From positions 1 to 42,216 of the forward strand of contig JAJTXO010000001.1 of the NCBI GenBank assembly GCA_021463315.1: DNA of 42,216 nt, in the 5' to 3' direction. Positions 1 to 42,216 of this stretch are shown in pieces. The notes under the pieces were generated by a model. It did not search any database. It saw nothing but the letters and a program-made list of their open reading frames with translations, and was not told the origin of the DNA. Both the position numbers and the translations under genes were made by a program. Numbering within the stretch: the first letter of the stretch is position 1; every line of letters begins with the position of its first letter. The stretch is from Caldilineales bacterium. Its GTDB lineage: Bacteria > Chloroflexota > Anaerolineae > JAAEKA01.

Positions 1-5
1 ATGTC

Positions 6-74
6 ATGCTGAGCCGTCTGCGGCGAAGCATCTCCTGCGGACATGTTGCGGGATGCTTCGGCGGACCTCAGCAT
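6..74. repeat. Imperfect nested palindrome (hairpin-forming element) just 3' of the last minus-strand gene
   Basis: ATGCTGAG (6-13) is complementary to CTCAGCAT (67-74). CGAAGCATC (24-32) is complementary to GATGCTTCG (52-60). It lies about 55 nt beyond the stop of the 129..893 gene. There is no U-tract, so the terminator role is uncertain. Confidence 0.45.
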
Positions 75-128
75 AACACGCCGGGGGTTCGTCGCTGCGG
101 CGCGTGTTGCTACTGGGGGATCAAAAAC

Positions 129-893
129 TCACGATGCCCTCTGGGCGGGTATGGCTGCCGGATCGGCCGCGGCCAGGCCGGCGAACTCGCGGGCAAAGTG
201 TTCGGCCTGGCGCGGGTCGAAATCCAGGGCGCTGGCCGCTTGCAGCGCCGCCGAACGCGCCGTCTCTGGCCAGGCGCCGGACTGCTGCAGACTGGCTATC
301 TGGTCGGCGCTGAAACTCTCGCCCAGCCGTCCAGTCGCCGCCCACGTGGCCGCCAGCAGCTTGATCTCGTCGGGCAGGTCACCGCTGGCAAAGCCCAGAG
401 CAGCCCCTGGCGCAGACGACGCGCGCAGGTTGGTCCCGATCTCCTGCAACTCGTCCAGCACGATCTCGGCCATGTCAGTCAACGCCGGCAGCGAGCTGGG
501 GAACAGCACAGCACCGATCTGCTGCGCCAGACGCAGGGTCGCGCTGCGCAGGCGGCGCATATAGGCGCCAGGCAGGAAGGAGAGATTGGGCTGTGGCACG
601 GGTACTTGCGCTGGTTCGACGGTCAGATCCTGCAGCATGGCCGCGTGCAACCTCGCGCACTGGGTGCAGTGCAGCAGGTGGCGGTGCAGCGCAGGATATT
701 GTTGCGCGGCTGCCTGGCCCAGCAGACCGGCAGTGACGTAGCCGGGCAGGTCCTGCTCGGCCTGCTCATGGCTGTAGCTGTCGTCGCCCACCAGCGCCTC
801 GGCCAGCTGGCGCGCGGGGTCGCCAGGCGGGATCTGGGTGCTGCGCAGCGCCTCTTGCAGGCGCTGCAATTGCTCGTCACGTTGCTCGGTCAT
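129..893 (-). CDS. zf-HC2-type anti-sigma-factor-like protein (254 aa), no obvious TM segment
   Basis: The ATG at 891-893 overlaps the stop of the upstream gene (ATGA, 890-893). It has the H-x3-C-x2-C motif (LHRHLLHCTQCARL) typical of zf-HC2 anti-sigma factors. It is the third gene of a sigma/anti-sigma string. Confidence 0.6.
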   Translation of the reverse strand: MTEQRDEQLQRLQEALRSTQIPPGDPARQLAEALVGDDSYSHEQAEQDLPGYVTAGLLGQAAAQQYPALHRHLLHCTQCARLHAAMLQDLTVEPAQVPVPQPNLSFLPGAYMRRLRSATLRLAQQIGAVLFPSSLPALTDMAEIVLDELQEIGTNLRASSAPGAALGFASGDLPDEIKLLAATWAATGRLGESFSADQIASLQQSGAWPETARSAALQAASALDFDPRQAEHFAREFAGLAAADPAAIPAQRAS

Positions 894-1138
894 AGGTCAG
901 CGCTCACCGGCTTGAGGAAGGAAAGATCGGGTCGGGGTGTGGGGGGCATTGTAGCACACGACGGCTCGGGCAGCAACGCCCAACTGATGGCCGCCCGTCG
1001 CCGGCAGCGGGGACAGGTCAGCAGGTGCAGCGCCAGCGGCAGATCGGGGATCGCCCGGGTGACGAAAGCCTGTGCGGCCCAGGCATCCACCTCTGCGACC
1101 GATGGACAGGTCGATGCGGTGGTTGGTTGCGGTTTCAT
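890..1138 (-). CDS. Small zf-HC2 anti-sigma-factor-like protein (82 aa)
   Basis: The ATG at 1136-1138 overlaps the sigma gene stop (ATGA, 1135-1138). It has the H-x3-C-x2-C motif (LHLLTCPRCRRR). Confidence 0.55.
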   Translation of the reverse strand: MKPQPTTASTCPSVAEVDAWAAQAFVTRAIPDLPLALHLLTCPRCRRRAAISWALLPEPSCATMPPTPRPDLSFLKPVSADL

Positions 1139-1953
1139 GAGTTCCCCTCCTTCAAGCGCAAGCGCTGCGACGGCGCCAATCGCTGTAGTATGAACTCGAT
1201 CACGTCAGGGCAGTGTTGTGGCAGATCCTTTTTGGCTTGAAAATGCAGCATATAAACGGCGTTGGCGCTGACTTTCAGCACCTCTGCCACCTCTGCTGCG
1301 GTCTGCGCCAGAAGCGTCAACGCCAGCAACGCAAAGGTGCGGCGCCATTTTCCCTTGGGCATGCAGGCGCAGATCATGCGGATGAGCTCCTCCTCAGCCG
1401 CTTCTAAATCCGCTTCCAGAAAGGAGTCTGGTCCCTCAAGATCATCCATCCCATCGTCATCACCGTTATCGCCGTTCTTCCCTGATATCTTCTGCTCGAA
1501 TTCGTCCAGCCTGCCAATGCGCCGGTAGTAGTCAATGACCTCATGACGGATGATCACGCTGACATAGCCCAGAAATCCATGCGGCTTCCCGACCCGGTGC
1601 AGGTTCTGATATACCCGCATCAGAACCTTCTGCGCCACATCCTCAGCATCCTGGACATTGCCAACGCGGGCATAAACCCGGGGATAGATCCACTGATGGA
1701 GTTCAGTAAACGCGCGCTCCTGGCGCTCGCTGCCGTCCTCCCGGCAGGCGGCGAGGAGGATGGGGCAGTAGGCGTAGGTGATGGCGTGGTCGATGTGTTG
1801 GCGATTTGGAAGGGACTCGCGAGCCGGTTGACCCAGGACTTCAACAACTTCAGCAACAAGCATACGCCTCTGGTTGTCACTGACATCAGACCCAGCCAAC
1901 TGCCAATCGCGGCTGGCAAGTTGGCTGGCTATCGTGGCTTCAATGTCATTCAT
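1135..1953 (-). CDS. RNA polymerase sigma-70 family factor, ECF-like, with about 90-aa N-terminal extension (272 aa)
   Basis: Region-2-like segment DAEDVAQKVLMRVYQNLHRV...FLGYVSVIIRHEVIDYYRR. Acidic linker. Region-4 HTH-like segment TAAEVAEVLKVSANAVYMLHFQAKKDL. GAGGA lies 10 nt upstream of the ATG at 1953. Confidence 0.8.
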   Translation of the reverse strand: MNDIEATIASQLASRDWQLAGSDVSDNQRRMLVAEVVEVLGQPARESLPNRQHIDHAITYAYCPILLAACREDGSERQERAFTELHQWIYPRVYARVGNVQDAEDVAQKVLMRVYQNLHRVGKPHGFLGYVSVIIRHEVIDYYRRIGRLDEFEQKISGKNGDNGDDDGMDDLEGPDSFLEADLEAAEEELIRMICACMPKGKWRRTFALLALTLLAQTAAEVAEVLKVSANAVYMLHFQAKKDLPQHCPDVIEFILQRLAPSQRLRLKEGNS

Positions 1954-2009
1954 GTGAGACGCGTCCTCATGAACAGACGAGATGTTGTGTGCAAAAGGTC
2001 TTAAGCGTA

Positions 2010-2603
2010 TTAGCGATAGATTCGCGGCGGGTAGCTGGTGGCCGGCCGTCGCGTCCGCGTGGGCGTCAAGGCTATCATGGCGCTGACTACTGCCAGGCCC
2101 AGCGTGGCTGCCCAGACGACCCAGAAGCCCGATGCCAGGCGAAGGTCATACACGGCGATCAGCAGGTTAGCAGCCATGTCGCGCGGCAGACTCAGGCGCA
2201 TCAGCAGAGGCATGCCGATCACCATCAGCACAGCCGCAACGGCGGCGGTGATTGCCGTCGCCCAGTAGGCCAGTTGGGCCAGTTCATCCTGGCGTAACAA
2301 GCTCAGCAGCAAGGCCACCATGCCGATCAAAGCTGCGCCTAATGGCAGCAGGATGATCACCCACAGGCACCAGGAGATGAAGTCCAGCCGCAGGATGTCC
2401 AGAGCGCTCAGCCTGGACTGCGCCTCCAGACTGGCCATGGCGTCTGGTATCGGCTGTGGTGCAAAGCGTTCCAGCAAGGGCTCCACAAGCCCCACGCCTT
2501 GTTGCATCCATGAGGACAAAGCGGCAGAGCCGGTTGTGAGCCATGGCAACAGAACAGCACTAACAACCAGTATCAGCACCAGGGCAATCATGATACCTTT
2601 CAT
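2010..2603 (-). CDS. Polytopic membrane protein, unknown function (197 aa)
   Basis: Four to five long hydrophobic stretches (e.g. IMIALVLILVVSAVLLPWL, WCLWVIILLPLGAALIGMVALLLSLL). I prefer the ATG at 2603 over the GTG at 2606 because GAGGAA lies 8 nt upstream. Confidence 0.65.
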   Translation of the reverse strand: MKGIMIALVLILVVSAVLLPWLTTGSAALSSWMQQGVGLVEPLLERFAPQPIPDAMASLEAQSRLSALDILRLDFISWCLWVIILLPLGAALIGMVALLLSLLRQDELAQLAYWATAITAAVAAVLMVIGMPLLMRLSLPRDMAANLLIAVYDLRLASGFWVVWAATLGLAVVSAMIALTPTRTRRPATSYPPRIYR

Positions 2604-2759
2604 CACCGACGTTCCTCACTGAATCCTGATCGTCTCACCGCATTTGGTTCGCTGCTGCTGGACCTGGCCAGGCATGCACCCCAGTTGGAGACGAACTGTG
2701 TAGGTGCCGACCGGCGGTGTTTGTGCTTGGTGTTATCAAAGCATGTCGGTTTAGCCCGA

Positions 2760-3743
2760 TCATCTCACACCATACACGTACGCACACCATTCCCGCATTT
2801 GAGTGCCTTGTCTTAGCTCGATCTGTAGCAGGAAAGTATACGTTGTATCTTCTTTCGCCCAACTGATGTTGGGAACCACCATCGCGCTTTGGCTATTGAT
2901 GTCATTCCTACCTGGCCTGTCCCGTTGACACCTCGTCCCGTTGCTAGTCTCTTCACATGTCCATGGCACAGACCAATCATTGATGTCGGTTGAGACAGGT
3001 ATCAGGTCCTCACGGGCGTATCTGATTGTGTAGTTCGCAGCATTACCAAGCAGGATTTGAAAGCTGCTGAACGCCCCGTGGGAGCTCGGTGCCATGAAAC
3101 CAAATCCCTGCCTAAGAGCTGTCTCGTTGTCAATACAATGTGTAGGTATCAACGCTCGATGAGCAGGCAAGGGGACAGGTGTCGATCTAGGATTGACGAC
3201 TCTTGTTGGCTCTGGACTCGGATCAGTGGATGGCGATATGGTTTCAGTTTCGGCTACAACGTGATCAGGTACTGGGGTGTCAGTTGGCGTTAATGTCGGC
3301 GGCTCAATTGTGGATGTCTGCGTCGGAGTTGAAGTGGGTGTTGGTGTGACTGTTGAGGTTGGAGTGGATGTTGCTAACTGTGGAGCGAAAACAATACCTT
3401 CAATTGTGCCTGTGGGATTAGAGGAAGCTCCGGGATACGAGACCGCAAGCAGGAGAGATGTTGGATCAATATGGACTTGTTGAACCGGGAGCTTGTCTGA
3501 CAGCGACATGACAAAAAAACTAAGGAAAGCGATTAGAGTCACAAGCGACGGAATGCTTAATGCAAAAGGCGGCCGTCCAAAAGCGCGCAGCGATGTTCTA
3601 ATCTTCATCAACCGACGCTCACGGCGCGTTGCACCTGCACCTCGCTTTGGAGTGGCCCCAAGAACAAGGGTGACCGTTACAGCAAGACAGGCTATCAGAA
3701 TTGGAATAAGGGTAACAATGTTGAACCAACTTGGAATTTTCAT
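2760..3743 (-). CDS. Membrane protein with two N-terminal TM segments, Thr/Pro-rich linker and Cys-containing C-terminal domain (327 aa)
   Basis: TM-like IVTLIPILIACLAVTVTLVL and LVTLIAFLSFFVMSL flank an Arg-rich loop. Linker TSTPTSTVTPTPTSTPTQTSTIEPPTLTPTDTP. No family recognised. Lies in the lower-GC stretch. Confidence 0.6.
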   Translation of the reverse strand: MKIPSWFNIVTLIPILIACLAVTVTLVLGATPKRGAGATRRERRLMKIRTSLRAFGRPPFALSIPSLVTLIAFLSFFVMSLSDKLPVQQVHIDPTSLLLAVSYPGASSNPTGTIEGIVFAPQLATSTPTSTVTPTPTSTPTQTSTIEPPTLTPTDTPVPDHVVAETETISPSTDPSPEPTRVVNPRSTPVPLPAHRALIPTHCIDNETALRQGFGFMAPSSHGAFSSFQILLGNAANYTIRYAREDLIPVSTDINDWSVPWTCEETSNGTRCQRDRPGRNDINSQSAMVVPNISWAKEDTTYTFLLQIELRQGTQMREWCAYVYGVR

Positions 3744-3765
3744 GAGGTCAGTTATCTGGCGACAG

Positions 3766-5079
3766 TTACGATTGCGAACGAGTCCAGGGAAAATCGAAAT
3801 CTTCGTTGAGATTGTCTCTCAGGTTGAGCAAATTGTAGCGATACAAAAGCAAACTTGCCGCCAATCCCGATGCAGCCAGGAGCGCGGTAAGGAGAGCGAG
3901 GAAATAGAGCGATGGCTTGGCACGAGTAGAATCAGATGGAGGAACCGGGATTTCAAGCCGGATATCCTCACAACCGGGATACTGCAAGCGCAAGTCCGCT
4001 GACCTTGCCTGGGATGCGGTTAGTAGCTTTGGAATCGACATTGACACCTCAAGGTCTGTAGGCGTCGACAATTCCTCTTCGATCTTCTTGGCCGCCGATG
4101 AGCTTGCATTTCCTTGTACTGGTAACAGGAACACACGAATATGACGATTCGGTGATAAGACTTGCACCTCTTCGTTCAGTAGTCGTTCCTGATTGATCAA
4201 AGGATCGGACTTAAGTTCGTGAAAGCGGCTTAGGACGATGACCACAACTCGATCTCGACTCGGAATGGTGGAGTCTGCGTAACGCTCGGTGACTGCCTTT
4301 GCAAACCCTTGAAGCTCGGGTCTGGTCATGGATCTATCAAAAAGGGGACGATCGTTGGGTTCTCCTCGAAGAATCATCCACGTAGTGCGAGGAGTCTGTA
4401 CCGTAGCAGACAAAGGAATTGGGCTGACTAAATCGTCACCCACGACTGCTCTGGTATTGATACTTGAACATTCGAGAGCTTTCTGTACATCTTGTGATAT
4501 CCGAGACACTGACCAGCGAATACCACGCGCAGCACTACCGTCGCACTCACAGTTGCACCAAATGTTCAGATTGGTCTTCCTGGGAGTCACTGTACTTCCA
4601 TACATGACTGGTCCTAGAATATTCGCGAAGAAAGTTCGCTCCCAGAATTCCTTCTCAAGGTCACTCTGATTCTTGTCCGTAGCTGTCAACATTGCCGCAT
4701 CCACATCGAGATACAGGTTGAGCGTTTGTGACACAATGTGGGACACGCGCACCATCGGTGGCGCATCCTGCAAGGCCCATGCAGCGGTGAACGAAGCGAG
4801 ATTCTCCGCAACCTTTCGATCAAGGACTTTCAAAGACGCGTTGAGAGTCCAATTGGTGTTGGTGTAAGTGAGAAGGGCCGAAGTACCTTCGAAACATGCG
4901 GGCAATGGAAATGGAGTGGGCGTGGGCTGTGGCTGAACAGAAGTACCACCCGACGTTGGCACTGGTTGCGACATCATGACAACGCAGCCAACAACGACTA
5001 GAACAAGCCCCGCAATTGGCTTAACGAGGGATATGAAATTCCGCTTCACACCATTCGGTAGCAGTTTGAGCTTAGCCAT
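3766..5079 (-). CDS. Bitopic membrane protein (N- and C-terminal TM), unknown function (437 aa)
   Basis: N-terminal anchor IAGLVLVVVGCVVMM and C-terminal anchor LYFLALLTALLAASGLAASLLLY. The start is 3 nt after the upstream stop (TAG GCT ATG). No MIDAS or other motif recognised. Confidence 0.65.
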   Translation of the reverse strand: MAKLKLLPNGVKRNFISLVKPIAGLVLVVVGCVVMMSQPVPTSGGTSVQPQPTPTPFPLPACFEGTSALLTYTNTNWTLNASLKVLDRKVAENLASFTAAWALQDAPPMVRVSHIVSQTLNLYLDVDAAMLTATDKNQSDLEKEFWERTFFANILGPVMYGSTVTPRKTNLNIWCNCECDGSAARGIRWSVSRISQDVQKALECSSINTRAVVGDDLVSPIPLSATVQTPRTTWMILRGEPNDRPLFDRSMTRPELQGFAKAVTERYADSTIPSRDRVVVIVLSRFHELKSDPLINQERLLNEEVQVLSPNRHIRVFLLPVQGNASSSAAKKIEEELSTPTDLEVSMSIPKLLTASQARSADLRLQYPGCEDIRLEIPVPPSDSTRAKPSLYFLALLTALLAASGLAASLLLYRYNLLNLRDNLNEDFDFPWTRSQS

Positions 5080-5082
5080 AGC

Positions 5083-5922
5083 CTAACCAAAACCTAGTTT
5101 ATTGTTTGGGTCGGTACCAACGTAGAACGCACCGCCTTTGTTCACTGGACGTGATACAGTTCCACCCATCAAGAATCTGTCCGGGTTTGCTGGATCAGTC
5201 AGCCCCGCCAATTGGGCTCTATCAGTCACACCAGAAGCAGAAGAGAATGTGAGCATGATCCAACTGTTGATATTCACCGGTTTTTTGAACCGCACCGTTA
5301 GGCCATCTGAGCTAAAGAATAGCTTCGAATACCGTAGTGTGCGAGTAACACCTTGATTCCACGTTTGATTCTTTGACTCATCATTCTCAATTGTCAAATT
5401 GTGAACCAATGGAGTGAGGGTATACTTGTGGTAACCGTAAGGATCGATGTGTAGTACTAGAACAGCAATAGTGTTGAAGAGAATCCATGTTATGCCAGCC
5501 GTCTCCAAGTGCTGCAAGATTTGTAGTACTGTATCAACTCCAAGGGGAGAAAGCTTCCAGATGACGTCCGTGTCTATCCAGCCAAGCATGTTCATGGGAT
5601 TTCTCCAATGACAGAGTACACCGATAACCAAAGCTGAGCCTACAAGTTGGATCAGAAACACATGGACCCTATAGTCAACCAGCCATCTTGATACCGTGCT
5701 ACTTTCCCTGCCATCCCGGTCAGGATCATTGTTTATCAGTCCGATCGCAAGGTGTGTTGGTTTTTTCAGGGTCGCTAGAATCCCGAATCGGATGGTACTC
5801 CAAGCTAGAAGAATTAATAAGACGATGATAGCAGCATCCCAGTACTTCGCTAGGTTGACAAGCCAACCCGGATTGTCAACCATACACAATTCAAGAAACT
5901 GGTTCCAAGAGTCACCACACAT
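5083..5922 (-). CDS. Membrane protein with about 3 TM segments and a beta-rich C-terminal domain (279 aa)
   Basis: Hydrophobic stretches AAIIVLLILLAWSTIRFGILA, VFLIQLVGSALVIGVL, ITWILFNTIAVLVL. Strong AAGGAG lies 6 nt upstream of the ATG at 5920-5922. Confidence 0.65.
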   Translation of the reverse strand: MCGDSWNQFLELCMVDNPGWLVNLAKYWDAAIIVLLILLAWSTIRFGILATLKKPTHLAIGLINNDPDRDGRESSTVSRWLVDYRVHVFLIQLVGSALVIGVLCHWRNPMNMLGWIDTDVIWKLSPLGVDTVLQILQHLETAGITWILFNTIAVLVLHIDPYGYHKYTLTPLVHNLTIENDESKNQTWNQGVTRTLRYSKLFFSSDGLTVRFKKPVNINSWIMLTFSSASGVTDRAQLAGLTDPANPDRFLMGGTVSRPVNKGGAFYVGTDPNNKLGFG

Positions 5923-5958
5923 GTCTATCTCCTTGTGCTCTGCTCCACTGCGAATGTC

Positions 5959-8907
5959 CTAAAACGCAAAGATATCTCTGCAGCGCGCCTCAAGATCGTT
6001 ATAGTAGTCGCCATCTTCCATCAATGGTCGCAAGACCTCTAATGCCTTTTTGGCGATCCCGGCCGTTTCTGGTGGAGAATCGCTTGTCTGGCCGTCAATG
6101 ATGTCGGCCAGTTGGGAAAGCAGTGTACTGGCTCGCCTGGTTCTGATACCTTCAAGGTGGCGTTCACATTGTGCGATGCATCTCCTTTGGGCTCCTTGAC
6201 GAGCACGCCTCTTGGCTTCCATCAAAAGATCCTGAGCTTTGACGAATTCGTCGACACTGGCCAGGCGACTGATCTCTTTGCACTTGGCTCGAATTGGATC
6301 CTGGTGGTCAAGGGCAGCACATTGTATTTCTAGATCCCTCTCAGTAGTGCCCGTTTTCTCAGACTCGACAACAGCTTTGTGAAGCCGGCCAAGCGACTCG
6401 CCCATTCCTTGTAGGGCATGCATGATCTCAGTGAAGGAGTCTTGGAAGTTCGCGTTCAAGACAAGGGTATCATTGACTGGGCGCGCATCGATTGATTCAT
6501 CGCGCTTCGGAATGACTGCTTCACCCAGAGAGAGGTTAACGTTAGATTCCAGCGGAAAAGCGTAACCTTTTTCGATGACCGCCCCGACAGCTTCAACATA
6601 GCGACGCACATCCTCAGAAACCGATACTTCGCCCAGAATTATGTTACTAACACGAAGTGCAAGGCTGGCGTCGTTTGCGCGCCACGCCGACTCTAGCGCC
6701 GCCAGTATCAATCGGGCGGTCAATCGAGTCTGATGGATGGCCAAGTCGGAATACCATGAGTTCAAGGTGTCATTTGACAGATCAGCCATGTCAAACAACT
6801 CCACGCCCAATCGTTCAGCTTCAGCAAGAACAGCAACTGGTGGCACACCTGCATCAAGTGCAGCCTGATACTGGGTGCGAAGCCGAAATTGAGCCGCGGC
6901 AAGCCCACGCAGTTCATCGCGATACCGTGAGGCTGTTTGATAGAGACTGTTGAATTCCTCTTCATTGCCGGAGAATTCCATCCAGCGGCGCGCTGGATCA
7001 AGGGAGGCCAGAAACGTATCCAAGCACCGCATGTGCTCGCCTATTCGTTGCGGCGTTCTGGGAGGCCCATCGCCTCGAATCTCGGCATACTTGGCTTCCC
7101 AAATCGCAATAGCCTTGGGAGCTACTTGCTGCAAGCACATCTTTACGTCTGGATCCTTCGGCCAATACGCCACCAGCCATCCTCCAGCCGGCCCAACCGG
7201 ATCACCATCGAGGTGTGACATCACCATCTTTTGCCAGCGCTTATCCTGCGCCAACCCCCACCGGTCGTGCGCAGAGGCTGCTCGCAATGCTGACAGTGCT
7301 TCCAGCGCCAACCAGGCAGCGCCTTGGTCCATGTGTTCCAGGTTTGCCGCCACACCCGCTGCGACCGCATTCGATCTGAGCTGGACGCGTCTAAGCGCAC
7401 GATGGTATTGGCTGCGCTTCGGGTCCTGCCTGTCCATCAATCGAAGAACTGCGTTCCATTTGTCTTGCGCCACTTCGAACTTCTTGGCTTTGAATGCGGC
7501 TCTTGCCTCGTTGACAGCCCTGCGCACCAGATCGGCGCGATCGATTTTCTGTCTCGCTTGCCACAGGCCCACCACGGGATCCCCGATCTGAGACTCGATC
7601 ATGGCTCGATAGCCCGCTGGCAACACTTCAATATCGCTCACTGCCTGCTCGAAGAGGTCAACAGACGATGGCGGATCTTCCAGCAGCCCTTTGACAGCGT
7701 CTTCCATCCCAAGGCTGACGCGCAAATCCACCTCCAGCAACTCTAGACGGCCAGAGGGTTGGTCTTCTCCCCACTCGGCTAGCACTCTCTGCAGCTGCTG
7801 CAAGGCTGCCTTGAGGTGACCGCGATCGACCAAGGCGAGCGCCTCCAGCAACGCTGCAGCGAGCCTATCTTGCCCGCCGGAGGCATCTGGCGTCTGCGCC
7901 GGCGACAATCGCCACAGCGTATCGGTCACCGTCCACCAACGCCATGCTCGCAATCGTTCGTGCGCCGCTATCCCAGTCCTCTCTGCCAGTTGCAGGAACT
8001 TATCCACCGTCGGATGATAGGATCCAATTCTGACATCATGTGTTAGCCTATTGAAATGCTTGGCTAAGGTTTCACGAGTTCGCAGGAGACGGAAGGAGCC
8101 GACGCTGTCCGGCTCGCGCCGCGCCGCAATATCGAACAAGGCCTGGGCGGCAGGGAACTGCTCACCGGCAAGAAGATCCAAGCCTTCGCTCAGAAGCTCT
8201 TCGACAGGCCGGCTCCAATTTCTGAAGATGGCTTCCAGCTTGGTGTGGGTGCTCTCGGCAGTCGCTGTGCCTTGAGCATCGAGCAGGATCGACGAAAGCA
8301 CCGTGCGCGTCCCCAGGCTCACCCGCTGCCACGCCGGCCACGTTGTCTCTGGCGTCAGGGGTGGGAAGACAGGCGGCACGGCGCCGGTCAGCAACTCAAC
8401 CCACAATGCCGCCGCTGCCTGAAGATCATCGTGTTGGCTCTCATCGTTTTCCCGCACCCACTCCCAGCCATAAATGATCCATTTCTTGTTCGCGACGTCC
8501 CAGAGCAGCTCATCGAACCCCGGCTGCAGGCCGCTAAAGCCGGCCTGGTGCAGCGCGGCAAGCAGCTTGGTCTGCTGAGAAGCGATTTCGAGGACCTTGA
8601 CTTCCGTGGCGTCATCAGGCCATCCCAGAGCCAGAGAAGCGCCGCGCACGCCGAGCGCCAACAGAGCGCCGTCATCAGGCGTTTCCTGGTAATCGACAAG
8701 CGACGGGCAGCCGGCAAAGGGCAGACCATCCTGGCGCAGGGCAAGCAGCGCCTTGTGCGCCGCCTCCAGCGAGGCCGCGCCATAGGGCGCAGGAGGAGCG
8801 ACCAACACGATCGCCGGCTGGTCGGTGCTGGTGCGCGCCTCATAGCGGGCGATCAGGCCGGCGCTGCCGACCAGTTTGGGGCTGTGAATTGAGCTGGGGA
8901 ATTCCAT
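5959..8907 (-). CDS. Degenerate kinase-fold (pseudokinase-like) N-domain fused to about 700 aa of helical (TPR-like) repeats (982 aa)
   Basis: The N-terminal 250 aa align by eye with the kinase-fold protein at 15220..16260 (LHQAGFSG..FDELLW..IIYGWEWV vs LHAAGYTASDRKIDDIYW..IVLDWNVV; WVELLTGAVPP vs WYEFLVGHAPS; PAWQRVSLGTRTVL vs PEWQKLSRGTQSIL). It lacks the VAVK lysine and the D-x-K catalytic loop. The rest is helix-rich and has no TM. Confidence 0.7.
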   Translation of the reverse strand: MEFPSSIHSPKLVGSAGLIARYEARTSTDQPAIVLVAPPAPYGAASLEAAHKALLALRQDGLPFAGCPSLVDYQETPDDGALLALGVRGASLALGWPDDATEVKVLEIASQQTKLLAALHQAGFSGLQPGFDELLWDVANKKWIIYGWEWVRENDESQHDDLQAAAALWVELLTGAVPPVFPPLTPETTWPAWQRVSLGTRTVLSSILLDAQGTATAESTHTKLEAIFRNWSRPVEELLSEGLDLLAGEQFPAAQALFDIAARREPDSVGSFRLLRTRETLAKHFNRLTHDVRIGSYHPTVDKFLQLAERTGIAAHERLRAWRWWTVTDTLWRLSPAQTPDASGGQDRLAAALLEALALVDRGHLKAALQQLQRVLAEWGEDQPSGRLELLEVDLRVSLGMEDAVKGLLEDPPSSVDLFEQAVSDIEVLPAGYRAMIESQIGDPVVGLWQARQKIDRADLVRRAVNEARAAFKAKKFEVAQDKWNAVLRLMDRQDPKRSQYHRALRRVQLRSNAVAAGVAANLEHMDQGAAWLALEALSALRAASAHDRWGLAQDKRWQKMVMSHLDGDPVGPAGGWLVAYWPKDPDVKMCLQQVAPKAIAIWEAKYAEIRGDGPPRTPQRIGEHMRCLDTFLASLDPARRWMEFSGNEEEFNSLYQTASRYRDELRGLAAAQFRLRTQYQAALDAGVPPVAVLAEAERLGVELFDMADLSNDTLNSWYSDLAIHQTRLTARLILAALESAWRANDASLALRVSNIILGEVSVSEDVRRYVEAVGAVIEKGYAFPLESNVNLSLGEAVIPKRDESIDARPVNDTLVLNANFQDSFTEIMHALQGMGESLGRLHKAVVESEKTGTTERDLEIQCAALDHQDPIRAKCKEISRLASVDEFVKAQDLLMEAKRRARQGAQRRCIAQCERHLEGIRTRRASTLLSQLADIIDGQTSDSPPETAGIAKKALEVLRPLMEDGDYYNDLEARCRDIFAF

Positions 8908-9007
8908 TGCGATGTTGCGTCCATGTTGGCGGTAGTTGTCGTCGGTGAGGGCGAAGCCAATAACCTTCTAAGCCAGTTCGAGCGTCCCTACGGACGCGGG
9001 TTACGGT

Positions 9008-10825
9008 CTACTTGATGTTATCGCGCTTGACCCAAGCGTCGATAACTGCCAACTTCCAGGTGCTCTGCCCGAAAGTGGTCTCGTCCGCCTTTTCTGTTTC
9101 CGTCAATGATCGTGCAAAGGAGATCGCTGGGGTAATCTGAGCCAATGTGCCGCAGTATTTATCGCCGTCATCTTCGGGCGACTTGTCTGGTTGGTAGACA
9201 CATACATCGACCGTACTGCTTGGATTCGTTAGTGTTTGGTTCGGCTCAGTTCCGGTAACGTTGTCGACAGGAACCCAGAGAACTACCCGCACTGACAGGA
9301 AGTCGGAGGCTGGTGTATCCTCGAGGAGCTCAACTGTGACGTCCGTAGGTAGTTCAGCAAGAACCTTCTGACCTGAATCATCTCCGAACAGAGGGACATT
9401 AGCTTCATCACTTGTATCGCCGCCTGATAAGCGCAGTTGTACTTGGCTGGTGCTTGAATCTTCGTCCGAGGATGATGTTGAGGCGTCGATAGTATCAGTC
9501 GCAGCGTCTCGAGCTACGTCCTCAACTTTGGCATCTAAAGGTTCGATGCTAATGGCCCCATCGCTGCCCTCTAACCAAGCCTTACTACCTCCCGAATCTC
9601 TGACCAGGTAGCATGGAATTCCCGCCTCATCGGTGCCGTACTCGTTGTAGCAAGGATGCGTTCCCAAGATCACAAAGCTACTGCCGCTCTTTTCTGCTGT
9701 CTGACTCACCCACTTGTCTTTTGCCATGACAGGTTCTGTGCGCAAATGCAGATCCTTAAGGGTTGTCGCCACCGGCAGAACTCGTACTTGAATGAATTGA
9801 GTAGCAGCTACCGAAGCACCGCTTACCTGCAGGGTATCATCCCCCTGGTTCTGAGAGGCGACCAGTTCGAGGGATGCCATGCCTTTTTCATCAGTGGTTA
9901 CGGTAGTACTACTGTTGCCGTCAAATGAAACAAATCCATTAACTGCGGCGATGTTTACCTCAGTGTTGGGTGCTGCTTCACCTTGTTGACGAGTGTCAAG
10001 GGTTATGGTCAAAGCCTGCCCAACTCCAATCTCAATCGTAGTGGAGTATCGCGGCGTCCAACCTACGGTTACATCAACGGGTTCTGGCGCCGGAGTTGGT
10101 GTTTCTGGCGTCGGCGAAGGTGTCACTTCCGGAGTTGGCGTTTGGGTCGGAGTCTGCTCCTGGGCCATGCCGCCGGGGCCAAAAGCAGGCATCTGGTGGC
10201 TCGCTTCGTCGTTCTGCATGGTGACACTTAGCGTCGCAGGCGGTGCTCCTGTTGCCGCGATATACAAGGCGGTCAACACGCCGTTGCGCACGATCGCTGT
10301 CCGGGGCGTGATGTCGCCAGACGTGACCGAGAAGTGCATTTCCAGGCCATCAGGCGCAGGGTTGCCGTCCTTGCCAATGATATGCACGGTGACGATGGCC
10401 TGGGTAGGGTCGCCTAATGCCGGCTGAACTTCACGCGTCTCGATGGAGAAGAGCCAGTGGCCAGTCGGTTGCTCTGCAATGGCTACCGGCGCAGGGGTTG
10501 CCGTCGGCGTCGGCGTCGGTTCAGGAGCGGGCAACACTGTTTGCATCAGCAGATAGCTGCCAATGAGCGATAGCAGTAGCAAAGCCACCGCGGTGATGCC
10601 GCCAAAGAGCAGCCCCTTCTTCTTGACCGAATTCCGCAGGTTGTCGATCTCCTCGTCGGTCTGAATGCGGGAGATGCGATCGTTGACTTCGGCTTCGATA
10701 GCGTCCAGGGACATGCCAGCCTCAACCAGTTGGTCCACGCTGGCTGCGTAGTCCTCGGGCTTGCTCTGGCTATGCATGGCGTATGCGATTTCGTCCAGGA
10801 TACGACGGCGTTCTCTTTCCTTCAC
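9008..10825 (-). CDS. Type-II membrane protein with two Big_1-like Ig domains, PT-rich linkers and acidic C-terminal region (605 aa)
   Basis: GTG start with GAGGAG 7 nt upstream. TM GLLFGGITAVALLLLSLIGSYLL. Invasin/intimin-like Ig patterns AIVTVHIIGKDGNPAPDGLEMHFSVTSGDITP and TEVNIAAVNGFVSFDGNSSTTVTTDEKGMASLELVAS. Linkers PEPTPTPTATPAP and TPTQTPTPEVTPSPTPETPTPAPEP. Confidence 0.75.
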   Translation of the reverse strand: MKERERRRILDEIAYAMHSQSKPEDYAASVDQLVEAGMSLDAIEAEVNDRISRIQTDEEIDNLRNSVKKKGLLFGGITAVALLLLSLIGSYLLMQTVLPAPEPTPTPTATPAPVAIAEQPTGHWLFSIETREVQPALGDPTQAIVTVHIIGKDGNPAPDGLEMHFSVTSGDITPRTAIVRNGVLTALYIAATGAPPATLSVTMQNDEASHQMPAFGPGGMAQEQTPTQTPTPEVTPSPTPETPTPAPEPVDVTVGWTPRYSTTIEIGVGQALTITLDTRQQGEAAPNTEVNIAAVNGFVSFDGNSSTTVTTDEKGMASLELVASQNQGDDTLQVSGASVAATQFIQVRVLPVATTLKDLHLRTEPVMAKDKWVSQTAEKSGSSFVILGTHPCYNEYGTDEAGIPCYLVRDSGGSKAWLEGSDGAISIEPLDAKVEDVARDAATDTIDASTSSSDEDSSTSQVQLRLSGGDTSDEANVPLFGDDSGQKVLAELPTDVTVELLEDTPASDFLSVRVVLWVPVDNVTGTEPNQTLTNPSSTVDVCVYQPDKSPEDDGDKYCGTLAQITPAISFARSLTETEKADETTFGQSTWKLAVIDAWVKRDNIK

Positions 10826-10896
10826 AGCACAACTCCTCGGTCTGGGTTCCGCCTTTTCAGGTGTTCAGTTTGGCAGGCACTGAATAGTTGCCACTA

Positions 10897-12354
10897 CTAT
10901 TCACGCTCTGCTTTAGTCTGCAGGCCGATTTTGCCTTTGCAGATGTCGTCGATGTAGCGACGCTTCATGCCTTGAGCAGGCCCGGCAGGTTGCGGCAACT
11001 TTGGAGACAGCTCGGAGGCTCCGTCAATGGCCTTCCTTTTGAGGTCATTCGGGACTTCGCTGAGATCGCTGGGGATTTTACGCCGGACTTCTTCAATCGA
11101 CTCCAACGCGTCATACATCTGTTGAGGCTCAGATTGAATGGCTCTGTCCATCATCTCGATCAGCCTTTGGAGGGCAATCTCCGGTTCTGAAGGTTGTTTG
11201 GCTTTGTCGAGACGGGTCCCAAGTTCCTTCAATTGTTGCGACCAGCGGTCTTTGTCGTCGCAGAGTGGAACGGCAAGGGCCATTCCACTCAGGACTTCCG
11301 CTGCCTTATCATAAGCCTTCTCGGCCATGAACTGCTCGAATTGCCGATTGTGCTCTTCCAAGCTGCCTGTTGCATTTGACCTCAATTGGTTCCAGGCAGT
11401 GTCGATCTGTTTGAGAAGATCTTTGTCCGAGTTCTGCACCAGGCCTTGCGCTTCACGCAAGGCTGATGATCTTTTTTCAAGTCCCAATCCCGTGGCTGTT
11501 GCCCGCTCCAGCAAGTGCTGAACTCGTATTTCAATTACCTTGTTGGCGACTGACATCTCATGGCGATGCCAAAAATCATCAAGTAAGTCATCAGGAATCG
11601 GGAAGTGCGTTGGTGACAAAGGCAGTAACTGCCGAATGCTGCTGAGCGCTGCTTCTCGGTCTTCAAGGAACTTGGCATCACGCCAGTCACTGGCCAGTTG
11701 CGCAACCTCCTGACGAGTGTGTTGAGTCTGAAGATCGTGAACGGCCCGAAGCATGTCCTGGTTGCATTTCTCCAGCTCATCTCTTGCGGTCTGCTGTTCC
11801 GGAGGTGGTTCTTCTATTTCCTTGACGATTTCGACAACCTCTGCCCAGAGCTTGTGAGCTTTTAGAAGCGGAAGAGCTCGCACGAACGGAAAGTCACGCG
11901 CCTGCTCTGCCAGCGCCATGTGCTCGCGAGCTCTAGCTTCTCGCTCGCCGACAAGCCCTTGGCGTACGTTTGCCTGAACGGTTCTGGATTCTTCGGCCAT
12001 CGCTCTAAGCTGATTGATCTTACTGTCTTCATTGGCGAGAGCCTCATCCTGGCTCCAGGCATCCAGCTTTCCCGCCAGAGGCACAATTTCGCGGTAGTCA
12101 TCATCGCTGTTGCGCTGTGCGATCTGGCTGATTTGATCTCGGACCTTGGTAGCAAGCTTCAGCCACTTAGCCAACAGATACTCCCTTATGGCCTGAAGCT
12201 CCTCGCTGACGGCCGAGGCCTCTTGCAGACCAGTCTTCGGGTGTAGCTCGATCTGTTCGTTGATTTCCTGCAGCCCCTTTCTGATCTCCAAGACGATTTC
12301 GTCCAATCGAGCTTCCGCAGAATTCTTGATTATTGGCGCAGAAGTTATCGTCAT
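10897..12354 (-). CDS. Coiled-coil/helical cytoplasmic protein, unknown function (485 aa)
   Basis: I place the start at the ATG at 12352-12354 (MTITSAPII...). It lies 5 nt after the upstream stop with GGAGAG about 9 nt upstream; the longer ORF-track start would overlap the upstream gene by 124 nt. Charged, heptad-like composition. No TM. Confidence 0.7.
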   Translation of the reverse strand: MTITSAPIIKNSAEARLDEIVLEIRKGLQEINEQIELHPKTGLQEASAVSEELQAIREYLLAKWLKLATKVRDQISQIAQRNSDDDYREIVPLAGKLDAWSQDEALANEDSKINQLRAMAEESRTVQANVRQGLVGEREARAREHMALAEQARDFPFVRALPLLKAHKLWAEVVEIVKEIEEPPPEQQTARDELEKCNQDMLRAVHDLQTQHTRQEVAQLASDWRDAKFLEDREAALSSIRQLLPLSPTHFPIPDDLLDDFWHRHEMSVANKVIEIRVQHLLERATATGLGLEKRSSALREAQGLVQNSDKDLLKQIDTAWNQLRSNATGSLEEHNRQFEQFMAEKAYDKAAEVLSGMALAVPLCDDKDRWSQQLKELGTRLDKAKQPSEPEIALQRLIEMMDRAIQSEPQQMYDALESIEEVRRKIPSDLSEVPNDLKRKAIDGASELSPKLPQPAGPAQGMKRRYIDDICKGKIGLQTKAERE

Positions 12355-12359
12355 AGCAT

Positions 12360-15227
12360 TCACTCTCCATCGGCAAACGCCGCGTTTGCCGGCGACCACA
12401 ACTGATTGATCCAATCGTCGAGTTGTGTCAGGCGTTTGCCTTGAGCCAGCAAGACCTGTTTGCTTTCTATGACGTAGTCCCAATCCTCAACCAAGCCACT
12501 CTCTTTTAGCTTCAGACCCGCGCTCTTGGCCCTAATGAGCAGTTCCTTGGCCCTTACTCCATCATCGTCTCGTCGCGCACCGTCGAAATCGGCTTGGAGC
12601 GCCATGATTTGTTGAGCCTTGGCGGCCAAGGCAGCAAGCTTTTCCGCCAACGATTGCCCTGGTGATGCAACAGATGGTGATTGGTCCTTTGCTTCGAACA
12701 ATGCCAGAAGACGAGCGGACTGGTAGAACGGCGCTGCGCCAGCCAGTTCTTCGATGCTGTGTGGCGCAGGGCCGCGTTTTTGATCTCCCCGGCCTTCTTG
12801 GTCCTGCGCCATTTGCCTGAGTGCAGTCGGTATCTGGTCGCTGGTCTCTCGCTGACAGGCGATGACCGAAGAGAGAAGCCGGTCCAACTCTGCCAGCGAC
12901 GCATTCTGATCTAAAGCGGTCTTCAGCTGCTTCAACACGTTGTCCCTCAGAGCCTCGTGCTTGTTGTGGATCACTTCGTCCCACTTGCCGATCAGGGCGT
13001 TAAACGACTCCAGGCTGTCGCCGAAGTCTGCAACTTGGGTCACCGCCCTTGCATGGTCACACGTCAGCCGGGCTTGCTGCAACACCAGCAACGACTGGTC
13101 GGGTTGGCTGGCGGCCTCAACAGCTTGCACATCACGCCAGGCGGTCAGCACCCGGTGCATCCAGAAGGCCAGGGGATGAAAGGTGCGATGAGCAAGGGGT
13201 TCTTTCAGGGCCGCAGCGTCATTCAACGGGCCAGCCAGTCTGCTCAATGCAGTATCCAGGACGCCTGAATTGGCGCGCTCAATGGCAACCATCGCTGCTT
13301 CCTGCAACTTCGTCTGAGCATTGATTGGACTAATCAGCCTTTTCTTCTGTTCTGCCGTCTTTGTCCAATCGATCGCTACACTGCGCCAGAAGTCACTGCC
13401 AGCGGAAGCAGAGTTCAGACCGTTATTCTCCTGACTAGCGCTGGGAAACCTCAAGGCCGCTTCAGAGAAGCGGGCCTGAGCCATCAGCTGATTGACCGAT
13501 CTGAAAGCCCGACGGACGTCGATCTCGCGACGCAGCATTCGAACTCCAGAGTCGTCCAGGACAGGACAAGCGTCATTCGACCAGTTCAGCCAGGTGCTGG
13601 CTGCATCCAAGCCACTGTCAGCCTCAAGATAGCCCGCGGCCTGGATCAGATCCTCAACCGTCTGTGAAGACGGATTGGAGCCGTCTTCCAAGGCAGCCAG
13701 GCACGCCTGGGCCACAACCGCCAGTCGCGCCATTCTGGCTCGGTCCTGGTCATCGGCAGGCGAACTGCTAGCCACGCGCAACTGCTCGGCAGCCTCGCTA
13801 AAGCGCGTCCCACGTAGAGACCGGTACACGTCGGCCAACGGATCGGCCAGCGCCGCCCCGTTTCTGCCAGGCAGAGCATTTCTGATTTCAACAGCGCCAG
13901 TTGTTCCACTGGACTGCGACGCACCAGGCATCGGCTGCGCTGGAAGCTCTATCCCCTGCACAGGTTCTTCGAGAGCGGCTGTTGCTTCGCCCGTCGTGAC
14001 TGCCTCTTCAGGATGTGCATCCGTCGCTGGACTTACTGCACCGGTCAAAGATTCGATCTGCTTCAGGATGGACTGGTGAAGTTGGACACGCGCTTCAAGG
14101 TCTTGGACAACCTCACTTCCAATGACCGCAGGTTCCTCAACAAACGGGGCGATCTCTGTCGAGCTACTCTTAAGCGCCGCAAGCCGCGTCTCTTGCCATG
14201 CTCGCAGCAGGCTCAGTTGTTGCCGTAGGGTCGTAGTTGCCCCGAGATACTTCATTGAGTCTCGGATCTGCTGGCAGGCGCGCTCCAGAGTCTCAAGATT
14301 TTCTTGGGCGATAGCAATGGTCAGGCGCAGAGCGAAGACGGCCTGCATGTCCGCCTGAGATACGGCCATCCACTCGTCACCGACCACGCGTTGGAGGTCG
14401 GCGCGGAGCGCGACTTCGCCTATGCCATCCGAAGCCGACTCAGAAAGAAGCTGACTCACCATCTGGCGCTGTGGATCATTCAGCCACGCTGTCAGTTGGT
14501 TCAGCGCTGGAATGGGATCATGGGAGCTTCGCAGGATGGCCTCTTGCAAGGCAGGCCAACGCGGCAAGAAACCAGCCAGCCTTTCCAGAATGGGAAGGAT
14601 GGGGCCTTGCCCTTCGGTCCATCGCGCGGCGATCGCCAACGCTCGCTCTGCGCCAGCCCCATCGCCGACCTGAGCCAGTGTAATGGCGGCCTGAGCCAGT
14701 TGCAGCGGCTCCGTCTGGGTAGCATGGTCGCGATACGCCTCCTCCATGCATGCGGTCAGATTGGGATACAAGGTCGCCAGATCATGCCATTCGTGTTGGA
14801 CCTCGCGCTCCGAATCCGGCGCCGGCTGGAGTCGCTGCTCCATGGCGCGTCGCGCTTCCTCTGCTTTCCTGTACTTCTGGGCTGCGTCGAAGAAATGGCC
14901 GGTGTGCGAGAGTGACTTGGCGTCACCAATCAGAAGATGCACCTGCATATCCACGTCGAGACATGCCAGCCTTAACGTCTGCGCTTGGTCGTCTCCGCCG
15001 AGCGACGAAACCTGTTGGCGAGCTGCCTCTATCAGGTCGGAATCGTCAAGCCGCAAGTTCTTGAGCGCTACAAGCAATTCGCGCGGCGGTAATTGCTCGA
15101 CAGCCGCATAGGCTTTGGCCACCAGTAAGAAACGTGCAGCTTCAGCGCGCATGGAATCGTCGTCCCAGAATTCGAGGCGCGCCTCCTCAAGCTGTTCGAT
15201 GATGGCAAGAAGGGGGCTATCAGCCAT
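12360..15227 (-). CDS. Large helical-repeat (TPR-like) protein, unknown function (955 aa)
   Basis: The ATG at 15225-15227 overlaps the kinase-fold gene stop by 8 nt (ATGGCTGA). Ala/Leu/Glu/Arg-rich and helix-prone throughout. No TM. Confidence 0.75.
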   Translation of the reverse strand: MADSPLLAIIEQLEEARLEFWDDDSMRAEAARFLLVAKAYAAVEQLPPRELLVALKNLRLDDSDLIEAARQQVSSLGGDDQAQTLRLACLDVDMQVHLLIGDAKSLSHTGHFFDAAQKYRKAEEARRAMEQRLQPAPDSEREVQHEWHDLATLYPNLTACMEEAYRDHATQTEPLQLAQAAITLAQVGDGAGAERALAIAARWTEGQGPILPILERLAGFLPRWPALQEAILRSSHDPIPALNQLTAWLNDPQRQMVSQLLSESASDGIGEVALRADLQRVVGDEWMAVSQADMQAVFALRLTIAIAQENLETLERACQQIRDSMKYLGATTTLRQQLSLLRAWQETRLAALKSSSTEIAPFVEEPAVIGSEVVQDLEARVQLHQSILKQIESLTGAVSPATDAHPEEAVTTGEATAALEEPVQGIELPAQPMPGASQSSGTTGAVEIRNALPGRNGAALADPLADVYRSLRGTRFSEAAEQLRVASSSPADDQDRARMARLAVVAQACLAALEDGSNPSSQTVEDLIQAAGYLEADSGLDAASTWLNWSNDACPVLDDSGVRMLRREIDVRRAFRSVNQLMAQARFSEAALRFPSASQENNGLNSASAGSDFWRSVAIDWTKTAEQKKRLISPINAQTKLQEAAMVAIERANSGVLDTALSRLAGPLNDAAALKEPLAHRTFHPLAFWMHRVLTAWRDVQAVEAASQPDQSLLVLQQARLTCDHARAVTQVADFGDSLESFNALIGKWDEVIHNKHEALRDNVLKQLKTALDQNASLAELDRLLSSVIACQRETSDQIPTALRQMAQDQEGRGDQKRGPAPHSIEELAGAAPFYQSARLLALFEAKDQSPSVASPGQSLAEKLAALAAKAQQIMALQADFDGARRDDDGVRAKELLIRAKSAGLKLKESGLVEDWDYVIESKQVLLAQGKRLTQLDDWINQLWSPANAAFADGE

Positions 15228-16260
15228 GAGTCACCCCCAGTGCGACAAATCTATCTACCAGAGCACGGAAGTTGTCGAGACGCTCGCTTTGCTTCTCCGT
15301 ATCCAGCGCCTTGATCTTCGCATCCATTTCATCGGCCTTGTATCCGCGGCGTCGAACCATGTCCAGGAAGGCAATCGAAAACTGCTCGGCAGCGCTTCCC
15401 TCGATCCGCGAAACTAACTCGGCGGATGGCGCCTGCCATAGACCTAGCTGCTCCATTAGGTCTTTTTTGAGCGCCTCAGCGGACTGGTATTGCTTCTGCG
15501 GCACCGGGTGCAGCGAGCGTTCCAGAATCGACTGCGTACCTCGACTAAGCTTCTGCCATTCTGGTCGAGCGTCCAGGCGGACAACACGCTCGTTGCCCAC
15601 GTTGACATAGCTTGGCGCATGGCCGACCAGGAACTCGTACCAGAAGCTGCCAAAGCGCAAGAAATCGTTGGCAATGCCTGTCGTGCCGCGACCCACCACA
15701 TTCCAGTCCAAGACGATCAGCGGGCCAGCGTCGCCATTGCGCCAATAGATATCGTCGATCTTGCGGTCGCTGGCTGTGTAGCCAGCCGCATGCAGTACCT
15801 GCAACATCTCGGCATACTGGATGGCAGTCCTCAAGCCGAATGACTCTTCCAGCACGTGCTTTGGTTGAGCGACAGCCAGATCGATGAGCTTGTTTACCTG
15901 GACTAACTCCATGATCACCATCGAGTAACTGTTGCCGTCGCTTGTCGGGTACTCGGGCACGAACCTGAGGGGCTCAGGAAAGTAGGACACGGCAAAATTC
16001 TCGACATCTCCCTGCTGCGCCAGGCGCTGTGCGGTGGCGCGCAGCGTTTCGAGAGTATTGAACTCGCTGCGGAAGCTCTCTGCCATGGTCTCGTCCAGAT
16101 CATGGCTTGCGATCTTGACGGCAACTGCGCTGTTGTCGGGCAACTCGCCGCGGAAGACCTGTGAGAGCCGGCCGCTGCCAAGTCGCGCTGCCAGCCTTAC
16201 CTGGCCGAAGCCATCCAAGATGAAGGTGCGTCCTTCCAAGTTAGCCGGTGATGTCGCCAT
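15220..16260 (-). CDS. Hanks-type protein kinase-fold protein, possibly active atypical Ser/Thr kinase (346 aa)
   Basis: Gly-rich loop LGSGRLSQVF. VAVK lysine (K49, codon 16114-16116). Catalytic-loop-like SDRKIDDIYW (D165/K167). DWN in place of DFG (aa 185-187). The start is 6 nt after the stop of the 1831-aa gene. Confidence 0.8.
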   Translation of the reverse strand: MATSPANLEGRTFILDGFGQVRLAARLGSGRLSQVFRGELPDNSAVAVKIASHDLDETMAESFRSEFNTLETLRATAQRLAQQGDVENFAVSYFPEPLRFVPEYPTSDGNSYSMVIMELVQVNKLIDLAVAQPKHVLEESFGLRTAIQYAEMLQVLHAAGYTASDRKIDDIYWRNGDAGPLIVLDWNVVGRGTTGIANDFLRFGSFWYEFLVGHAPSYVNVGNERVVRLDARPEWQKLSRGTQSILERSLHPVPQKQYQSAEALKKDLMEQLGLWQAPSAELVSRIEGSAAEQFSIAFLDMVRRRGYKADEMDAKIKALDTEKQSERLDNFRALVDRFVALGVTHG

Positions 16261-16266
16261 GGCGGC

Positions 16267-19200
16267 TTACCTCGTGTTTTCCTGCAGCAGGATGTCGCGC
16301 ACGACGAGTCGGGCAAACGATAGAAAGTCCTGCACGCCGAGACCGGTCGGCCGATCGCTCAAGTCCCTCGGTTGCTCCTGCAAAAACTGCTGCAAACGAT
16401 CCTGACTGTCGCTCAACACAAGCTTGATATCGGCATCGAGTCGCTGCATCAGTTCAAGGTGGCCGAACCGGTTGCCGGCCCCTTGCGAATTGCCGCCGAT
16501 CACAAACTCCTGCAGGGCTTCTATCAGGGGATCGACCATCTGGAACTGCGACGGCTGCTCAGGCAACCAGTAGGTTGCACTGTCACCCGGGAAGCTCAAG
16601 CCATAGCGGTATTGGTTATCCTGGTAACCGCGCACCACCATGCCACACGCATACGCCTGGGCGAACAAGCGCGCTCGCCCCAGGTCGTGCAAGCCGGCAA
16701 CGAACAGGGGATGGAACAGGCGAGGCGGCTCGCGCAGCTCCCACAGCCGGCTCTCATAGGCCAATGTGTTGACCTCTGCCGCGAATACCTGCACGGGCTC
16801 GGGGCGCGTCTCACCTGACCGGTGATCGGCGCCGCTGATCAGCCCGTGGACACGCAGGTACTCCTCGCTGGTTCGGCTATAGCAGGTCAGTGCAGGCAAG
16901 GGGAGCACGTCGAAGAACGCAATCAGGCCGGCAGCGTAAGGATCGGTTGCCCGAACCTCGCGCACCGTGCCGCCGCCCGGCGCCGAGGCCGTGATACGTC
17001 TGGCAACCTCTTGGCCGGAACGCACCTCTGCACTGGTCCAGAGCAGGCGCTGCAACTGAACGCGCGGGGCCTCGTTGGTCCGGAAGGTCAACGGTGGCTC
17101 GGCATGCGGCCACAGTCGATTGCTTTCACCAGCCACCCTATCGCTGCGCCACAAGTCGTGGTCGAGACGCTCGGCCAGGCGTTCACGCCACACCTCTTGT
17201 CCCAGCGCGTCGGCCAGCTCCTGCAACGCCTGGAGGAAGGCCGTGCCGCCAGAGGCGTCGGAGACGAAAACGCGGTCTTCCCAGTGCCGCACTACCAATT
17301 CCAGCCCACCTTGCTCGCGCGTGCGCCAGAAGATGCGTTCCAGCGCCGGTTCCAGATGTTGAGCGTAAAAGTCCATGTACAGGCTGTTGACCAGATCGTC
17401 GTCGGCAAAGGCCTTGCGAGAGACTACGGCTCGCATCTCCTCACGCGCTCGCTGCAGAGCAGCTTCTGTCGCCACCAAGCGTCGATACACTCCGCCGCTG
17501 TCGGGATCGGCGGCGACGGGCGCACGGAGCAGGAATTCCTCGCCTGCGGTTAGGTTCTGGCGCAGCCGCGCTGTCACAGCGGCGCAATGCTCGGCGCAAG
17601 TCGTGAGCAGATCAGCGAATACCATTTTGCCCGCGCCCACGGTATCGCGATGGCCCTGCACGCGGCGCTTGCCTTCGGCCAGCAATCGCTCGACCTCGGC
17701 CAGGAACTCGCTGGCGTAGCGGATCTTGCCGCTGCGGGCCTCGACCACATCGAAAGTCTCGGGCCGGCCGTTCAAGAGCCGCAGAACGCCCGGCGTCAAC
17801 CATTGTTCGAAGGCCTTGGCGCTTTCGGTCGCATAGCGGTCGCGCCCCTGGTTTTCCGCTGTTTGCATCAGCTCGCGGGCGCGGCGGTCATTGTGCGTCG
17901 ACCAGCCTTGCAGAGCCGTCTCCACCAGCAACGCAACCGGATCGCCAGCTCCTGGTAGAGCTTGCCGCGCCAACAGCGCCGGCGGTTGATCCTTGTGCTC
18001 CAGGTCGTGGCGAACGTCCAGCGATAGCGTGGCGCCATAGGCGTCACTGGCCTGTGCGGCGGCCGCATTGCGCCCTACCAGCCACAACTGCACTAATTCA
18101 CGGGCAAAGCGCACGTTGCAGGCTTTCACCAGATCCGCCAACGGCAGGCGATAAGTGGAGCAGCCTAATCCGCTGACCACGCCAACCTTGCGCTGAATCT
18201 GCTCATCGGCAGTTGTTGTGCGGGTGTTGTCACGATACTGTGCCAGCACACTGCCCGGCTCGCTGGCGCCTTTGTCTATCAGCACTTGCAACGCGTCGGC
18301 CATCATCGGGAATGTTCCTACCTGAGGACGGTACAGACACAGGTCATGTTGGTCACGATGGCCATCGAAGATGAAGCAATCGTCCAGTAGGCTTTGGGTG
18401 AGCATGTGGTCCCCCAGATCATCCCGGCTGCCGGCCCGGTACTGCATGGGGAAGGGGCGATTCTGCGCCAAAAGGAAGCGATTGATCTCGCGCAGGGCTG
18501 CCAGGGTATTGACGCGCATCTGCGGCGTGCGTCCGACCTCGGCGAAAGGATCCTCGGTAGCCAACAGCGCACTGACCGTAGCGCCTTTCAGTCCGGCGCG
18601 CTGGGCTGCCAGCCGCGCCAGATAGGCGACATCGGCCAGAGCCCCGCTGCCGAAGCCGCCGCCCAGCGACCCCACGATCAAAATCTGCGCGTGGTCAGCG
18701 CGGGCGACGGCTTGCAGCGCGCTCGACAGTTGGCGCCAGAGCTTGGACGCCTGCTCCCCCTGCTGAATATCACGAAATACCACAGCACGACCGATCGGCC
18801 GTCGTTGCCCTGTGCTCTGCCGAGCATCCTGCTCGACCGGCCTCAAGCGCCGGCTGTAGTCTTGGGCAGGGAACCAGCCGGCCATCTCTGATTCCTGTCC
18901 TGCAACAGCCCGCTGGATTACTGAACCAATGTCCTCGCCCAGCACGAGAACCTCGCTGTCGCTTAGTTGAACGCCGGCGAAGCGCACCGCAACGTTCTGC
19001 CCGCCCGCCCATTCTTCACGGTTGGAGTCCAGACACAAGAGACGCACCGGGCCTTCCAGTCGTCCTGCCGAAGCCATCGACAGGTTATGCTTGAGGTGTG
19101 TGAGCACCCAGCGCCCTGCGCCGCCCAAGCCCAGGACAACTGTTGGGGTCGCTTCCCACTCAACCTTGGGGCCAGCCCAGACATCGAGGAAGGGTGGCGG

Positions 19201-21762
19201 CTCGCGGCCGCCGCTCGGCACAACTGGCATACCCTGCAAACTCTCGGTAGGCAGCCGGCGGCACAACAGCCAGCACAGCAGTAACAATGGCAGCAACGGC
19301 AGCAGCCAGGGCCACAACGCCAGCAGACGGTCACCCAATGGCAACACTTGCTGCGGCGGCCCCCAGGCCGGCGTATGCTCGAAGATGCCGGGCTCGGCTG
19401 CTCCCTGCAACGGGATGGCGGGGCTTGTTGAGCCATCGGCTGCAACCTCAGTGACAAAGATGTCGTAGTTGGGGTCATTGCGCTTGCTGCTGAACGCCAG
19501 AAAACGGCCATCTCGGGACCAGGTTGCCCACGAGTTGCTGACGTTGGTCAATGGTTCGCCAGCCGGCCCATCGTTAGCTGCAATGCGCAAGCGTTCTCCG
19601 CCTTCGGCCGGCACCAGGAACACCTCGGCCTCGGGCGCCGAATAAGTGTCTTGCGATGCCGTGTTGGTGTGGCGGGTGAACGTAAGCCACAGACCGTCGG
19701 GGGAATACGAGGGATAGTAGTTCAGGCCATCGCCGCTCGCTCCCGCCAGAGCCGTTGGCTCGCCGCCTGTGACCGGCACCGTGAAGATATCCGCATCATC
19801 GGTGACATTGAACCCCGACCCGCTTCTGGTTGAGCGCACAAAGGCCAGCGTTTGGCCGTCTGGCGACCAGCCGGGCATAGTCTCGATAACACTGGGATCA
19901 CTGGCGCCCGGTACCAACGTAATCGAGCCGCTGTCAATATCCAGAATCGCGATGTCCTCGTCGTTTTGTGAGAAGGCAAGCTGGTTTCCATCCGGCGACC
20001 AGGCCAGATACGAGGCACGGATATCTGGTGTTTGGACAGTCCGTCCGTCCAGGGTCGTAATCTGCAAGAAGCCGGTGGCTGTGGTGGTGACAGCCGCGAT
20101 CCGGCCGCTGCTGGCAGAAATGGTGTGGCAGCCAACGCAGCCCGCGCTGTTCTGTGCCCGTACCGGTTCTGGCGGCAGACTGCTCAGTGGATCAATGGTA
20201 TAGATGCCTGAGGCTCCGCTTTGCAGACGCCAGAAGTACACCGTTTCGGTCGGCTGACACACCGAGGCGAAGATCTCCCGGCCCAACAAGAAGGCCAGAA
20301 GCAGCGTGTACAGAACCAGCGCCAGACGGCAAAGGCGACAGCCCCATTTGGCGTTGGCCCACCATTCGCCGATGCTGCGTCGCAGCAAGAACGGGATAAG
20401 CAGCCAGAGCAGCAGAGCAAGCAACGGCAGCAACAGCAGGAGCACCCACCGCCAGGAAGACACACAGCTCACTGCCGTGCCAAGGGCCAAGTTGCTGATC
20501 CCGGGCGTGGGTGTAGGCGCTGGAGCCAGTGTTGGCGTCGGCGTAGGCGGTGGGCCGGTGGGAGAGGGTGACGCCGTTGGTGTAGCGGTTGGACCTTGGG
20601 CGATCTGCAACGGCGTGCTGGTGGGGCCAGGCGACACGACCCACGGCCCGCTGGCCAGGTTGCTGTGGATATAGCCGTTGCAGTCGATGCCGGCCATGCC
20701 GCTGAAAAGCTGCACCTGATCCGGGGCTGTAGGCCGCAGCTTGACCTTGTAGGTCAGTTCAATGGACTGATCGCGCATGGCTTCCGGGATATCCCAGACG
20801 ACCTTGTTGCTCTCGATGCGTCCACCCGGCCCTGTCACTCCAGACAGATCAACAAGATTGCCCGGCTCCCAGATATCCTCCAGGTGGAAGTTGCGCGCAA
20901 CCAGATTGACGTCGCCTTCGCTGGCCTGAACGAACAGACGTCGTATCTCTTCAGGCTGAGGATCGGGAAAGAAGTTCTCCGGCGGAACGAGCGCGCTGGC
21001 TTGCTCGGCAGATACCTGATCCACCTCATTGATCACGAGGCTGTTGGCGACCAGGTAGATCGGGATCTCCGCCCCGATTTCGGCCGCTGCTGCTTGCGCG
21101 CCAGCCGTCAAGGGTACGATGTCGTGCAACATAAGCACGATAGCCTGCGCGTTACCTGTCGCCTCCGTCTGCAAATGCTGGGCAGCCAACCGAATCGCCT
21201 GAGCGATATCGGTGTCGCCGCCCACCTGAATGCCGGTCACAGCCGTGCGAAGCTGGTCGAAGTCAGACGTCAGCGCCTGCTCGATGATTGGCACAGGGCC
21301 AGTATCGCCTACCGTACTGGTGACGATAGCAACCCGAGATTGGGCAGGTGGCGCTGTGAGCTGCTCATACACCGGCTGTTCAAGGTTGTCAAGCAGTTGC
21401 AACGAGAATGTGACGGTCTGCGACCAGTTGATCCTTCCGGCGCTGGAAGAGACATCGTAGATCAGGACAGTATCAACCGGACGGCCCGGTATGCCCAGAC
21501 ATTCGGGCAGGTTCTGACCCACCAGCCTGATGGTGACCAGGGTTTCCTGATCCCTGCTCAGGCCTGGCGGGTCGAGAGTACGGTCGATGGCGACACTGGC
21601 TGGCACGGGACCAGGAACTTGAGGAGCGCGAGGGATTGGCGTTTCCTGCGCTGCCTGGACGATCGGCGTTGCAATCACATACGATGCAACTGCCAGCACG
21701 ATGAGCAACGACAGGCACGTCAAAATGAAGACGGGTCTTTTGGAAAAGCTGGACTGGGTCAT
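16267..21762 (-). CDS. 1831-aa four-TM fusion protein: extracytoplasmic vWA + PT linker, extracytoplasmic PD40/TolB-like beta-propeller, cytoplasmic tubulin/FtsZ-like GTPase domain with long C-terminal extension
   Basis: Signal anchor aa 12-32. vWA MIDAS DVSSS (21442-21456). PT linker aa 380-420. TM2 aa 437-460, Arg/Lys loop, TM3 aa 477-494. Four PD40-type repeats (LAWSPDGNQLAF, PGWSPDGQTLAF, PSYSPDGLWLTF, ATWSRDGRFLAF). TM4 aa 814-835. GLGGAG (19114-19131). Tubulin-signature-like GGGFGSG (18643-18663) in ILIVGSLGGGFGSGALADVAYL. GGAG lies 8 nt upstream of the ATG. Confidence 0.85.
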   Translation of the reverse strand: MTQSSFSKRPVFILTCLSLLIVLAVASYVIATPIVQAAQETPIPRAPQVPGPVPASVAIDRTLDPPGLSRDQETLVTIRLVGQNLPECLGIPGRPVDTVLIYDVSSSAGRINWSQTVTFSLQLLDNLEQPVYEQLTAPPAQSRVAIVTSTVGDTGPVPIIEQALTSDFDQLRTAVTGIQVGGDTDIAQAIRLAAQHLQTEATGNAQAIVLMLHDIVPLTAGAQAAAAEIGAEIPIYLVANSLVINEVDQVSAEQASALVPPENFFPDPQPEEIRRLFVQASEGDVNLVARNFHLEDIWEPGNLVDLSGVTGPGGRIESNKVVWDIPEAMRDQSIELTYKVKLRPTAPDQVQLFSGMAGIDCNGYIHSNLASGPWVVSPGPTSTPLQIAQGPTATPTASPSPTGPPPTPTPTLAPAPTPTPGISNLALGTAVSCVSSWRWVLLLLLPLLALLLWLLIPFLLRRSIGEWWANAKWGCRLCRLALVLYTLLLAFLLGREIFASVCQPTETVYFWRLQSGASGIYTIDPLSSLPPEPVRAQNSAGCVGCHTISASSGRIAAVTTTATGFLQITTLDGRTVQTPDIRASYLAWSPDGNQLAFSQNDEDIAILDIDSGSITLVPGASDPSVIETMPGWSPDGQTLAFVRSTRSGSGFNVTDDADIFTVPVTGGEPTALAGASGDGLNYYPSYSPDGLWLTFTRHTNTASQDTYSAPEAEVFLVPAEGGERLRIAANDGPAGEPLTNVSNSWATWSRDGRFLAFSSKRNDPNYDIFVTEVAADGSTSPAIPLQGAAEPGIFEHTPAWGPPQQVLPLGDRLLALWPWLLPLLPLLLLCWLLCRRLPTESLQGMPVVPSGGREPPPFLDVWAGPKVEWEATPTVVLGLGGAGRWVLTHLKHNLSMASAGRLEGPVRLLCLDSNREEWAGGQNVAVRFAGVQLSDSEVLVLGEDIGSVIQRAVAGQESEMAGWFPAQDYSRRLRPVEQDARQSTGQRRPIGRAVVFRDIQQGEQASKLWRQLSSALQAVARADHAQILIVGSLGGGFGSGALADVAYLARLAAQRAGLKGATVSALLATEDPFAEVGRTPQMRVNTLAALREINRFLLAQNRPFPMQYRAGSRDDLGDHMLTQSLLDDCFIFDGHRDQHDLCLYRPQVGTFPMMADALQVLIDKGASEPGSVLAQYRDNTRTTTADEQIQRKVGVVSGLGCSTYRLPLADLVKACNVRFARELVQLWLVGRNAAAAQASDAYGATLSLDVRHDLEHKDQPPALLARQALPGAGDPVALLVETALQGWSTHNDRRARELMQTAENQGRDRYATESAKAFEQWLTPGVLRLLNGRPETFDVVEARSGKIRYASEFLAEVERLLAEGKRRVQGHRDTVGAGKMVFADLLTTCAEHCAAVTARLRQNLTAGEEFLLRAPVAADPDSGGVYRRLVATEAALQRAREEMRAVVSRKAFADDDLVNSLYMDFYAQHLEPALERIFWRTREQGGLELVVRHWEDRVFVSDASGGTAFLQALQELADALGQEVWRERLAERLDHDLWRSDRVAGESNRLWPHAEPPLTFRTNEAPRVQLQRLLWTSAEVRSGQEVARRITASAPGGGTVREVRATDPYAAGLIAFFDVLPLPALTCYSRTSEEYLRVHGLISGADHRSGETRPEPVQVFAAEVNTLAYESRLWELREPPRLFHPLFVAGLHDLGRARLFAQAYACGMVVRGYQDNQYRYGLSFPGDSATYWLPEQPSQFQMVDPLIEALQEFVIGGNSQGAGNRFGHLELMQRLDADIKLVLSDSQDRLQQFLQEQPRDLSDRPTGLGVQDFLSFARLVVRDILLQENTR

Positions 21763-21850
21763 ATAGCTATCTCCGTCTCTGGCTCGCTGATCCTGGACTG
21801 CATAGATAGTTCCAGACTGGTCTTCACGCTAGGCCTTCGGGGTTCAACTT

Positions 21851-21880
21851 GCCGGGCTCTGGCTCAAACCAGAGCCCGGC
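21851..21880 (-). promoter_or_regulatory. Perfect 12-bp GC-rich intercistronic stem-loop between the two tubulin-like genes
   Basis: GCCGGGCTCTGG (21851-21862), loop CTCAAA, CCAGAGCCCGGC (21869-21880). On the mRNA strand it starts 7 nt after the TGA at 21888-21890. It is followed by AAGTTGAACC, so there is no U-tract. Confidence 0.6.
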
Positions 21881-21887
21881 AGCAAAC

Positions 21888-24800
21888 TCAACGCACGCCA
21901 CGAGATGCTTCCAGTAGGCTCACAATCGCTTCCTGGACGCTCTTGATCTCATCTTCCAAGGCCAGCCAGAACACAGTGGCGACATCACGAATCTGTACGG
22001 AGTTGTTCGTGTCCTTGAGATCTTTGAGGACATCTTCTTGTCTGGCTTTTAAGATATCCCTTTCACCCAAGAGCCTTCTGGCGCGTTCCTGGTCGGCAGG
22101 CGGCAGATTGACCAGGTGCGTTTGGATCGGCTTGTCAATGGTCAATTCCTGATCGAGTCGACGAGACACAGCCATGGTCTTGGCGTCCTCGATGGCGCGT
22201 TGCATTCGATCGTACGGAATGCGCTCCTCGATCTCGTAATGGGCGTCTTTGCCGATGTATTGGAACGTCTCCAACGCTTGCAAGAGGCTTGGCGTGCCCT
22301 GTTCGGGCAGCGTCAGATAGATCTTCGACTCGCGCTGCTCGCCAAACAACCGCTGAGAGATGTTCTCTTCAGGCAGCTTGAGGGCGTAGTAATGCACACG
22401 ACTGCCGCCTGTCTCATCCCCGCCGCGGCCGACTACTCCATAGACCCATGCTCGCACGAACATGCGAAACTGCTCGATGTTCTCCAGTTGCAGCACAACT
22501 TCGTTGTGCAGCTCACGCGCCGGCACGTTGAGTTCCCTGGGAATGCGAGCTTCGAACTTTGCGGCATTAACTTCTGCCGGAAACAGGTGGAGGGTTTCAC
22601 GGCCCAGCACACCCCGGGCGTCAGCATTTTCAACTCGCTGAGCGTAGTTAAGGTAAGCGGGACGGGCGCCAGTATAGGACTGAACACTGTCCAAAGGCAC
22701 TAGATCGAGCGTGTAAATTAGACGGCATGCGAACCGATCAGCCGAAGAAATAACTTCATTGAGGACGCCCGTGGCGCCACTGATTTTCACCAACGCCGTC
22801 TTGACGCCGTCCAAGTAGATACGCTCCTGACCGTCCCTGCCATGGGAGACATGGAAGTAATTGGCAGGCGTAGTACCCGTGCCGCCAGTTATCATCAGCA
22901 ACGGGCCGCCGTTGTCCACAAGCTCCTTTGCCAGCGCCTCGGACCGGGGATACTTGATCATCAGGTACTTCAGAATCGACTCCTGTTGCCAAACGTCGCG
23001 GAATATCTCGCGGCACCGACTCAATAGAGTCTCGAGGTTGCGCTCCTGGCCGCGACCATCGCTCTCTGCCTGTTGATCAGCGATAGCCAGGGTCAGGCTG
23101 GTGACGTCCTTCCCGCCGCTGCGTCGTTTCTCGATACCCCAGGTCAAGTCGTTGAGCACCGCAGCCAAGCCATCCTGCAGCTCCTGGGTGTACTTGTTGT
23201 ACAAGCCATCGTAGTACTCTTGGCGGTCCGCCGGTTCAGGTAGCACACGCCGCACTTTGACCTCGCCTTGCTCCTGAAGGATGTCGCTCAACTTCTTCTG
23301 GCCCCTGATCGTCCAACCATACAAGCCGTCATAGCCCAGGGCCAGGATCTGGCTCCATGAATCGGCCGACTCCTTGAGGCCGCGCACGTAGTCCTGCATC
23401 TGGCGCGCGCTCTGTCGGAGTACAGCCTCCGTCAGATCTACCTTCGCCATCCCAATTAGCTCTTCCTCAGCCTGCAGGTAGGCCTTCTGGGAGCCACCCC
23501 ACCCAAGGATGCCGCCCGGCTTCCGTTCCATCTCCTGGCGAGCAGACTGCACATTTCCCAACAAGGAAACGCGGGTGCCCAGTTGCTCGCGCAACTCATG
23601 TGTGGCGTCCAACGCAAGGATGAAGCGTCCGAGCAGTAGGTCCAGGCCGTCCAGCATGTCGCGTGCATAGGCCAGCTTACCCGTTTTGGACTCGACAGGC
23701 TTGCGCTGTGAGCTGCCATTCAGCACATTGATTATCTCCAATCGTAAAGCATCCCGAAACCGGTCGACATGCTTAGCGGAGTAGAGCTCTAGCGCCTGCC
23801 GGTATTTACCACCGCTGCGTTGGCCGGTGCGCGAATCCTCACGGCCCAAATGCTCCGCCTTGTAGCGCTCCACGCCCGGCTGAATGCGCACAACAGCATC
23901 CTGCGGCTTTTCTCCTGCGAGTTTCGGCGGAACCTCAGCCGACAACCGGCTGGACAGCTCGACTTGCACTTGTTGGCGAATGGCGAGCACATCAGGGGTG
24001 TCGCCGGTTGGATCGAGAACCGTCTCCCACTCCTCAGGATTGCGAGCTGCCAGCTCTTGGAAGAGCGCTTGATTCTGCAGGCTATAGCGAGAGGCTATGC
24101 GCAAGATCTCCCCGGGAAGCAGGGTCATCATGATCTTCTCGTCGCTGGTAAGCGATACCACTTCCCCGGTTTGCATGAATTGCATGGCTGCGTCGCGACC
24201 ACGGCTGCCATCGCCAGCCTCCAGGTTGCGATCTGCGGCCAATCTCGTGGGGTAACCGTCCTCATCCAGCGTCGCAGGCGTCGTGAGCGCCTCCAATATC
24301 TGCAACGTCAATCGATGCGCCAGCCAATCGACAATCTGTCGCATAGGCAAGCTCATCGTATAGGTTCCAATGGCGCTGTCAAAGGCTGTCGAGCTGGTGA
24401 CATCCTCCGATCGACCGGCGGCGGTGATGACATTCTGGTTGTGCTGTCCATACTTGTCCTCAGGGTCGTCCAGCATGGCAACAACGGCGTCGCCGATGGT
24501 CGCCGTCACACCAAACTTCGGAAGAACCTGGGTCAAGGGATTGTTGGCTCGCTGTCCATCGATGTGATAGAGCGAGTCGAAAAGTTTGGTCCTGATTTCC
24601 GACCGCCATACACCACCTTTGCCGGAGGGCTGGTAGTACATCGGATATCCGGTGTCCCAGACGAAGTCCACCATGAAACGGCGATTCTCGCGCATGGCTG
24701 CATATGAGCGTGCTCGCATCGAGGTGTCAATGCCAGTGGGGATGGCGCTGAACGCCTCGGGCAGGACGAGAAAGCCGCGCATGGTGACTTTCTGATCGTT

Positions 24801-25364
24801 CTGATCTTCTTTGGCGATCATGCGCACCAGGTAGGCGAGATCGACGAACATCCCGGCTCCAGTGCCACCAGCCACGGAGCTTACGAGATAGACGTCGAGA
24901 TTCTTGATCTGGCCGGTGTTGCGGATGTCGGTGAGTGCGTTGTTGATCAGCTTCTTGATATTCGACAGTGCCGGAGCAGATACGTCACGGAAGACGGCCA
25001 AACGGCCAAACTGACGCAACTGACCGGCGCCCCGCTGCAAGGTGAAGGAAGCGCGAGGCAGCGTCTTGAGATAGGTCTCGGCCTGGAACCAGGAAGCGAC
25101 GTGAGGGTGCTTGTTGCGACGCACCTCTACGGCGTAGTCGTAGACGTCGCCGCCAATCCAGAAATATTCTCCTGGCTCCAGGGTCACGCCTCGTAGCGTG
25201 TTGTTAGAGTTGTCCATTGGTTCCTGATCCTGAACAGTATCAAGCGCCAGCAAGCGAACGTTAGGCGGTAGCTTGCGCTGTTCACCCCCCGTCAGTTGCG
25301 CTTTGATGTGTTGCAAGGTCAGTACTCCTGTACCGCCGAGTCCAATGATGAGCCCTGCCTTCAT
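21888..25364 (-). CDS. Soluble tubulin/FtsZ-like GTPase (Tubulin_2-type) with about 700-aa helical C-terminal extension (1158 aa)
   Basis: N-terminal MKAGLIIGLGGTGVLTL (G-x-G-G-x-G). Canonical tubulin signature GGTGAG (24852-24869) in YLVSSVAGGTGAGMFVDLAYL. No TM. GAGAGGAA lies 6 nt upstream of the ATG. Confidence 0.8.
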   Translation of the reverse strand: MKAGLIIGLGGTGVLTLQHIKAQLTGGEQRKLPPNVRLLALDTVQDQEPMDNSNNTLRGVTLEPGEYFWIGGDVYDYAVEVRRNKHPHVASWFQAETYLKTLPRASFTLQRGAGQLRQFGRLAVFRDVSAPALSNIKKLINNALTDIRNTGQIKNLDVYLVSSVAGGTGAGMFVDLAYLVRMIAKEDQNDQKVTMRGFLVLPEAFSAIPTGIDTSMRARSYAAMRENRRFMVDFVWDTGYPMYYQPSGKGGVWRSEIRTKLFDSLYHIDGQRANNPLTQVLPKFGVTATIGDAVVAMLDDPEDKYGQHNQNVITAAGRSEDVTSSTAFDSAIGTYTMSLPMRQIVDWLAHRLTLQILEALTTPATLDEDGYPTRLAADRNLEAGDGSRGRDAAMQFMQTGEVVSLTSDEKIMMTLLPGEILRIASRYSLQNQALFQELAARNPEEWETVLDPTGDTPDVLAIRQQVQVELSSRLSAEVPPKLAGEKPQDAVVRIQPGVERYKAEHLGREDSRTGQRSGGKYRQALELYSAKHVDRFRDALRLEIINVLNGSSQRKPVESKTGKLAYARDMLDGLDLLLGRFILALDATHELREQLGTRVSLLGNVQSARQEMERKPGGILGWGGSQKAYLQAEEELIGMAKVDLTEAVLRQSARQMQDYVRGLKESADSWSQILALGYDGLYGWTIRGQKKLSDILQEQGEVKVRRVLPEPADRQEYYDGLYNKYTQELQDGLAAVLNDLTWGIEKRRSGGKDVTSLTLAIADQQAESDGRGQERNLETLLSRCREIFRDVWQQESILKYLMIKYPRSEALAKELVDNGGPLLMITGGTGTTPANYFHVSHGRDGQERIYLDGVKTALVKISGATGVLNEVISSADRFACRLIYTLDLVPLDSVQSYTGARPAYLNYAQRVENADARGVLGRETLHLFPAEVNAAKFEARIPRELNVPARELHNEVVLQLENIEQFRMFVRAWVYGVVGRGGDETGGSRVHYYALKLPEENISQRLFGEQRESKIYLTLPEQGTPSLLQALETFQYIGKDAHYEIEERIPYDRMQRAIEDAKTMAVSRRLDQELTIDKPIQTHLVNLPPADQERARRLLGERDILKARQEDVLKDLKDTNNSVQIRDVATVFWLALEDEIKSVQEAIVSLLEASRGVR

Positions 25365-25428
25365 GGTCTGTTCCTCTCAATCTGCTGATTATGGCCAGTT
25401 GCCACTGGTGTCACAGTTGTCGTTGCTG

Positions 25429-28347
25429 TTACCAATTGATCGAGCTCGGCGCGCCGCCGCCTCGTTTGTCCGTGTAGGTCAGGAAGAACCCTGGGTTGAG
25501 CGGCGCACGAGCGCCGTTGGTCAGGTCGCGCACCAAAGGAGCCCCCTTGGTCTTGGTCACTTTCACCTTGACGCCGTTCTTGGTTCCGGTGACGCGCACT
25601 GATTTCACGCCAGCCAATGGCGCATTGGGGGTCCATTTCAGAGTGTGAACGCCGCGGCCGTCCAAATTGATCGGCGCTCCAAGCGTCCGTTCATTGCTGT
25701 CGATGATCGTCAACACGCCCGTCGCCTTCTGCTTGAAAAAGTGGTTGCTAGCAAAAGACCATCCGACAAACAGCAAGCACCCAAGGATGAGCGCAAACAC
25801 GGCATAGGTCACCGGCAGCAAGCGGTTTGGAATGCGCACCACGCTGAGCGATTGTGGTTGTTCGTCCCAGATGTAGGCTGGCTTGAGCGGCGCATTGCCC
25901 ACCACATTGATCAGATAGGTGTCGCGACCGGTCAGCCCATCGCCGAAGGCCCGCCACCGACCGGTTTCGCCGGCCGGTTCGATGGTAACTTCGCCGCTGC
26001 GATCTTGCCCCTGGCTGTCGCTGATCGACACCGTGAACGGTGGCCTCGCCGGATCCGTCAATGCCAGAGCCGGATCGATGGGCTGGCCGTCGCCAAGTAG
26101 CTCCACGCGGACATCCAGCGGGTTCTTGAGGAAAGGCAGGATGCCGTTGTACGCCAGCTTGTCTCCATTCTTGGGCGAGACGACCGCCAACGACAGTAGT
26201 GTGGTCGGCGTGACCTGGAATGTTCCCACCTGGTCATCGAAGACGATGCGAGGAGAATCGCCGGTAGTGTTGAAGCGTGCTGTGACGTCTACAGAGCCCG
26301 ACTTCTGAGGGCGAACGGTGGCCGTCCACATTCCGTCGCCCTGAGACTGAAGCGCGTGGGCGCCCTCTTCTGCCCCCGTCAATATGATCTCACCTGCCAA
26401 GGTTGGGGCTGGATTGGCGCCAGTCACAGGCCTGCCATTGCGATCCACGAGTTGCAGTTGAACATCAACGGCGCCGTACTGCGGCTGAGGATCATCCAAT
26501 CCGACCAATTGCACTGCCAGCGGCGCCACGGTGAGCGTACCTAGAGACTGATCAAGCGCACCAGAGCCAGCGCCCGATCCAGCTTGGTTAGTAGTAAGGG
26601 CAATGGGGTGGTCGCCAGGTTCCAACGAAACGACTGAGGCAAGCAACGAACCGTCTTGCTGGGCCTGCAACGGAAACGTCAGCCTGCCTTGGGATTCATC
26701 TAGAGCGAGATATAGTTGACTGCCCAGGGTCGTAAAGACCTCGGGTGCCACCCGTCTGCCCTGATCGTCGGTGATCTCGATCTTGACCTCAGAAGGGACC
26801 AGCACCGTGGTGGCGGGGGCTTCTACGAGCCGCGGGCGCGTGGTGCTGACCGTGAATTCGCCTTTGTCCTCGTTCAACAACTCAATGGGGTTGCCGTTGG
26901 GATCCTGAGTTGTGGCGGTGATACCGATGCGATACGTACCTGGCTCGGCTGGCGTGAACGGCGCCGTGTAGATGCCTTGTTCGTCTTGAACGAGTGGGAT
27001 TACCGCTTCACCCGAAGGCTGAGTGATCCGGGCTTCGACATCAAGACGATACTTGGGATCAGCATAACGGGGCAAGGCCGAACCGGCATAGCCACTGAGT
27101 TTTAGTTGAATGGGTGCTGGCACGTACTGCAACTGCTGTCCTGTGGGACTCAGCAGTTGGGCCACCATTTGCACTTCCTCACGGTAGATTTTCGGGTCTA
27201 GTCTGGCGTCAGGTGGACAAACGATGTCCCAGAAACCAGGCTCAGGATTGGGGATCTTGATGGTTTCGATGACCGAGTTCGATCCTGTGACTGTAGCTTT
27301 GCTGGGATCATCCAGATTCAGGTCGACATTGTTCACCCGGAGGCCGATCCGATCCTGGGAATTGACCTTGTGAACGTTGAACCTGATCAACTGAAGGTAG
27401 GGTGGAATGACCTGGGGACCACATTCAGCAGGAAAACCACCGGGTCCCATACCCATATCTCGCCGCAATTCCTCAAGGTACTGCTGAAGCGTTGCACCAG
27501 CCTGTTCATTTCTTTCGACCAATTGCGCGTTGTTGCTGGTGACTTGGTTCCAGTACCGCACCACTGGGCCCCATTGATCCCGATCGCTGTCATTCATACC
27601 GACAATAAAAATACGATACTCAGGGTAGGGGAAGTTGTCACGAACATAGGGTATCAGATCTGCCATGTAGCGATCCAAAGGAATCGGCGTCCGGGGTGTC
27701 GGCGTCGCGGTTGCCCCATCCGAGGACGGAGGGGGCGACTGGACCGTGGTTTCGACGGGTGGCAGGACATAAGGTATACCATCTGTCAGCATGATGATAG
27801 CGCGCAGCCGATTACCCGGCAGACCCTCAGCATCCATAGCGTCGAAGATTTGCCTCGCATGCTCGAATGCCAGCAGTTGATTGGTATTGCCCAGGTTGCG
27901 CTGACCGAAGCTCTCGGCGCTCACTTGTTGCTGTAATTCATCAAGCTTGGGACCCCATTCCTGATCGGACCTGGGATCGATGGTTATTATCGGCGGATCA
28001 AGACGCGACTCCACTGTGTCGCCAAAGTCCAGCAAAGCCACACGGAAATCATTCTCCAGATCCAGACCATAGGTTAGGCTGGCGCTTCCCAGCCAGTCCA
28101 TAATGAACTTGGCTGCCTCGAAACGCAATTCGTTGCTGTCGTTGACTGCGGGATGATCGGAGCTGCCATAGTTGAGCCCACCCATCGAGCCGCTTTGGTC
28201 CACGAGAATTACCAAGTCCAAGCCATCGTAGGGACGCTCGCCGCTCTGCCCAAGGACAGCAGCAGGCATGACCAACGCGGCAATGAGCACTAGAACCACA
28301 AGTATCAGTGAGATACCATGCTGAATGTGGCGGAAAGCATGATGCAT
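25429..28347 (-). CDS. Extracytoplasmic vWA-domain protein with multiple Ig-like beta-sandwich repeats, C-terminal TM anchor and about 110-aa cytoplasmic tail (972 aa)
   Basis: Signal anchor ISLILVVLVLIAALVMPAAVL. MIDAS DQSGS (28186-28200) in DLVILVDQSGSMGG. IIMLTDGIP strand. Repeated beta-rich modules. TM VTYAVFALILGCLLFVGWSF near the C-terminus. AGGAGG lies 10 nt upstream of the ATG. Confidence 0.85.
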   Translation of the reverse strand: MHHAFRHIQHGISLILVVLVLIAALVMPAAVLGQSGERPYDGLDLVILVDQSGSMGGLNYGSSDHPAVNDSNELRFEAAKFIMDWLGSASLTYGLDLENDFRVALLDFGDTVESRLDPPIITIDPRSDQEWGPKLDELQQQVSAESFGQRNLGNTNQLLAFEHARQIFDAMDAEGLPGNRLRAIIMLTDGIPYVLPPVETTVQSPPPSSDGATATPTPRTPIPLDRYMADLIPYVRDNFPYPEYRIFIVGMNDSDRDQWGPVVRYWNQVTSNNAQLVERNEQAGATLQQYLEELRRDMGMGPGGFPAECGPQVIPPYLQLIRFNVHKVNSQDRIGLRVNNVDLNLDDPSKATVTGSNSVIETIKIPNPEPGFWDIVCPPDARLDPKIYREEVQMVAQLLSPTGQQLQYVPAPIQLKLSGYAGSALPRYADPKYRLDVEARITQPSGEAVIPLVQDEQGIYTAPFTPAEPGTYRIGITATTQDPNGNPIELLNEDKGEFTVSTTRPRLVEAPATTVLVPSEVKIEITDDQGRRVAPEVFTTLGSQLYLALDESQGRLTFPLQAQQDGSLLASVVSLEPGDHPIALTTNQAGSGAGSGALDQSLGTLTVAPLAVQLVGLDDPQPQYGAVDVQLQLVDRNGRPVTGANPAPTLAGEIILTGAEEGAHALQSQGDGMWTATVRPQKSGSVDVTARFNTTGDSPRIVFDDQVGTFQVTPTTLLSLAVVSPKNGDKLAYNGILPFLKNPLDVRVELLGDGQPIDPALALTDPARPPFTVSISDSQGQDRSGEVTIEPAGETGRWRAFGDGLTGRDTYLINVVGNAPLKPAYIWDEQPQSLSVVRIPNRLLPVTYAVFALILGCLLFVGWSFASNHFFKQKATGVLTIIDSNERTLGAPINLDGRGVHTLKWTPNAPLAGVKSVRVTGTKNGVKVKVTKTKGAPLVRDLTNGARAPLNPGFFLTYTDKRGGGAPSSINW

Positions 28348-28370
28348 TATCGGATTTCCTCCTTGGGATT

Positions 28371-29282
28371 CTACTTCCCTAGGACAAGACGATCGGCAAG
28401 AAACTTCGGATAGCCGCTGTCAAGCATCAGATCCTGAACTGAGGCGATATCATAAGGAATCCGCCGAAATGAGACATGCAAGTGATCTTGATCAAGAGCG
28501 AGTATGACATAAGAAGCCCGGGCATCATGGTCGCGTGGCTGACCAATGCTGCCAGGACAAAGCACAATCCGCTGGCTGTCAAGCTCAGTGAGTTCGATGA
28601 TCACCTCACTGCGTTCCGTGATAGCGCCGTTCTTGGGCGACCGTGACTCGTTCCAAGTGTTGCCATCGGCGCGATGCATAAGCGTTGGGACATGGGTATG
28701 ACCCACTACAAGCAGACGGGTCACATCAGCGCCCAGATAACGGTCAATGTTTCGGAAAGCACTGTTGGCTTGGATCGAGTCACGCAAGTAGGAAGCCTCA
28801 CCTTTAACATTCACCATGCTATCTGGACCTTCTATGACAGTGCCATGAGCAATCACCACGCCAGACACTGGCGCCGACCAAGTCGGCGCTGCTGCCATCC
28901 GTTGATACCAGCTTCGCTCCTCATAGCCCGCCAACTCCCAGGCCTGAATCTGCAGGGCATCGGCTGAACCCATGTTGCCAATCAAATCCCTGAGATCATC
29001 CGGCGTATCGTCAGCCTTGCAGCTCATGTTGCCGCGCAAGCAGTGGACGAGGCCCAGGTCGTGGTTTCCGGCCAGCCATGGCTCACCTTCGCCAAGCAGA
29101 TCGTCCAAGCGCTGCAAGCATTGCCTTGGCTGCGGACCATAGCCAACGGCATCGCCGAGAAACCAACAGGCATCGATCCGCTGCGAAGCAACCTGGCATG
29201 TTGCCTGGATGTCGTCAAGAACCGCCTCCAAGGCAACTAAGTTGGCGTGGACGTCCGACAGCAATGCTACTCGCATGATCAT
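28371..29282 (-). CDS. Calcineurin-like metallophosphoesterase (303 aa)
   Basis: Motifs in order: LLSDVHAN (D-x-H), FLGDAVGYG (GD), AGNHD (GNHD/E), VIAHG, VVGHTHVP (GH-x-H), PGSIGQPRD. I place the start at the ATG at 29280-29282, which overlaps the upstream stop (ATGA). The ATG at 29276 is an alternative. The ORF-track N-extension lies inside the upstream gene. Confidence 0.85.
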   Translation of the reverse strand: MIMRVALLSDVHANLVALEAVLDDIQATCQVASQRIDACWFLGDAVGYGPQPRQCLQRLDDLLGEGEPWLAGNHDLGLVHCLRGNMSCKADDTPDDLRDLIGNMGSADALQIQAWELAGYEERSWYQRMAAAPTWSAPVSGVVIAHGTVIEGPDSMVNVKGEASYLRDSIQANSAFRNIDRYLGADVTRLLVVGHTHVPTLMHRADGNTWNESRSPKNGAITERSEVIIELTELDSQRIVLCPGSIGQPRDHDARASYVILALDQDHLHVSFRRIPYDIASVQDLMLDSGYPKFLADRLVLGK

Positions 29283-32200
29283 CTCCCGGAACAGTTTTCT
29301 TGCGCCGCGGGCATGATGCCATCCCAGCCTTGGTATTGGGGAGCAATCTTTTTGGCGGCGCCAATCAACTGGTTCAACTCGGCACACAGATCTCGACGCT
29401 GTTGTGAGTTTGGACCCTTAAAACCGAACTTTTTCTTGCGCAACTCATCGAGAGTTGCGCCTATTGCCTCCAAATAGCTGTAGAAGTTCGCCTCATCTCT
29501 GGGCAGAAGTTCCAATAACGGGAGCGTGTCATCCGAGCGAGGTCCTTCTAACAGTTCGATATCACGTTGGGCAGATCCCAAGGCCTCCTGGCGCGCGGTA
29601 AAAATCTGTTGAACTCGCTTGCTCAAGGCCACCTTCGGATCCGCGACAGCCAGGAAAGGGCTGCCGGTGGAGTCCCGTGGATCAAGCAGGTAGCGCTGAC
29701 ACCGTCTCAGAGACCATCTGTTATCCAAGCTGGCAACCTCACTGCTATCGGTACCTAGAGCATCCTGGATGATTTTCTTCGCCTCACCGAACATTCCCTG
29801 CTGCCAGCGATTGCGACAGACGGGTTCCCCATGCTGTCTCCAGCCTAACCGTTTGCAGTCCGGCGGGATCGGGGACTCTGAGCGCCAGCCCTGTAAACCC
29901 ATTGGCTTTTGCCACAGGTCTACCAACTGCCATTGTGCGAGCCGCGTTTCTGTCAAGCCTTTGACGTTGTCGCTTGTTGACTTTCCAACAAGAGGAAGAT
30001 TATCATCCAACCAGGGATCATAGATGCGCACGTTGCGAATGACTTCGAACTGGCCATCTGCATCCAGCTTCTCAATCTCCTGGGTCAATTTCACGATTAC
30101 TTCAAAGTTCTCATCATGCACCGCCTGCTGCAAGCGCTTGAGGGTCGTTGCGATTTCGGCGCGACTTCTTTGCGCCTCAGCCAATTCCTTTTTCAGCGCC
30201 TCGACAGTGATGTGCTGGCTGAAAGGCAAGTCCAACGCGTTGATATCGCCCAGGACATCTTTTATTCGCTCGAAGGGGTCATCATCGCCGTTGGGTTGAG
30301 AGCCGAAGGATTGCTGCCCACGGCTCGGCGGCACCCATTCGCCCGATGAGAACGCCTTGCCCCGAGCGCCGCGCAGGCGCGCCCGCCCTTGCTGCACCAG
30401 CCGCTCCAAATGCTTCAGATCCTTGATCCTGCGATTGATCTTCTCCACACAGGCCTTGGCGCTCTGCTGGCCCTCAGCTTGCCCAAGGCTCAGCGCCTGT
30501 TGATCCAATAACGCGCTGATGTCAAAGGCCCGACTTTGCAGTTGTTCGGCATGTTCGATCTGAATTTGCAGCGATCGGTGTGGTTCAACTGATTTGAGAC
30601 GACCGTCTGCATCCGGAATCTCGCTGGGGCCTGTAAAATCCTCCATAAGCGCTTCAGTGTCGATCTCCAATTGCCGCACGCTGGCGCCTGCACGACTGAT
30701 CTCGGTGCGTGCTTCGGGCGCCTGTGGATCCAATGTCATGATCTTGACAGCCAGGGCCCATCTGCCTGGATCGCTGTCAGGCAGTTCCTTCATCCGAGCC
30801 GAGAGTCGCCGGATCAAATCTTGTTTGCAGTCAGAAAACCATCGATCAATCTCCAAGGCTTTGTCAGGCTGTCTCTGACGAAGATCGCTCACGGCTTTGC
30901 TTGCGGACCTATACTGAACGGCGTGATTGTCCTCACGTAGCGCAGCCTGCACGATGATCTGGGTATCGTGAATATCCTTCAGCTTCTCGGTCGTTGCGCG
31001 CAGTTGATCGATGCTCGGTTGGTTAGCGCCACTCTGCGCCTGATCATAGCCTTGCGCCGTATCCAGATACTGAAGCGCTTCATCATAGCGGTCTCGGTCT
31101 ACAGACAATCGAGCCAACTCCAGCCATGCCTCTGCGTCGTCCTGATACTCGAGAACGAACTTCAGCCAGACGCTTTGCGCATCGGCTAAGCCCTGATCTC
31201 TCTGTTCCTTTTGCCTGTTGCGATTGGTGCTGGCTTGCTGCCTGGTCCGATCACGCGCTATGGAACGGCGTTTCTGCTGCAGGTCGTCGTCGTTGGGGGT
31301 AAGCTGAATGGCCTTATCCATCAGTTCCTTGGCCGTCTCGAGCGATGGCCCCCCTGCCTTCCGAGCGATAGCTGCTGCGCGCGCGTAGATGCCCGGCATG
31401 TTCTTCTGTTGCCACTCCTCCCCTGCGACCGGCGCCAACCGCTTCAAGTCGTCCAATCGCTGCTCGATCTGCTCCAACGGGGCCACCTTGGGGTTGTTCT
31501 TGATGGCGTTCAACTGTCCTTCCAGCCGTTTCTGCCAGGCGCGCTCATAAATATGGGCCTGCGCCCGAATCTTCACACCAAGTTCGCCCGGCTGATCGAA
31601 CCATGGCTTGAGCAATTCGATTGCCTTGCCAAAGTCCTGCACTGCCGCGGCTCGCGCTGCGTCCTCCAAGGAACGAGTGGCCTGATCGGTCTTCGATTTG
31701 GCGTTTTGTATTTCATCTCGGTATTCCTGAGCGCTCGCCGCATCCTCGGCCTTCCTCGTGACAAGTTCCTGCAGAATAGGTTCGGCCTCATCGCGGAAAC
31801 CGCCTCCCATATTGAAGAGCCGTTGAGCGATCAAGAACTGGCGTCTCAAATCCAACCGTTCGCGCGTGTCCTTTAGATCGTCAGGTTCGCCGACTTGCTG
31901 TTGCAGACGACGCAGCCGCTCTATCCGCTGCTCCAACTCGACTTGAGTCAGGCTGCGGTAGCCTTCCTCGATTTCCTGCAACGCGGCGCGCAGATCCTTG
32001 CGCGCCCGAATGCTGTCCTGCCAACCAGCAAGAACCGGAAAGAAACTGGCGAGATCTCCCACCGATCGTTGGATCGAACGCAGCCGTTCTTCGGCGCGTG
32101 CAGGTTCGCTCTCGATCAGGCGTTCCATCTCATCGGCTTGCGCGCTAATCTCGCGCCCCAACGTCTGTAGACGAGTAGCGCGCTGCACCAAACTGTCAGC

Positions 32201-33760
32201 CTGGTCATGGAGAAGCCGTTGGTTCAGGTCATCTGTCTGCAAAAGGTCTCGCAGGTTAGCCGCCTGCTTTTCAGCCTCTTCCCAGCGACCTGCGATCAAG
32301 TCCTCTCGGCATCTGACCAGCGCGTTCTGCATTCTTGAGGCCACCGATGGCCATAGCCGCGCCTTGGCAGCTTCAACACTCTTCGCTGCCGGGTCTAGCC
32401 TGGCAGCCGAAAGCAACGAATTCCAGCCAGCAATCGGGTCATCAAAGAGGGATGCTTCTGACGCCGCCTTGTCGACCCGATCGCGCGTCTGGACACGCGG
32501 TTCGACTTCCGTTCGGAATTCTCGCAGGTTGCGCTTTTCACTATCCGGTAGATGTGGAAACTGTTCTGCGATTGAGATGACTTCTAGGGCATAACTAGGA
32601 TCAGAAGGGATGGCTTGCTCCGCTTCCGCCCGATATCGCCTTGCCTTTGTGGTGCTGAACTTCCCGATTTCCTGATTGAGTATGTCCAACGCAGCATCCG
32701 CTGGTGCGTAACCCGTCTGCCTCACGACCGGTTTAAGCTTCCCATCCTCAACTAGCTCCCGGATTTCATACAATGGCAATTCAGCAGCGCCTTGCGCTTT
32801 CCTGTCGCGTAGATCTGCCTCAACCTTAAGAAACTCCTCCAAGCTGAGACCGGTAAGCCACACCTGTTCTTTTTGAGCGGCTGTGGTCTCTTGCTGAATT
32901 GCATAGTCTACAAAATCCTTCAGCCTACTGACGTGTGGGTATCTGCTGGCAGCCCGCTCAGCCTCTTGCCTCGCCAGCCTCGCGTCTTTCAGAAGACCGC
33001 TAGACCACAGTCTCAGTAGTTCATCCTCAACGCGTTTGATTTCGGTTTCGATCTCCTGCTGTTGTTTCGAGAGGTTGACCTTCCTGCGCAGGTCAATCAA
33101 CGCGGGGAGTTCAGGATCCACCTGATCGAATTTTGCAACCAGAGCATCTGCTTCTCTGAAGTCATTCCTCTCAATGCTTGTCTTGAGTTGCTCGAGCAAG
33201 ATCCCCGCAAGATCCTTTTGGCGGCGCAGGATATCATCCCGTTTGCTCTGCACCTCCACCTTGCGCCCGCGTCGGGCGCTGTCAACCGCCTGCTGCGCAA
33301 CAGCTAGCGCATCAGCAAATCGCTCTTGTGTCGCCAGATCCAAAGCCTCGGCTAGAAACGCGCTGGTACGTGAGTCTATCTCTGCGATCTCTGTCTCTTT
33401 ACGTTCTAGTTTGATGGTGGCGATCAACTCCTCAATGGCATGAAGCTGACGCGCACCGCGGGCAAACGCTCTCGCATCTTCGAGGCTCTCCAGGGCGTTA
33501 TCCCAGTCCCACCGCCCATGTGCTGTTTCGGCCTGGCTGAACAACGCTCGATAGGTTGGGTCTTCATCCTCAAAAGGCTCATCGGATACCACAGCGGAAC
33601 GAGACGACTCGCGCAGAAGTTGTCGCACCTCTGCTGCTTCTTGCGACAACTGGTCGTATTCTTGCTCGAAGCCAGGAATCACTGTGCCTGACGGTGCAAA
33701 CTGGCTGATTTCAGTTTCCAGATCAAGGAGCCTTTGTTGAAGCTCATCGATGGTAGCCAT
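29279..33760 (-). CDS. Giant helical (coiled-coil/TPR-like) cytoplasmic protein, first gene of the array (1493 aa)
   Basis: Start placed at the ATG at 33758-33760 (MATIDELQQRLLDLE...) with GGAG 8 nt upstream. Charged helix-prone sequence throughout. TPR-like stretches (e.g. DAEAWLELARLSVDRDRYDEALQYLDTAQGYD). No TM. Confidence 0.75.
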   Translation of the reverse strand: MATIDELQQRLLDLETEISQFAPSGTVIPGFEQEYDQLSQEAAEVRQLLRESSRSAVVSDEPFEDEDPTYRALFSQAETAHGRWDWDNALESLEDARAFARGARQLHAIEELIATIKLERKETEIAEIDSRTSAFLAEALDLATQERFADALAVAQQAVDSARRGRKVEVQSKRDDILRRQKDLAGILLEQLKTSIERNDFREADALVAKFDQVDPELPALIDLRRKVNLSKQQQEIETEIKRVEDELLRLWSSGLLKDARLARQEAERAASRYPHVSRLKDFVDYAIQQETTAAQKEQVWLTGLSLEEFLKVEADLRDRKAQGAAELPLYEIRELVEDGKLKPVVRQTGYAPADAALDILNQEIGKFSTTKARRYRAEAEQAIPSDPSYALEVISIAEQFPHLPDSEKRNLREFRTEVEPRVQTRDRVDKAASEASLFDDPIAGWNSLLSAARLDPAAKSVEAAKARLWPSVASRMQNALVRCREDLIAGRWEEAEKQAANLRDLLQTDDLNQRLLHDQADSLVQRATRLQTLGREISAQADEMERLIESEPARAEERLRSIQRSVGDLASFFPVLAGWQDSIRARKDLRAALQEIEEGYRSLTQVELEQRIERLRRLQQQVGEPDDLKDTRERLDLRRQFLIAQRLFNMGGGFRDEAEPILQELVTRKAEDAASAQEYRDEIQNAKSKTDQATRSLEDAARAAAVQDFGKAIELLKPWFDQPGELGVKIRAQAHIYERAWQKRLEGQLNAIKNNPKVAPLEQIEQRLDDLKRLAPVAGEEWQQKNMPGIYARAAAIARKAGGPSLETAKELMDKAIQLTPNDDDLQQKRRSIARDRTRQQASTNRNRQKEQRDQGLADAQSVWLKFVLEYQDDAEAWLELARLSVDRDRYDEALQYLDTAQGYDQAQSGANQPSIDQLRATTEKLKDIHDTQIIVQAALREDNHAVQYRSASKAVSDLRQRQPDKALEIDRWFSDCKQDLIRRLSARMKELPDSDPGRWALAVKIMTLDPQAPEARTEISRAGASVRQLEIDTEALMEDFTGPSEIPDADGRLKSVEPHRSLQIQIEHAEQLQSRAFDISALLDQQALSLGQAEGQQSAKACVEKINRRIKDLKHLERLVQQGRARLRGARGKAFSSGEWVPPSRGQQSFGSQPNGDDDPFERIKDVLGDINALDLPFSQHITVEALKKELAEAQRSRAEIATTLKRLQQAVHDENFEVIVKLTQEIEKLDADGQFEVIRNVRIYDPWLDDNLPLVGKSTSDNVKGLTETRLAQWQLVDLWQKPMGLQGWRSESPIPPDCKRLGWRQHGEPVCRNRWQQGMFGEAKKIIQDALGTDSSEVASLDNRWSLRRCQRYLLDPRDSTGSPFLAVADPKVALSKRVQQIFTARQEALGSAQRDIELLEGPRSDDTLPLLELLPRDEANFYSYLEAIGATLDELRKKKFGFKGPNSQQRRDLCAELNQLIGAAKKIAPQYQGWDGIMPAAQENCSGR

Positions 33761-33964
33761 GCAATATCTCCAGGGTCTTCGGTTGGCAGAAGGCGCAATA
33801 CCGGTGGTTGCGAATTCCACCTGCCATCACTCGGCAAGACAGTCGAGCGTTGGGAAATCTTTCAACGGCGGGACTGAATCGTGAGGTACAAATCCAACGT
33901 CATTTTGTGCCCGTGACAATGGTGTGCTAGATTCACCTGTCGGCGCTGACCACAACCAAGTCCT

Positions 33965-34399
33965 TCATCCCACCACCCTCCGCACCGCCTCCAGCGCATC
34001 CTCGCCGTCGGTGTAGACCACCGGCTCCGGCCTGGACGCGAAGGGCCAGGCGCTGCGCGCCAGGTCGTTTACCCCGGACTGGTGGACGATGAAGGTGGCG
34101 CCGGCGCTGTGGGTCTGAACGAGGAACTCCTGCAGACGGGGGTCGTTCTGCAGCCGGCTCAAGCCTGTCGTCCCGCACGGGATGATCACCGAGGATGCAG
34201 TGTGCGCCAGCGGCAGCGCTTGCTCCAGCGCCAGATCGGGCACCAGCGTCAACCCATAGGCGCCGGAGGAGGGCTGGCCGGCCAGACTGACCAGCTTGAC
34301 CCGCAGTCCTGCCTTGCGGAACTCAGCCACGAAGAACGCTGCCAGCGCCTCGTCGAACCGATCGGCCCACAGTACAAAGGCGGTTTTCTCGTACGGCAT
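33965..34399 (-). CDS. DJ-1/PfpI-like (class I glutamine amidotransferase-like fold) protein, probably non-catalytic (144 aa)
   Basis: The pattern FVLWADRFDEALAAFFVAEFRKAGLRVKLVS...SSVIIPCGTTG...PRLQEFL...ATFIVHQSG resembles the DJ-1/PfpI strand-helix order, but the nucleophile-elbow Cys position is not conserved. The ATG at 34399 is preferred to the TTG at 34411. Confidence 0.5.
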   Translation of the reverse strand: MPYEKTAFVLWADRFDEALAAFFVAEFRKAGLRVKLVSLAGQPSSGAYGLTLVPDLALEQALPLAHTASSVIIPCGTTGLSRLQNDPRLQEFLVQTHSAGATFIVHQSGVNDLARSAWPFASRPEPVVYTDGEDALEAVRRVVG

Positions 34400-34481
34400 A
34401 GACCCTACCAAAAATGCTGGATAAATTACGAACTATAATTCACAGCTAGTATACACGAATTTTGCTCTCCTGCGCTCAACT

Positions 34482-34513
34482 TATCCTCAATCTATCCTCC
34501 AACAGATCTCCAA
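34482..34513 (-). promoter_or_regulatory. Three phased copies of a TATCCTC(C)AA-like motif (Shine-Dalgarno-like GGAGGAT on the mRNA strand)
   Basis: TATCCTCAA (34482-34490), TATCCTCCAA (34493-34502), GATCTCCAA (34505-34513). Spacing is 11 and 12 nt. They lie between the stop of 34545..35954 and the start of 33965..34399. Confidence 0.3.
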
Positions 34514-34544
34514 TCAGCGGGTGCTGCAGGGTCGACCAGCGTGC

Positions 34545-35954
34545 TTACCCTGGCCTGCGCTGTGCTTCGGCTGCCAGCCAACTGCGCGTCAGGTTGGAAA
34601 GGGCATACACTCTGTGGTTGAGATCGCCGCGGCTTTCGATCAGGTTCAGATCGACCAGCACACCCAGCGCCTGGCGCACCAGCCCGATGTCCAACTGGCA
34701 CATCCGCGCCAGGCTATCCGGTGCATTCCCCTGGGCATTGGCTGCAGCCATGGCGCGCAGCACGCTGCGCGCCGCCTGGTCCAGGCACTCCCAAGCCTGG
34801 CGATAGATATGCCCGTACATCTGCTGCATCGCAGCGCCGCAGTCCGTTGCCAGGTCGTCCAGAACCGCCGGCAGCGAATGAAGATGCAGTTGGCAAATGA
34901 CCACGCGCAGGGCCAACGGATTTCCGCCCACAGCCGCATACACGGCGCGCAAGCTATCGTCAGGCGCGTCCATCAGCTCCGGCAGGTTGCACATGGCTGC
35001 CTCCCTGCGCATCACTTGCAGCGCGGCAGCTTCAGCGAGCTCTGGCGCCCGCAGGTGATGAATGCCCGACCACCCATAGAAGCAGCGGCGCGAGATGAGA
35101 ACGAACCTGGATACGCCGGCCAGACGCTGCACCAGTGACAACAACTCATCGATGGGCGAGACCATCTCCAGATCGTCCAGCACCACGATGGCCGCGGCCC
35201 GGTTCAGATGAGCCTGCAGCGCTCGCACCCGCTCAGCTTCGTTCAGTCCGTTGTTGTTTTTCGGCAGCAATTGGGCGCTCAACTGCTCGATGAAGTCATC
35301 CACAGTCGGCATCGTGCCGGAACTTGGGCGAATCGAGGCGGGCGACGAGGACGAGGGACACCTCATAGAGATCCATACGATATTGCGAACCCGGCCAGTC
35401 GCGACGAGCGTCCGCAATGTAGCCGCCACCAGCGCGGTCTTGCCGGCGCCGCCTATGCCGTCCACTTGCACAATCATGGGGGGTTCAGGCGCAGTCAGGA
35501 CGCGCGTCAGATGATCGACCAGGTGCTCCACCCCTACCAGGCCTGCTTGACTTGACGGCGGCAGGCGGCTTGCCAGCAGGATACGACGCTGCTGCTGCGC
35601 GTCGCGCTCCATCTCCTGCACAATGGCTGTCAGCAACTCGATGGCGCGCTGCTGCTGGTTGTAGATGGTCGCCTGCACCACGTTGCGCTCGATGGCCAAC
35701 AGATAGACCGTCTTAGCGTCCAGGTAACGGGTGCGCAGCAAGGCTGCTTCGTCGGCGTAGCGTGCTTGCATAGCAGTCAGGGCCTTGTACAAGATCTGGT
35801 TGGTCGCTAAGCGCACATTGCCGGACGCGGATGCCAGCGCTTCCTGCACCAGCAACGTCTCGGTCAATGGGCTCCCCTGTCCGGCGCTCTTGTGCCAGAG
35901 GCCCAATGCCTTGCGGACTTGTTCAGTTGTCGGCAACGTGTCAAGTAGTGCCAT
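34545..35954 (-). CDS. NB-ARC/STAND-type P-loop NTPase with N-terminal helical (HTH-like) region (469 aa)
   Basis: Walker A VDGIGGAGKTALV. Walker B AAIVVLDDLE. NB-ARC-type GGNPLALRVV motif. Confidence 0.8.
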   Translation of the reverse strand: MALLDTLPTTEQVRKALGLWHKSAGQGSPLTETLLVQEALASASGNVRLATNQILYKALTAMQARYADEAALLRTRYLDAKTVYLLAIERNVVQATIYNQQQRAIELLTAIVQEMERDAQQQRRILLASRLPPSSQAGLVGVEHLVDHLTRVLTAPEPPMIVQVDGIGGAGKTALVAATLRTLVATGRVRNIVWISMRCPSSSSPASIRPSSGTMPTVDDFIEQLSAQLLPKNNNGLNEAERVRALQAHLNRAAAIVVLDDLEMVSPIDELLSLVQRLAGVSRFVLISRRCFYGWSGIHHLRAPELAEAAALQVMRREAAMCNLPELMDAPDDSLRAVYAAVGGNPLALRVVICQLHLHSLPAVLDDLATDCGAAMQQMYGHIYRQAWECLDQAARSVLRAMAAANAQGNAPDSLARMCQLDIGLVRQALGVLVDLNLIESRGDLNHRVYALSNLTRSWLAAEAQRRPG

Positions 35955-36030
35955 GGTCGTGTGCGTTCGAGTGAACGTGATCCTGAGCGAGCCGTGATCC
36001 CAGTTCCTGCCACAGCATACACCACCTGCC

Positions 36031-36074
36031 CTATCATCGTTCTATCATCTCCCTATCAACTTCCCATCATCTTG
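36031..36074 (-). promoter_or_regulatory. Four tandem degenerate 11-bp repeats (CTATCATC core) upstream of the NB-ARC gene
   Basis: CTATCATCGTT (36031-41), CTATCATCTCC (36042-52), CTATCAACTTC (36053-63), CCATCATCTTG (36064-74). The period is exactly 11 bp. They lie 77-120 nt upstream of the ATG at 35954. Confidence 0.4.
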
Positions 36075-36148
36075 CTGTGAGCGACAACCGCACCGCCGTC
36101 CGGCCCTCTCCCTGCCCCTTCCATCACGTTGCCATGTGGGCGCAATGG

Positions 36149-37072
36149 CTACGGCGCAGAATCTGCATCGATTGTTACTGCCATGTTGCCCAGCAGCGCC
36201 CACGAAGCGGTCAATGCGGACCAGGGGTAATGACGCTGCACCGCGCCCCAAGGATCGTCCAGCCAGACGCCCTGCTGGTCGTAGCCGACCACCAAAAAAG
36301 TGTGCTCGTAGGGCACGGCGCGCACAGTGACGCCGGCTGCACTCTGCCACTCCACTACCTGCTGTGGCTGCAGGCCATAGGTGGCCCAGATCATCACTGG
36401 CCTGCCACTGGCCAGTTGTTCCTTGATCCACGCCACGTCCTTGGCGCTATGGGCCAGGGCGGGGACGCCTAGCTGGCGCAATCCCCGAGCAATCGGCTCG
36501 GCATAGACGCCGTAGCCGGCCGGATAGAGACCGCCCACGGGATCGTTGATGCTGCTGCCGACGAAGCCCAGGTTAGGGTCTCCGCCCGAATCGACGCCCA
36601 CCACCTCAAAAAGCTGTTCCCAGGCAAAGGTCCAACCATAGTAGGAGGCCAGGTCGGTTGCTGAGCGAAACTCGCAGTTCAGATTGCGTTCCTGTCGACC
36701 GCGCGGCACGTCCAGCAGGATCTGTAGCGGCGAAGGGGGGGCGCTGAGTATGGCCAGTTCATCGGGCGAAGGCAGCGATTGCGCCGCAGGGATCAGCGCC
36801 TCTTTATCCAAGGGGGCTGCCTGTAACATCCCAGCGACTAGTTCTTCGCTGGGTGTCCCGGCGAACGGAGCATCTGCTTCCCACTGGGAGGCAACCGGCT
36901 GAGCCACTGGCAATGGCTGCTCTTCCGGCTGTGCGTCGGCTGCCCAACGCAGCGCCGCCCACGCCAAGAGAAGCACGACAGCGCTGACACATAACCAGAT
37001 GAGGCCAGCCAGAAAAAAGGGACGTTCCGTGCGTCGCAGCTTTTGCCAGCGAGTTGTCATAGAGCGGTTCAC
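36149..37072 (-). CDS. Membrane-anchored C39-like (papain-fold) cysteine peptidase family protein (307 aa)
   Basis: N-terminal anchor FFLAGLIWLCVSAVVLLLAWAAL. Candidate nucleophile in ERNLNCEFRSATDLASYYGW and His in PYEHTFLVVGYD. GTG start at 37072 with AGGA 7 nt upstream; the ATG at 37060 is an alternative. Confidence 0.65.
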   Translation of the reverse strand: MNRSMTTRWQKLRRTERPFFLAGLIWLCVSAVVLLLAWAALRWAADAQPEEQPLPVAQPVASQWEADAPFAGTPSEELVAGMLQAAPLDKEALIPAAQSLPSPDELAILSAPPSPLQILLDVPRGRQERNLNCEFRSATDLASYYGWTFAWEQLFEVVGVDSGGDPNLGFVGSSINDPVGGLYPAGYGVYAEPIARGLRQLGVPALAHSAKDVAWIKEQLASGRPVMIWATYGLQPQQVVEWQSAAGVTVRAVPYEHTFLVVGYDQQGVWLDDPWGAVQRHYPWSALTASWALLGNMAVTIDADSAP

Positions 37073-37089
37073 AGAATATCCTGACGCAC

Positions 37090-39249
37090 CTACAACACCC
37101 GGAACTCGACCTCGGTGTCAGGGCCGAAGCGCACACGCGCCGGGTTGCTCAAGCGCGTGGGCTGGCGCGCGTTCAACTGCTCGCCCATCACAAAGGTATG
37201 GTTGGTGCTATCCAGATCCTCGATGAAGAACTGGTTGCCGCTGACCGTGATCTGGGCATGGCTGCTCGACACTTTGCTGTCAGGCAGGATGAAATCGCCA
37301 TTCTTGCGGCCAATGACAAATGGGAACTTGTCGATGACCACCTCGCCCGTGGCGGGCGGGGAAGATGTCTTCAACACCGTCAGCCGCAGGCGCAGCGAGG
37401 GCGCCTCGCGCGGCGAAGGCTGGGTGTACGCGACCGGCGGACGGCGCAGCTCATCCTTCTGCTTTTGGGCGCGCTGATTTTGATAGACGCGATAGGCCAA
37501 AACGGCGATCACGAAGAAAAAGATCGCAACGAGCAGAAAGGGATTCTGGCGCAACGCGTGCGTCAGGCGCTGGAACAACGGTGGCTGCTTCGGGGCGCTG
37601 GGCGTGAAGGTGAAAATCTCCTGAGATTTCTTCCTGTCCCTGGTCTCCAACTCCAGCGACATAACATACTCGGACGGCGCCTGGTTCTTCTTCAACGCCA
37701 GCAGAGCGGGCGGCATAGGGATCTCCAGCTTGTTGACACCTTCGACCGCATAGATGCTGCTGCGCACAATGTCCTGCACCTTCTGGTTGGTCTCGCCTTC
37801 CACCAGATACCCCTGATAGAAGACGTCGCCGCACTGGACAGGCATTGCCAGGTCGAATACAAAGACGCCGCGCGCGTAGTCCGACGACATCGACTGGATG
37901 GCAAAAGCACAGCCCGGTGTCTCGGGTGGTTCGTGCTTGAACTCCTTGCAGGCCAGAAAGGTCTTGTCGCCCCTGGGGCAAGAGGTATTGTCGCTGCTCG
38001 CTTCCAGCACAAAGTCACTCGCGTCGACGGCCTTGATCTTGATGGTGTAGCTCCTGCCCGCCTGCAGATCCTCCGCGCTGAAGTCAGTCTGAAGCGCATC
38101 TCTCCCCTCAAGGTTGATCTGCAAATCGGTGACTACGTTCTTACCTCCGTCAGTCTCATCGACGTTGATAATCAGCCGGTCGATGGCTTGAGGATTGGCC
38201 AGCGAGAGGGCCAGTTGATACATGTTGTCCTGCGGCAGATAGCGTATCTGAGAAATGCTCATCGAGGCCGGCGGCAGCGGCGCGCTGTAGTCCTTGTCCG
38301 ACTCGAAGGTGAACATGGTGGTGAGGAAAGCGTCCACGTCCCGCGGTTTGACCGCCAGCACGGCCTGCCCCAGTCCCTGGCGGGGGTAGACCTGAGCGCG
38401 CGCCACCAACTGCGCGTTGAGGCCCTCCATGATCGCCTGGAACATCGCGCCCAGCTCGGTTTCGCCGCCGATGGCCGAAAAAGCATTCGTGGCATCGGCC
38501 AGGTTGCGCAGCTCCGAGCTGTTGATGTTGGCGCAGGTGGCCCCGCACAGGCCAATGGTATGCACGCTGGTAGCGGACTGGCGCTGCGCCTTCTCCACCA
38601 CGTCTTGCAGGGTGTGGATACTGCACGCATCGTTGCTCTCGGCGCTGCGCTGGTCACGGCCATCGGTGAAGAGAATGATCGCGCGGCGGTCTTGCGGCCG
38701 GGTGGCGTTCAGCTCCAGGCGATCGATGGCGTCCCAGATCGCGTCGTAGAGACAGGTGGCGCCCCCTGGCGTCACCTCCACCTGCTGGATGCGGTTGCTC
38801 GCCTCGGCCAGGTCGCCGGTGAAGTCGGTGATGATACGCCGGTCAGCGTCGAAGGCGATCACCGAGACGCGCGCGTTGGACGGCAGGCTGCGCAGGCCAG
38901 AGATGGCAGCCTTGCGCACCGGGTCGATGACGTTGGCCATGCTGCCGCTGGCGTCGATCAACAGAACCACGTAGATGTTGCTCTCCGGATCGCCCACGCT
39001 GGCCGGCACGGGCGCGCTGGCGCCGCCCAGCACCTGGATGGTGGCAGCCTCCAGGTTGGGGTCCAGAATCGGCCGCCCCTGCGCGTCGGTGACGACAAAG
39101 TAGACGTGCAGCCCTAGCGACTCCGCACCGGGCTCTGAAACCACACCCAGCACTTGAGGTCCGGGAGTAGTTTGAGCACTGGCCCTATGGAACCCCATCA
39201 GGAACAGCCCCAGCAGTACAGCGATTAGGACGAACAGCCTCTTGGTCAT
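37090..39249 (-). CDS. Secreted vWA domain - TM - cytoplasmic FHA domain membrane protein (719 aa)
   Basis: Start at the ATG at 39247-39249 (MTKRLFVLIAVLLGLFLMG signal). MIDAS DASGS (38941-38955) in VVLLIDASGSM. ILFTDGRD. TM FLLVAIFFFVIAVLAYRVY. C-terminal FHA pattern FVIGRKNGDFILPDSKVSSSHAQITVSGNQFFIEDLDSTNHTFVMG. Confidence 0.85.
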   Translation of the reverse strand: MTKRLFVLIAVLLGLFLMGFHRASAQTTPGPQVLGVVSEPGAESLGLHVYFVVTDAQGRPILDPNLEAATIQVLGGASAPVPASVGDPESNIYVVLLIDASGSMANVIDPVRKAAISGLRSLPSNARVSVIAFDADRRIITDFTGDLAEASNRIQQVEVTPGGATCLYDAIWDAIDRLELNATRPQDRRAIILFTDGRDQRSAESNDACSIHTLQDVVEKAQRQSATSVHTIGLCGATCANINSSELRNLADATNAFSAIGGETELGAMFQAIMEGLNAQLVARAQVYPRQGLGQAVLAVKPRDVDAFLTTMFTFESDKDYSAPLPPASMSISQIRYLPQDNMYQLALSLANPQAIDRLIINVDETDGGKNVVTDLQINLEGRDALQTDFSAEDLQAGRSYTIKIKAVDASDFVLEASSDNTSCPRGDKTFLACKEFKHEPPETPGCAFAIQSMSSDYARGVFVFDLAMPVQCGDVFYQGYLVEGETNQKVQDIVRSSIYAVEGVNKLEIPMPPALLALKKNQAPSEYVMSLELETRDRKKSQEIFTFTPSAPKQPPLFQRLTHALRQNPFLLVAIFFFVIAVLAYRVYQNQRAQKQKDELRRPPVAYTQPSPREAPSLRLRLTVLKTSSPPATGEVVIDKFPFVIGRKNGDFILPDSKVSSSHAQITVSGNQFFIEDLDSTNHTFVMGEQLNARQPTRLSNPARVRFGPDTEVEFRVL

Positions 39250-39347
39250 TGTGGACGATTCCCTTCTCTCAAGCTGTGTTCTTTTGCCTGGCAAGACCTA
39301 AGCCACTACTATTGCACCTGGGTTGTCGGGCATGGACGTCAGCGCTC

Positions 39348-39376
39348 ATTGTACATAGGGCAGGCCATGTCGGCAA
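39348..39376 (-). promoter_or_regulatory. Candidate sigma-70-type promoter for the vWA-FHA gene
   Basis: On the minus strand this reads TTGCCG (39371-39376), a 17-nt spacer, then TACAAT (39348-39353), about 100 nt upstream of the ATG at 39249. This is a sequence match only. Confidence 0.3.
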
Positions 39377-39625
39377 GGACAGCAGCTAAGAGATAAGCGT
39401 AGCGACCATTTCCAAGCCAGCCGCCGCGCCAGGCGGCGCCTGGCACTCCGATGGATCAATCAGCGGGATCGATCGGCCCACCCTCCAGTCCGCTCCGCTG
39501 CGCTTCGGGAGGCTGCGCACTCGTTGCACTCCTTCAGGCTACGCCCGGGGCTGCCGCAGGCGTGCGCAAAGACCGGCCGAGCGGCTAGGATAACACCCTT
39601 TGACGCTATTCTCAGGTTCGCCAGG

Positions 39626-40084
39626 TCACTGCCCCTCAGCTTGAACGATCGTCACAACAGCCTGGTGATCGACGACGGTGTAAACAAACGTGTAATAGCC
39701 AGGCTCCAGCTCCATCTTGCCGATAAGGTCGTTGGCAACCGTCGAACCAACGAAGCGCGTGCCGTCCTTGGTGATGAAGTTGTAGTTGCTGTATGCGCCA
39801 AACTGCGCCTTCAGGCGGCGGTAGGGCGTGGTTTCGCCGCGGGCAATGGCGCCGTAGGCGCGGCTGCCTGGCCCGCCAGCGCCGGAGCCGGCGCCCAGCC
39901 AAAAGGCTGTCATGTCCGTGTCCGTTGCGTTATGGATACGAATGTGGAGCTGTTCGTTGTTCATGGCAGTACAAGAGTTGAGCACGCAGAGAATCGCCAG
40001 CGCACACCAAAGCGCAGCGCGGCGGCGGACGAAGCCGACACGATGCGAGGCCTTCGCGAAGCAACGGGCGGCGCCTTCAGCCAT
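39626..40084 (-). CDS. Small secreted protein, probable lipoprotein (152 aa)
   Basis: The ATG at 40082-40084 overlaps the upstream stop by 8 nt (ATGGCTGA). Signal-like RRRAALWCALAILCVLNSC with a lipobox-like LNSC. The mature part is beta-rich. Confidence 0.55.
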   Translation of the reverse strand: MAEGAARCFAKASHRVGFVRRRAALWCALAILCVLNSCTAMNNEQLHIRIHNATDTDMTAFWLGAGSGAGGPGSRAYGAIARGETTPYRRLKAQFGAYSNYNFITKDGTRFVGSTVANDLIGKMELEPGYYTFVYTVVDHQAVVTIVQAEGQ

Positions 40085-40889
40085 CGTGCTCACCTGAGAG
40101 TTGCAGCAGATCCCGCACGATTTCGGCCAGGCGACCAGCAGATGCCGGGATCAGCCGCACGCGGCTGCCGGCCACAGGCACTGCCAGCCAGCCGGCATGC
40201 TCACCAGGCAGCGGGCCAGCCGGATCGGCGTACAGAACACGCACCCGTTTGGTGGTCTCGACTCGGCCATAGGTGACGGGCATGATCTGCACGCTGGCGC
40301 GCGCCTGGCCAGGCTGCAACGCCGCGACGAAGGCCGCAGCGCTGCTGGCCGGCACGCCCCATTGCCCCAGACGCCGCACCTGCGGGTCAGCCACCGCCTG
40401 GCGGGCTTGTTCGTTGGAGAGCTCGAACTCGATCCAAGGGGGAGATTGCGACGGCAATTGCATGGCCGAGGCCTGGCGCGCCAGCATGATATCGACCGAT
40501 CGCAGCGCTGTCACCTGGTAGTCCTGGCCGTCGAAGCAGGCCTCGACCACCGCAGCGGCCAGATAGTGGGTCACGCTCTGCCGGGACTGGCCCGGCCAGT
40601 CCAGATTGGTCACCAACACGCACTGAGGAGCAGCCATCACAGCGGCGGCCATGCCGAGTTGCTCGTTGAGGCGGTATTGCACCGTGCCAGGGACGTGATC
40701 CAGCCAGCGATCACGCTCCAGCTCAGCGCGGCCCCGCAGGAAGACTTCTTCCCAAGGCGTCCCATTGGTCGGAAACAACCCCTTGCTTTCCAGCCCCAGC
40801 AGAGTCCGCGCGCCGGCCAGCGACAGCAGCGCCGCCATTTCAGCCGGGGTAAAGGTGACCGGATAGTAAATCGAACGTGTTTCCGCCAT
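40077..40889 (-). CDS. Hypothetical protein downstream of the WXG100 fusion gene; possible EspG-like chaperone or immunity protein (270 aa)
   Basis: Start placed at the ATG at 40887-40889 with AGGAG 10 nt upstream. This removes the 41-nt overlap implied by the ORF track. Size and Ala/Leu/Gly-rich pattern are loosely EspG-like. No motif I can name. Confidence 0.55.
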   Translation of the reverse strand: MAETRSIYYPVTFTPAEMAALLSLAGARTLLGLESKGLFPTNGTPWEEVFLRGRAELERDRWLDHVPGTVQYRLNEQLGMAAAVMAAPQCVLVTNLDWPGQSRQSVTHYLAAAVVEACFDGQDYQVTALRSVDIMLARQASAMQLPSQSPPWIEFELSNEQARQAVADPQVRRLGQWGVPASSAAAFVAALQPGQARASVQIMPVTYGRVETTKRVRVLYADPAGPLPGEHAGWLAVPVAGSRVRLIPASAGRLAEIVRDLLQLSGEHDG

Positions 40890-40902
40890 GACAGGTGCGC
40901 TC

Positions 40903-41982
40903 CTAGAACAGGTCGTCGAACCAGTCAATGGCTTGCGAAACACCGCTCTTCACGTCCTCAGCCACGCCCAACAACACGCCGCCGGTGTTGGACAGGGCCG
41001 ATTCCACGAAGCCGCTGTCAAGCTGGCGCGTCCAGTACTGGATGCCGGCCTGCTGGCCGGTGAGCGGGCTGCTGGTGTCGCGCCCCTCGCGGCCCAGGTA
41101 GTCGTAGCCGGGTCCTTGGTTATGATAGTTGAAGAGATAGCCCGCGGCGTCATGCACCACGCCATGATAGCCCAGTGCGCTGTCGCCCAGGTCTATGGCT
41201 GCGTTGCCCGGCCCGACCAGGCCGCCGCTGGGGTTGAGCAACGCGCCGAACACCGGATCGACGCCCAACGCATCGCCCACCACCTTGCCGTAGCGCAGTT
41301 GCGTCGTGCTGCCCATGAAGCGATCATGCCAGGACTGGTTGACCGCGGCGATGGCTTCGTGGCCCTTGGCCGCGCCGATGCGCTCGGCCTCGCCGCGCAG
41401 CTCCAGGTAGCGCTCGTACTGCGCCTGCACGGCCTCGCGCGGCAGGCCTCTGGCCGCGGCGATCTGGTCCAGCGCCTGTTGCACCTGCTGAGGCGTGGGG
41501 TTGCCGGCCAGGGTCTCCATGGCGCTGTTGAGCTGCGCGCTGTCCGCGCCCTGCACCTGCAAGCCCACCAGCCCGTCCATGTAGGCAGGGGTGAAGATCT
41601 GGCTGGTGTCGATGGCTGTTGACGCTGAGCCTGCGGCAGGCCCCGCGGCGGCGCCGCCAGCCGCGCCGCCAGTCGCGCCGCCGCCCCGGAAAGGCCGCGC
41701 CGCCTCCTCTTCCGCCTGGCGGATGACGCGCGCGATGTCCAGCGTCACGGTGCGGGCCTGAGCCAGGGCCGCGGCCAGGCGCTGCATGGCCGGCAGCACC
41801 TCGCCGTCCATCTCAGCGAAGAACGCCGTGGAGCCGCGGCCCTGCCAGCCGTCTCCTTCTAACTGCCGCATGACCTGCCGCAGGCGCGCCAGCAATTCCT
41901 GATTGCTCTGCGCCTGACCGCCAAAACGGCTGGCCACGCTGGCCAGCGTGTCGTAGCGAGCTTGAATGATATCGTTACTCAT
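40903..41982 (-). CDS. WXG100 (ESAT-6-like) N-terminal domain fused via Gly/Ala linker to about 230-aa unknown C-terminal domain (359 aa)
   Basis: Helix-turn-helix with the W-x-G motif (LEGDGWQGRGSTAFFAEM). Linker GGGATGGAAGGAAAGPAAG. C-terminal domain with GYHGVVHDAAGYLFNYHNQGPGYDYLGREG. The ATG at 41982 is preceded by GAGGTGA. Confidence 0.8.
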   Translation of the reverse strand: MSNDIIQARYDTLASVASRFGGQAQSNQELLARLRQVMRQLEGDGWQGRGSTAFFAEMDGEVLPAMQRLAAALAQARTVTLDIARVIRQAEEEAARPFRGGGATGGAAGGAAAGPAAGSASTAIDTSQIFTPAYMDGLVGLQVQGADSAQLNSAMETLAGNPTPQQVQQALDQIAAARGLPREAVQAQYERYLELRGEAERIGAAKGHEAIAAVNQSWHDRFMGSTTQLRYGKVVGDALGVDPVFGALLNPSGGLVGPGNAAIDLGDSALGYHGVVHDAAGYLFNYHNQGPGYDYLGREGRDTSSPLTGQQAGIQYWTRQLDSGFVESALSNTGGVLLGVAEDVKSGVSQAIDWFDDLF

Positions 41983-42019
41983 AGTCACCTCACCATACTC
42001 GATTGCGCCACAACTTCCC

Positions 42020-42216
42020 TAGTTCACGATTCTCACGCAAAGCCGTCAAAAATGCCAGGAATCTCTGCCCTTTGCGGTCTTTGCGCCTTTGCATGAGACA
42101 ACAATCGTGAAGTACTGAAATTCAGTAGTTCACGATTCTCACGCAAAGCCGTCAAAAATGCCAGGAATCTCTGCCCTTTGCGGTCTTTGCGCCTTTGCGT
42201 GAGACAACAATCGTGA
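42020..42216. repeat. Two tandem copies of a 91-bp palindromic (hairpin-forming) element, period 106 bp, running into the window edge
   Basis: 42020-42110 and 42126-42216 are identical except A/G at 42093/42199. Each unit has inverted termini: TTCACGATT..CTCACGCAAAG against CTTTGC(A/G)TGAGACAACAATCGTGA. Each unit also has three direct CTTTGC(G/A) copies spaced 8-9 nt. The 15-nt spacer contains the palindrome TACTGAAATTCAGTA (42113-42127). Confidence 0.8.

Follow-up and report, generated by a model that had tools for sequence, protein, structure and literature searches.

A candidate membrane-spanning FtsZl1/vWA/protein-kinase system encoded in a tight gene array of a Caldilineales bacterium

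Ten tightly packed genes of a Caldilineales bacterium (Chloroflexota; Anaerolineae; JAAEKA01), g10 to g1, may encode an elaborated, mainly Chloroflexota FtsZl1/vWA/protein-kinase system in which binding by ectodomains acts through the membrane on a GTP-dependent assembly of FtsZl1, with phosphorylation as the tuning input. We give this reading a probability of about 0.5. The window, that is the whole stretch of DNA analysed, covers 42,216 nucleotides (positions 1 to 42,216 of the forward strand of contig JAJTXO010000001.1, assembly GCA_021463315.1). ORF calling places all ten genes on the minus strand, from g10, the first of the array, at 33760 down to the end of g1 at 5959. Their successive junctions of -4, 23, 64, 125, 6, -8, 5, 71 and 100 nt, with the starts used here, are exactly those reported in an initial annotation of this DNA. 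The array is far more than a chance grouping because the same gene order is found in dozens of independent loci. The initial annotation regarded the combination as an undescribed system. This claim does not fully stand, since FtsZl1 proteins together with vWA proteins of intact MIDAS and kinases were already predicted in the available part of Makarova and Koonin (2010, PMC2875224), and related loci with two tubulin and two vWA genes are found in PMC7159879. The 2010 paper had been cited in the annotation without recognition of the match.

Protein g7 (21888-25364, minus strand; 1,158 aa) is a soluble FtsZl1/Tubulin_2 protein (A-type), and g6 (16267-21762, minus strand; 1,831 aa) is a polytopic protein with vWA and PD40 ectodomains and a cytoplasmic FtsZl1 paralog (D-type). 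In Pfam g7 hits Tubulin_2 (2.2e-43) while g6 hits VWA (8e-08), PD40 (2e-18) and Tubulin_2 (3.2e-30); neither matches Tubulin (PF00091), FtsZ_C or Tubulin_C. The tubulin/FtsZ motifs noticed earlier in these adjacent proteins are read in the translations as IIGLGGTGV and SVAGGTGAG in g7 (G-box AGGTGAG), and as GLGGAG and SLGGGFGSG in g6. AF2 models were obtained for g7 (pLDDT 92.3, pTM 0.84) and for g6 residues 860-1831 (pLDDT 88.8, pTM 0.90; g7-type paralogs predominate in the alignment used). The best 50 Foldseek hits in the PDB are all CetZ, FtsZ, tubulin or TubZ for the g7 model and all CetZ, FtsZ or TubZ for the g6 carboxyl-terminal model, with probability 1.0 and moderate target-normalised TM-scores to FtsZ (0.43-0.50). 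Profiles and predicted fold support the assignment of both proteins to the tubulin/FtsZ superfamily. No experiments on any FtsZl1 protein were found in the literature searched, which counts against our main reading, and the family has no sequence-level match among PDB chains; for this pair we therefore infer that GTP is bound and hydrolysed, that polymers form and that g6 interacts with g7. The T7/H7 elements for FtsZ-type polymer-dependent hydrolysis are not identifiable in FtsZl1 according to the available part of Makarova and Koonin (2010, PMC2875224).

The first reading of g7 and g6 as two tubulin-like GTPases stands for superfamily membership but not for the nucleotide signature of the g6-type lineage. 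With Phe in place of Thr, the GGGFGSG of g6 departs from the intact tubulin signature. The G-box GGTG[AS]G is intact in almost all soluble g7-type orthologs, with two variants, and degenerate in nearly every downstream, g6-type paralog; 38 of the 42 degenerate paralogs are closest to degenerate paralogs of other loci. From these comparisons the g6-type is an old paralog lineage whose signature is systematically degenerate. g6 is a full-length paralog of g7, and an extra carboxyl-terminal region of 600-800 aa is conserved in g7 and g6 paralogs alike.

The order of elements in g6 is a signal/anchor, a vWA domain (outside), a TM hairpin (440-493), a PD40 β-propeller (outside), a TM segment (816-834) and the cytoplasmic FtsZl1 domain. 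Protein g8 (25429-28347, minus strand) has a signal/anchor, an extracytoplasmic vWA, Ig-like repeats (VWA_2 and Filamin/Big_1/Invasin_D3 in Pfam), a single TM at 843-861 by hydropathy and a cytoplasmic tail of 111 aa. Both MIDAS motifs are intact, DVSSS at about residues 103-107 of g6 (nt 21442-21456) and DQSGS at residues 50-54 of g8 (nt 28186-28200), and lie outside by hydropathy, as first described. Among g8-like proteins DxSxS is found in 48/51, with one carboxyl-terminal TM and a tail of 100-150 aa. Hydropathy predicts that the Ig, vWA and propeller parts are extracytoplasmic and that the Tubulin_2 domains are cytoplasmic; the loops on the cytoplasmic side are positively charged, in agreement with this topology. 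The g6-type ectodomains differ by locus (CAP, one or two vWA, PD40, CarboxypepD_reg or, in locus L010, DsbA-like) over a conserved cytoplasmic part; in L085 the latter is 61% identical to that of g6 and the ectodomain is not alignable. The Ig-domain surface protein g2 (9008-10825, minus strand; 605 aa), whose domain call was reproduced (Invasin_D3, 1.9e-05, under the Pfam cutoff), is a type-II membrane protein with a 70-aa cytoplasmic amino terminus, a TM at 71-89 and extracytoplasmic Ig-like domains joined by Pro/Thr linkers. Synteny of g2 extends to L083 and L084.

The kinase-fold protein and its degenerate paralog were also recovered. Protein g5 (15220-16260, minus strand; 346 aa) has an atypical Hanks-type kinase domain that hits Pfam ABC1 at 23.8 bits (cutoff 22.9), with Pkinase below cutoff, and retains the β3 Lys (VAVK), the catalytic Asp (SDRK) and the DFG-like Asp (LDWN). 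It is 30% identical to g1 orthologs over 158 aa (E 8e-13). Protein g1 (5959-8907, minus strand; 982 aa) starts with a kinase-like domain that has other residues in place of the Lys and of both Asp, and continues as a helical region; these replacements identify it as a pseudokinase, paralogous to g5. Just 9 g1 homologs are detectable, and several other loci have a second kinase-like gene. The start of g4 (12360-15227, minus strand; 955 aa) overlaps the stop of g5 (ATGGCTGA). In L084 a single ORF of 1,297 aa aligns to g5 through residues 3-340 and to g4 through residues 346-1262. On this alignment g5 and g4 are the fission products of one kinase giant, g4 being its helical carboxyl-terminal part, and a 1-nt indel explains the split, which is common to L083. 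The kinase giants as a group conserve the catalytic residues. Protein g9 (28371-29282, minus strand; 303 aa), which shares 4 nt at its start with the end of g10, is a calcineurin-type metallophosphoesterase, as first annotated (Metallophos_2 1.2e-10, Metallophos 4.4e-09; motifs DVHAN, GDAVGYG, GNHD and GHTH). Its closest solved relatives (3rqz, 2.6e-28; SapH 3qfm; ApaH) point to Ap4A hydrolases and phosphodiesterases, so its substrates may be nucleotides and not phosphoproteins. The predicted helical proteins are g10 (29279-33760, minus strand; 1,493 aa), with weak, sub-threshold TPR matches in Pfam, g4 and the charged g3 (10897-12354, minus strand; 485 aa). Together they sum to 2,933 aa free of hydrophobic segments, in agreement with the approximately 2,900 TM-less residues first counted; their helical nature, also part of that claim, is suggested by a content of 53-55% A/L/E/R/Q/K. 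No Pfam family was found for g1, g3 and g4, nor any NCBIfam or PADLOC match for g3, which is syntenic in L083, L084 and L086-88 at just 38-66% identity.

The limits first set, 5959-33760, fall short on the 3' side, since three further genes of the same strand, d1 (5083-5922), d2 (3766-5079) and d3 (2760-3743), are syntenic in the closest relatives. L084 has all three in the same order and sizes with 71-83% identity, and L083 has d1, at 27%. They code for membrane proteins with predicted TM segments and no Pfam match, and follow g1 directly with gaps of 36 (g1-d1), 3 (d1-d2) and 22 nt (d2-d3). They probably belong to the array, which then extends over ~31 kb and codes for 13 proteins. GC is at its lowest (0.486) in this region. 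Promoter and terminator scans gave matches at chance level, and the terminator scan found no minus-strand terminator-like site in the intergenic gaps of the array.

A core order composed of a vWA-Ig membrane protein, a soluble FtsZl1, a second FtsZl1, in most cases continuous through the membrane with vWA/CAP/propeller ectodomains, and a kinase giant is found in dozens of loci, mostly of Chloroflexota. Co-conservation of the genes is borne out: a g8-like gene lies immediately upstream of the soluble FtsZl1 in 39/50 assessable loci, a second Tubulin_2 gene lies downstream in 32/49 (23 vWA-fused, 10 of them also with a propeller), and a kinase-like gene follows in at least 28/49, a lower bound because flanks are only 10 kb. 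An iterated g9 profile matches a gene in 9/50 loci with assessable upstream sequence. In L001, L002, L003, L005, L007, L044, L085 and L086 the corresponding position is taken by g10 orthologs of about 1,380-1,600 aa, which are confined to a closer subclade. Gene order is kept at 32-48% identity, with g10-g9-g8-g7 together down to 32% g7 identity; the order g10 to g3 is complete in L086-L088 and g6 to d3 in L084. Identities to L083 and L084 change along the array, being 93/86% for the g6 carboxyl-terminal part, 38/66% for g3, 54/77% for g1 and 27/71% for d1. At least 411 confirmed stretches are patchily distributed among 185,579 species genomes, with hosts mostly Chloroflexota among the matches listed.

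Genome-based predictions of this general kind of system date from 2010 and 2020, and no experimental study of it was found in the literature searched. In its available part, the work of Makarova and Koonin (PMC2875224) predicts FtsZl1 (Tubulin_2, PF13809) operons with vWA proteins and protein kinases to form a membrane-associated multiprotein complex, and proposes membrane remodelling. As here, a vWA gene with signal/TM segments and intact MIDAS lies directly upstream of FtsZl1, Ser/Thr kinases are associated, and accessory genes are in many cases lineage-specific and either membrane-associated or of low complexity. The sole Chloroflexi example of that available account is a simple vWA-FtsZl1 pair (Cagg_1317/1316), and the same account has no G-box-degenerate second FtsZl1, FtsZl1-ectodomain fusion across the membrane, kinase giants or metallophosphoesterase. 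Conversely, the divergent P-loop GTPase and OmpA-like proteins it gives as frequent partners are absent here. Kaur, Burroughs, Iyer and Aravind (2020, PMC7159879) described tubulin-containing, GAP1-N2-type DO-GTPase-centric conflict systems of Firmicutes and Actinobacteria, enriched in multicellular bacteria. Their loci share with the array two tubulin-domain genes with helical carboxyl-terminal regions, two vWA genes, one multi-TM with vWA outside, and kinase/phosphatase modules, occasional in their case; they are read as regulated assembly of a cytoskeleton-like complex near the membrane. However, the DO-GTPase (with zinc ribbons), GAP1-N2 and FNIII repeats that define those systems were not found in the window, their phosphatase is PP2C instead of calcineurin-type, and their tubulin theme is restricted to the two phyla whereas this array is from Chloroflexota. 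What is new is the recurrent core order, the degenerate-G-box second paralog, the kinase-giant fission, the g1 pseudokinase and the addition of d1-d3.

FtsZ, CetZ, TubZ/PhuZ, BtubA/B and α/β-tubulin have the predicted fold of g7 and g6 in common, and g7 carries the T1 GxGGxG and T4 GGTGxG motifs of these canonical polymers. Adjacent paralogs with unequal nucleotide sites recall α/β-tubulin and BtubA/B, by analogy only. Unlike in the canonical polymers, one paralog (g6) is an integral membrane protein, and a partition (TubR/tubC) or division context is absent here. The array also has in common with TerY-P, to which it had first been compared, that vWA, kinase and phosphoesterase are encoded together. 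That triad, according to Anantharaman and colleagues in 2012, reportedly combines a TerY vWA with a PP2C phosphatase and a Ser/Thr kinase, and is said to be anti-phage in the 2020 report of Gao and colleagues. The comparison fails: the phosphoesterase is Metallophos and PP2C is absent, the vWA domains are extracytoplasmic, the array is built on an FtsZl1 that TerY-P lacks, and PADLOC matched no system-specific model, giving generic kinase models for g5 and one sub-threshold match for g4.

We favour the hypothesis that g6 is a receptor-like protein that anchors at the membrane or nucleates there. When the vWA, propeller and Ig ectodomains of g6 and g8 bind in a metal-dependent way, their clustering or conformation would change, and the cytoplasmic pseudo-GTPase FtsZl1 domain of g6 would recruit or template GTP-dependent assembly of soluble g7 beneath the membrane. 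The helical giants could be scaffolds, while the kinase/pseudokinase pair and the phosphoesterase would set and reset the threshold. The swapping of ectodomains over a conserved cytoplasmic part, a receptor-like modularity, argues for this scheme. The outside-in device of the initial annotation remains reasonable, sharpened by the ectodomain-TM-FtsZ-like fusion of g6, but the direction could equally be inside-out, integrin-like, with the polymer clustering adhesins. As output we hold it most likely that the envelope or the cell surface is locally remodelled or organised, a role in inter-organism conflict being nearly as likely.

Tentatively, the array could instead be a housekeeping-like envelope, adhesion or morphogenesis machine working inside-out like integrins, in which an FtsZl1 polymer beneath the membrane would position or cluster the vWA, Ig, CAP and propeller adhesins of the surface and so serve cell-cell cohesion, sheath/filament organisation or surface motility. 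The ectodomain set is typical of adhesion and matrix binding, MIDAS is conserved, the Ig stalk of g8 is long and L010 has its DsbA-like ectodomain. Control by Ser/Thr kinases, common in envelope biogenesis, goes in the same direction, as does the membrane remodelling proposed in the available part of PMC2875224. A Methanoculleus vWA and tubulin-like operon upregulated upon mechanical floc disturbance (PMC12008871) is a weak lead because its tubulin-like gene is not established as FtsZl1. The patchy distribution speaks against such a machine, strong mosaicism and domain swapping are atypical of core morphogenetic machinery, and a link to peptidoglycan or division genes is absent within the window. 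The same swapping and the identity mosaic between L083 and L084 would suit a biological-conflict (immunity/cell-suicide) system like those in which Kaur et al. (PMC7159879) place two-tubulin, two-vWA loci with one vWA extracellular. Ectodomains would then sense an invader or a damaged neighbour, and tubulin-like NTP-dependent assembly would be a thresholded switch by which a cell within a multicellular filament stops growing, is sealed off or dies. Mostly Chloroflexota hosts and neighbours such as STAND ATPases, a Phd-type antitoxin gene (L085), an IS110 transposase (L083) and a WXG100-domain protein also fit. This reading, which we hold slightly less likely than the adhesion machine, has points against it: these neighbours are not co-conserved with the array, PADLOC gave nothing beyond the matches above, anti-phage systems rarely sense extracellularly, ~31 kb is very large for defence, and DO-GTPase, GAP1, MoxR and a recognisable effector (nuclease, pore, protease, NADase) are absent among the 13 array proteins.

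It is improbable that there is no single system but a conserved core of 3-4 genes (vWA, two FtsZl1, kinase) with g10, g9, g3, g2, g1 and d1-d3 as unrelated, lineage-specific, co-oriented passengers. The subclade restriction of g9 and g10, the few g1 homologs, the much faster divergence of g3, g1 and d1 than of the core, and the lineage specificity of most FtsZl1 accessory genes in the available part of PMC2875224 would agree with passengers. Yet the junctions are tight (-8 to 125 nt), the gaps lack minus-strand terminator-like sites, g1 is paralogous to the core kinase, and order is kept in L084 and L086-L088 and, for g10 to g7, in distant loci.

Upstream, outside the core, lie three minus-strand genes coding for a STAND/NB-ARC ATPase (u1, 34545-35954; Pfam), a C39-like peptidase (u2, 36149-37072; Pfam) and a vWA(out)-TM-FHA(in) protein (u3, 37090-39294; Pfam and topology). 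No homologues of u1, u2 or u3 were found beside the arrays of L001, L002, L003 and L085. L086 has a u1-like gene upstream of its array on the opposite strand, and iterated-profile matches to u1 are ORFs near the arrays of L014, L018, L022 and L026.

The initial annotation saw in the ten minus-strand array genes, g10 to g1, a candidate undescribed system. We assign the array instead, with a probability of about 0.9, to a kind that has been predicted and remains uncharacterised, the FtsZl1-vWA-kinase operons of Makarova and Koonin (2010). Membership in the tubulin superfamily, the transmembrane layout and the co-conservation of the genes hold from the earlier interpretation; the undescribed status falls. 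The array itself is real and non-random. It consists of ten consecutive ORFs between positions 33760 and 5959, whose junctions of -4, 23, 64, 125, 6, -8, 5, 71 and 100 nt are exactly reproduced with the internal ATG starts implied earlier for g3 (12354), g9 (29282) and g10 (33760), and all the motifs quoted for it are readable in the translations. The limits 5959-33760 are too narrow. Three membrane-protein genes downstream of g1, d1 to d3 (5922 down to 2760, with gaps of 36, 3 and 22 nt), are syntenic in the related locus L084 at 71-83% identity and probably extend the array beyond these coordinates. Scans for promoters and terminators, with counts equal or close to those expected after shuffling, did not help in defining operon boundaries; Rfam and tRNA scans gave no matches. 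GC content reaches its minimum of 0.486 at positions 4001-6000 (d1-d2), against 0.54-0.68 elsewhere in the window, and it is here that the most variable, distal membrane-protein genes lie. A gene for an ECF-type sigma factor with sigma-70 region 2 (1135-1953) is located downstream of d3 and has the same orientation.

Two proteins of the array are related to FtsZ and tubulin. The soluble g7 (1,158 aa) matches Pfam Tubulin_2 (PF13809), which is the FtsZ-like family of Makarova and Koonin (PMC9871819), with residues 5-357 aligned to positions 1-355 of the 356 of the profile (E 2.2e-43, 149 bits, cutoff 27). Its membrane-anchored paralog g6 (1,831 aa) carries a VWA domain (97-239), a PD40 propeller (about 575-775) and a Tubulin_2 domain (875-1225) that covers the complete profile (1-356 of 356, E 3.2e-30, 106 bits). 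By these profile matches both proteins belong to the FtsZl1/Tubulin_2 family. Unlike canonical FtsZ, tubulin and TubZ, they do not match Pfam Tubulin (PF00091), FtsZ_C or Tubulin_C, Tubulin_2 being the only one of these models matched, and they have no sequence-level relative in the PDB, where a search with the 98-homolog g7 profile found no chain at E below 0.1. The GTP-binding loops T1 (GxGGxG) and T4 (GGGTG[ST]G-like) are both present in g7 as GLGGTG and AGGTGAG, invariant across 98 homologs. T1 is kept in g6 (GLGGAG) and T4 is altered (GGGFGSG); with Phe instead of Thr, g6 has the GTP-loop feature only in part.

The AlphaFold2 model of g7, computed from the 98-sequence homolog alignment (mean pLDDT 92.3, pTM 0.84), has an alpha/beta core (1-400) and long helices (519-700) followed by a mixed region and helical C-terminal parts. 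The model of the cytoplasmic part of g6 (g6C, residues 860-1831; pLDDT 88.8, pTM 0.90), whose alignment is dominated by g7-type paralogs, has the same layout, and the two proteins are paralogous along their whole cytoplasmic length, beyond the GTPase domain alone. The top 50 Foldseek hits of both models in the PDB are exclusively CetZ, FtsZ, tubulin and TubZ, with probability 1.0. The best E is 4e-05 for g7, with about 350 aligned columns spanning the whole FtsZ core and a TM score of about 0.43-0.48 on the target, and 2e-05 for g6C; both models together give 335-400 aligned columns and TM scores of 0.43-0.50 on the target. The fold predicted by the models is thus that of FtsZ/tubulin and not that of a Rossmann oxidoreductase. 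Foldseek against viral models gave one phage tubulin and coiled-coil noise, nothing else. No biochemical, structural or genetic study of any FtsZl1/Tubulin_2 member was found in the literature searched.

Hydropathy predicts for g6 the order signal/anchor, vWA domain outside, transmembrane hairpin (440-493; its loop basic and on the cytoplasmic side), propeller outside, transmembrane segment (816-834) and Tubulin_2 domain inside. The vWA-Ig membrane protein g8, with Pfam matches to VWA_2 and to Filamin/Big_1/Invasin_D3 repeats, is predicted to be bitopic, its vWA domain and Ig repeats outside and a 111-aa tail in the cytoplasm. This consistent predicted topology agrees with the layout of ectodomains outside and tubulin domain inside that had been proposed for the array. 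The architecture of the g8 family is very uniform: the MIDAS motif DxSxS is found in 48 of 51 members, with a single C-terminal transmembrane segment and a cytoplasmic tail of 100-150 aa whose pattern is weakly conserved. That the tail of g8 could be a divergent FHA domain found no support, relaxed Pfam scans giving nothing credible for this tail, nor for the C-terminal regions of g6 and g7, both halves of g1 or the N-terminus of g2. The g2 product is a predicted type-II membrane protein with a sub-threshold Ig-like match; the hydropathy scan found no hydrophobic segments in g1, g3, g4, g5, g7, g9 and g10. Among these, g10 has sub-threshold TPR matches, g5 has weak matches to ABC1/Pkinase, and g1, g3 and g4 have no Pfam family match. 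The phosphoesterase g9 matches Metallophos_2/Metallophos and is closest to the structural-genomics metallophosphoesterase 3rqz, to the Ap4A hydrolase/phosphodiesterase SapH and to ApaH, so it may act on a nucleotide instead of a phosphoprotein.

A homolog search with g7 returned 173 proteins, the named ones almost all from Chloroflexota MAGs. An exhaustive search with the g7-family profile gave 7,295 cluster representatives (50% identity) at E <= 1e-3 and 977 at E <= 1e-30, making FtsZl1/Tubulin_2 a very large branch of the tubulin superfamily. Gene order was compared in 80 loci from species-representative genomes and several metagenome contigs, whose ORFs were labelled by iterated profiles built from the proteins of the window. 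A core recurs across these loci, in the order vWA-Ig membrane protein, soluble Tubulin_2 protein, second Tubulin_2 protein and large kinase-like protein, which bears out the co-conservation of array genes. The vWA gene lies directly upstream of the soluble FtsZl1 gene in 39 of 50 assessable loci and a second Tubulin_2 gene lies downstream in 32 of 49; this second protein has an N-terminal vWA fusion in 23 loci and also a propeller in 10. A kinase-like gene is found farther downstream in at least 28 of 49 loci, with flanks limited to 10 kb. The metallophosphoesterase and the g10-like protein of roughly 1,400-1,600 aa are limited to a closer subclade, in which the order g10-g9-g8-g7-g6 persists at g7 identities as low as 32%. 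Outside Chloroflexota the core is found in two MAGs, one of Clostridia (L065) and one of Thiohalocapsa (L062). In both, a CAP protein, a protein of ~1,150 aa and a vWA protein accompany the soluble paralog and two fusions of vWA with Tubulin_2.

The two Tubulin_2 paralogs differ consistently in their signatures. In an alignment of 128 Tubulin_2 domains almost all soluble first paralogs have [AVT]GGTG[AS]G (A-type), and downstream paralogs have a degenerate G-box in nearly every locus (D-type; for example GGFGSG, GGLGSG, GGM-SG, DDVGSG, EALGAG or EPx-IG), often together with a degraded T1 loop. In 38 of 42 cases the best match of a degenerate paralog is the degenerate paralog of another locus and not its own neighbour; the duplication is therefore old and the asymmetry has been maintained. 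The membrane-anchored paralog combines a conserved cytoplasmic part with an ectodomain that varies between loci, the sets found being CAP with two vWA domains, CAP with vWA, PD40 and CarboxypepD_reg, CAP with a DsbA-like thioredoxin and PD40, and vWA alone. This survey is based on the fetched loci, a homolog search with g6C having returned only 6 proteins. In the relative L085, whose g7 identity is 68%, the cytoplasmic part is 61% identical to that of g6 and the ectodomain is not alignable; it carries CAP and has a weak vWA match of integrin-beta type that stays below threshold. The CAP (cysteine-rich secretory protein/PR-1) domain is fused to the ectodomain of the membrane-anchored FtsZl1 in L001, L002, L007, L010 and L085 and is encoded by a separate upstream gene in L062 (2924-4090) and L065 (3196-4191); the g6 of the window has none. 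Identity to close relatives is mosaic across positions 2760-21762: g6C, g5, g4 and g2 are nearer to L083 (93, 84, 73 and 74%) than to L084 (86, 65, 53 and 55%), whereas g3, g1 and d1 are nearer to L084 (66, 77 and 71%) than to L083 (38, 54 and 27%). This pattern of identities suggests recombination or cassette exchange inside the array.

The kinase-like g5 and the helical-type g4 result from fission of one gene. A single 1,297-aa ORF of L084 (2741-6634) aligns through its residues 3-340 to g5 and through its residues 346-1262 to g4, and at the boundary (15220-15227) a 1-nt indel creates a stop/start overlap, ATGGCTGA. An identical overlap is present in the independent assembly L083 (2640-6549); the split is therefore real, sequencing error being ruled out, and is probably translationally coupled. 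Giant kinase-like proteins of 1,000-1,600 aa are the norm in the other loci and keep the beta3 Lys, the catalytic Asp and the DFG-like Asp. These residues are also kept in g5, in whose subclade the catalytic-loop Asn is replaced by Asp; the pseudokinase g1 is a kinase paralog that lost all three.

The class assignment follows from comparison with described operons. The 2010 paper (PMC2875224) reports that most predicted FtsZl1 operons contain a vWA gene, that the vWA proteins often have signal peptides or transmembrane segments with an intact MIDAS, and that protein kinases are frequently encoded with them, as is a divergent P-loop GTPase. OmpA-like proteins are described in the operons of several genomes, and the remaining genes as mostly lineage-specific, many coding for membrane proteins; the divergent GTPase and OmpA-like proteins are presented there as frequent, non-defining components. 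Its supplementary neighbourhood table repeats the adjacency of vWA gene and then FtsZl1 gene, with Cagg_1317/Cagg_1316 as sole Chloroflexi example. The array has this arrangement, g8 being directly upstream of g7 (64-nt gap) with MIDAS motif DQSGS, signal/anchor and one transmembrane segment, and it contains the Ser/Thr kinase-like g5, a component that is frequent but not universal in those operons. It differs from them in that the 10 array and 6 flanking proteins have no Pfam match to GTPase or OmpA families. New here are the pairing of A-type and D-type paralogs, the ectodomains fused across the membrane to FtsZl1, the kinase giant accompanied by a pseudokinase and the calcineurin-type phosphoesterase.

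Loci with tubulin genes were also placed among the "GAP1-N2 DO-GTPase-centric" conflict systems (Kaur et al. 2020, PMC7159879), which include Firmicutes loci where two genes code for tubulin domains with coiled coils at the C-terminus and two for vWA proteins, one of them multi-TM with the vWA domain outside. The array shares this composition, with tubulin domains in g7 and g6 and vWA domains in g8 and g6; here a single polypeptide, g6, combines the second tubulin domain with the extracellular vWA domain of multi-TM type. The scanned window proteins have no Pfam match to zinc-ribbon DO-GTPase, GAP1-N2 or FNIII repeats, on the assumption that these domains are represented by models in the 2025 copy of Pfam. 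Scanned with PADLOC and NCBIfam, the ten proteins gave nothing system-specific (no PADLOC match for g6, g8 and g9; only the generic kinase models mad6 and PD-T4-6 for g5) and rule out TerY-P together with every catalogued defence system; the phosphoesterase is moreover of the Metallophos type and not PP2C as in TerY-P.

A reviewer's comment on the 2010 paper (PMC2875224) raised the topological puzzle of how a cytoplasmic FtsZ-like protein could work with secreted vWA proteins. It finds an answer in the fusion of one FtsZl1 paralog, through transmembrane segments, to vWA and propeller ectodomains and in the conserved cytoplasmic tail of the vWA protein. The same paper proposed a kinase-regulated membrane-remodelling machine for these operons. 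For the array we have established the family, the predicted fold and topology, the co-conservation of its genes, the asymmetry of the paralogs and the retention of kinase residues, and upon these we build a mechanism to which we give slightly less than even odds. Soluble g7 would assemble beneath the membrane in a GTP-dependent manner, and this assembly would be coupled, in either direction, to the state in which the ectodomains of g6 and g8 (vWA, propeller and Ig) are. The membrane-anchored, signature-degenerate g6 would probably act as anchor, nucleator or cap for g7, with the helical giants (g10, g4, g3 and the C-terminal region of g1) as scaffolds and with kinase, pseudokinase and phosphoesterase tuning the switch. 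A more specific form of this coupling, which we regard as unlikely, is that g6 and g7 are an obligate, independently evolved bacterial "receptor-tubulin" pair, an integrin-like transmembrane switch under kinase control. There g6 would be a receptor integral to the membrane, with a tubulin homolog of the pseudo-GTPase type as its cytoplasmic domain; upon metal-dependent ligand binding outside it would template or cap GTP-dependent g7 polymerisation, the heteropair being functionally analogous to alpha/beta-tubulin. The split between an intact-signature paralog and a membrane-anchored degenerate-signature one gives a specific hypothesis testable with purified proteins, and should the pair polymerise, bacteria would have a new mode of coupling cytoskeletal assembly to the membrane.

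Two biological roles have comparable support. The array could function in the envelope, in adhesion or in surface organisation, towards which points, as a weak lead, a methanogen operon with vWA and tubulin-like genes that is reported to be upregulated on mechanical disturbance of flocs (PMC12008871), its tubulin-like gene being perhaps an FtsZl1 and perhaps not. It could equally serve in conflict or immunity. Such a role would fit the exchange of ectodomains between loci, the mosaic identities among near relatives and the kinds of genes nearby, which code for STAND ATPases, an antitoxin of Phd type, an IS110 transposase and a protein with a WXG100 domain; against it, there is no system-specific PADLOC match, no recognisable effector and no DO-GTPase. 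A conflict system of this composition would be a new class of sensor/effector logic in multicellular bacteria.

The three genes upstream of g10 are not part of the core, since none was found beside the arrays of L001, L002, L003 and L085 and the u1-like gene of L086 is on the opposite strand. The first, u1 (34545-35954), codes for a STAND/NB-ARC/AAA_16-type ATPase. Genes matching its iterated profile are found directly upstream of vWA-Tubulin_2 arrays in several distant loci (L014, L018, L022, L026 and L086), often on the opposite strand, the inverted L086 copy being 52% identical; the ATPase could regulate the array or be an independent neighbour. The u2 gene (36149-37072) encodes a C39-like peptidase that has a transmembrane segment at its N-terminus. 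The u3 product (37090-39294) is a predicted membrane protein with extracytoplasmic vWA and cytoplasmic, phosphothreonine-binding FHA domains in a layout like that of g8, and it is plausible that it reads the output of the kinase. Neither u2 nor u3 was found beside the arrays of the other relatives examined. In L085 an 80-aa Phd/YefM antitoxin-family gene (1068-1310) abuts the start of the g10-like gene, stop and start sharing a base. Farther upstream in the window, a minus-strand gene (40903-41988) codes for a 361-aa protein whose N-terminus carries a WXG100 domain (E 1.9e-10) and whose C-terminal extension, about 270 aa long, has no family match; type VII-secreted polymorphic toxins have this architecture. 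Two plus-strand antisense ORFs, of 518 aa (20596-22152, overlapping g6/g7) and of 639 aa (37198-39117, overlapping u3, without family match), resemble shadow ORFs of coding sequence rich in GC. The contig ends in a 106-bp tandem repeat (42020-42216, 1.9 copies, 98% identical), which may be the reason why the assembly stops there.

What the first reader, a model, noticed from the sequence alone, without database searches (positions are those of the whole stretch)
16267..21762. Single 1831-aa polypeptide wiring an external vWA domain and a PD40 propeller to a cytoplasmic tubulin-like GTPase through four TM helices
Seen: the order is signal anchor (aa 12-32), vWA with DVSSS MIDAS, PT linker, TM2 (aa 437-460), a short Arg/Lys-rich loop, TM3 (aa 477-494), four WSPDG-type PD40 repeats (about nt 19450-20010), TM4 (aa 814-835), then GLGGAG (19114-19131) and GGGFGSG (18643-18663). 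About 790 further residues follow. The positive-inside rule fits both ligand-binding domains being outside and the GTPase being inside.

Inference: a receptor covalently fused to a cytomotive-filament-type GTPase is unusual. It is loosely reminiscent of integrins, which have a vWA-type I domain plus a beta-propeller outside and a cytoskeletal link inside. Here the cytoskeletal element would be part of the same chain. I do not know of a characterised example.
Basis: partly seen in the sequence, partly recalled or inferred. Interest (0 to 1): 0.85.

Follow-up and report, generated by a model that had tools for sequence, protein, structure and literature searches.

The report
Membrane receptor fused to tubulin-like GTPase
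This is a real, conserved bacterial gene (Chloroflexota relatives) that joins two outward-facing binding domains through the membrane to a complete copy of FtsZl1, a very divergent and never-studied branch of the tubulin/FtsZ family; the partnership of these parts was already predicted from gene neighbourhoods, but their fusion into one chain seems undescribed and gives a direct way to test what this family does.

Summary
ORF 16267-21762(-) encodes 1831 aa in this order: N-terminal anchor, vWA with an intact MIDAS motif, beta-sandwich, Pro/Thr linker, TM hairpin, TolB-like PD40 propeller, TM4, then a full-length Pfam Tubulin_2 domain (E 3e-30), a helical region and an alpha/beta C-terminal domain. 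AlphaFold models are confident. The cytoplasmic part retrieves only FtsZ, CetZ, TubZ and tubulin from the PDB.

It is not a mis-assembly. The same fusion occurs in well over 100 protein clusters, mostly Chloroflexota, and on at least 15 independent contigs for the 89%-identical orthologue. dN/dS is 0.08.

The GTPase belongs to FtsZl1 (Makarova and Koonin 2010). That family is known from gene neighbourhoods to associate with vWA proteins and kinases. No T7 catalytic loop can be identified, so calling it "cytomotive" is unproven.

New points:
- The cytoplasmic part is a whole FtsZl1 protein.
- A soluble FtsZl1 paralogue is always encoded just upstream. Fused and soluble forms are two old lineages.
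- The module phosphatase, vWA-Ig, soluble FtsZl1, fused receptor, kinase is syntenic across Chloroflexota.
- A CxxCH motif is co-conserved with the propeller.

The likely function is an outside-in sensor that drives GTP-dependent FtsZl1 assembly at the membrane. It is a new variant of a known, uncharacterised kind.

The parts
16267..21762 (-). Whole ORF, 1831 aa: membrane receptor fused to an FtsZl1 protein
   Evidence: Homologues of 26-89% identity share the architecture. Overall dN/dS is 0.08.
21673..21741 (-). N-terminal hydrophobic segment (aa 8-30). It is either a signal anchor or a long signal peptide. K8 and R9 precede it, and a possible VQA|AQ cleavage site follows.
   Evidence: Kyte-Doolittle peak of 2.65. 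AlphaFold2 helix at aa 8-29. Cleavage was not tested.
20917..21477 (-). vWA domain (aa 96-282), predicted to lie outside the cell. The MIDAS motif DVSSS is aa 103-107, nt 21442-21456.
   Evidence: Pfam VWA and VWA_2. D103/S105/S107 are invariant. Foldseek matches to the vWA adhesins SpaC and Mfa5, to ANTXR2 and to the integrin beta-I domain.
20632..20916 (-). All-beta (sandwich-like) domain after the vWA domain (aa 283-377)
   Evidence: AlphaFold2 strands at aa 287-377, pLDDT about 90. dN/dS 0.16. No Pfam match.
20467..20631 (-). Pro/Thr-rich disordered linker (aa 378-432)
   Evidence: Sequence. pLDDT below 50 over aa 371-431.
20260..20454 (-). TM2 (aa 437-459), short Arg/Lys/Cys-rich cytoplasmic loop, and TM3 (aa 473-501): a helical hairpin
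   Evidence: Conserved in all fused homologues. dN/dS 0.05.
19360..20244 (-). TolB-like PD40 beta-propeller (aa 507-801), predicted to lie outside the cell
   Evidence: Pfam PD40, 66 bits. TIGR02800 TolB, E 1e-12, below cutoff. Foldseek TolB, E 9e-15. phmmer hits to TolB chains.
20125..20139 (-). CVGCH (aa 542-546): a CxxCH motif at the entrance of the propeller, possibly a covalent haem-c or metal site
   Evidence: Present in 54 of 55 fused homologues that have the PD40 module and in 0 of 31 that lack it. No cytochrome c Pfam domain matches. Haem binding is untested.
19261..19338 (-). TM4 (aa 809-834), followed by CRRL and basic residues
   Evidence: LWPWLLPLLPLLLL is nearly invariant in the family.
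18025..19152 (-). FtsZl1 / Tubulin_2 GTPase-like domain (aa 871-1246), predicted cytoplasmic. T1 GLGGAG is nt 19114-19131 and T4 GGGFGSG is nt 18643-18663.
   Evidence: Pfam PF13809, E 3e-30, full length. AlphaFold2 pLDDT above 90. Foldseek top 50 are all FtsZ, CetZ, TubZ or tubulin, aligned over 340-360 columns, TM-score (target-normalised) 0.45-0.49 for the best. hhalign aligns T1 and T4 to E. coli FtsZ.
17068..17982 (-). Long-helix / coiled-coil-like middle region (aa 1261-1565)
   Evidence: AlphaFold2 helices at cytoplasmic-fragment residues 421-720. Only weak PDB hits to helical bundles. dN/dS 0.12.
16270..17067 (-). Conserved alpha/beta C-terminal domain (aa 1566-1831), shared with soluble FtsZl1 proteins. 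Motifs include FAAE.N....E.RL and FHP.
   Evidence: BLASTP against the neighbouring paralogue, E 4e-13. Invariant E1663, E1670 and R1672. No Pfam or PDB relative.
21888..25364 (-). Soluble FtsZl1 paralogue (1158 aa, no TM), encoded 125 nt upstream. It is the probable assembly partner.
   Evidence: Pfam Tubulin_2, E 2e-43. No TM segments. Always adjacent in L001, L005, L006, L008 and L009. Belongs to a separate soluble lineage.
25429..28347 (-). Second vWA protein (972 aa): N-terminal signal or anchor, vWA, Filamin/Ig-like repeats, C-terminal TM
   Evidence: Syntenic in related loci.
28371..29282 (-). Calcineurin-like metallophosphoesterase (about 303 aa from the internal Met). The DxH, GD, GNHD and GHTH motifs are present.
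   Evidence: Syntenic.
15220..16260 (-). Protein-kinase-like protein (346 aa). It starts 6 nt after the stop of the fused gene. VAVK Lys, a catalytic-loop Asp (SDRK) and DWN (in place of DFG) are present.
   Evidence: Weak Pfam matches: ABC1 23.8 bits (cutoff 22.9), Pkinase 23.3 bits (below cutoff). Sequence. A kinase gene occupies this position in all related loci.
29279..33820 (-). Very large TPR-containing protein (1513 aa) at the head of the gene row
   Evidence: A homologue is present in L006 and L016, and weakly in L001.

Best explanation
**What it is.** The gene encodes a multi-pass membrane protein. Its relatives are almost all from Chloroflexota.

Two ligand-binding modules face outward. 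One is a MIDAS-competent vWA domain with a beta-sandwich. The other is a TolB-like PD40 propeller carrying a conserved CxxCH motif. They are separated by a TM hairpin. A fourth TM helix leads to a complete FtsZl1 (Pfam Tubulin_2) protein in the cytoplasm, made of a tubulin/FtsZ-fold nucleotide-binding domain, a long-helix region and a family-specific C-terminal domain.

It is the membrane-bound member of a conserved pair of FtsZl1 paralogues. The soluble member is encoded just upstream. Both sit in a syntenic module with a second extracellular vWA-Ig protein, a metallophosphatase and a kinase-like protein.

**Proposed mechanism (inferred, not shown).**
1. A protein or envelope ligand binds the ectodomains, or the CxxCH site senses redox state.
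2. This changes the clustering or conformation of the receptor.
3. The change drives GTP-dependent self-assembly or hetero-assembly of the FtsZl1 domain with the soluble paralogue on the inner face of the membrane.
4. The kinase and phosphatase set the threshold.

**Shown:** the architecture, the fold, conservation of the T1 and T4 nucleotide-binding motifs, paralogue pairing, synteny and purifying selection.

**Inferred:** topology, GTP binding, assembly, signalling direction and the biological output (envelope or membrane remodelling versus a conflict or immunity response).
For: -
- The TM segments and charge bias are conserved across the family.
- The MIDAS, T1 and T4 residues are invariant or nearly so.
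- The cytoplasmic part aligns with the soluble paralogue in both the Tubulin_2 domain (E 2e-27) and the C-terminal domain (E 4e-13), so it is a whole FtsZl1 protein.
- The AlphaFold2 model of aa 841-1831 has pLDDT 91.6 and pTM 0.91. All 50 top Foldseek PDB hits are FtsZ, CetZ, TubZ or tubulin, aligned over the full FtsZ length.
- The ectodomain model retrieves TolB (E 9e-15) and vWA adhesins.
- The gene order phosphatase, vWA-Ig, soluble FtsZl1, fused receptor, kinase recurs in five other Chloroflexota loci and in close relatives.
- A neighbour-joining tree of 180 Tubulin_2 domains splits the fused and soluble lineages with 168 of 180 correctly assigned.
- dN/dS is 0.02-0.16 in every domain.
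- The soluble lineage keeps the canonical GGTG[SA]G T4 signature. The fused lineage replaces the Thr with F, M or V. This is compatible with functional asymmetry within a pair.
- The association of FtsZl1 with vWA proteins and kinases was described by Makarova and Koonin 2010. Tubulin-coiled-coil genes next to a multi-TM protein with an extracellular vWA domain were described by Kaur et al. 2020.
Against: - No T7-type catalytic or activating loop can be identified by sequence.
- Foldseek TM-scores are modest (0.45-0.49) with high rmsd.
- No FtsZl1 protein has ever been shown to bind GTP or polymerise.
- About a quarter of the fused lineage, though not this protein, has Asp in place of the T4 glycines. 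Some members may therefore not bind nucleotide.
- Topology was not computed with a dedicated predictor or tested experimentally.
- Nothing here identifies a ligand or an output.
- Hetero-assembly with the paralogue rests only on adjacency and co-conservation.
Confidence: 0.5

Rival explanations
1. Conflict or immunity reading. The module is a surface-sensing branch of the NTP-dependent, threshold-controlled conflict systems described for multicellular bacteria. The ectodomains detect an invader or damage. FtsZl1 multimerisation then acts like STAND or tubulin/HSP70 assemblies to trigger a suicide or immune response. This concerns the output and is compatible with the assembly mechanism above.
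For: - Kaur et al. 2020 place tubulin-coiled-coil plus TM-vWA genes in the GAP1-N2 conflict systems.
- The ectodomains vary while the cytoplasmic part stays constant: CAP domain present or absent, and the PD40/CxxCH module replaced by another domain.
- The neighbourhood holds a STAND/NB-ARC-like NTPase, a vWA-FHA protein and a C39-like peptidase.
- Distribution across genomes is patchy.
Against: - No PADLOC defence model matches any of the ten neighbouring proteins scanned, apart from generic kinase similarity.
- No P-loop GTPase or GAP1 core was found in the gene row.
- No recognisable toxin or effector domain is present.
- Selection is strongly purifying and the gene order is stable across Chloroflexota classes.
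Confidence: 0.3
2. Switch, not filament. The FtsZl1 domain is a nucleotide-dependent dimerisation or conformational switch, or even a nucleotide-independent scaffold. In that case the protein is a receptor with an unusual signalling domain and not a receptor coupled to a cytoskeleton.
For: - T6-H7-T7 elements cannot be identified by sequence.
- There is no conserved acidic residue after the putative H7. Only Q348, and in the smaller alignment also R337, are conserved at that position.
- TM-scores to FtsZ are modest.
- Part of the fused lineage has a degenerate T4.
- The large helical and C-terminal domains could mediate assembly instead.
Against: - Foldseek aligns 340-360 columns, which is the whole two-domain FtsZ body.
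- According to Makarova and Koonin, every characterised member of the superfamily polymerises.
- The paired-paralogue arrangement resembles alpha/beta-tubulin and BtubA/B.
Confidence: 0.3
3. Membrane or envelope remodelling machine (the Makarova and Koonin hypothesis). The pair builds a membrane-attached scaffold. The scaffold shapes the membrane, or couples the wall or sheath of filamentous Chloroflexota to the cytoplasm. The ectodomains would anchor it to envelope components rather than sense signals.
For: - The hypothesis was proposed for FtsZl1 operons because most partners are membrane proteins.
- The TolB-like propeller and the vWA adhesin-like folds are typical envelope or protein-binding modules.
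- A second vWA-Ig protein is anchored in the membrane.
- The relatives are mostly from Chloroflexota, many of which are filamentous (general knowledge).
Against: - No envelope-synthesis genes lie in the module.
- The presence of a kinase and a phosphatase, and the variation of the ectodomains, fit signalling better.
- There is no direct evidence.
Confidence: 0.25
4. Artefact. The ORF is a mis-assembly or read-through that joins separate genes, or the topology is inverted.
For: None was found. In other phyla the components do occur as separate genes.
Against: - The same 1831-aa product (89% identity) lies on at least 15 contigs from NCBI, JGI and ENA assemblies with identical neighbours.
- Dozens of more distant homologues have the same order.
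- The junction region (TM4 plus linker) is the most constrained part, with dN/dS 0.02.
- An inverted topology would put a GTP-dependent domain outside the cell and would contradict the charge bias.
Confidence: 0.02

Closest known systems
FtsZl1 (FtsZ-like 1) family, Pfam Tubulin_2 PF13809, and its predicted vWA/FtsZl1/protein-kinase operons (Makarova and Koonin 2010, PMC2875224)
   Same: - There is a full-length PF13809 match.
- The helical and C-terminal extension is shared with a bona fide soluble FtsZl1 protein.
- The operon contains vWA proteins with intact MIDAS motifs and a kinase.
- T1 and T4 are conserved, while T6-H7-T7 cannot be recognised by sequence.
   Different: - Here the membrane vWA protein and the FtsZl1 protein are one polypeptide with 3-4 TM helices and a second ectodomain (PD40 propeller plus CxxCH).
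- The 2010 survey listed only one Chloroflexi member, which was unfused (Cagg_1316, 763 aa). It noted a TM fusion only for one archaeal protein.
- The divergent P-loop GTPases frequent in those operons are absent here.
Tubulin-containing GAP1-N2 GTPase-centric systems (Kaur, Burroughs, Iyer and Aravind 2020, PMC7159879, section 29)
   Same: - There are two tubulin-homologue genes with C-terminal helical or coiled-coil regions.
- There are two vWA proteins, one with several TM helices and an extracellular vWA domain.
- A kinase and a phosphatase can accompany the system.
- The systems are linked to bacteria with a multicellular habit.
   Different: - No DO-GTPase, GAP1 or FNIII-repeat core was detectable here.
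- The phosphatase is calcineurin-like, not PP2C.
- That paper describes the tubulin theme as restricted to Firmicutes and Actinobacteria, whereas this module is from Chloroflexota.
- Here the TM-vWA and tubulin components are fused.
FtsZ, CetZ, TubZ, BtubA/B and alpha/beta-tubulin
   Same: - The predicted fold is the same, with Foldseek probability 1.0 (best hit CetZ2, 4b45).
- The T1 and T4 nucleotide-binding loops are present.
- Adjacent paralogue genes recall BtubA/B and alpha/beta-tubulin.
   Different: - Identity is 12-17% and the TM-score is at most 0.49.
- There is no identifiable T7.
- About 600 extra C-terminal residues are present.
- The domain is covalently anchored in the membrane rather than tethered through adaptors such as FtsA or ZipA.
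- There is no evidence of polymerisation.
Integrins
   Same: - The ectodomain contains both a vWA-fold domain with MIDAS and a beta-propeller.
- The idea of coupling an outside ligand to an inside cytoskeletal element is shared.
- Foldseek finds the integrin beta-I domain among its vWA hits (3vi3_D, E 2e-7).
   Different: - This is a single chain, not an alpha/beta heterodimer.
- The two ectodomains lie on different extracellular loops.
- The propeller is TolB/PD40-type, not the integrin FG-GAP type.
- The cytoplasmic element is part of the chain, not recruited through talin or kindlin.
- There is no evidence of common descent beyond the vWA fold.
TolB (Tol-Pal system)
   Same: A PD40 beta-propeller gives the best structural match (E 9e-15) and weak sequence matches.
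   Different: There is no TolB N-terminal domain. The propeller is membrane-embedded at both ends. It carries a CxxCH motif that TolB lacks. There is no Tol-Pal gene context.

Membership tests
FtsZ/tubulin superfamily | T1 glycine-rich loop (GxGxxG) after strand S1 | tested here: met
   GLGGAG is aa 878-883. G878, G880 and G883 are invariant. hhalign pairs it with E. coli FtsZ residues 15-62.
FtsZ/tubulin superfamily | T4 signature GGGTG(S/T)G | tested here: met
   GGGFGSG is aa 1034-1040. hhalign pairs it with FtsZ residues 98-124. Thr is replaced by Phe. In the fused lineage this position is F, M or V, whereas the soluble lineage keeps T.
FtsZ/tubulin superfamily | Two-domain FtsZ/tubulin fold (Rossmann-like GTPase domain, core helix H7, C-terminal domain) | tested here: met
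   AlphaFold2 pLDDT is 91.6. The Foldseek top 50 are all superfamily members, aligned over 340-360 columns, probability 1.0, E down to 1e-4. TM-score is only 0.45-0.49.
FtsZ/tubulin superfamily | T7 loop with a catalytic acidic residue that completes the neighbour's GTP site (the basis of polymerisation-coupled hydrolysis) | tested here: inconclusive
   No alignment beyond T4/H5 was obtained by profile comparison. Per-column conservation shows no conserved Asp or Glu after the putative H7. Model coordinates could not be superposed with these tools.
FtsZ/tubulin superfamily | GTP binding, GTP hydrolysis and filament formation | not testable with these tools
   Biochemistry is required.
FtsZl1 / Pfam Tubulin_2 (PF13809) | Match to the family model above the gathering threshold over its whole length | tested here: met
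   106 bits against a cutoff of 27, profile positions 1-356 of 356.
FtsZl1 / Pfam Tubulin_2 (PF13809) | C-terminal helical or coiled-coil extension typical of the family | tested here: met
   Helices at cytoplasmic-fragment residues 421-720. The C-terminal domain is homologous to that of the soluble paralogue.
FtsZl1 / Pfam Tubulin_2 (PF13809) | Operon association with a vWA-domain protein (MIDAS intact) and often a protein kinase | tested here: met
GAP1-N2 GTPase-centric conflict system (Kaur et al. 2020) | Core TRAFAC-clade GTPase(s) with zinc ribbons, plus GAP1 | tested here: not met
   No Walker A or NKxD motif occurs in any ORF of the gene row. The only P-loop is a STAND-like NTPase at 34545-35954. 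There are no Pfam or NCBIfam GTPase hits. Sensitivity is limited because no GAP1 profile was available.
GAP1-N2 GTPase-centric conflict system (Kaur et al. 2020) | Two tubulin-coiled-coil genes plus two vWA genes, one of them multi-TM with an extracellular vWA domain | tested here: met
   All are present, but one tubulin and the TM-vWA protein are fused.
Known anti-phage defence systems (PADLOC-DB 2.0) | Match of any component to a defence-system model | tested here: not met
   Only generic kinase similarity was found for the 346-aa protein.
Integrin | Alpha/beta heterodimer of single-pass subunits with an FG-GAP propeller and a beta-I domain in one head | tested here: not met
   This is a single chain with 3-4 TM helices. 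The propeller is PD40/TolB-type.
c-type cytochrome / haem-c sensor domain | CxxCH motif in an extracytoplasmic segment | tested here: met
   CVGCH is aa 542-546. It is present in 54 of 55 PD40-bearing homologues and 0 of 31 without PD40.
c-type cytochrome / haem-c sensor domain | Recognisable cytochrome c domain, covalent haem and a maturation system in the genome | not testable with these tools
   No cytochrome c Pfam family scored at E of 0.1 or better. The genome beyond the 42-kb window is unknown. Haem staining would be needed.

The most novel reading that the evidence does not exclude
The protein is a prokaryotic outside-in receptor. An extracellular ligand or redox event, sensed through the vWA/MIDAS site and a haem-c-bearing propeller, directly nucleates a membrane-attached heteropolymer. 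The polymer is GTP-dependent, belongs to the tubulin superfamily and is built from the receptor's own FtsZl1 domain and its soluble paralogue. A kinase/phosphatase pair gates the process. This would be the first case of a cytoskeletal polymer subunit that is itself a transmembrane receptor. It would also give the first function to the deepest-branching family of the tubulin/FtsZ superfamily.
Probability: 0.2. Interest if true: 0.85.

Novelty: new variant of a known kind. Interest (0 to 1): 0.6.

Why it matters
FtsZl1 is the most divergent branch of the tubulin/FtsZ superfamily. It has been proposed to date from before the last common ancestor of cellular life, yet no member has a known activity, structure or function.

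The fusion acts as a "Rosetta stone". It implies that the membrane vWA proteins and the FtsZl1 proteins, which are merely neighbours in other phyla, work as one physical unit. It also fixes their geometry: binding domains outside, tubulin-like domain on the inner face of the membrane.

The fusion defines a natural paired system of one anchored and one soluble paralogue. The confident models allow constructs to be designed, for example aa 841-1831 together with the 1158-aa partner.

This makes several questions directly testable:
- Does FtsZl1 bind GTP?
- Does it polymerise without a recognisable T7 loop?
- Is the system signalling, envelope architecture or immunity?

If the CxxCH site binds haem, the protein would also be a new type of extracytoplasmic redox sensor.

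Tried and rejected
- **Mis-assembly.** Rejected on the evidence of independent contigs, distant homologues with the same order, and the constrained junction.
- **Solved structure of a relative.** A profile search of PDB sequences with the cytoplasmic alignment found only spurious helical-bundle hits. No FtsZl1 structure is available by sequence.
- **Locating T7 by profile comparison with E. coli FtsZ.** Protein comparison and local hhalign were run in local and global modes with a 180-sequence profile. Only T1 and T4 aligned, and the global mode failed outright.
- **Known defence systems.** PADLOC gave nothing specific. NCBIfam gave nothing beyond TolB-like and phosphodiesterase similarities.
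- **GAP1-N2 membership.** No P-loop GTPase was found in the gene row.
- **Cytochrome c domain around the CxxCH motif.** None was found in Pfam or among PDB sequence hits to the propeller, which were all TolB or peptidase propellers.
- **Naming the organism.** The window itself was not among the GTDB representative genomes, and cluster members carry no organism names. Chloroflexota is inferred from relatives only.
- **Literature on the fused architecture.** None was found. Subscription-only papers are not covered.
- This was a coordinate slip, corrected.

Full report

Yes. The minus-strand ORF 16267-21762 is open for 1831 codons from an ATG.

Pfam gives three matches:
- VWA, aa 97-239
- PD40, 66 bits
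- Tubulin_2 (PF13809), aa 875-1225, E 3.2e-30, covering the whole model

Four hydrophobic segments appear in a Kyte-Doolittle scan. AlphaFold2 models them as helices at aa 8-29, 437-459, 473-501 and 809-834.

No topology predictor was available, so topology rests on four lines of evidence:
- Basic residues concentrate before TM1, in the TM2-TM3 loop and after TM4. In 51 four-TM homologues the mean K+R is 7.2 inside against 3.8 outside, with inside greater than outside in 42 of 51.
- vWA and TolB-like propellers are typical extracytoplasmic modules.
- A CxxCH motif and the conserved cysteines C433 and C502 lie on the predicted outer side.
- A nucleotide-dependent domain must face the cytoplasm.

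Whether segment 1 is cleaved is unknown.

**2. It is a genuine, constrained gene.**

An orthologue of 89% identity and identical length lies on at least 15 contigs from NCBI, JGI and ENA assemblies with the same neighbours. Against it, dN/dS is 0.08 overall and 0.02-0.16 for every domain. The lowest value is at the TM4 junction.

Word-indexed searches found 23 and then 44 clusters with the same architecture at 26-89% identity. Several carry an extra N-terminal CAP domain, and some have another domain in place of the propeller.

An exhaustive search of 1.84 billion representatives with the cytoplasmic part gave 855 relatives at E ≤ 1e-3, 413 at E ≤ 1e-10 and 156 at E ≤ 1e-30. Of 193 relatives in hand, about 131 carry the Tubulin_2 domain behind an N-terminal extension of at least 300 aa, which in most of them contains TM segments and a PD40 and/or vWA domain. 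Simpler two-TM "vWA-TM-FtsZl1" versions also exist.

In GTDB representative genomes, 11 of the 14 loci are Chloroflexota MAGs: Anaerolineae, Ca. Aquidulcis and Chloroflexaceae. The window is therefore probably from Chloroflexota, but this is an inference.

**3. What the parts are.**

The ectodomain model (pLDDT 80.6) shows these elements:
- a vWA fold at aa 96-280
- a beta-sandwich at aa 287-377
- a disordered Pro/Thr linker
- the TM hairpin
- a propeller at aa 507-801

Foldseek retrieves TolB (E 9e-15). For the vWA part it retrieves the pilus adhesins SpaC and Mfa5, ANTXR2, ArnB and the integrin beta-I domain.

The cytoplasmic model (aa 841-1831) is very confident, with pLDDT 91.6 and pTM 0.91. 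Its 50 best PDB matches are all FtsZ, CetZ, TubZ, BtubA or tubulin. The alignments span 340-360 columns, which is the length of a whole FtsZ body. Identity is only 12-17% and TM-scores (target-normalised) reach 0.45-0.49 at best. No PDB chain is related by sequence.

At sequence level only S1-T1-H1-S2 and S4-T4-H4 align to E. coli FtsZ. No conserved acidic T7-like residue follows the putative core helix. This matches what Makarova and Koonin reported for FtsZl1. The fold claim is therefore supported. The "cytomotive filament" claim is not tested.

**4. The cytoplasmic part is a complete FtsZl1 protein with a partner.**

PF13809 is the FtsZl1 family of Makarova and Koonin. The gene just upstream (21888-25364) is a soluble 1158-aa FtsZl1 protein (Tubulin_2, E 2e-43; no TM segments).

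The cytoplasmic 991 aa of the target align with it in two regions:
- the GTPase-like domain (25% identity, E 2e-27)
- the last ~200 residues (27% identity, E 4e-13)

A neighbour-joining tree of 180 Tubulin_2 domains separates a membrane-fused lineage from a soluble lineage at a single split, with 168 of 180 correctly assigned. The window's two genes fall on opposite sides.

Both lineages keep T1, D1044, E1092, R1095 and D1156. The soluble lineage has the canonical GGTG[SA]G, while the fused lineage replaces the Thr with F, M or V. About a quarter of fused proteins, though not this one, have Asp in place of the T4 glycines. This asymmetry hints at a division of labour within a pair, but that is speculation.

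**5. Context.**

The tightly spaced gene row runs: TPR giant, calcineurin-like phosphoesterase, vWA-Filamin/Ig protein with a C-terminal TM, soluble FtsZl1, fused receptor, kinase-like protein. Gaps run from an 8-nt overlap to 125 nt.

The same order recurs in Chloroflexota loci L001, L005, L006, L008 and L009, and in the close relatives L016-L018. The kinase-like protein keeps the VAVK lysine, a catalytic-loop Asp and a DWN in place of DFG. The phosphatase keeps all its metal-binding motifs.

Further upstream lie a STAND/NB-ARC-like NTPase, a C39-like peptidase and a vWA-FHA membrane protein.

**6. Comparison with what is known.**

The association of FtsZl1 with vWA proteins (some membrane-bound, MIDAS intact) and protein kinases was described in 2010 and interpreted as membrane remodelling.

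In 2020, Kaur et al. placed tubulin-coiled-coil genes in their GAP1-N2 GTPase-centric conflict systems. In Firmicutes these have two tubulin genes and two vWA genes, one of them multi-TM with the vWA domain outside. The window has exactly these four functions, but one tubulin and the TM-vWA protein are a single chain.

It fails the defining feature of those systems. No P-loop GTPase or GAP1 is detectable, although no GAP1 profile could be used. No PADLOC defence model matches.

The 2010 dataset contained a single, unfused Chloroflexi member. A 2023 survey only notes "important N/C-terminus extensions". I found no description of this fusion.

The integrin comparison is an analogy only.

**7. 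Mechanism.**

The most likely sequence is as follows:
1. The ectodomains bind a ligand. The vWA/MIDAS site would bind an acidic residue of a protein. The propeller would bind a peptide or envelope component, possibly with a haem or metal at the CxxCH site.
2. The signal passes through the TM helices.
3. It controls GTP-dependent assembly of the FtsZl1 domain with the soluble paralogue at the membrane.
4. The kinase and phosphatase tune the process.

The shown and inferred steps are separated in the Best explanation section. The output remains open: conflict response, envelope scaffold or another form of signalling. A non-polymerising switch is a serious rival.

**8. Verdict.**

The finding is real and well conserved. 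It is a new variant of a known but entirely uncharacterised kind. It is moderately to highly interesting because it offers an experimentally tractable entry into FtsZl1 biology.

Noticed in passing
window 20125-20139 (-), aa 542-546 of the target: There is a CVGCH (CxxCH) motif about 40 residues after TM3, at the start of the propeller. It is present in 54 of 55 fused homologues that carry the PD40 module and in 0 of 31 that lack it. It may be a covalent haem-c or metal site, which would make the propeller a redox or ligand sensor. No cytochrome c domain model matches.
   Followed up: partly
window 34545-39294 (-): Three more signalling-type genes lie upstream on the same strand. They are a vWA + FHA membrane protein (37090-39294), a Peptidase_C39-like protein with an N-terminal TM (36149-37072), and a STAND/NB-ARC-like P-loop NTPase (34545-35954, Walker A GIGGAGKT). 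Together with the FtsZl1 module this looks like a large signalling or conflict-type island.
   Followed up: no
window 5959-8907 (-): This 982-aa ORF has no Pfam hit. Its N-terminus (aa 8-245) nevertheless resembles the kinase domain of the long kinase that follows the fused gene in locus L003 (25% identity, E 9e-8). It may be a second, cryptic kinase-like protein in the row.
   Followed up: no
window 28371-29387 (-) and 29279-33820 (-): The mechanically listed GTG start of the phosphatase ORF (29387) overlaps the preceding 1513-aa ORF by about 109 nt. Relatives have a 304-aa product. The real start is therefore probably the Met at about nt 29282, 2 nt after the upstream stop, which suggests translational coupling.
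   Followed up: partly
homologues P0015-P0018 (not in the window): These more distant fused homologues carry an extra pair of glycine-rich hydrophobic segments, for example LLIGGALGFLGGLFAGAVL. The segments lie about 400 residues after the T1 loop, inside what is cytoplasmic in the window protein. They may be a glycine-zipper membrane insertion.
   Followed up: no
target aa 433 and 502 (nt ~20464-20466 and 20257-20259): Two near-invariant cysteines lie just before TM2 and just after TM3. Both are on the predicted outer face and could form a disulfide that clamps the hairpin. C475 in the cytoplasmic loop and C834 at the end of TM4 are also conserved.
   Followed up: no
Tubulin_2 alignment of 180 homologues: In the fused lineage the Thr of the GGGTGSG signature is replaced by F, M or V. 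About 25% of fused members have Asp at the two central glycines. The soluble lineage keeps GGTG[SA]G in about 90% of members. This suggests unequal nucleotide handling in the two paralogues.
   Followed up: partly
window 12360-15227 (-) and 15220-16260 (-): In other Chloroflexota loci the kinase that follows the fused gene is 454-1499 aa. Here, and in the 89% relative, it is only 346 aa and overlaps by 8 nt a 955-aa ORF with no detectable domains. That ORF showed no similarity to the long kinases at E < 1e-5.
   Followed up: partly

Follow-up and report, generated by a model that had tools for sequence, protein, structure and literature searches.

The FtsZl1 (FtsZ-like 1) family was described by Makarova and Koonin (2010) and corresponds to the Pfam family Tubulin_2 (PF13809). 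[quoted passage not shown] They are encoded in operons with vWA proteins and often protein kinases, and members occur in Chloroflexi (Makarova and Koonin, 2010). The family was reported to be unalignable beyond H5, T6-H7 included, and it was deemed possible that members form filaments by a novel mechanism or form none (Makarova and Koonin, 2010). A further system relevant for comparison is the Firmicute GAP1-N2 GTPase-centric type, which holds two tubulin-domain and two vWA genes; such systems are enriched in multicellular bacteria including Chloroflexi (Kaur, Burroughs, Iyer and Aravind, 2020). In the literature searched, no experimental study of any FtsZl1/Tubulin_2 member was found.

In FtsZ and tubulin, the T7 loop follows helix H7 and holds the catalytic acid or acids, with the pattern NxDxxD in FtsZ and GxxNxD..E in tubulin. 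Both subunits of α/β-tubulin bind GTP, and the asymmetry of the pair lies in the T7 residue.

Here, two adjacent genes (A and B) were analysed in a window of 42,216 nucleotides (nt) from a Caldilineales bacterium. The FtsZl1/Tubulin_2 family itself is already known; the pattern that is new comprises a conserved tandem of a soluble and a fused copy, a single clade of B proteins, one-sided loss of the GTP loops and a stem-loop between the genes. The features are listed in Table 1.

Table 1. Location of the features of the A/B locus in the window and the basis of each assignment.
Feature	Position	Strand	Basis
Gene A, soluble FtsZl1/Tubulin_2 protein, 1158 aa, no TM	21888..25364	-	ORF, Pfam, AF2 model, Foldseek
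A GTPase-like region, tubulin/FtsZ-like, aa 1–415	24120..25364	-	Secondary-structure order of model, Foldseek
A T1-like loop GLGGTG, aa 8–13	25326..25343	-	Conservation; aligns to FtsZ VIGVGGGG
A T3-like loop GAGQLRQFGR, aa 112–121	25002..25031	-	Per-column conservation
A T4/tubulin signature S-V-A-GGTGAG, aa 163–171	24852..24878	-	Sequence
A H7-like helix (aa 285–299; D292, invariant D299) and next loop/helix (invariant N311)	24426..24512	-	Model, conservation
A long helical stalk, aa 416–700, helices up to 51 residues	23265..24119	-	Model
A α/β C-terminal region, aa 701–1158	21891..23264	-	Model; homologous to B aa 1581–1778
A C-domain conserved motif HLFPAEVNAAKFEARI, aa 926–941	22542–22589	-	Invariant E931, E938
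Perfect 13-bp stem-loop, 7 nt past A stop codon, in 125-nt A-B spacer	21851..21880	-	Fold
Gene B, membrane-fused paralog, 1831 aa, downstream of A	16267..21762	-	Pfam, TM scan, AF2 model
B T1 GLGGAG	19114–19131	-	Sequence
B T3 STGQRRPIGR	18787–18816	-	Sequence
B degenerate T4 S-L-G-GGFGSG, aa 1032–1040	18643..18669	-	Sequence
B T5 TEDPF	18544–18558	-	Sequence
Upstream partner: signal/TM, vWA (MIDAS DQSGS), filamin/Ig-like repeats, TM, ∼100-aa cytoplasmic tail	25429..28347	-	Pfam, TM, MIDAS
Calcineurin-like metallophosphoesterase (DxH, GD, GNHD, GHxH)	28371..29387	-	Pfam, motifs
Atypical protein-kinase-like protein directly after B	15220..16260	-	Weak Pfam, N-lobe match only

Domain Organization of A and B

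Gene A starts with ATG and its translation begins with MKAGLIIGLGGTG. The first-pass annotation had given the extent of this open reading frame, its start, the position of GGTGAG (aa 166–171, window positions 24852–24869) and the absence of TM segments, and all were as claimed; a 19-residue hydropathy scan found no TM segment in A. Profile PF13809 matched A over aa 5–357 (149.3 bits, E = 2.2e-43) and B over aa 875–1225 (106 bits, E = 3.2e-30), in both cases far above chance and well over the gathering cut-off of 27 bits. All listed homologues carry PF13809, and family lengths cluster at 1100–1250 aa. Some homologues bear the NCBI name “tubulin-like domain-containing protein”. The initial tubulin-like assignment was sound, and it had failed to recognise a described family with this architecture.

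Protein B is organized in the order TM, vWA, two TM, PD40 propeller, TM and cytoplasmic FtsZl1 module, with the vWA domain at aa 97–239 (MIDAS DVSSS), the propeller at aa ∼575–775, the FtsZl1 module at aa ∼872–1831 and four hydrophobic segments (aa 7–38, 433–465, 474–499 and 812–834). According to the AF2 models, A and the cytoplasmic part of B share the three-part architecture of FtsZl1, and the stalk of A, with pLDDT mostly >90, matches the “extended coiled-coil” of that family. The C-terminal extensions are indeed long, as had been noted; the description of their fold as unknown was superseded, as they are homologous between A and B and are confidently predicted as a helical stalk followed by an α/β domain. 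Within the latter, the glutamate pair of the HLFPAEVNAAKFEARI motif is also invariant in the mixed alignment of A and B (E930/E937 among the A1 invariants in model numbering; the real numbering is +1).

Predicted Structures and Conserved Loops

The AF2 model of A reached a pLDDT of 93 and a pTM of 0.84, and that of B (aa 845–1831) a pLDDT of 87.5 and a pTM of 0.89. The best 50 PDB matches listed by Foldseek for A were all CetZ, FtsZ, tubulin, γ-tubulin or TubZ; the best 50 listed for B were FtsZ, CetZ, TubZ or tubulin, save one weak match to Drp1. Matches of both models to the superfamily had probabilities of 0.89–1.00, and those at 1.00 had E-values of 1e-4 to 5e-3; the best were to CetZ1 (4b46, E = 9.6e-5), to S. 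aureus FtsZ and to a phage TubZ. The TMt was modest, at 0.28–0.49 over the superfamily matches and 0.31–0.45 to FtsZ/tubulin, with 10–16% identity, and the alignments of A covered 340–400 columns of whole FtsZ/tubulin chains. Sequence profiles gave no significant match to FtsZ/tubulin in the PDB (best E = 2.1). As judged from the models, A and B both have the tubulin/FtsZ fold, in agreement with the tubulin-like nature first proposed for the two copies.

Protein A contains equivalents of the T1, T3 and T4 motifs of FtsZ, CetZ and TubZ. It differs from them by a ∼70-aa insert after S2 in the predicted N-terminal nucleotide-binding subdomain, by the lack of a conserved canonical T7 motif and by the lack of Pfam matches to FtsZ_C and Tubulin_C. 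The T1-like loop is kept in every A-type protein with an aligned N-terminus (94% of rows, the remainder being gaps). In the T3-like loop, R117, G120 and R121 are conserved in 100% of A-types, and its GAGxxxxxGR spacing, compared by eye, is that of E. coli FtsZ, whose loop is GAGANPEVGR. Of the 249 family proteins in which an N-terminal domain is present, 231 contain GGTG[AS]G. The AGGTGAG of A (aa 165–171) fits the tubulin signature (PROSITE PS00227, [SAG]-G-G-T-G-[SA]-G), and the GGGFGSG of B (aa 1034–1040, 18643–18663) departs from this pattern at a single position, Thr to Phe; the T4 signature is therefore present in A and not in B. The more degenerate character attributed to the downstream neighbour was confirmed, and it results mainly from further changes in T1 (GGTG to GGAG), T3 (GAG to STG) and T5 (LPEAF to TEDPF). 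GGFGSG is also seen in 10 of 11 listed relatives that bear TM segments, three of which belong to the window's own cluster.

Beyond the alignment limit of 2010, the model of A points to a helix resembling H7 (H7-like helix) followed by a second subdomain. This subdomain is predicted as β-α-β-α-β-β at aa ∼328–412, and relatives can be aligned up to query residue ∼400–420. Per-column conservation showed no FtsZ/tubulin-type NxDxx[DE] T7 motif in A-types or B-types. After the H7-like helix, only D299 and N311 are invariant; they are separated by 12 residues, N311 is located inside a predicted helix, and the segment containing both is a candidate T7-equivalent region on the model. The proposed check for a T7-like acid retained in only one paralog did not discriminate between the two: position 299, the sole invariant acid past this helix, is acidic in 100% of A-types and 84% of B-types (D1163 in the window's B).

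Tandem Conservation and Asymmetric Loss of the GTP Loops

The GTPase-like regions of A and B (∼360 aa) are 26% identical (BLASTP, E = 1e-24) and the C-terminal domains (B aa 1581–1778) 27% identical (E = 6e-13), while a profile of A-types matched B at E = 9e-69. Homology of the two GTPase-like regions was thus detected both pairwise and by profile, and by sequence A and B are full-length paralogs over both ends of the module. Among the 38 A-type loci for which 4.5 kb or more of downstream sequence is available, 31 have a B-type gene next on the same strand, three have a weak partner consisting of the C-domain only, and four have none within ∼9.5 kb. This synteny persists down to 32% identity, and the tandem order is kept in lineages whose A-types are just ∼27–47% identical. 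In the NJ tree, all 31 B-types group in a single clade that contains no A-type, although long-branch attraction among the fast-evolving B sequences could have inflated this clade; the subtrees of the two types correspond to each other (mirror-tree r = 0.73, 26 pairs).

The conservation of the nucleotide loops differed strongly between the two types. A-types and B-types, respectively, showed 94% and 35% conservation at G11 of T1, 100% and 61% at D42, 98% and 55% at G112 and 98% and 19% at G114 of T3, and 100% and 42% at G166 and 98% and 10% at T168 of T4. R121, D175, R225, E226 and R229 are 87–100% conserved in both. The T1, T3 and T4 loops were hence retained in A-types and lost lineage by lineage in the fused copies, bearing out the proposal of altered nucleotide chemistry in one partner, with loop residues lost in the fused copy alone. 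In many lineages the B loops are replaced (SDDVGSG, GEALGAG, AEPxSIG), and nucleotide binding has probably been lost there. The window's own B retains most T1 and T4 glycines, and its sequence suggests that it may still bind nucleotide. In one lineage (loci L027, L028, L033 and L055) the degenerate partner is soluble, which indicates that the constant element is the pairing of an active with a degenerate copy and not the membrane fusion. Two B-types are present at four loci (L013, L014, L051 and L058), and other FtsZl1 subfamilies are single-copy; the latter, together with the four loci without a partner, indicates that A-types can work alone.

The spacer between A and B folds with an MFE of −49.4 kcal/mol (z = −2.6), and its stem-loop is single copy in the window. 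An equivalent stem of at least 9 bp was present in 20 of the 22 related A-B spacers, whose median z was −3.45 compared with −0.2 in coding controls. From this structure we infer a role for the stem-loop after A.

Gene Neighbourhood

As in FtsZl1 operons, the gene directly upstream encodes a vWA protein, B has a vWA domain of its own, and the gene directly downstream is kinase-like. Homologues of the upstream vWA-Ig-TM protein were found in 38 related loci and of the kinase-like protein in 28; a motif scan of the latter detected neither HRD nor DFG. The metallophosphoesterase is present in 14 related loci, with an identical position in L001, L002 and L004. The 2010 description of FtsZl1 mentions neither a conserved soluble-plus-fused pair nor one-sided loss of the GTP loops. 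The window also encodes an FHA-vWA protein, and an NB-ARC/AAA-like ATPase (34545–35954) is the sole P-loop (GxxxxGK[ST]) protein found in the operon.

The locus resembles the GAP1-N2 systems in its two genes for tubulin domains with C-terminal coiled-coils, in its vWA proteins, one of them TM-bearing with an extracellular vWA domain, and in its kinase/phosphatase theme. It differs in that the phosphatase is calcineurin-like here and PP2C there, and in that a tubulin module is fused to a vWA membrane protein. Neither a DO-GTPase nor GAP1 was found in the A/B operon with Pfam, NCBIfam and PADLOC, from which very divergent versions could escape.

Possible Modes of Action

A and B, like α/β-tubulin and BtubA/B, are co-encoded and co-inherited tubulin-fold paralogs in which the nucleotide chemistry of one partner is altered. 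In A/B, however, the asymmetry lies in the phosphate-binding loops of B itself, and many lineages have lost these loops; canonical T7 is lacking, stalk and C-domains add ∼750 aa, and B is an integral membrane protein. GTP binding by both partners with hydrolysis at one site would not apply, as judged from the loops, with the window's B being intermediate.

The conserved tandem, the single B clade, the asymmetric loops and the stem-loop make a heteromeric A-B pair plausible, and the two proteins probably work as an active/inactive pair. Our preferred reading, for which we consider the chances evenly balanced, is that A is the nucleotide-competent soluble subunit and B the obligate partner in a two-paralog FtsZl1 module. 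B would serve in the membrane as anchor, receptor or nucleator and would bind soluble A via one or more of the domains that the two have in common (tubulin-like, stalk and C-terminal). GTP would be bound and hydrolysed only or mainly on A, which would power assembly at the membrane or a cycle of conformational changes there, and the stem-loop past the A stop codon would allow more A than B to be produced. The secreted vWA-Ig protein, the atypical kinase, the metallophosphoesterase and the FHA-vWA protein may connect the pair with the cell envelope and with phospho-regulation. The analysis shows family membership, fold, paralogy, the conserved tandem, the single origin of B, the asymmetric motif decay and the conserved stem-loop, whereas physical contact between A and B, the stoichiometry and any polymer belong to the proposed mechanism.

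A tubulin-like co-polymer, the strong form of the initial proposal, in which A and B make longitudinal head-to-tail contacts and A polymerises GTP-dependently from B as a membrane seed or cap, seems unlikely. The predicted fold shared by A and B, the T1, T3 and T4 loops of A and the modelled post-H7 subdomain, which follows the order of the FtsZ C-terminal subdomain, are consistent with it, as is the excess of A suggested by the stem-loop. The acid at position 299, kept even where the B loops are lost, would fit donation of a T7-like residue by B to the GTP site of A. However, no NxDxx[DE]-type T7 motif is conserved, Pfam gave no match to FtsZ_C or Tubulin_C, the B model lacks the small strands after H9 (a region of low confidence), and the large stalk and C-domain could obstruct lateral or longitudinal packing. 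The missing canonical T7 and the unalignable T6-H7 region make tubulin-style longitudinal assembly uncertain, and a different filament mechanism, or none, was already envisaged for the family (Makarova and Koonin, 2010).

A non-polymerising GTPase would also be an improbable solution. Here, GTP would gate dimerisation or a conformational switch on the helical stalk, with an A-B heterodimer formed mainly via stalk and C-domain; the logic resembles that of dynamin-like or GBP proteins by analogy, not homology. The long stalk and the C-domain with two invariant glutamates common to A and B argue for such a switch, as does the absence of canonical T7. Active/pseudo-enzyme pairs are, moreover, frequent among switch NTPases. 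The stalk-length alignment of B with Drp1 (E = 0.06, probability 0.08) is suggestive at most and not significant, the present data fit the co-polymer equally, and we know of no precedent, structural or biochemical, in which a protein of tubulin fold serves as a switch without polymerising.

A more elaborate possibility, which we regard as quite doubtful, is a transmembrane “ligand-to-polymer” device, in which B would be a membrane-embedded pseudo-tubulin receptor and, once its extracellular vWA/propeller domains engage a ligand, its cytoplasmic tubulin-fold domain would nucleate or cap GTP-driven filaments of soluble A. If true, it would be a bacterial counterpart of nucleation templated by a tubulin paralog that does not hydrolyse, and the principle of the active/inactive tubulin heterodimer would have evolved independently, outside the tubulin and BtubA/B lineage.

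That A and B are independent or redundant neighbouring duplicates with separate roles, adjacent through operon inheritance, is very unlikely: partnerless loci, doubled B-types and single-copy subfamilies would fit, but the tandem order survives between divergent A-types, the duplication has a single origin with mirrored subtrees, and decay is confined to the B nucleotide loops while fold-core residues and the C-domain motif are retained, as would be seen for a non-catalytic partner that is kept, not for a redundant copy.

Significance

Although well supported, the pattern described here is genomic and does not amount to a mechanism. Within the tubulin superfamily, FtsZl1/Tubulin_2 forms a large branch (3318 clusters at 50% identity with E ≤ 1e-3), defined by sequence in 2010. 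Its Chloroflexota subfamily is a co-inherited pair in which strictly conserved GTP loops face decaying ones, and this provides a concrete, testable handle. If A and B assemble, the active/inactive paralog logic of α/β-tubulin would have a second, independent example, and a tubulin-fold motor would be tied to vWA sensing outside the cell; if no polymer is formed, the tubulin fold would be used as a non-filament switch.

The two tubulin-like genes and their operon

Gene A, encoding the soluble tubulin-like protein, is a real reading frame of the kind claimed in the first-pass annotation. It opens with an ATG codon preceded by a GAGAGGA stretch 7-13 nt upstream, and its translation begins with MKAGLIIGLGGTG, as had been read. 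The GGTGAG signature reported from the DNA corresponds to residues 166-171, and the hydropathy of every 19-residue window was below the level of a TM helix, in agreement with the proposed absence of TM segments. The downstream neighbour B, the membrane-fused paralog, was found on the same strand after a 125-nt spacer, with the expected GGGFGSG at residues 1034-1040. It contains four hydrophobic segments (residues 7-38, 433-465, 474-499 and 812-834). Pfam Tubulin_2 (PF13809), the 'FtsZ-like' group, matched A at residues 5-357 (E 2.2e-43) and B at residues 875-1225 (E 3.2e-30); B additionally carries a vWA domain (residues 97-239) and PD40 beta-propeller repeats. Judged from the positions of the four TM segments, the simplest topology would be extracellular for the vWA domain and propeller and cytoplasmic for the tubulin-like module.

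The suggested homology of the two proteins was borne out by BLASTP, both in the N-terminal part (26% identity, E 1e-24, A 5-358 against B 875-1225) and in the C-terminal part (27% identity, E 6e-13, A 843-1052 against B 1581-1778). A profile of A-type N-domains (A-type and B-type denote counterparts of A and B at related loci) matched B at E 9e-69, and the C-domain profile matched B too. These matches at both ends indicate that the duplication covers the whole ~1000-residue module and extends beyond the GTPase-like part. The C-terminal domains share the motif H-x-F-P-A-E-V-N-A-x-x-[YF]-E-x-R, in which both glutamates (E931 and E938 of A) are invariant in both alignments, comprising more than 100 sequences from both paralogs; the motif looks like a functional site.

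Between ~39.3 kb and ~2 kb every gene lies on the minus strand. Each of the three vWA domains has an intact MIDAS motif (DxSxS).

Features of the operon and of proteins A and B
Feature	Nucleotides	Strand	Residues	Remarks
FHA-vWA membrane protein	37090-39294	-		
C39-like cysteine peptidase	36149-37072	-		
NB-ARC/AAA-like (STAND-like) ATPase	34545-35954	-		P-loop GIGGAGKT
TPR protein	29279-33820	-		1513 aa
Metallophosphoesterase	28371-29387	-		DxH/GD/GNHD/GHxH motifs intact
vWA-filamin/Ig-TM protein	25429-28347	-		
A	21888-25364	-		1158 aa
A, T1			8-13	GLGGTG
A, T3			112-121	GAGQLRQFGR; spacing GAGxxxxxGR as in FtsZ GAGANPEVGR
A, T4			165-171	AGGTGAG
A, GGTGAG	24852-24869			
A, T5 region			201-205	LPEAF
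A, S6 then acid			269	...YHID, D269
A, H7-like helix			285-299	D292 inside, D299 at end
A, C-domain motif	22542-22589		926-941	
Stem-loop	21851-21880	-		
B	16267-21762	-		1831 aa
B, region after H9	17952-18084		~1230-1274	
B, C-domain motif	16744-16791		1658-1673	
Atypical kinase-like protein	15220-16260	-		without HRD or DFG
Several helical/membrane proteins		-		further downstream; without family match
982-aa protein	5959-8907	-		

The FtsZ-like 1 (FtsZl1) family, which is Tubulin_2, keeps operon company with vWA proteins, kinases and membrane proteins (Makarova & Koonin, 2010). The present neighbourhood is like these vWA/FtsZl1/kinase operons, for which membrane remodelling was proposed by the same authors. 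Of the neighbours that recur at related loci, the vWA-Ig-TM protein was present at 38, the kinase-like protein at 28 and the metallophosphoesterase at 14. Homologs of the ATPase were seen near A-types at three loci (L016, L020, L024), on the opposite strand. Related neighbourhoods with two tubulin/coiled-coil and two vWA genes were described among GTPase-centric 'conflict systems' of multicellular bacteria (Kaur et al., 2020); we did not file the locus with these systems, because their defining DO-GTPase and GAP1 genes were not detectable at it. Neither A nor B had a match in PADLOC or NCBIfam, so the pair could not be assigned to a named defence system.

The kinase-like protein after B gave an N-lobe match only, with ASDRK...DWN in place of HRD/DFG. 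One ORF of locus L006 (1197+) was matched by both this protein and the 982-aa protein, so there may be another and more divergent kinase-like domain in the 982-aa protein. The interval 4001-6000 holds a run of small membrane-protein genes without family match; its G+C content (0.49) is lower than that elsewhere in the operon (0.55-0.64).

Family membership and fold

FtsZl1 was defined by Makarova & Koonin (2010), with members in most bacterial phyla, Chloroflexus included; alignment beyond helix H5 was not achieved, and filament formation was left undecided. No experimental study of any FtsZl1/Tubulin_2 member was found in the literature. A full-length search returned 173 relatives of A, mostly of ~1150-1250 aa and from Anaerolineae and other Chloroflexota MAGs; PF13809 was present in all those listed, and a few were already annotated as 'tubulin-like domain-containing protein'. 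An exhaustive scan with residues 1-420 reached 3318 clusters of 50% identity at E <= 1e-3, of which 190 passed E <= 1e-30. The long C-terminal extensions had been singled out for exceeding those of FtsZ and TubZ by far; their size holds, but they are no peculiarity of this pair, being the usual architecture of the known FtsZl1/Tubulin_2 family.

The AlphaFold2 model of A (104 homologs) reached pLDDT 93 and pTM 0.84, and that of B residues 845-1831 reached 87.5 and 0.89. The 50 best Foldseek matches of A in the PDB were CetZ, FtsZ, alpha/beta/gamma-tubulin and TubZ only (E 9.6e-5 to 5e-3, prob 1.00, 340-400 columns, TMt 0.31-0.45), and B retrieved the same families save for one weak Drp1 match at rank 48. 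Sequence profiles (full-length and N-domain) found no significant FtsZ or tubulin in the PDB; the best FtsZ chain had E 2.1 and covered T1 and T4 only. Since such profiles reach no solved FtsZ or tubulin, the kinship of A and B to these proteins is structural and motif-level. With hhalign, the family profiles aligned to E. coli FtsZ over S1-T1-H1-S2 only, at a probability of 2%, and the T6, H7 and T7 residues of A were therefore putatively mapped by motif reading and model secondary structure.

Past the H7-like helix, the model of A continues with strand, helix, strands, helix, strand, strand (residues ~328-412). Judged by secondary-structure order and alignment length, this succession would match that of the C-terminal subdomain in FtsZ, which extends the 2010 description. 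A helical stalk follows (residues ~416-700, one of its helices spanning 51 residues), and then an alpha/beta region (residues ~701-1158); neither had a PDB match better than E ~5e-3. In the B model, the region after H9 lacks the four short strands seen in A and has a low pLDDT of 50-66; B may therefore have a reduced second tubulin subdomain.

Conservation of the tandem

Three homologs of A (48%, 39% and 32% identity) share the gene order of the window: a ~1400-1500-aa protein, metallophosphoesterase, vWA/filamin protein, soluble Tubulin_2 protein and a giant vWA/CAP/PD40-Tubulin_2 fusion, followed by the kinase-like gene at one of the three. A further 77 loci, mostly from Chloroflexota, were collected in a scan at one genome per species, and their ORFs were called and scanned with custom N- and C-domain HMMs. 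The B-type sample consists of genes adjoining A-types; a word-indexed search with the cytoplasmic part of B gave just 7 proteins. Downstream DNA of at least 4.5 kb was available for 38 A-type genes, and 31 of these were followed by a same-strand B-type, usually 0-270 nt away, whose Tubulin_2 domain begins at residue 335-1430 after 2-5 predicted TM segments. Three of the seven exceptions had a downstream protein matching the C-domain profile only.

In one Anaerolineales lineage (L027, L028, L033, L055, L062), the partner is soluble, of ~950-990 aa, without TM segments or N-terminal extension, and extremely degenerate, its G-box being wholly lost (e.g. AEPxSIG). The active/degenerate pairing therefore either predates the membrane fusion or is the more general of the two. 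Four loci contain two consecutive membrane-fused B-types after the A-type (L013 at 13841 and 19248, L014 at 13815 and 19199, L051 and L058), both copies with degenerate loops of the SDDVGSG type. In other FtsZl1 subfamilies the C-domain motif is missing and there is just one copy.

An NJ tree built on 359 N-domain columns united all 31 B-types in one clade with no A-type within, a grouping that long-branch attraction could have exaggerated. The B subtree mirrors that of A (Pearson r 0.73, 26 pairs), and B evolves faster than A (mean distance 0.81 vs 0.65).

One-sided decay of the nucleotide loops

The main new result, as read from the alignments, is that A-types retain the nucleotide loops nearly without exception while B-types lose them. 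The altered nucleotide chemistry anticipated for one partner is thus matched by one-sided loop loss.

Conservation of A residues in the two paralogs
Residue	Loop	A-types	B-types
G11	T1	94%	35%
D42		100%	61%
T43		100%	39%
G112	T3	98%	55%
G114	T3	98%	19%
S163		100%	39%
G166	T4	100%	42%
G167	T4	98%	39%
T168	T4	98%	10%
G169	T4	100%	58%
L201	T5	100%	26%
F205	T5	100%	39%
D269		98%	55%
N311		100%	39%

The T4 loops of B-types form a series from GGTGSG (L001), GGFGSG (window, L007), GGFSSA and GGLGSG to SDDVGSG, GEALGAG, FDDGSSG and AEPxSIG. GGTG[AS]G occurs in 231 of 249 family proteins with an N-terminal domain. GGFGSG was present in 10 of 11 TM-bearing proteins with a late domain (three of the ten being the window's own cluster), which indicates that Thr-to-Phe in T4 is the fixed state of a subclade and not noise. 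The B of the window is intermediate: it has GLGGAG, STG for GAG, GGGFGSG and TEDPF for LPEAF, and retains D912, D1133, D1163 and N1179. In tubulin and FtsZ the phosphates are held by the T1, T3 and T4 loops, and the loss of these makes it most likely that nucleotide binding by B is poor or absent in many lineages.

Nine residues (W92, R121, D175, R225, E226, R229, D299, G333 and P340) are conserved at 74-100% in both paralogs and look like fold-core residues. R225/E226/R229 was considered as a T7 equivalent and dropped, as it sits in the helix before S6, where H5 would be, and both paralogs retain it; a salt-bridge network of the fold core is the likelier reading.

Whether T7-like acidic residues persist in one paralog only had been proposed as a check, and it does not tell the two apart: D299, the sole invariant acid after the H7-like helix, is kept in both (A-types 100%, B-types 84% acidic). 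The FtsZ/tubulin-type NxDxx[DE] is conserved in neither A- nor B-types. N311 is kept as a rule in A-types only, yet is present in the B of the window. Speculatively, the retention of D299 in B despite the lost phosphate loops would fit donation of a residue to the site of A.

A stem-loop after A

A perfect 13-bp stem-loop begins 7 nt past the stop codon of A; it is single-copy in the window, and the A-B spacer folds with an MFE of -49.4 kcal/mol (z -2.6). Related spacers (at most the first 100 nt after the A stop) were scored by helices from the MFE fold and by z-scores. In 20 of 22 of them a helix runs unbroken for 9 bp or more (loci L001-L060; median 13 bp, median z -3.45), against a mean of 6.8 bp and z -0.2 in coding windows of equal length. 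Position and presence are conserved, while the sequences are unrelated between loci; this variation and the single copy speak against a repeated REP-like element. A T-run is absent after most of these stem-loops, and consensus terminator scanning does not detect them. A consensus terminator/promoter scan of 15000-34500 gave nothing above shuffles and missed the hairpin after A, because no T-run stands behind it; for these reasons it was not called an intrinsic terminator. The conserved stem-loop may serve as an intercistronic attenuator or as a 3' mRNA stabiliser, raising A above B, and an excess of A would fit many soluble subunits per membrane anchor.

A proposed heteromeric module

The FtsZl1 family is known, but no earlier description was found of the conserved pairing of an active with a degenerate copy, of the membrane-sensor fusion or of the stem-loop between the two genes. 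The proposal that A and B form a hetero-pair is partly supported: the two are paralogs, their pairing is conserved, and nucleotide chemistry is lost on one side only; but no canonical T7 motif is conserved in either. An A-B assembly acting as a stalk-mediated GTP switch and one forming a tubulin-like polymer appear unlikely to us to the same degree; with no conserved T7 motif, canonical polymerisation-coupled hydrolysis is hypothetical. Our preferred reading, which we regard as evenly balanced between right and wrong, is a heteromeric module in which a soluble, GTP-competent A would join a membrane-anchored, nucleotide-degenerate B within an envelope-spanning vWA/kinase/phosphatase system.
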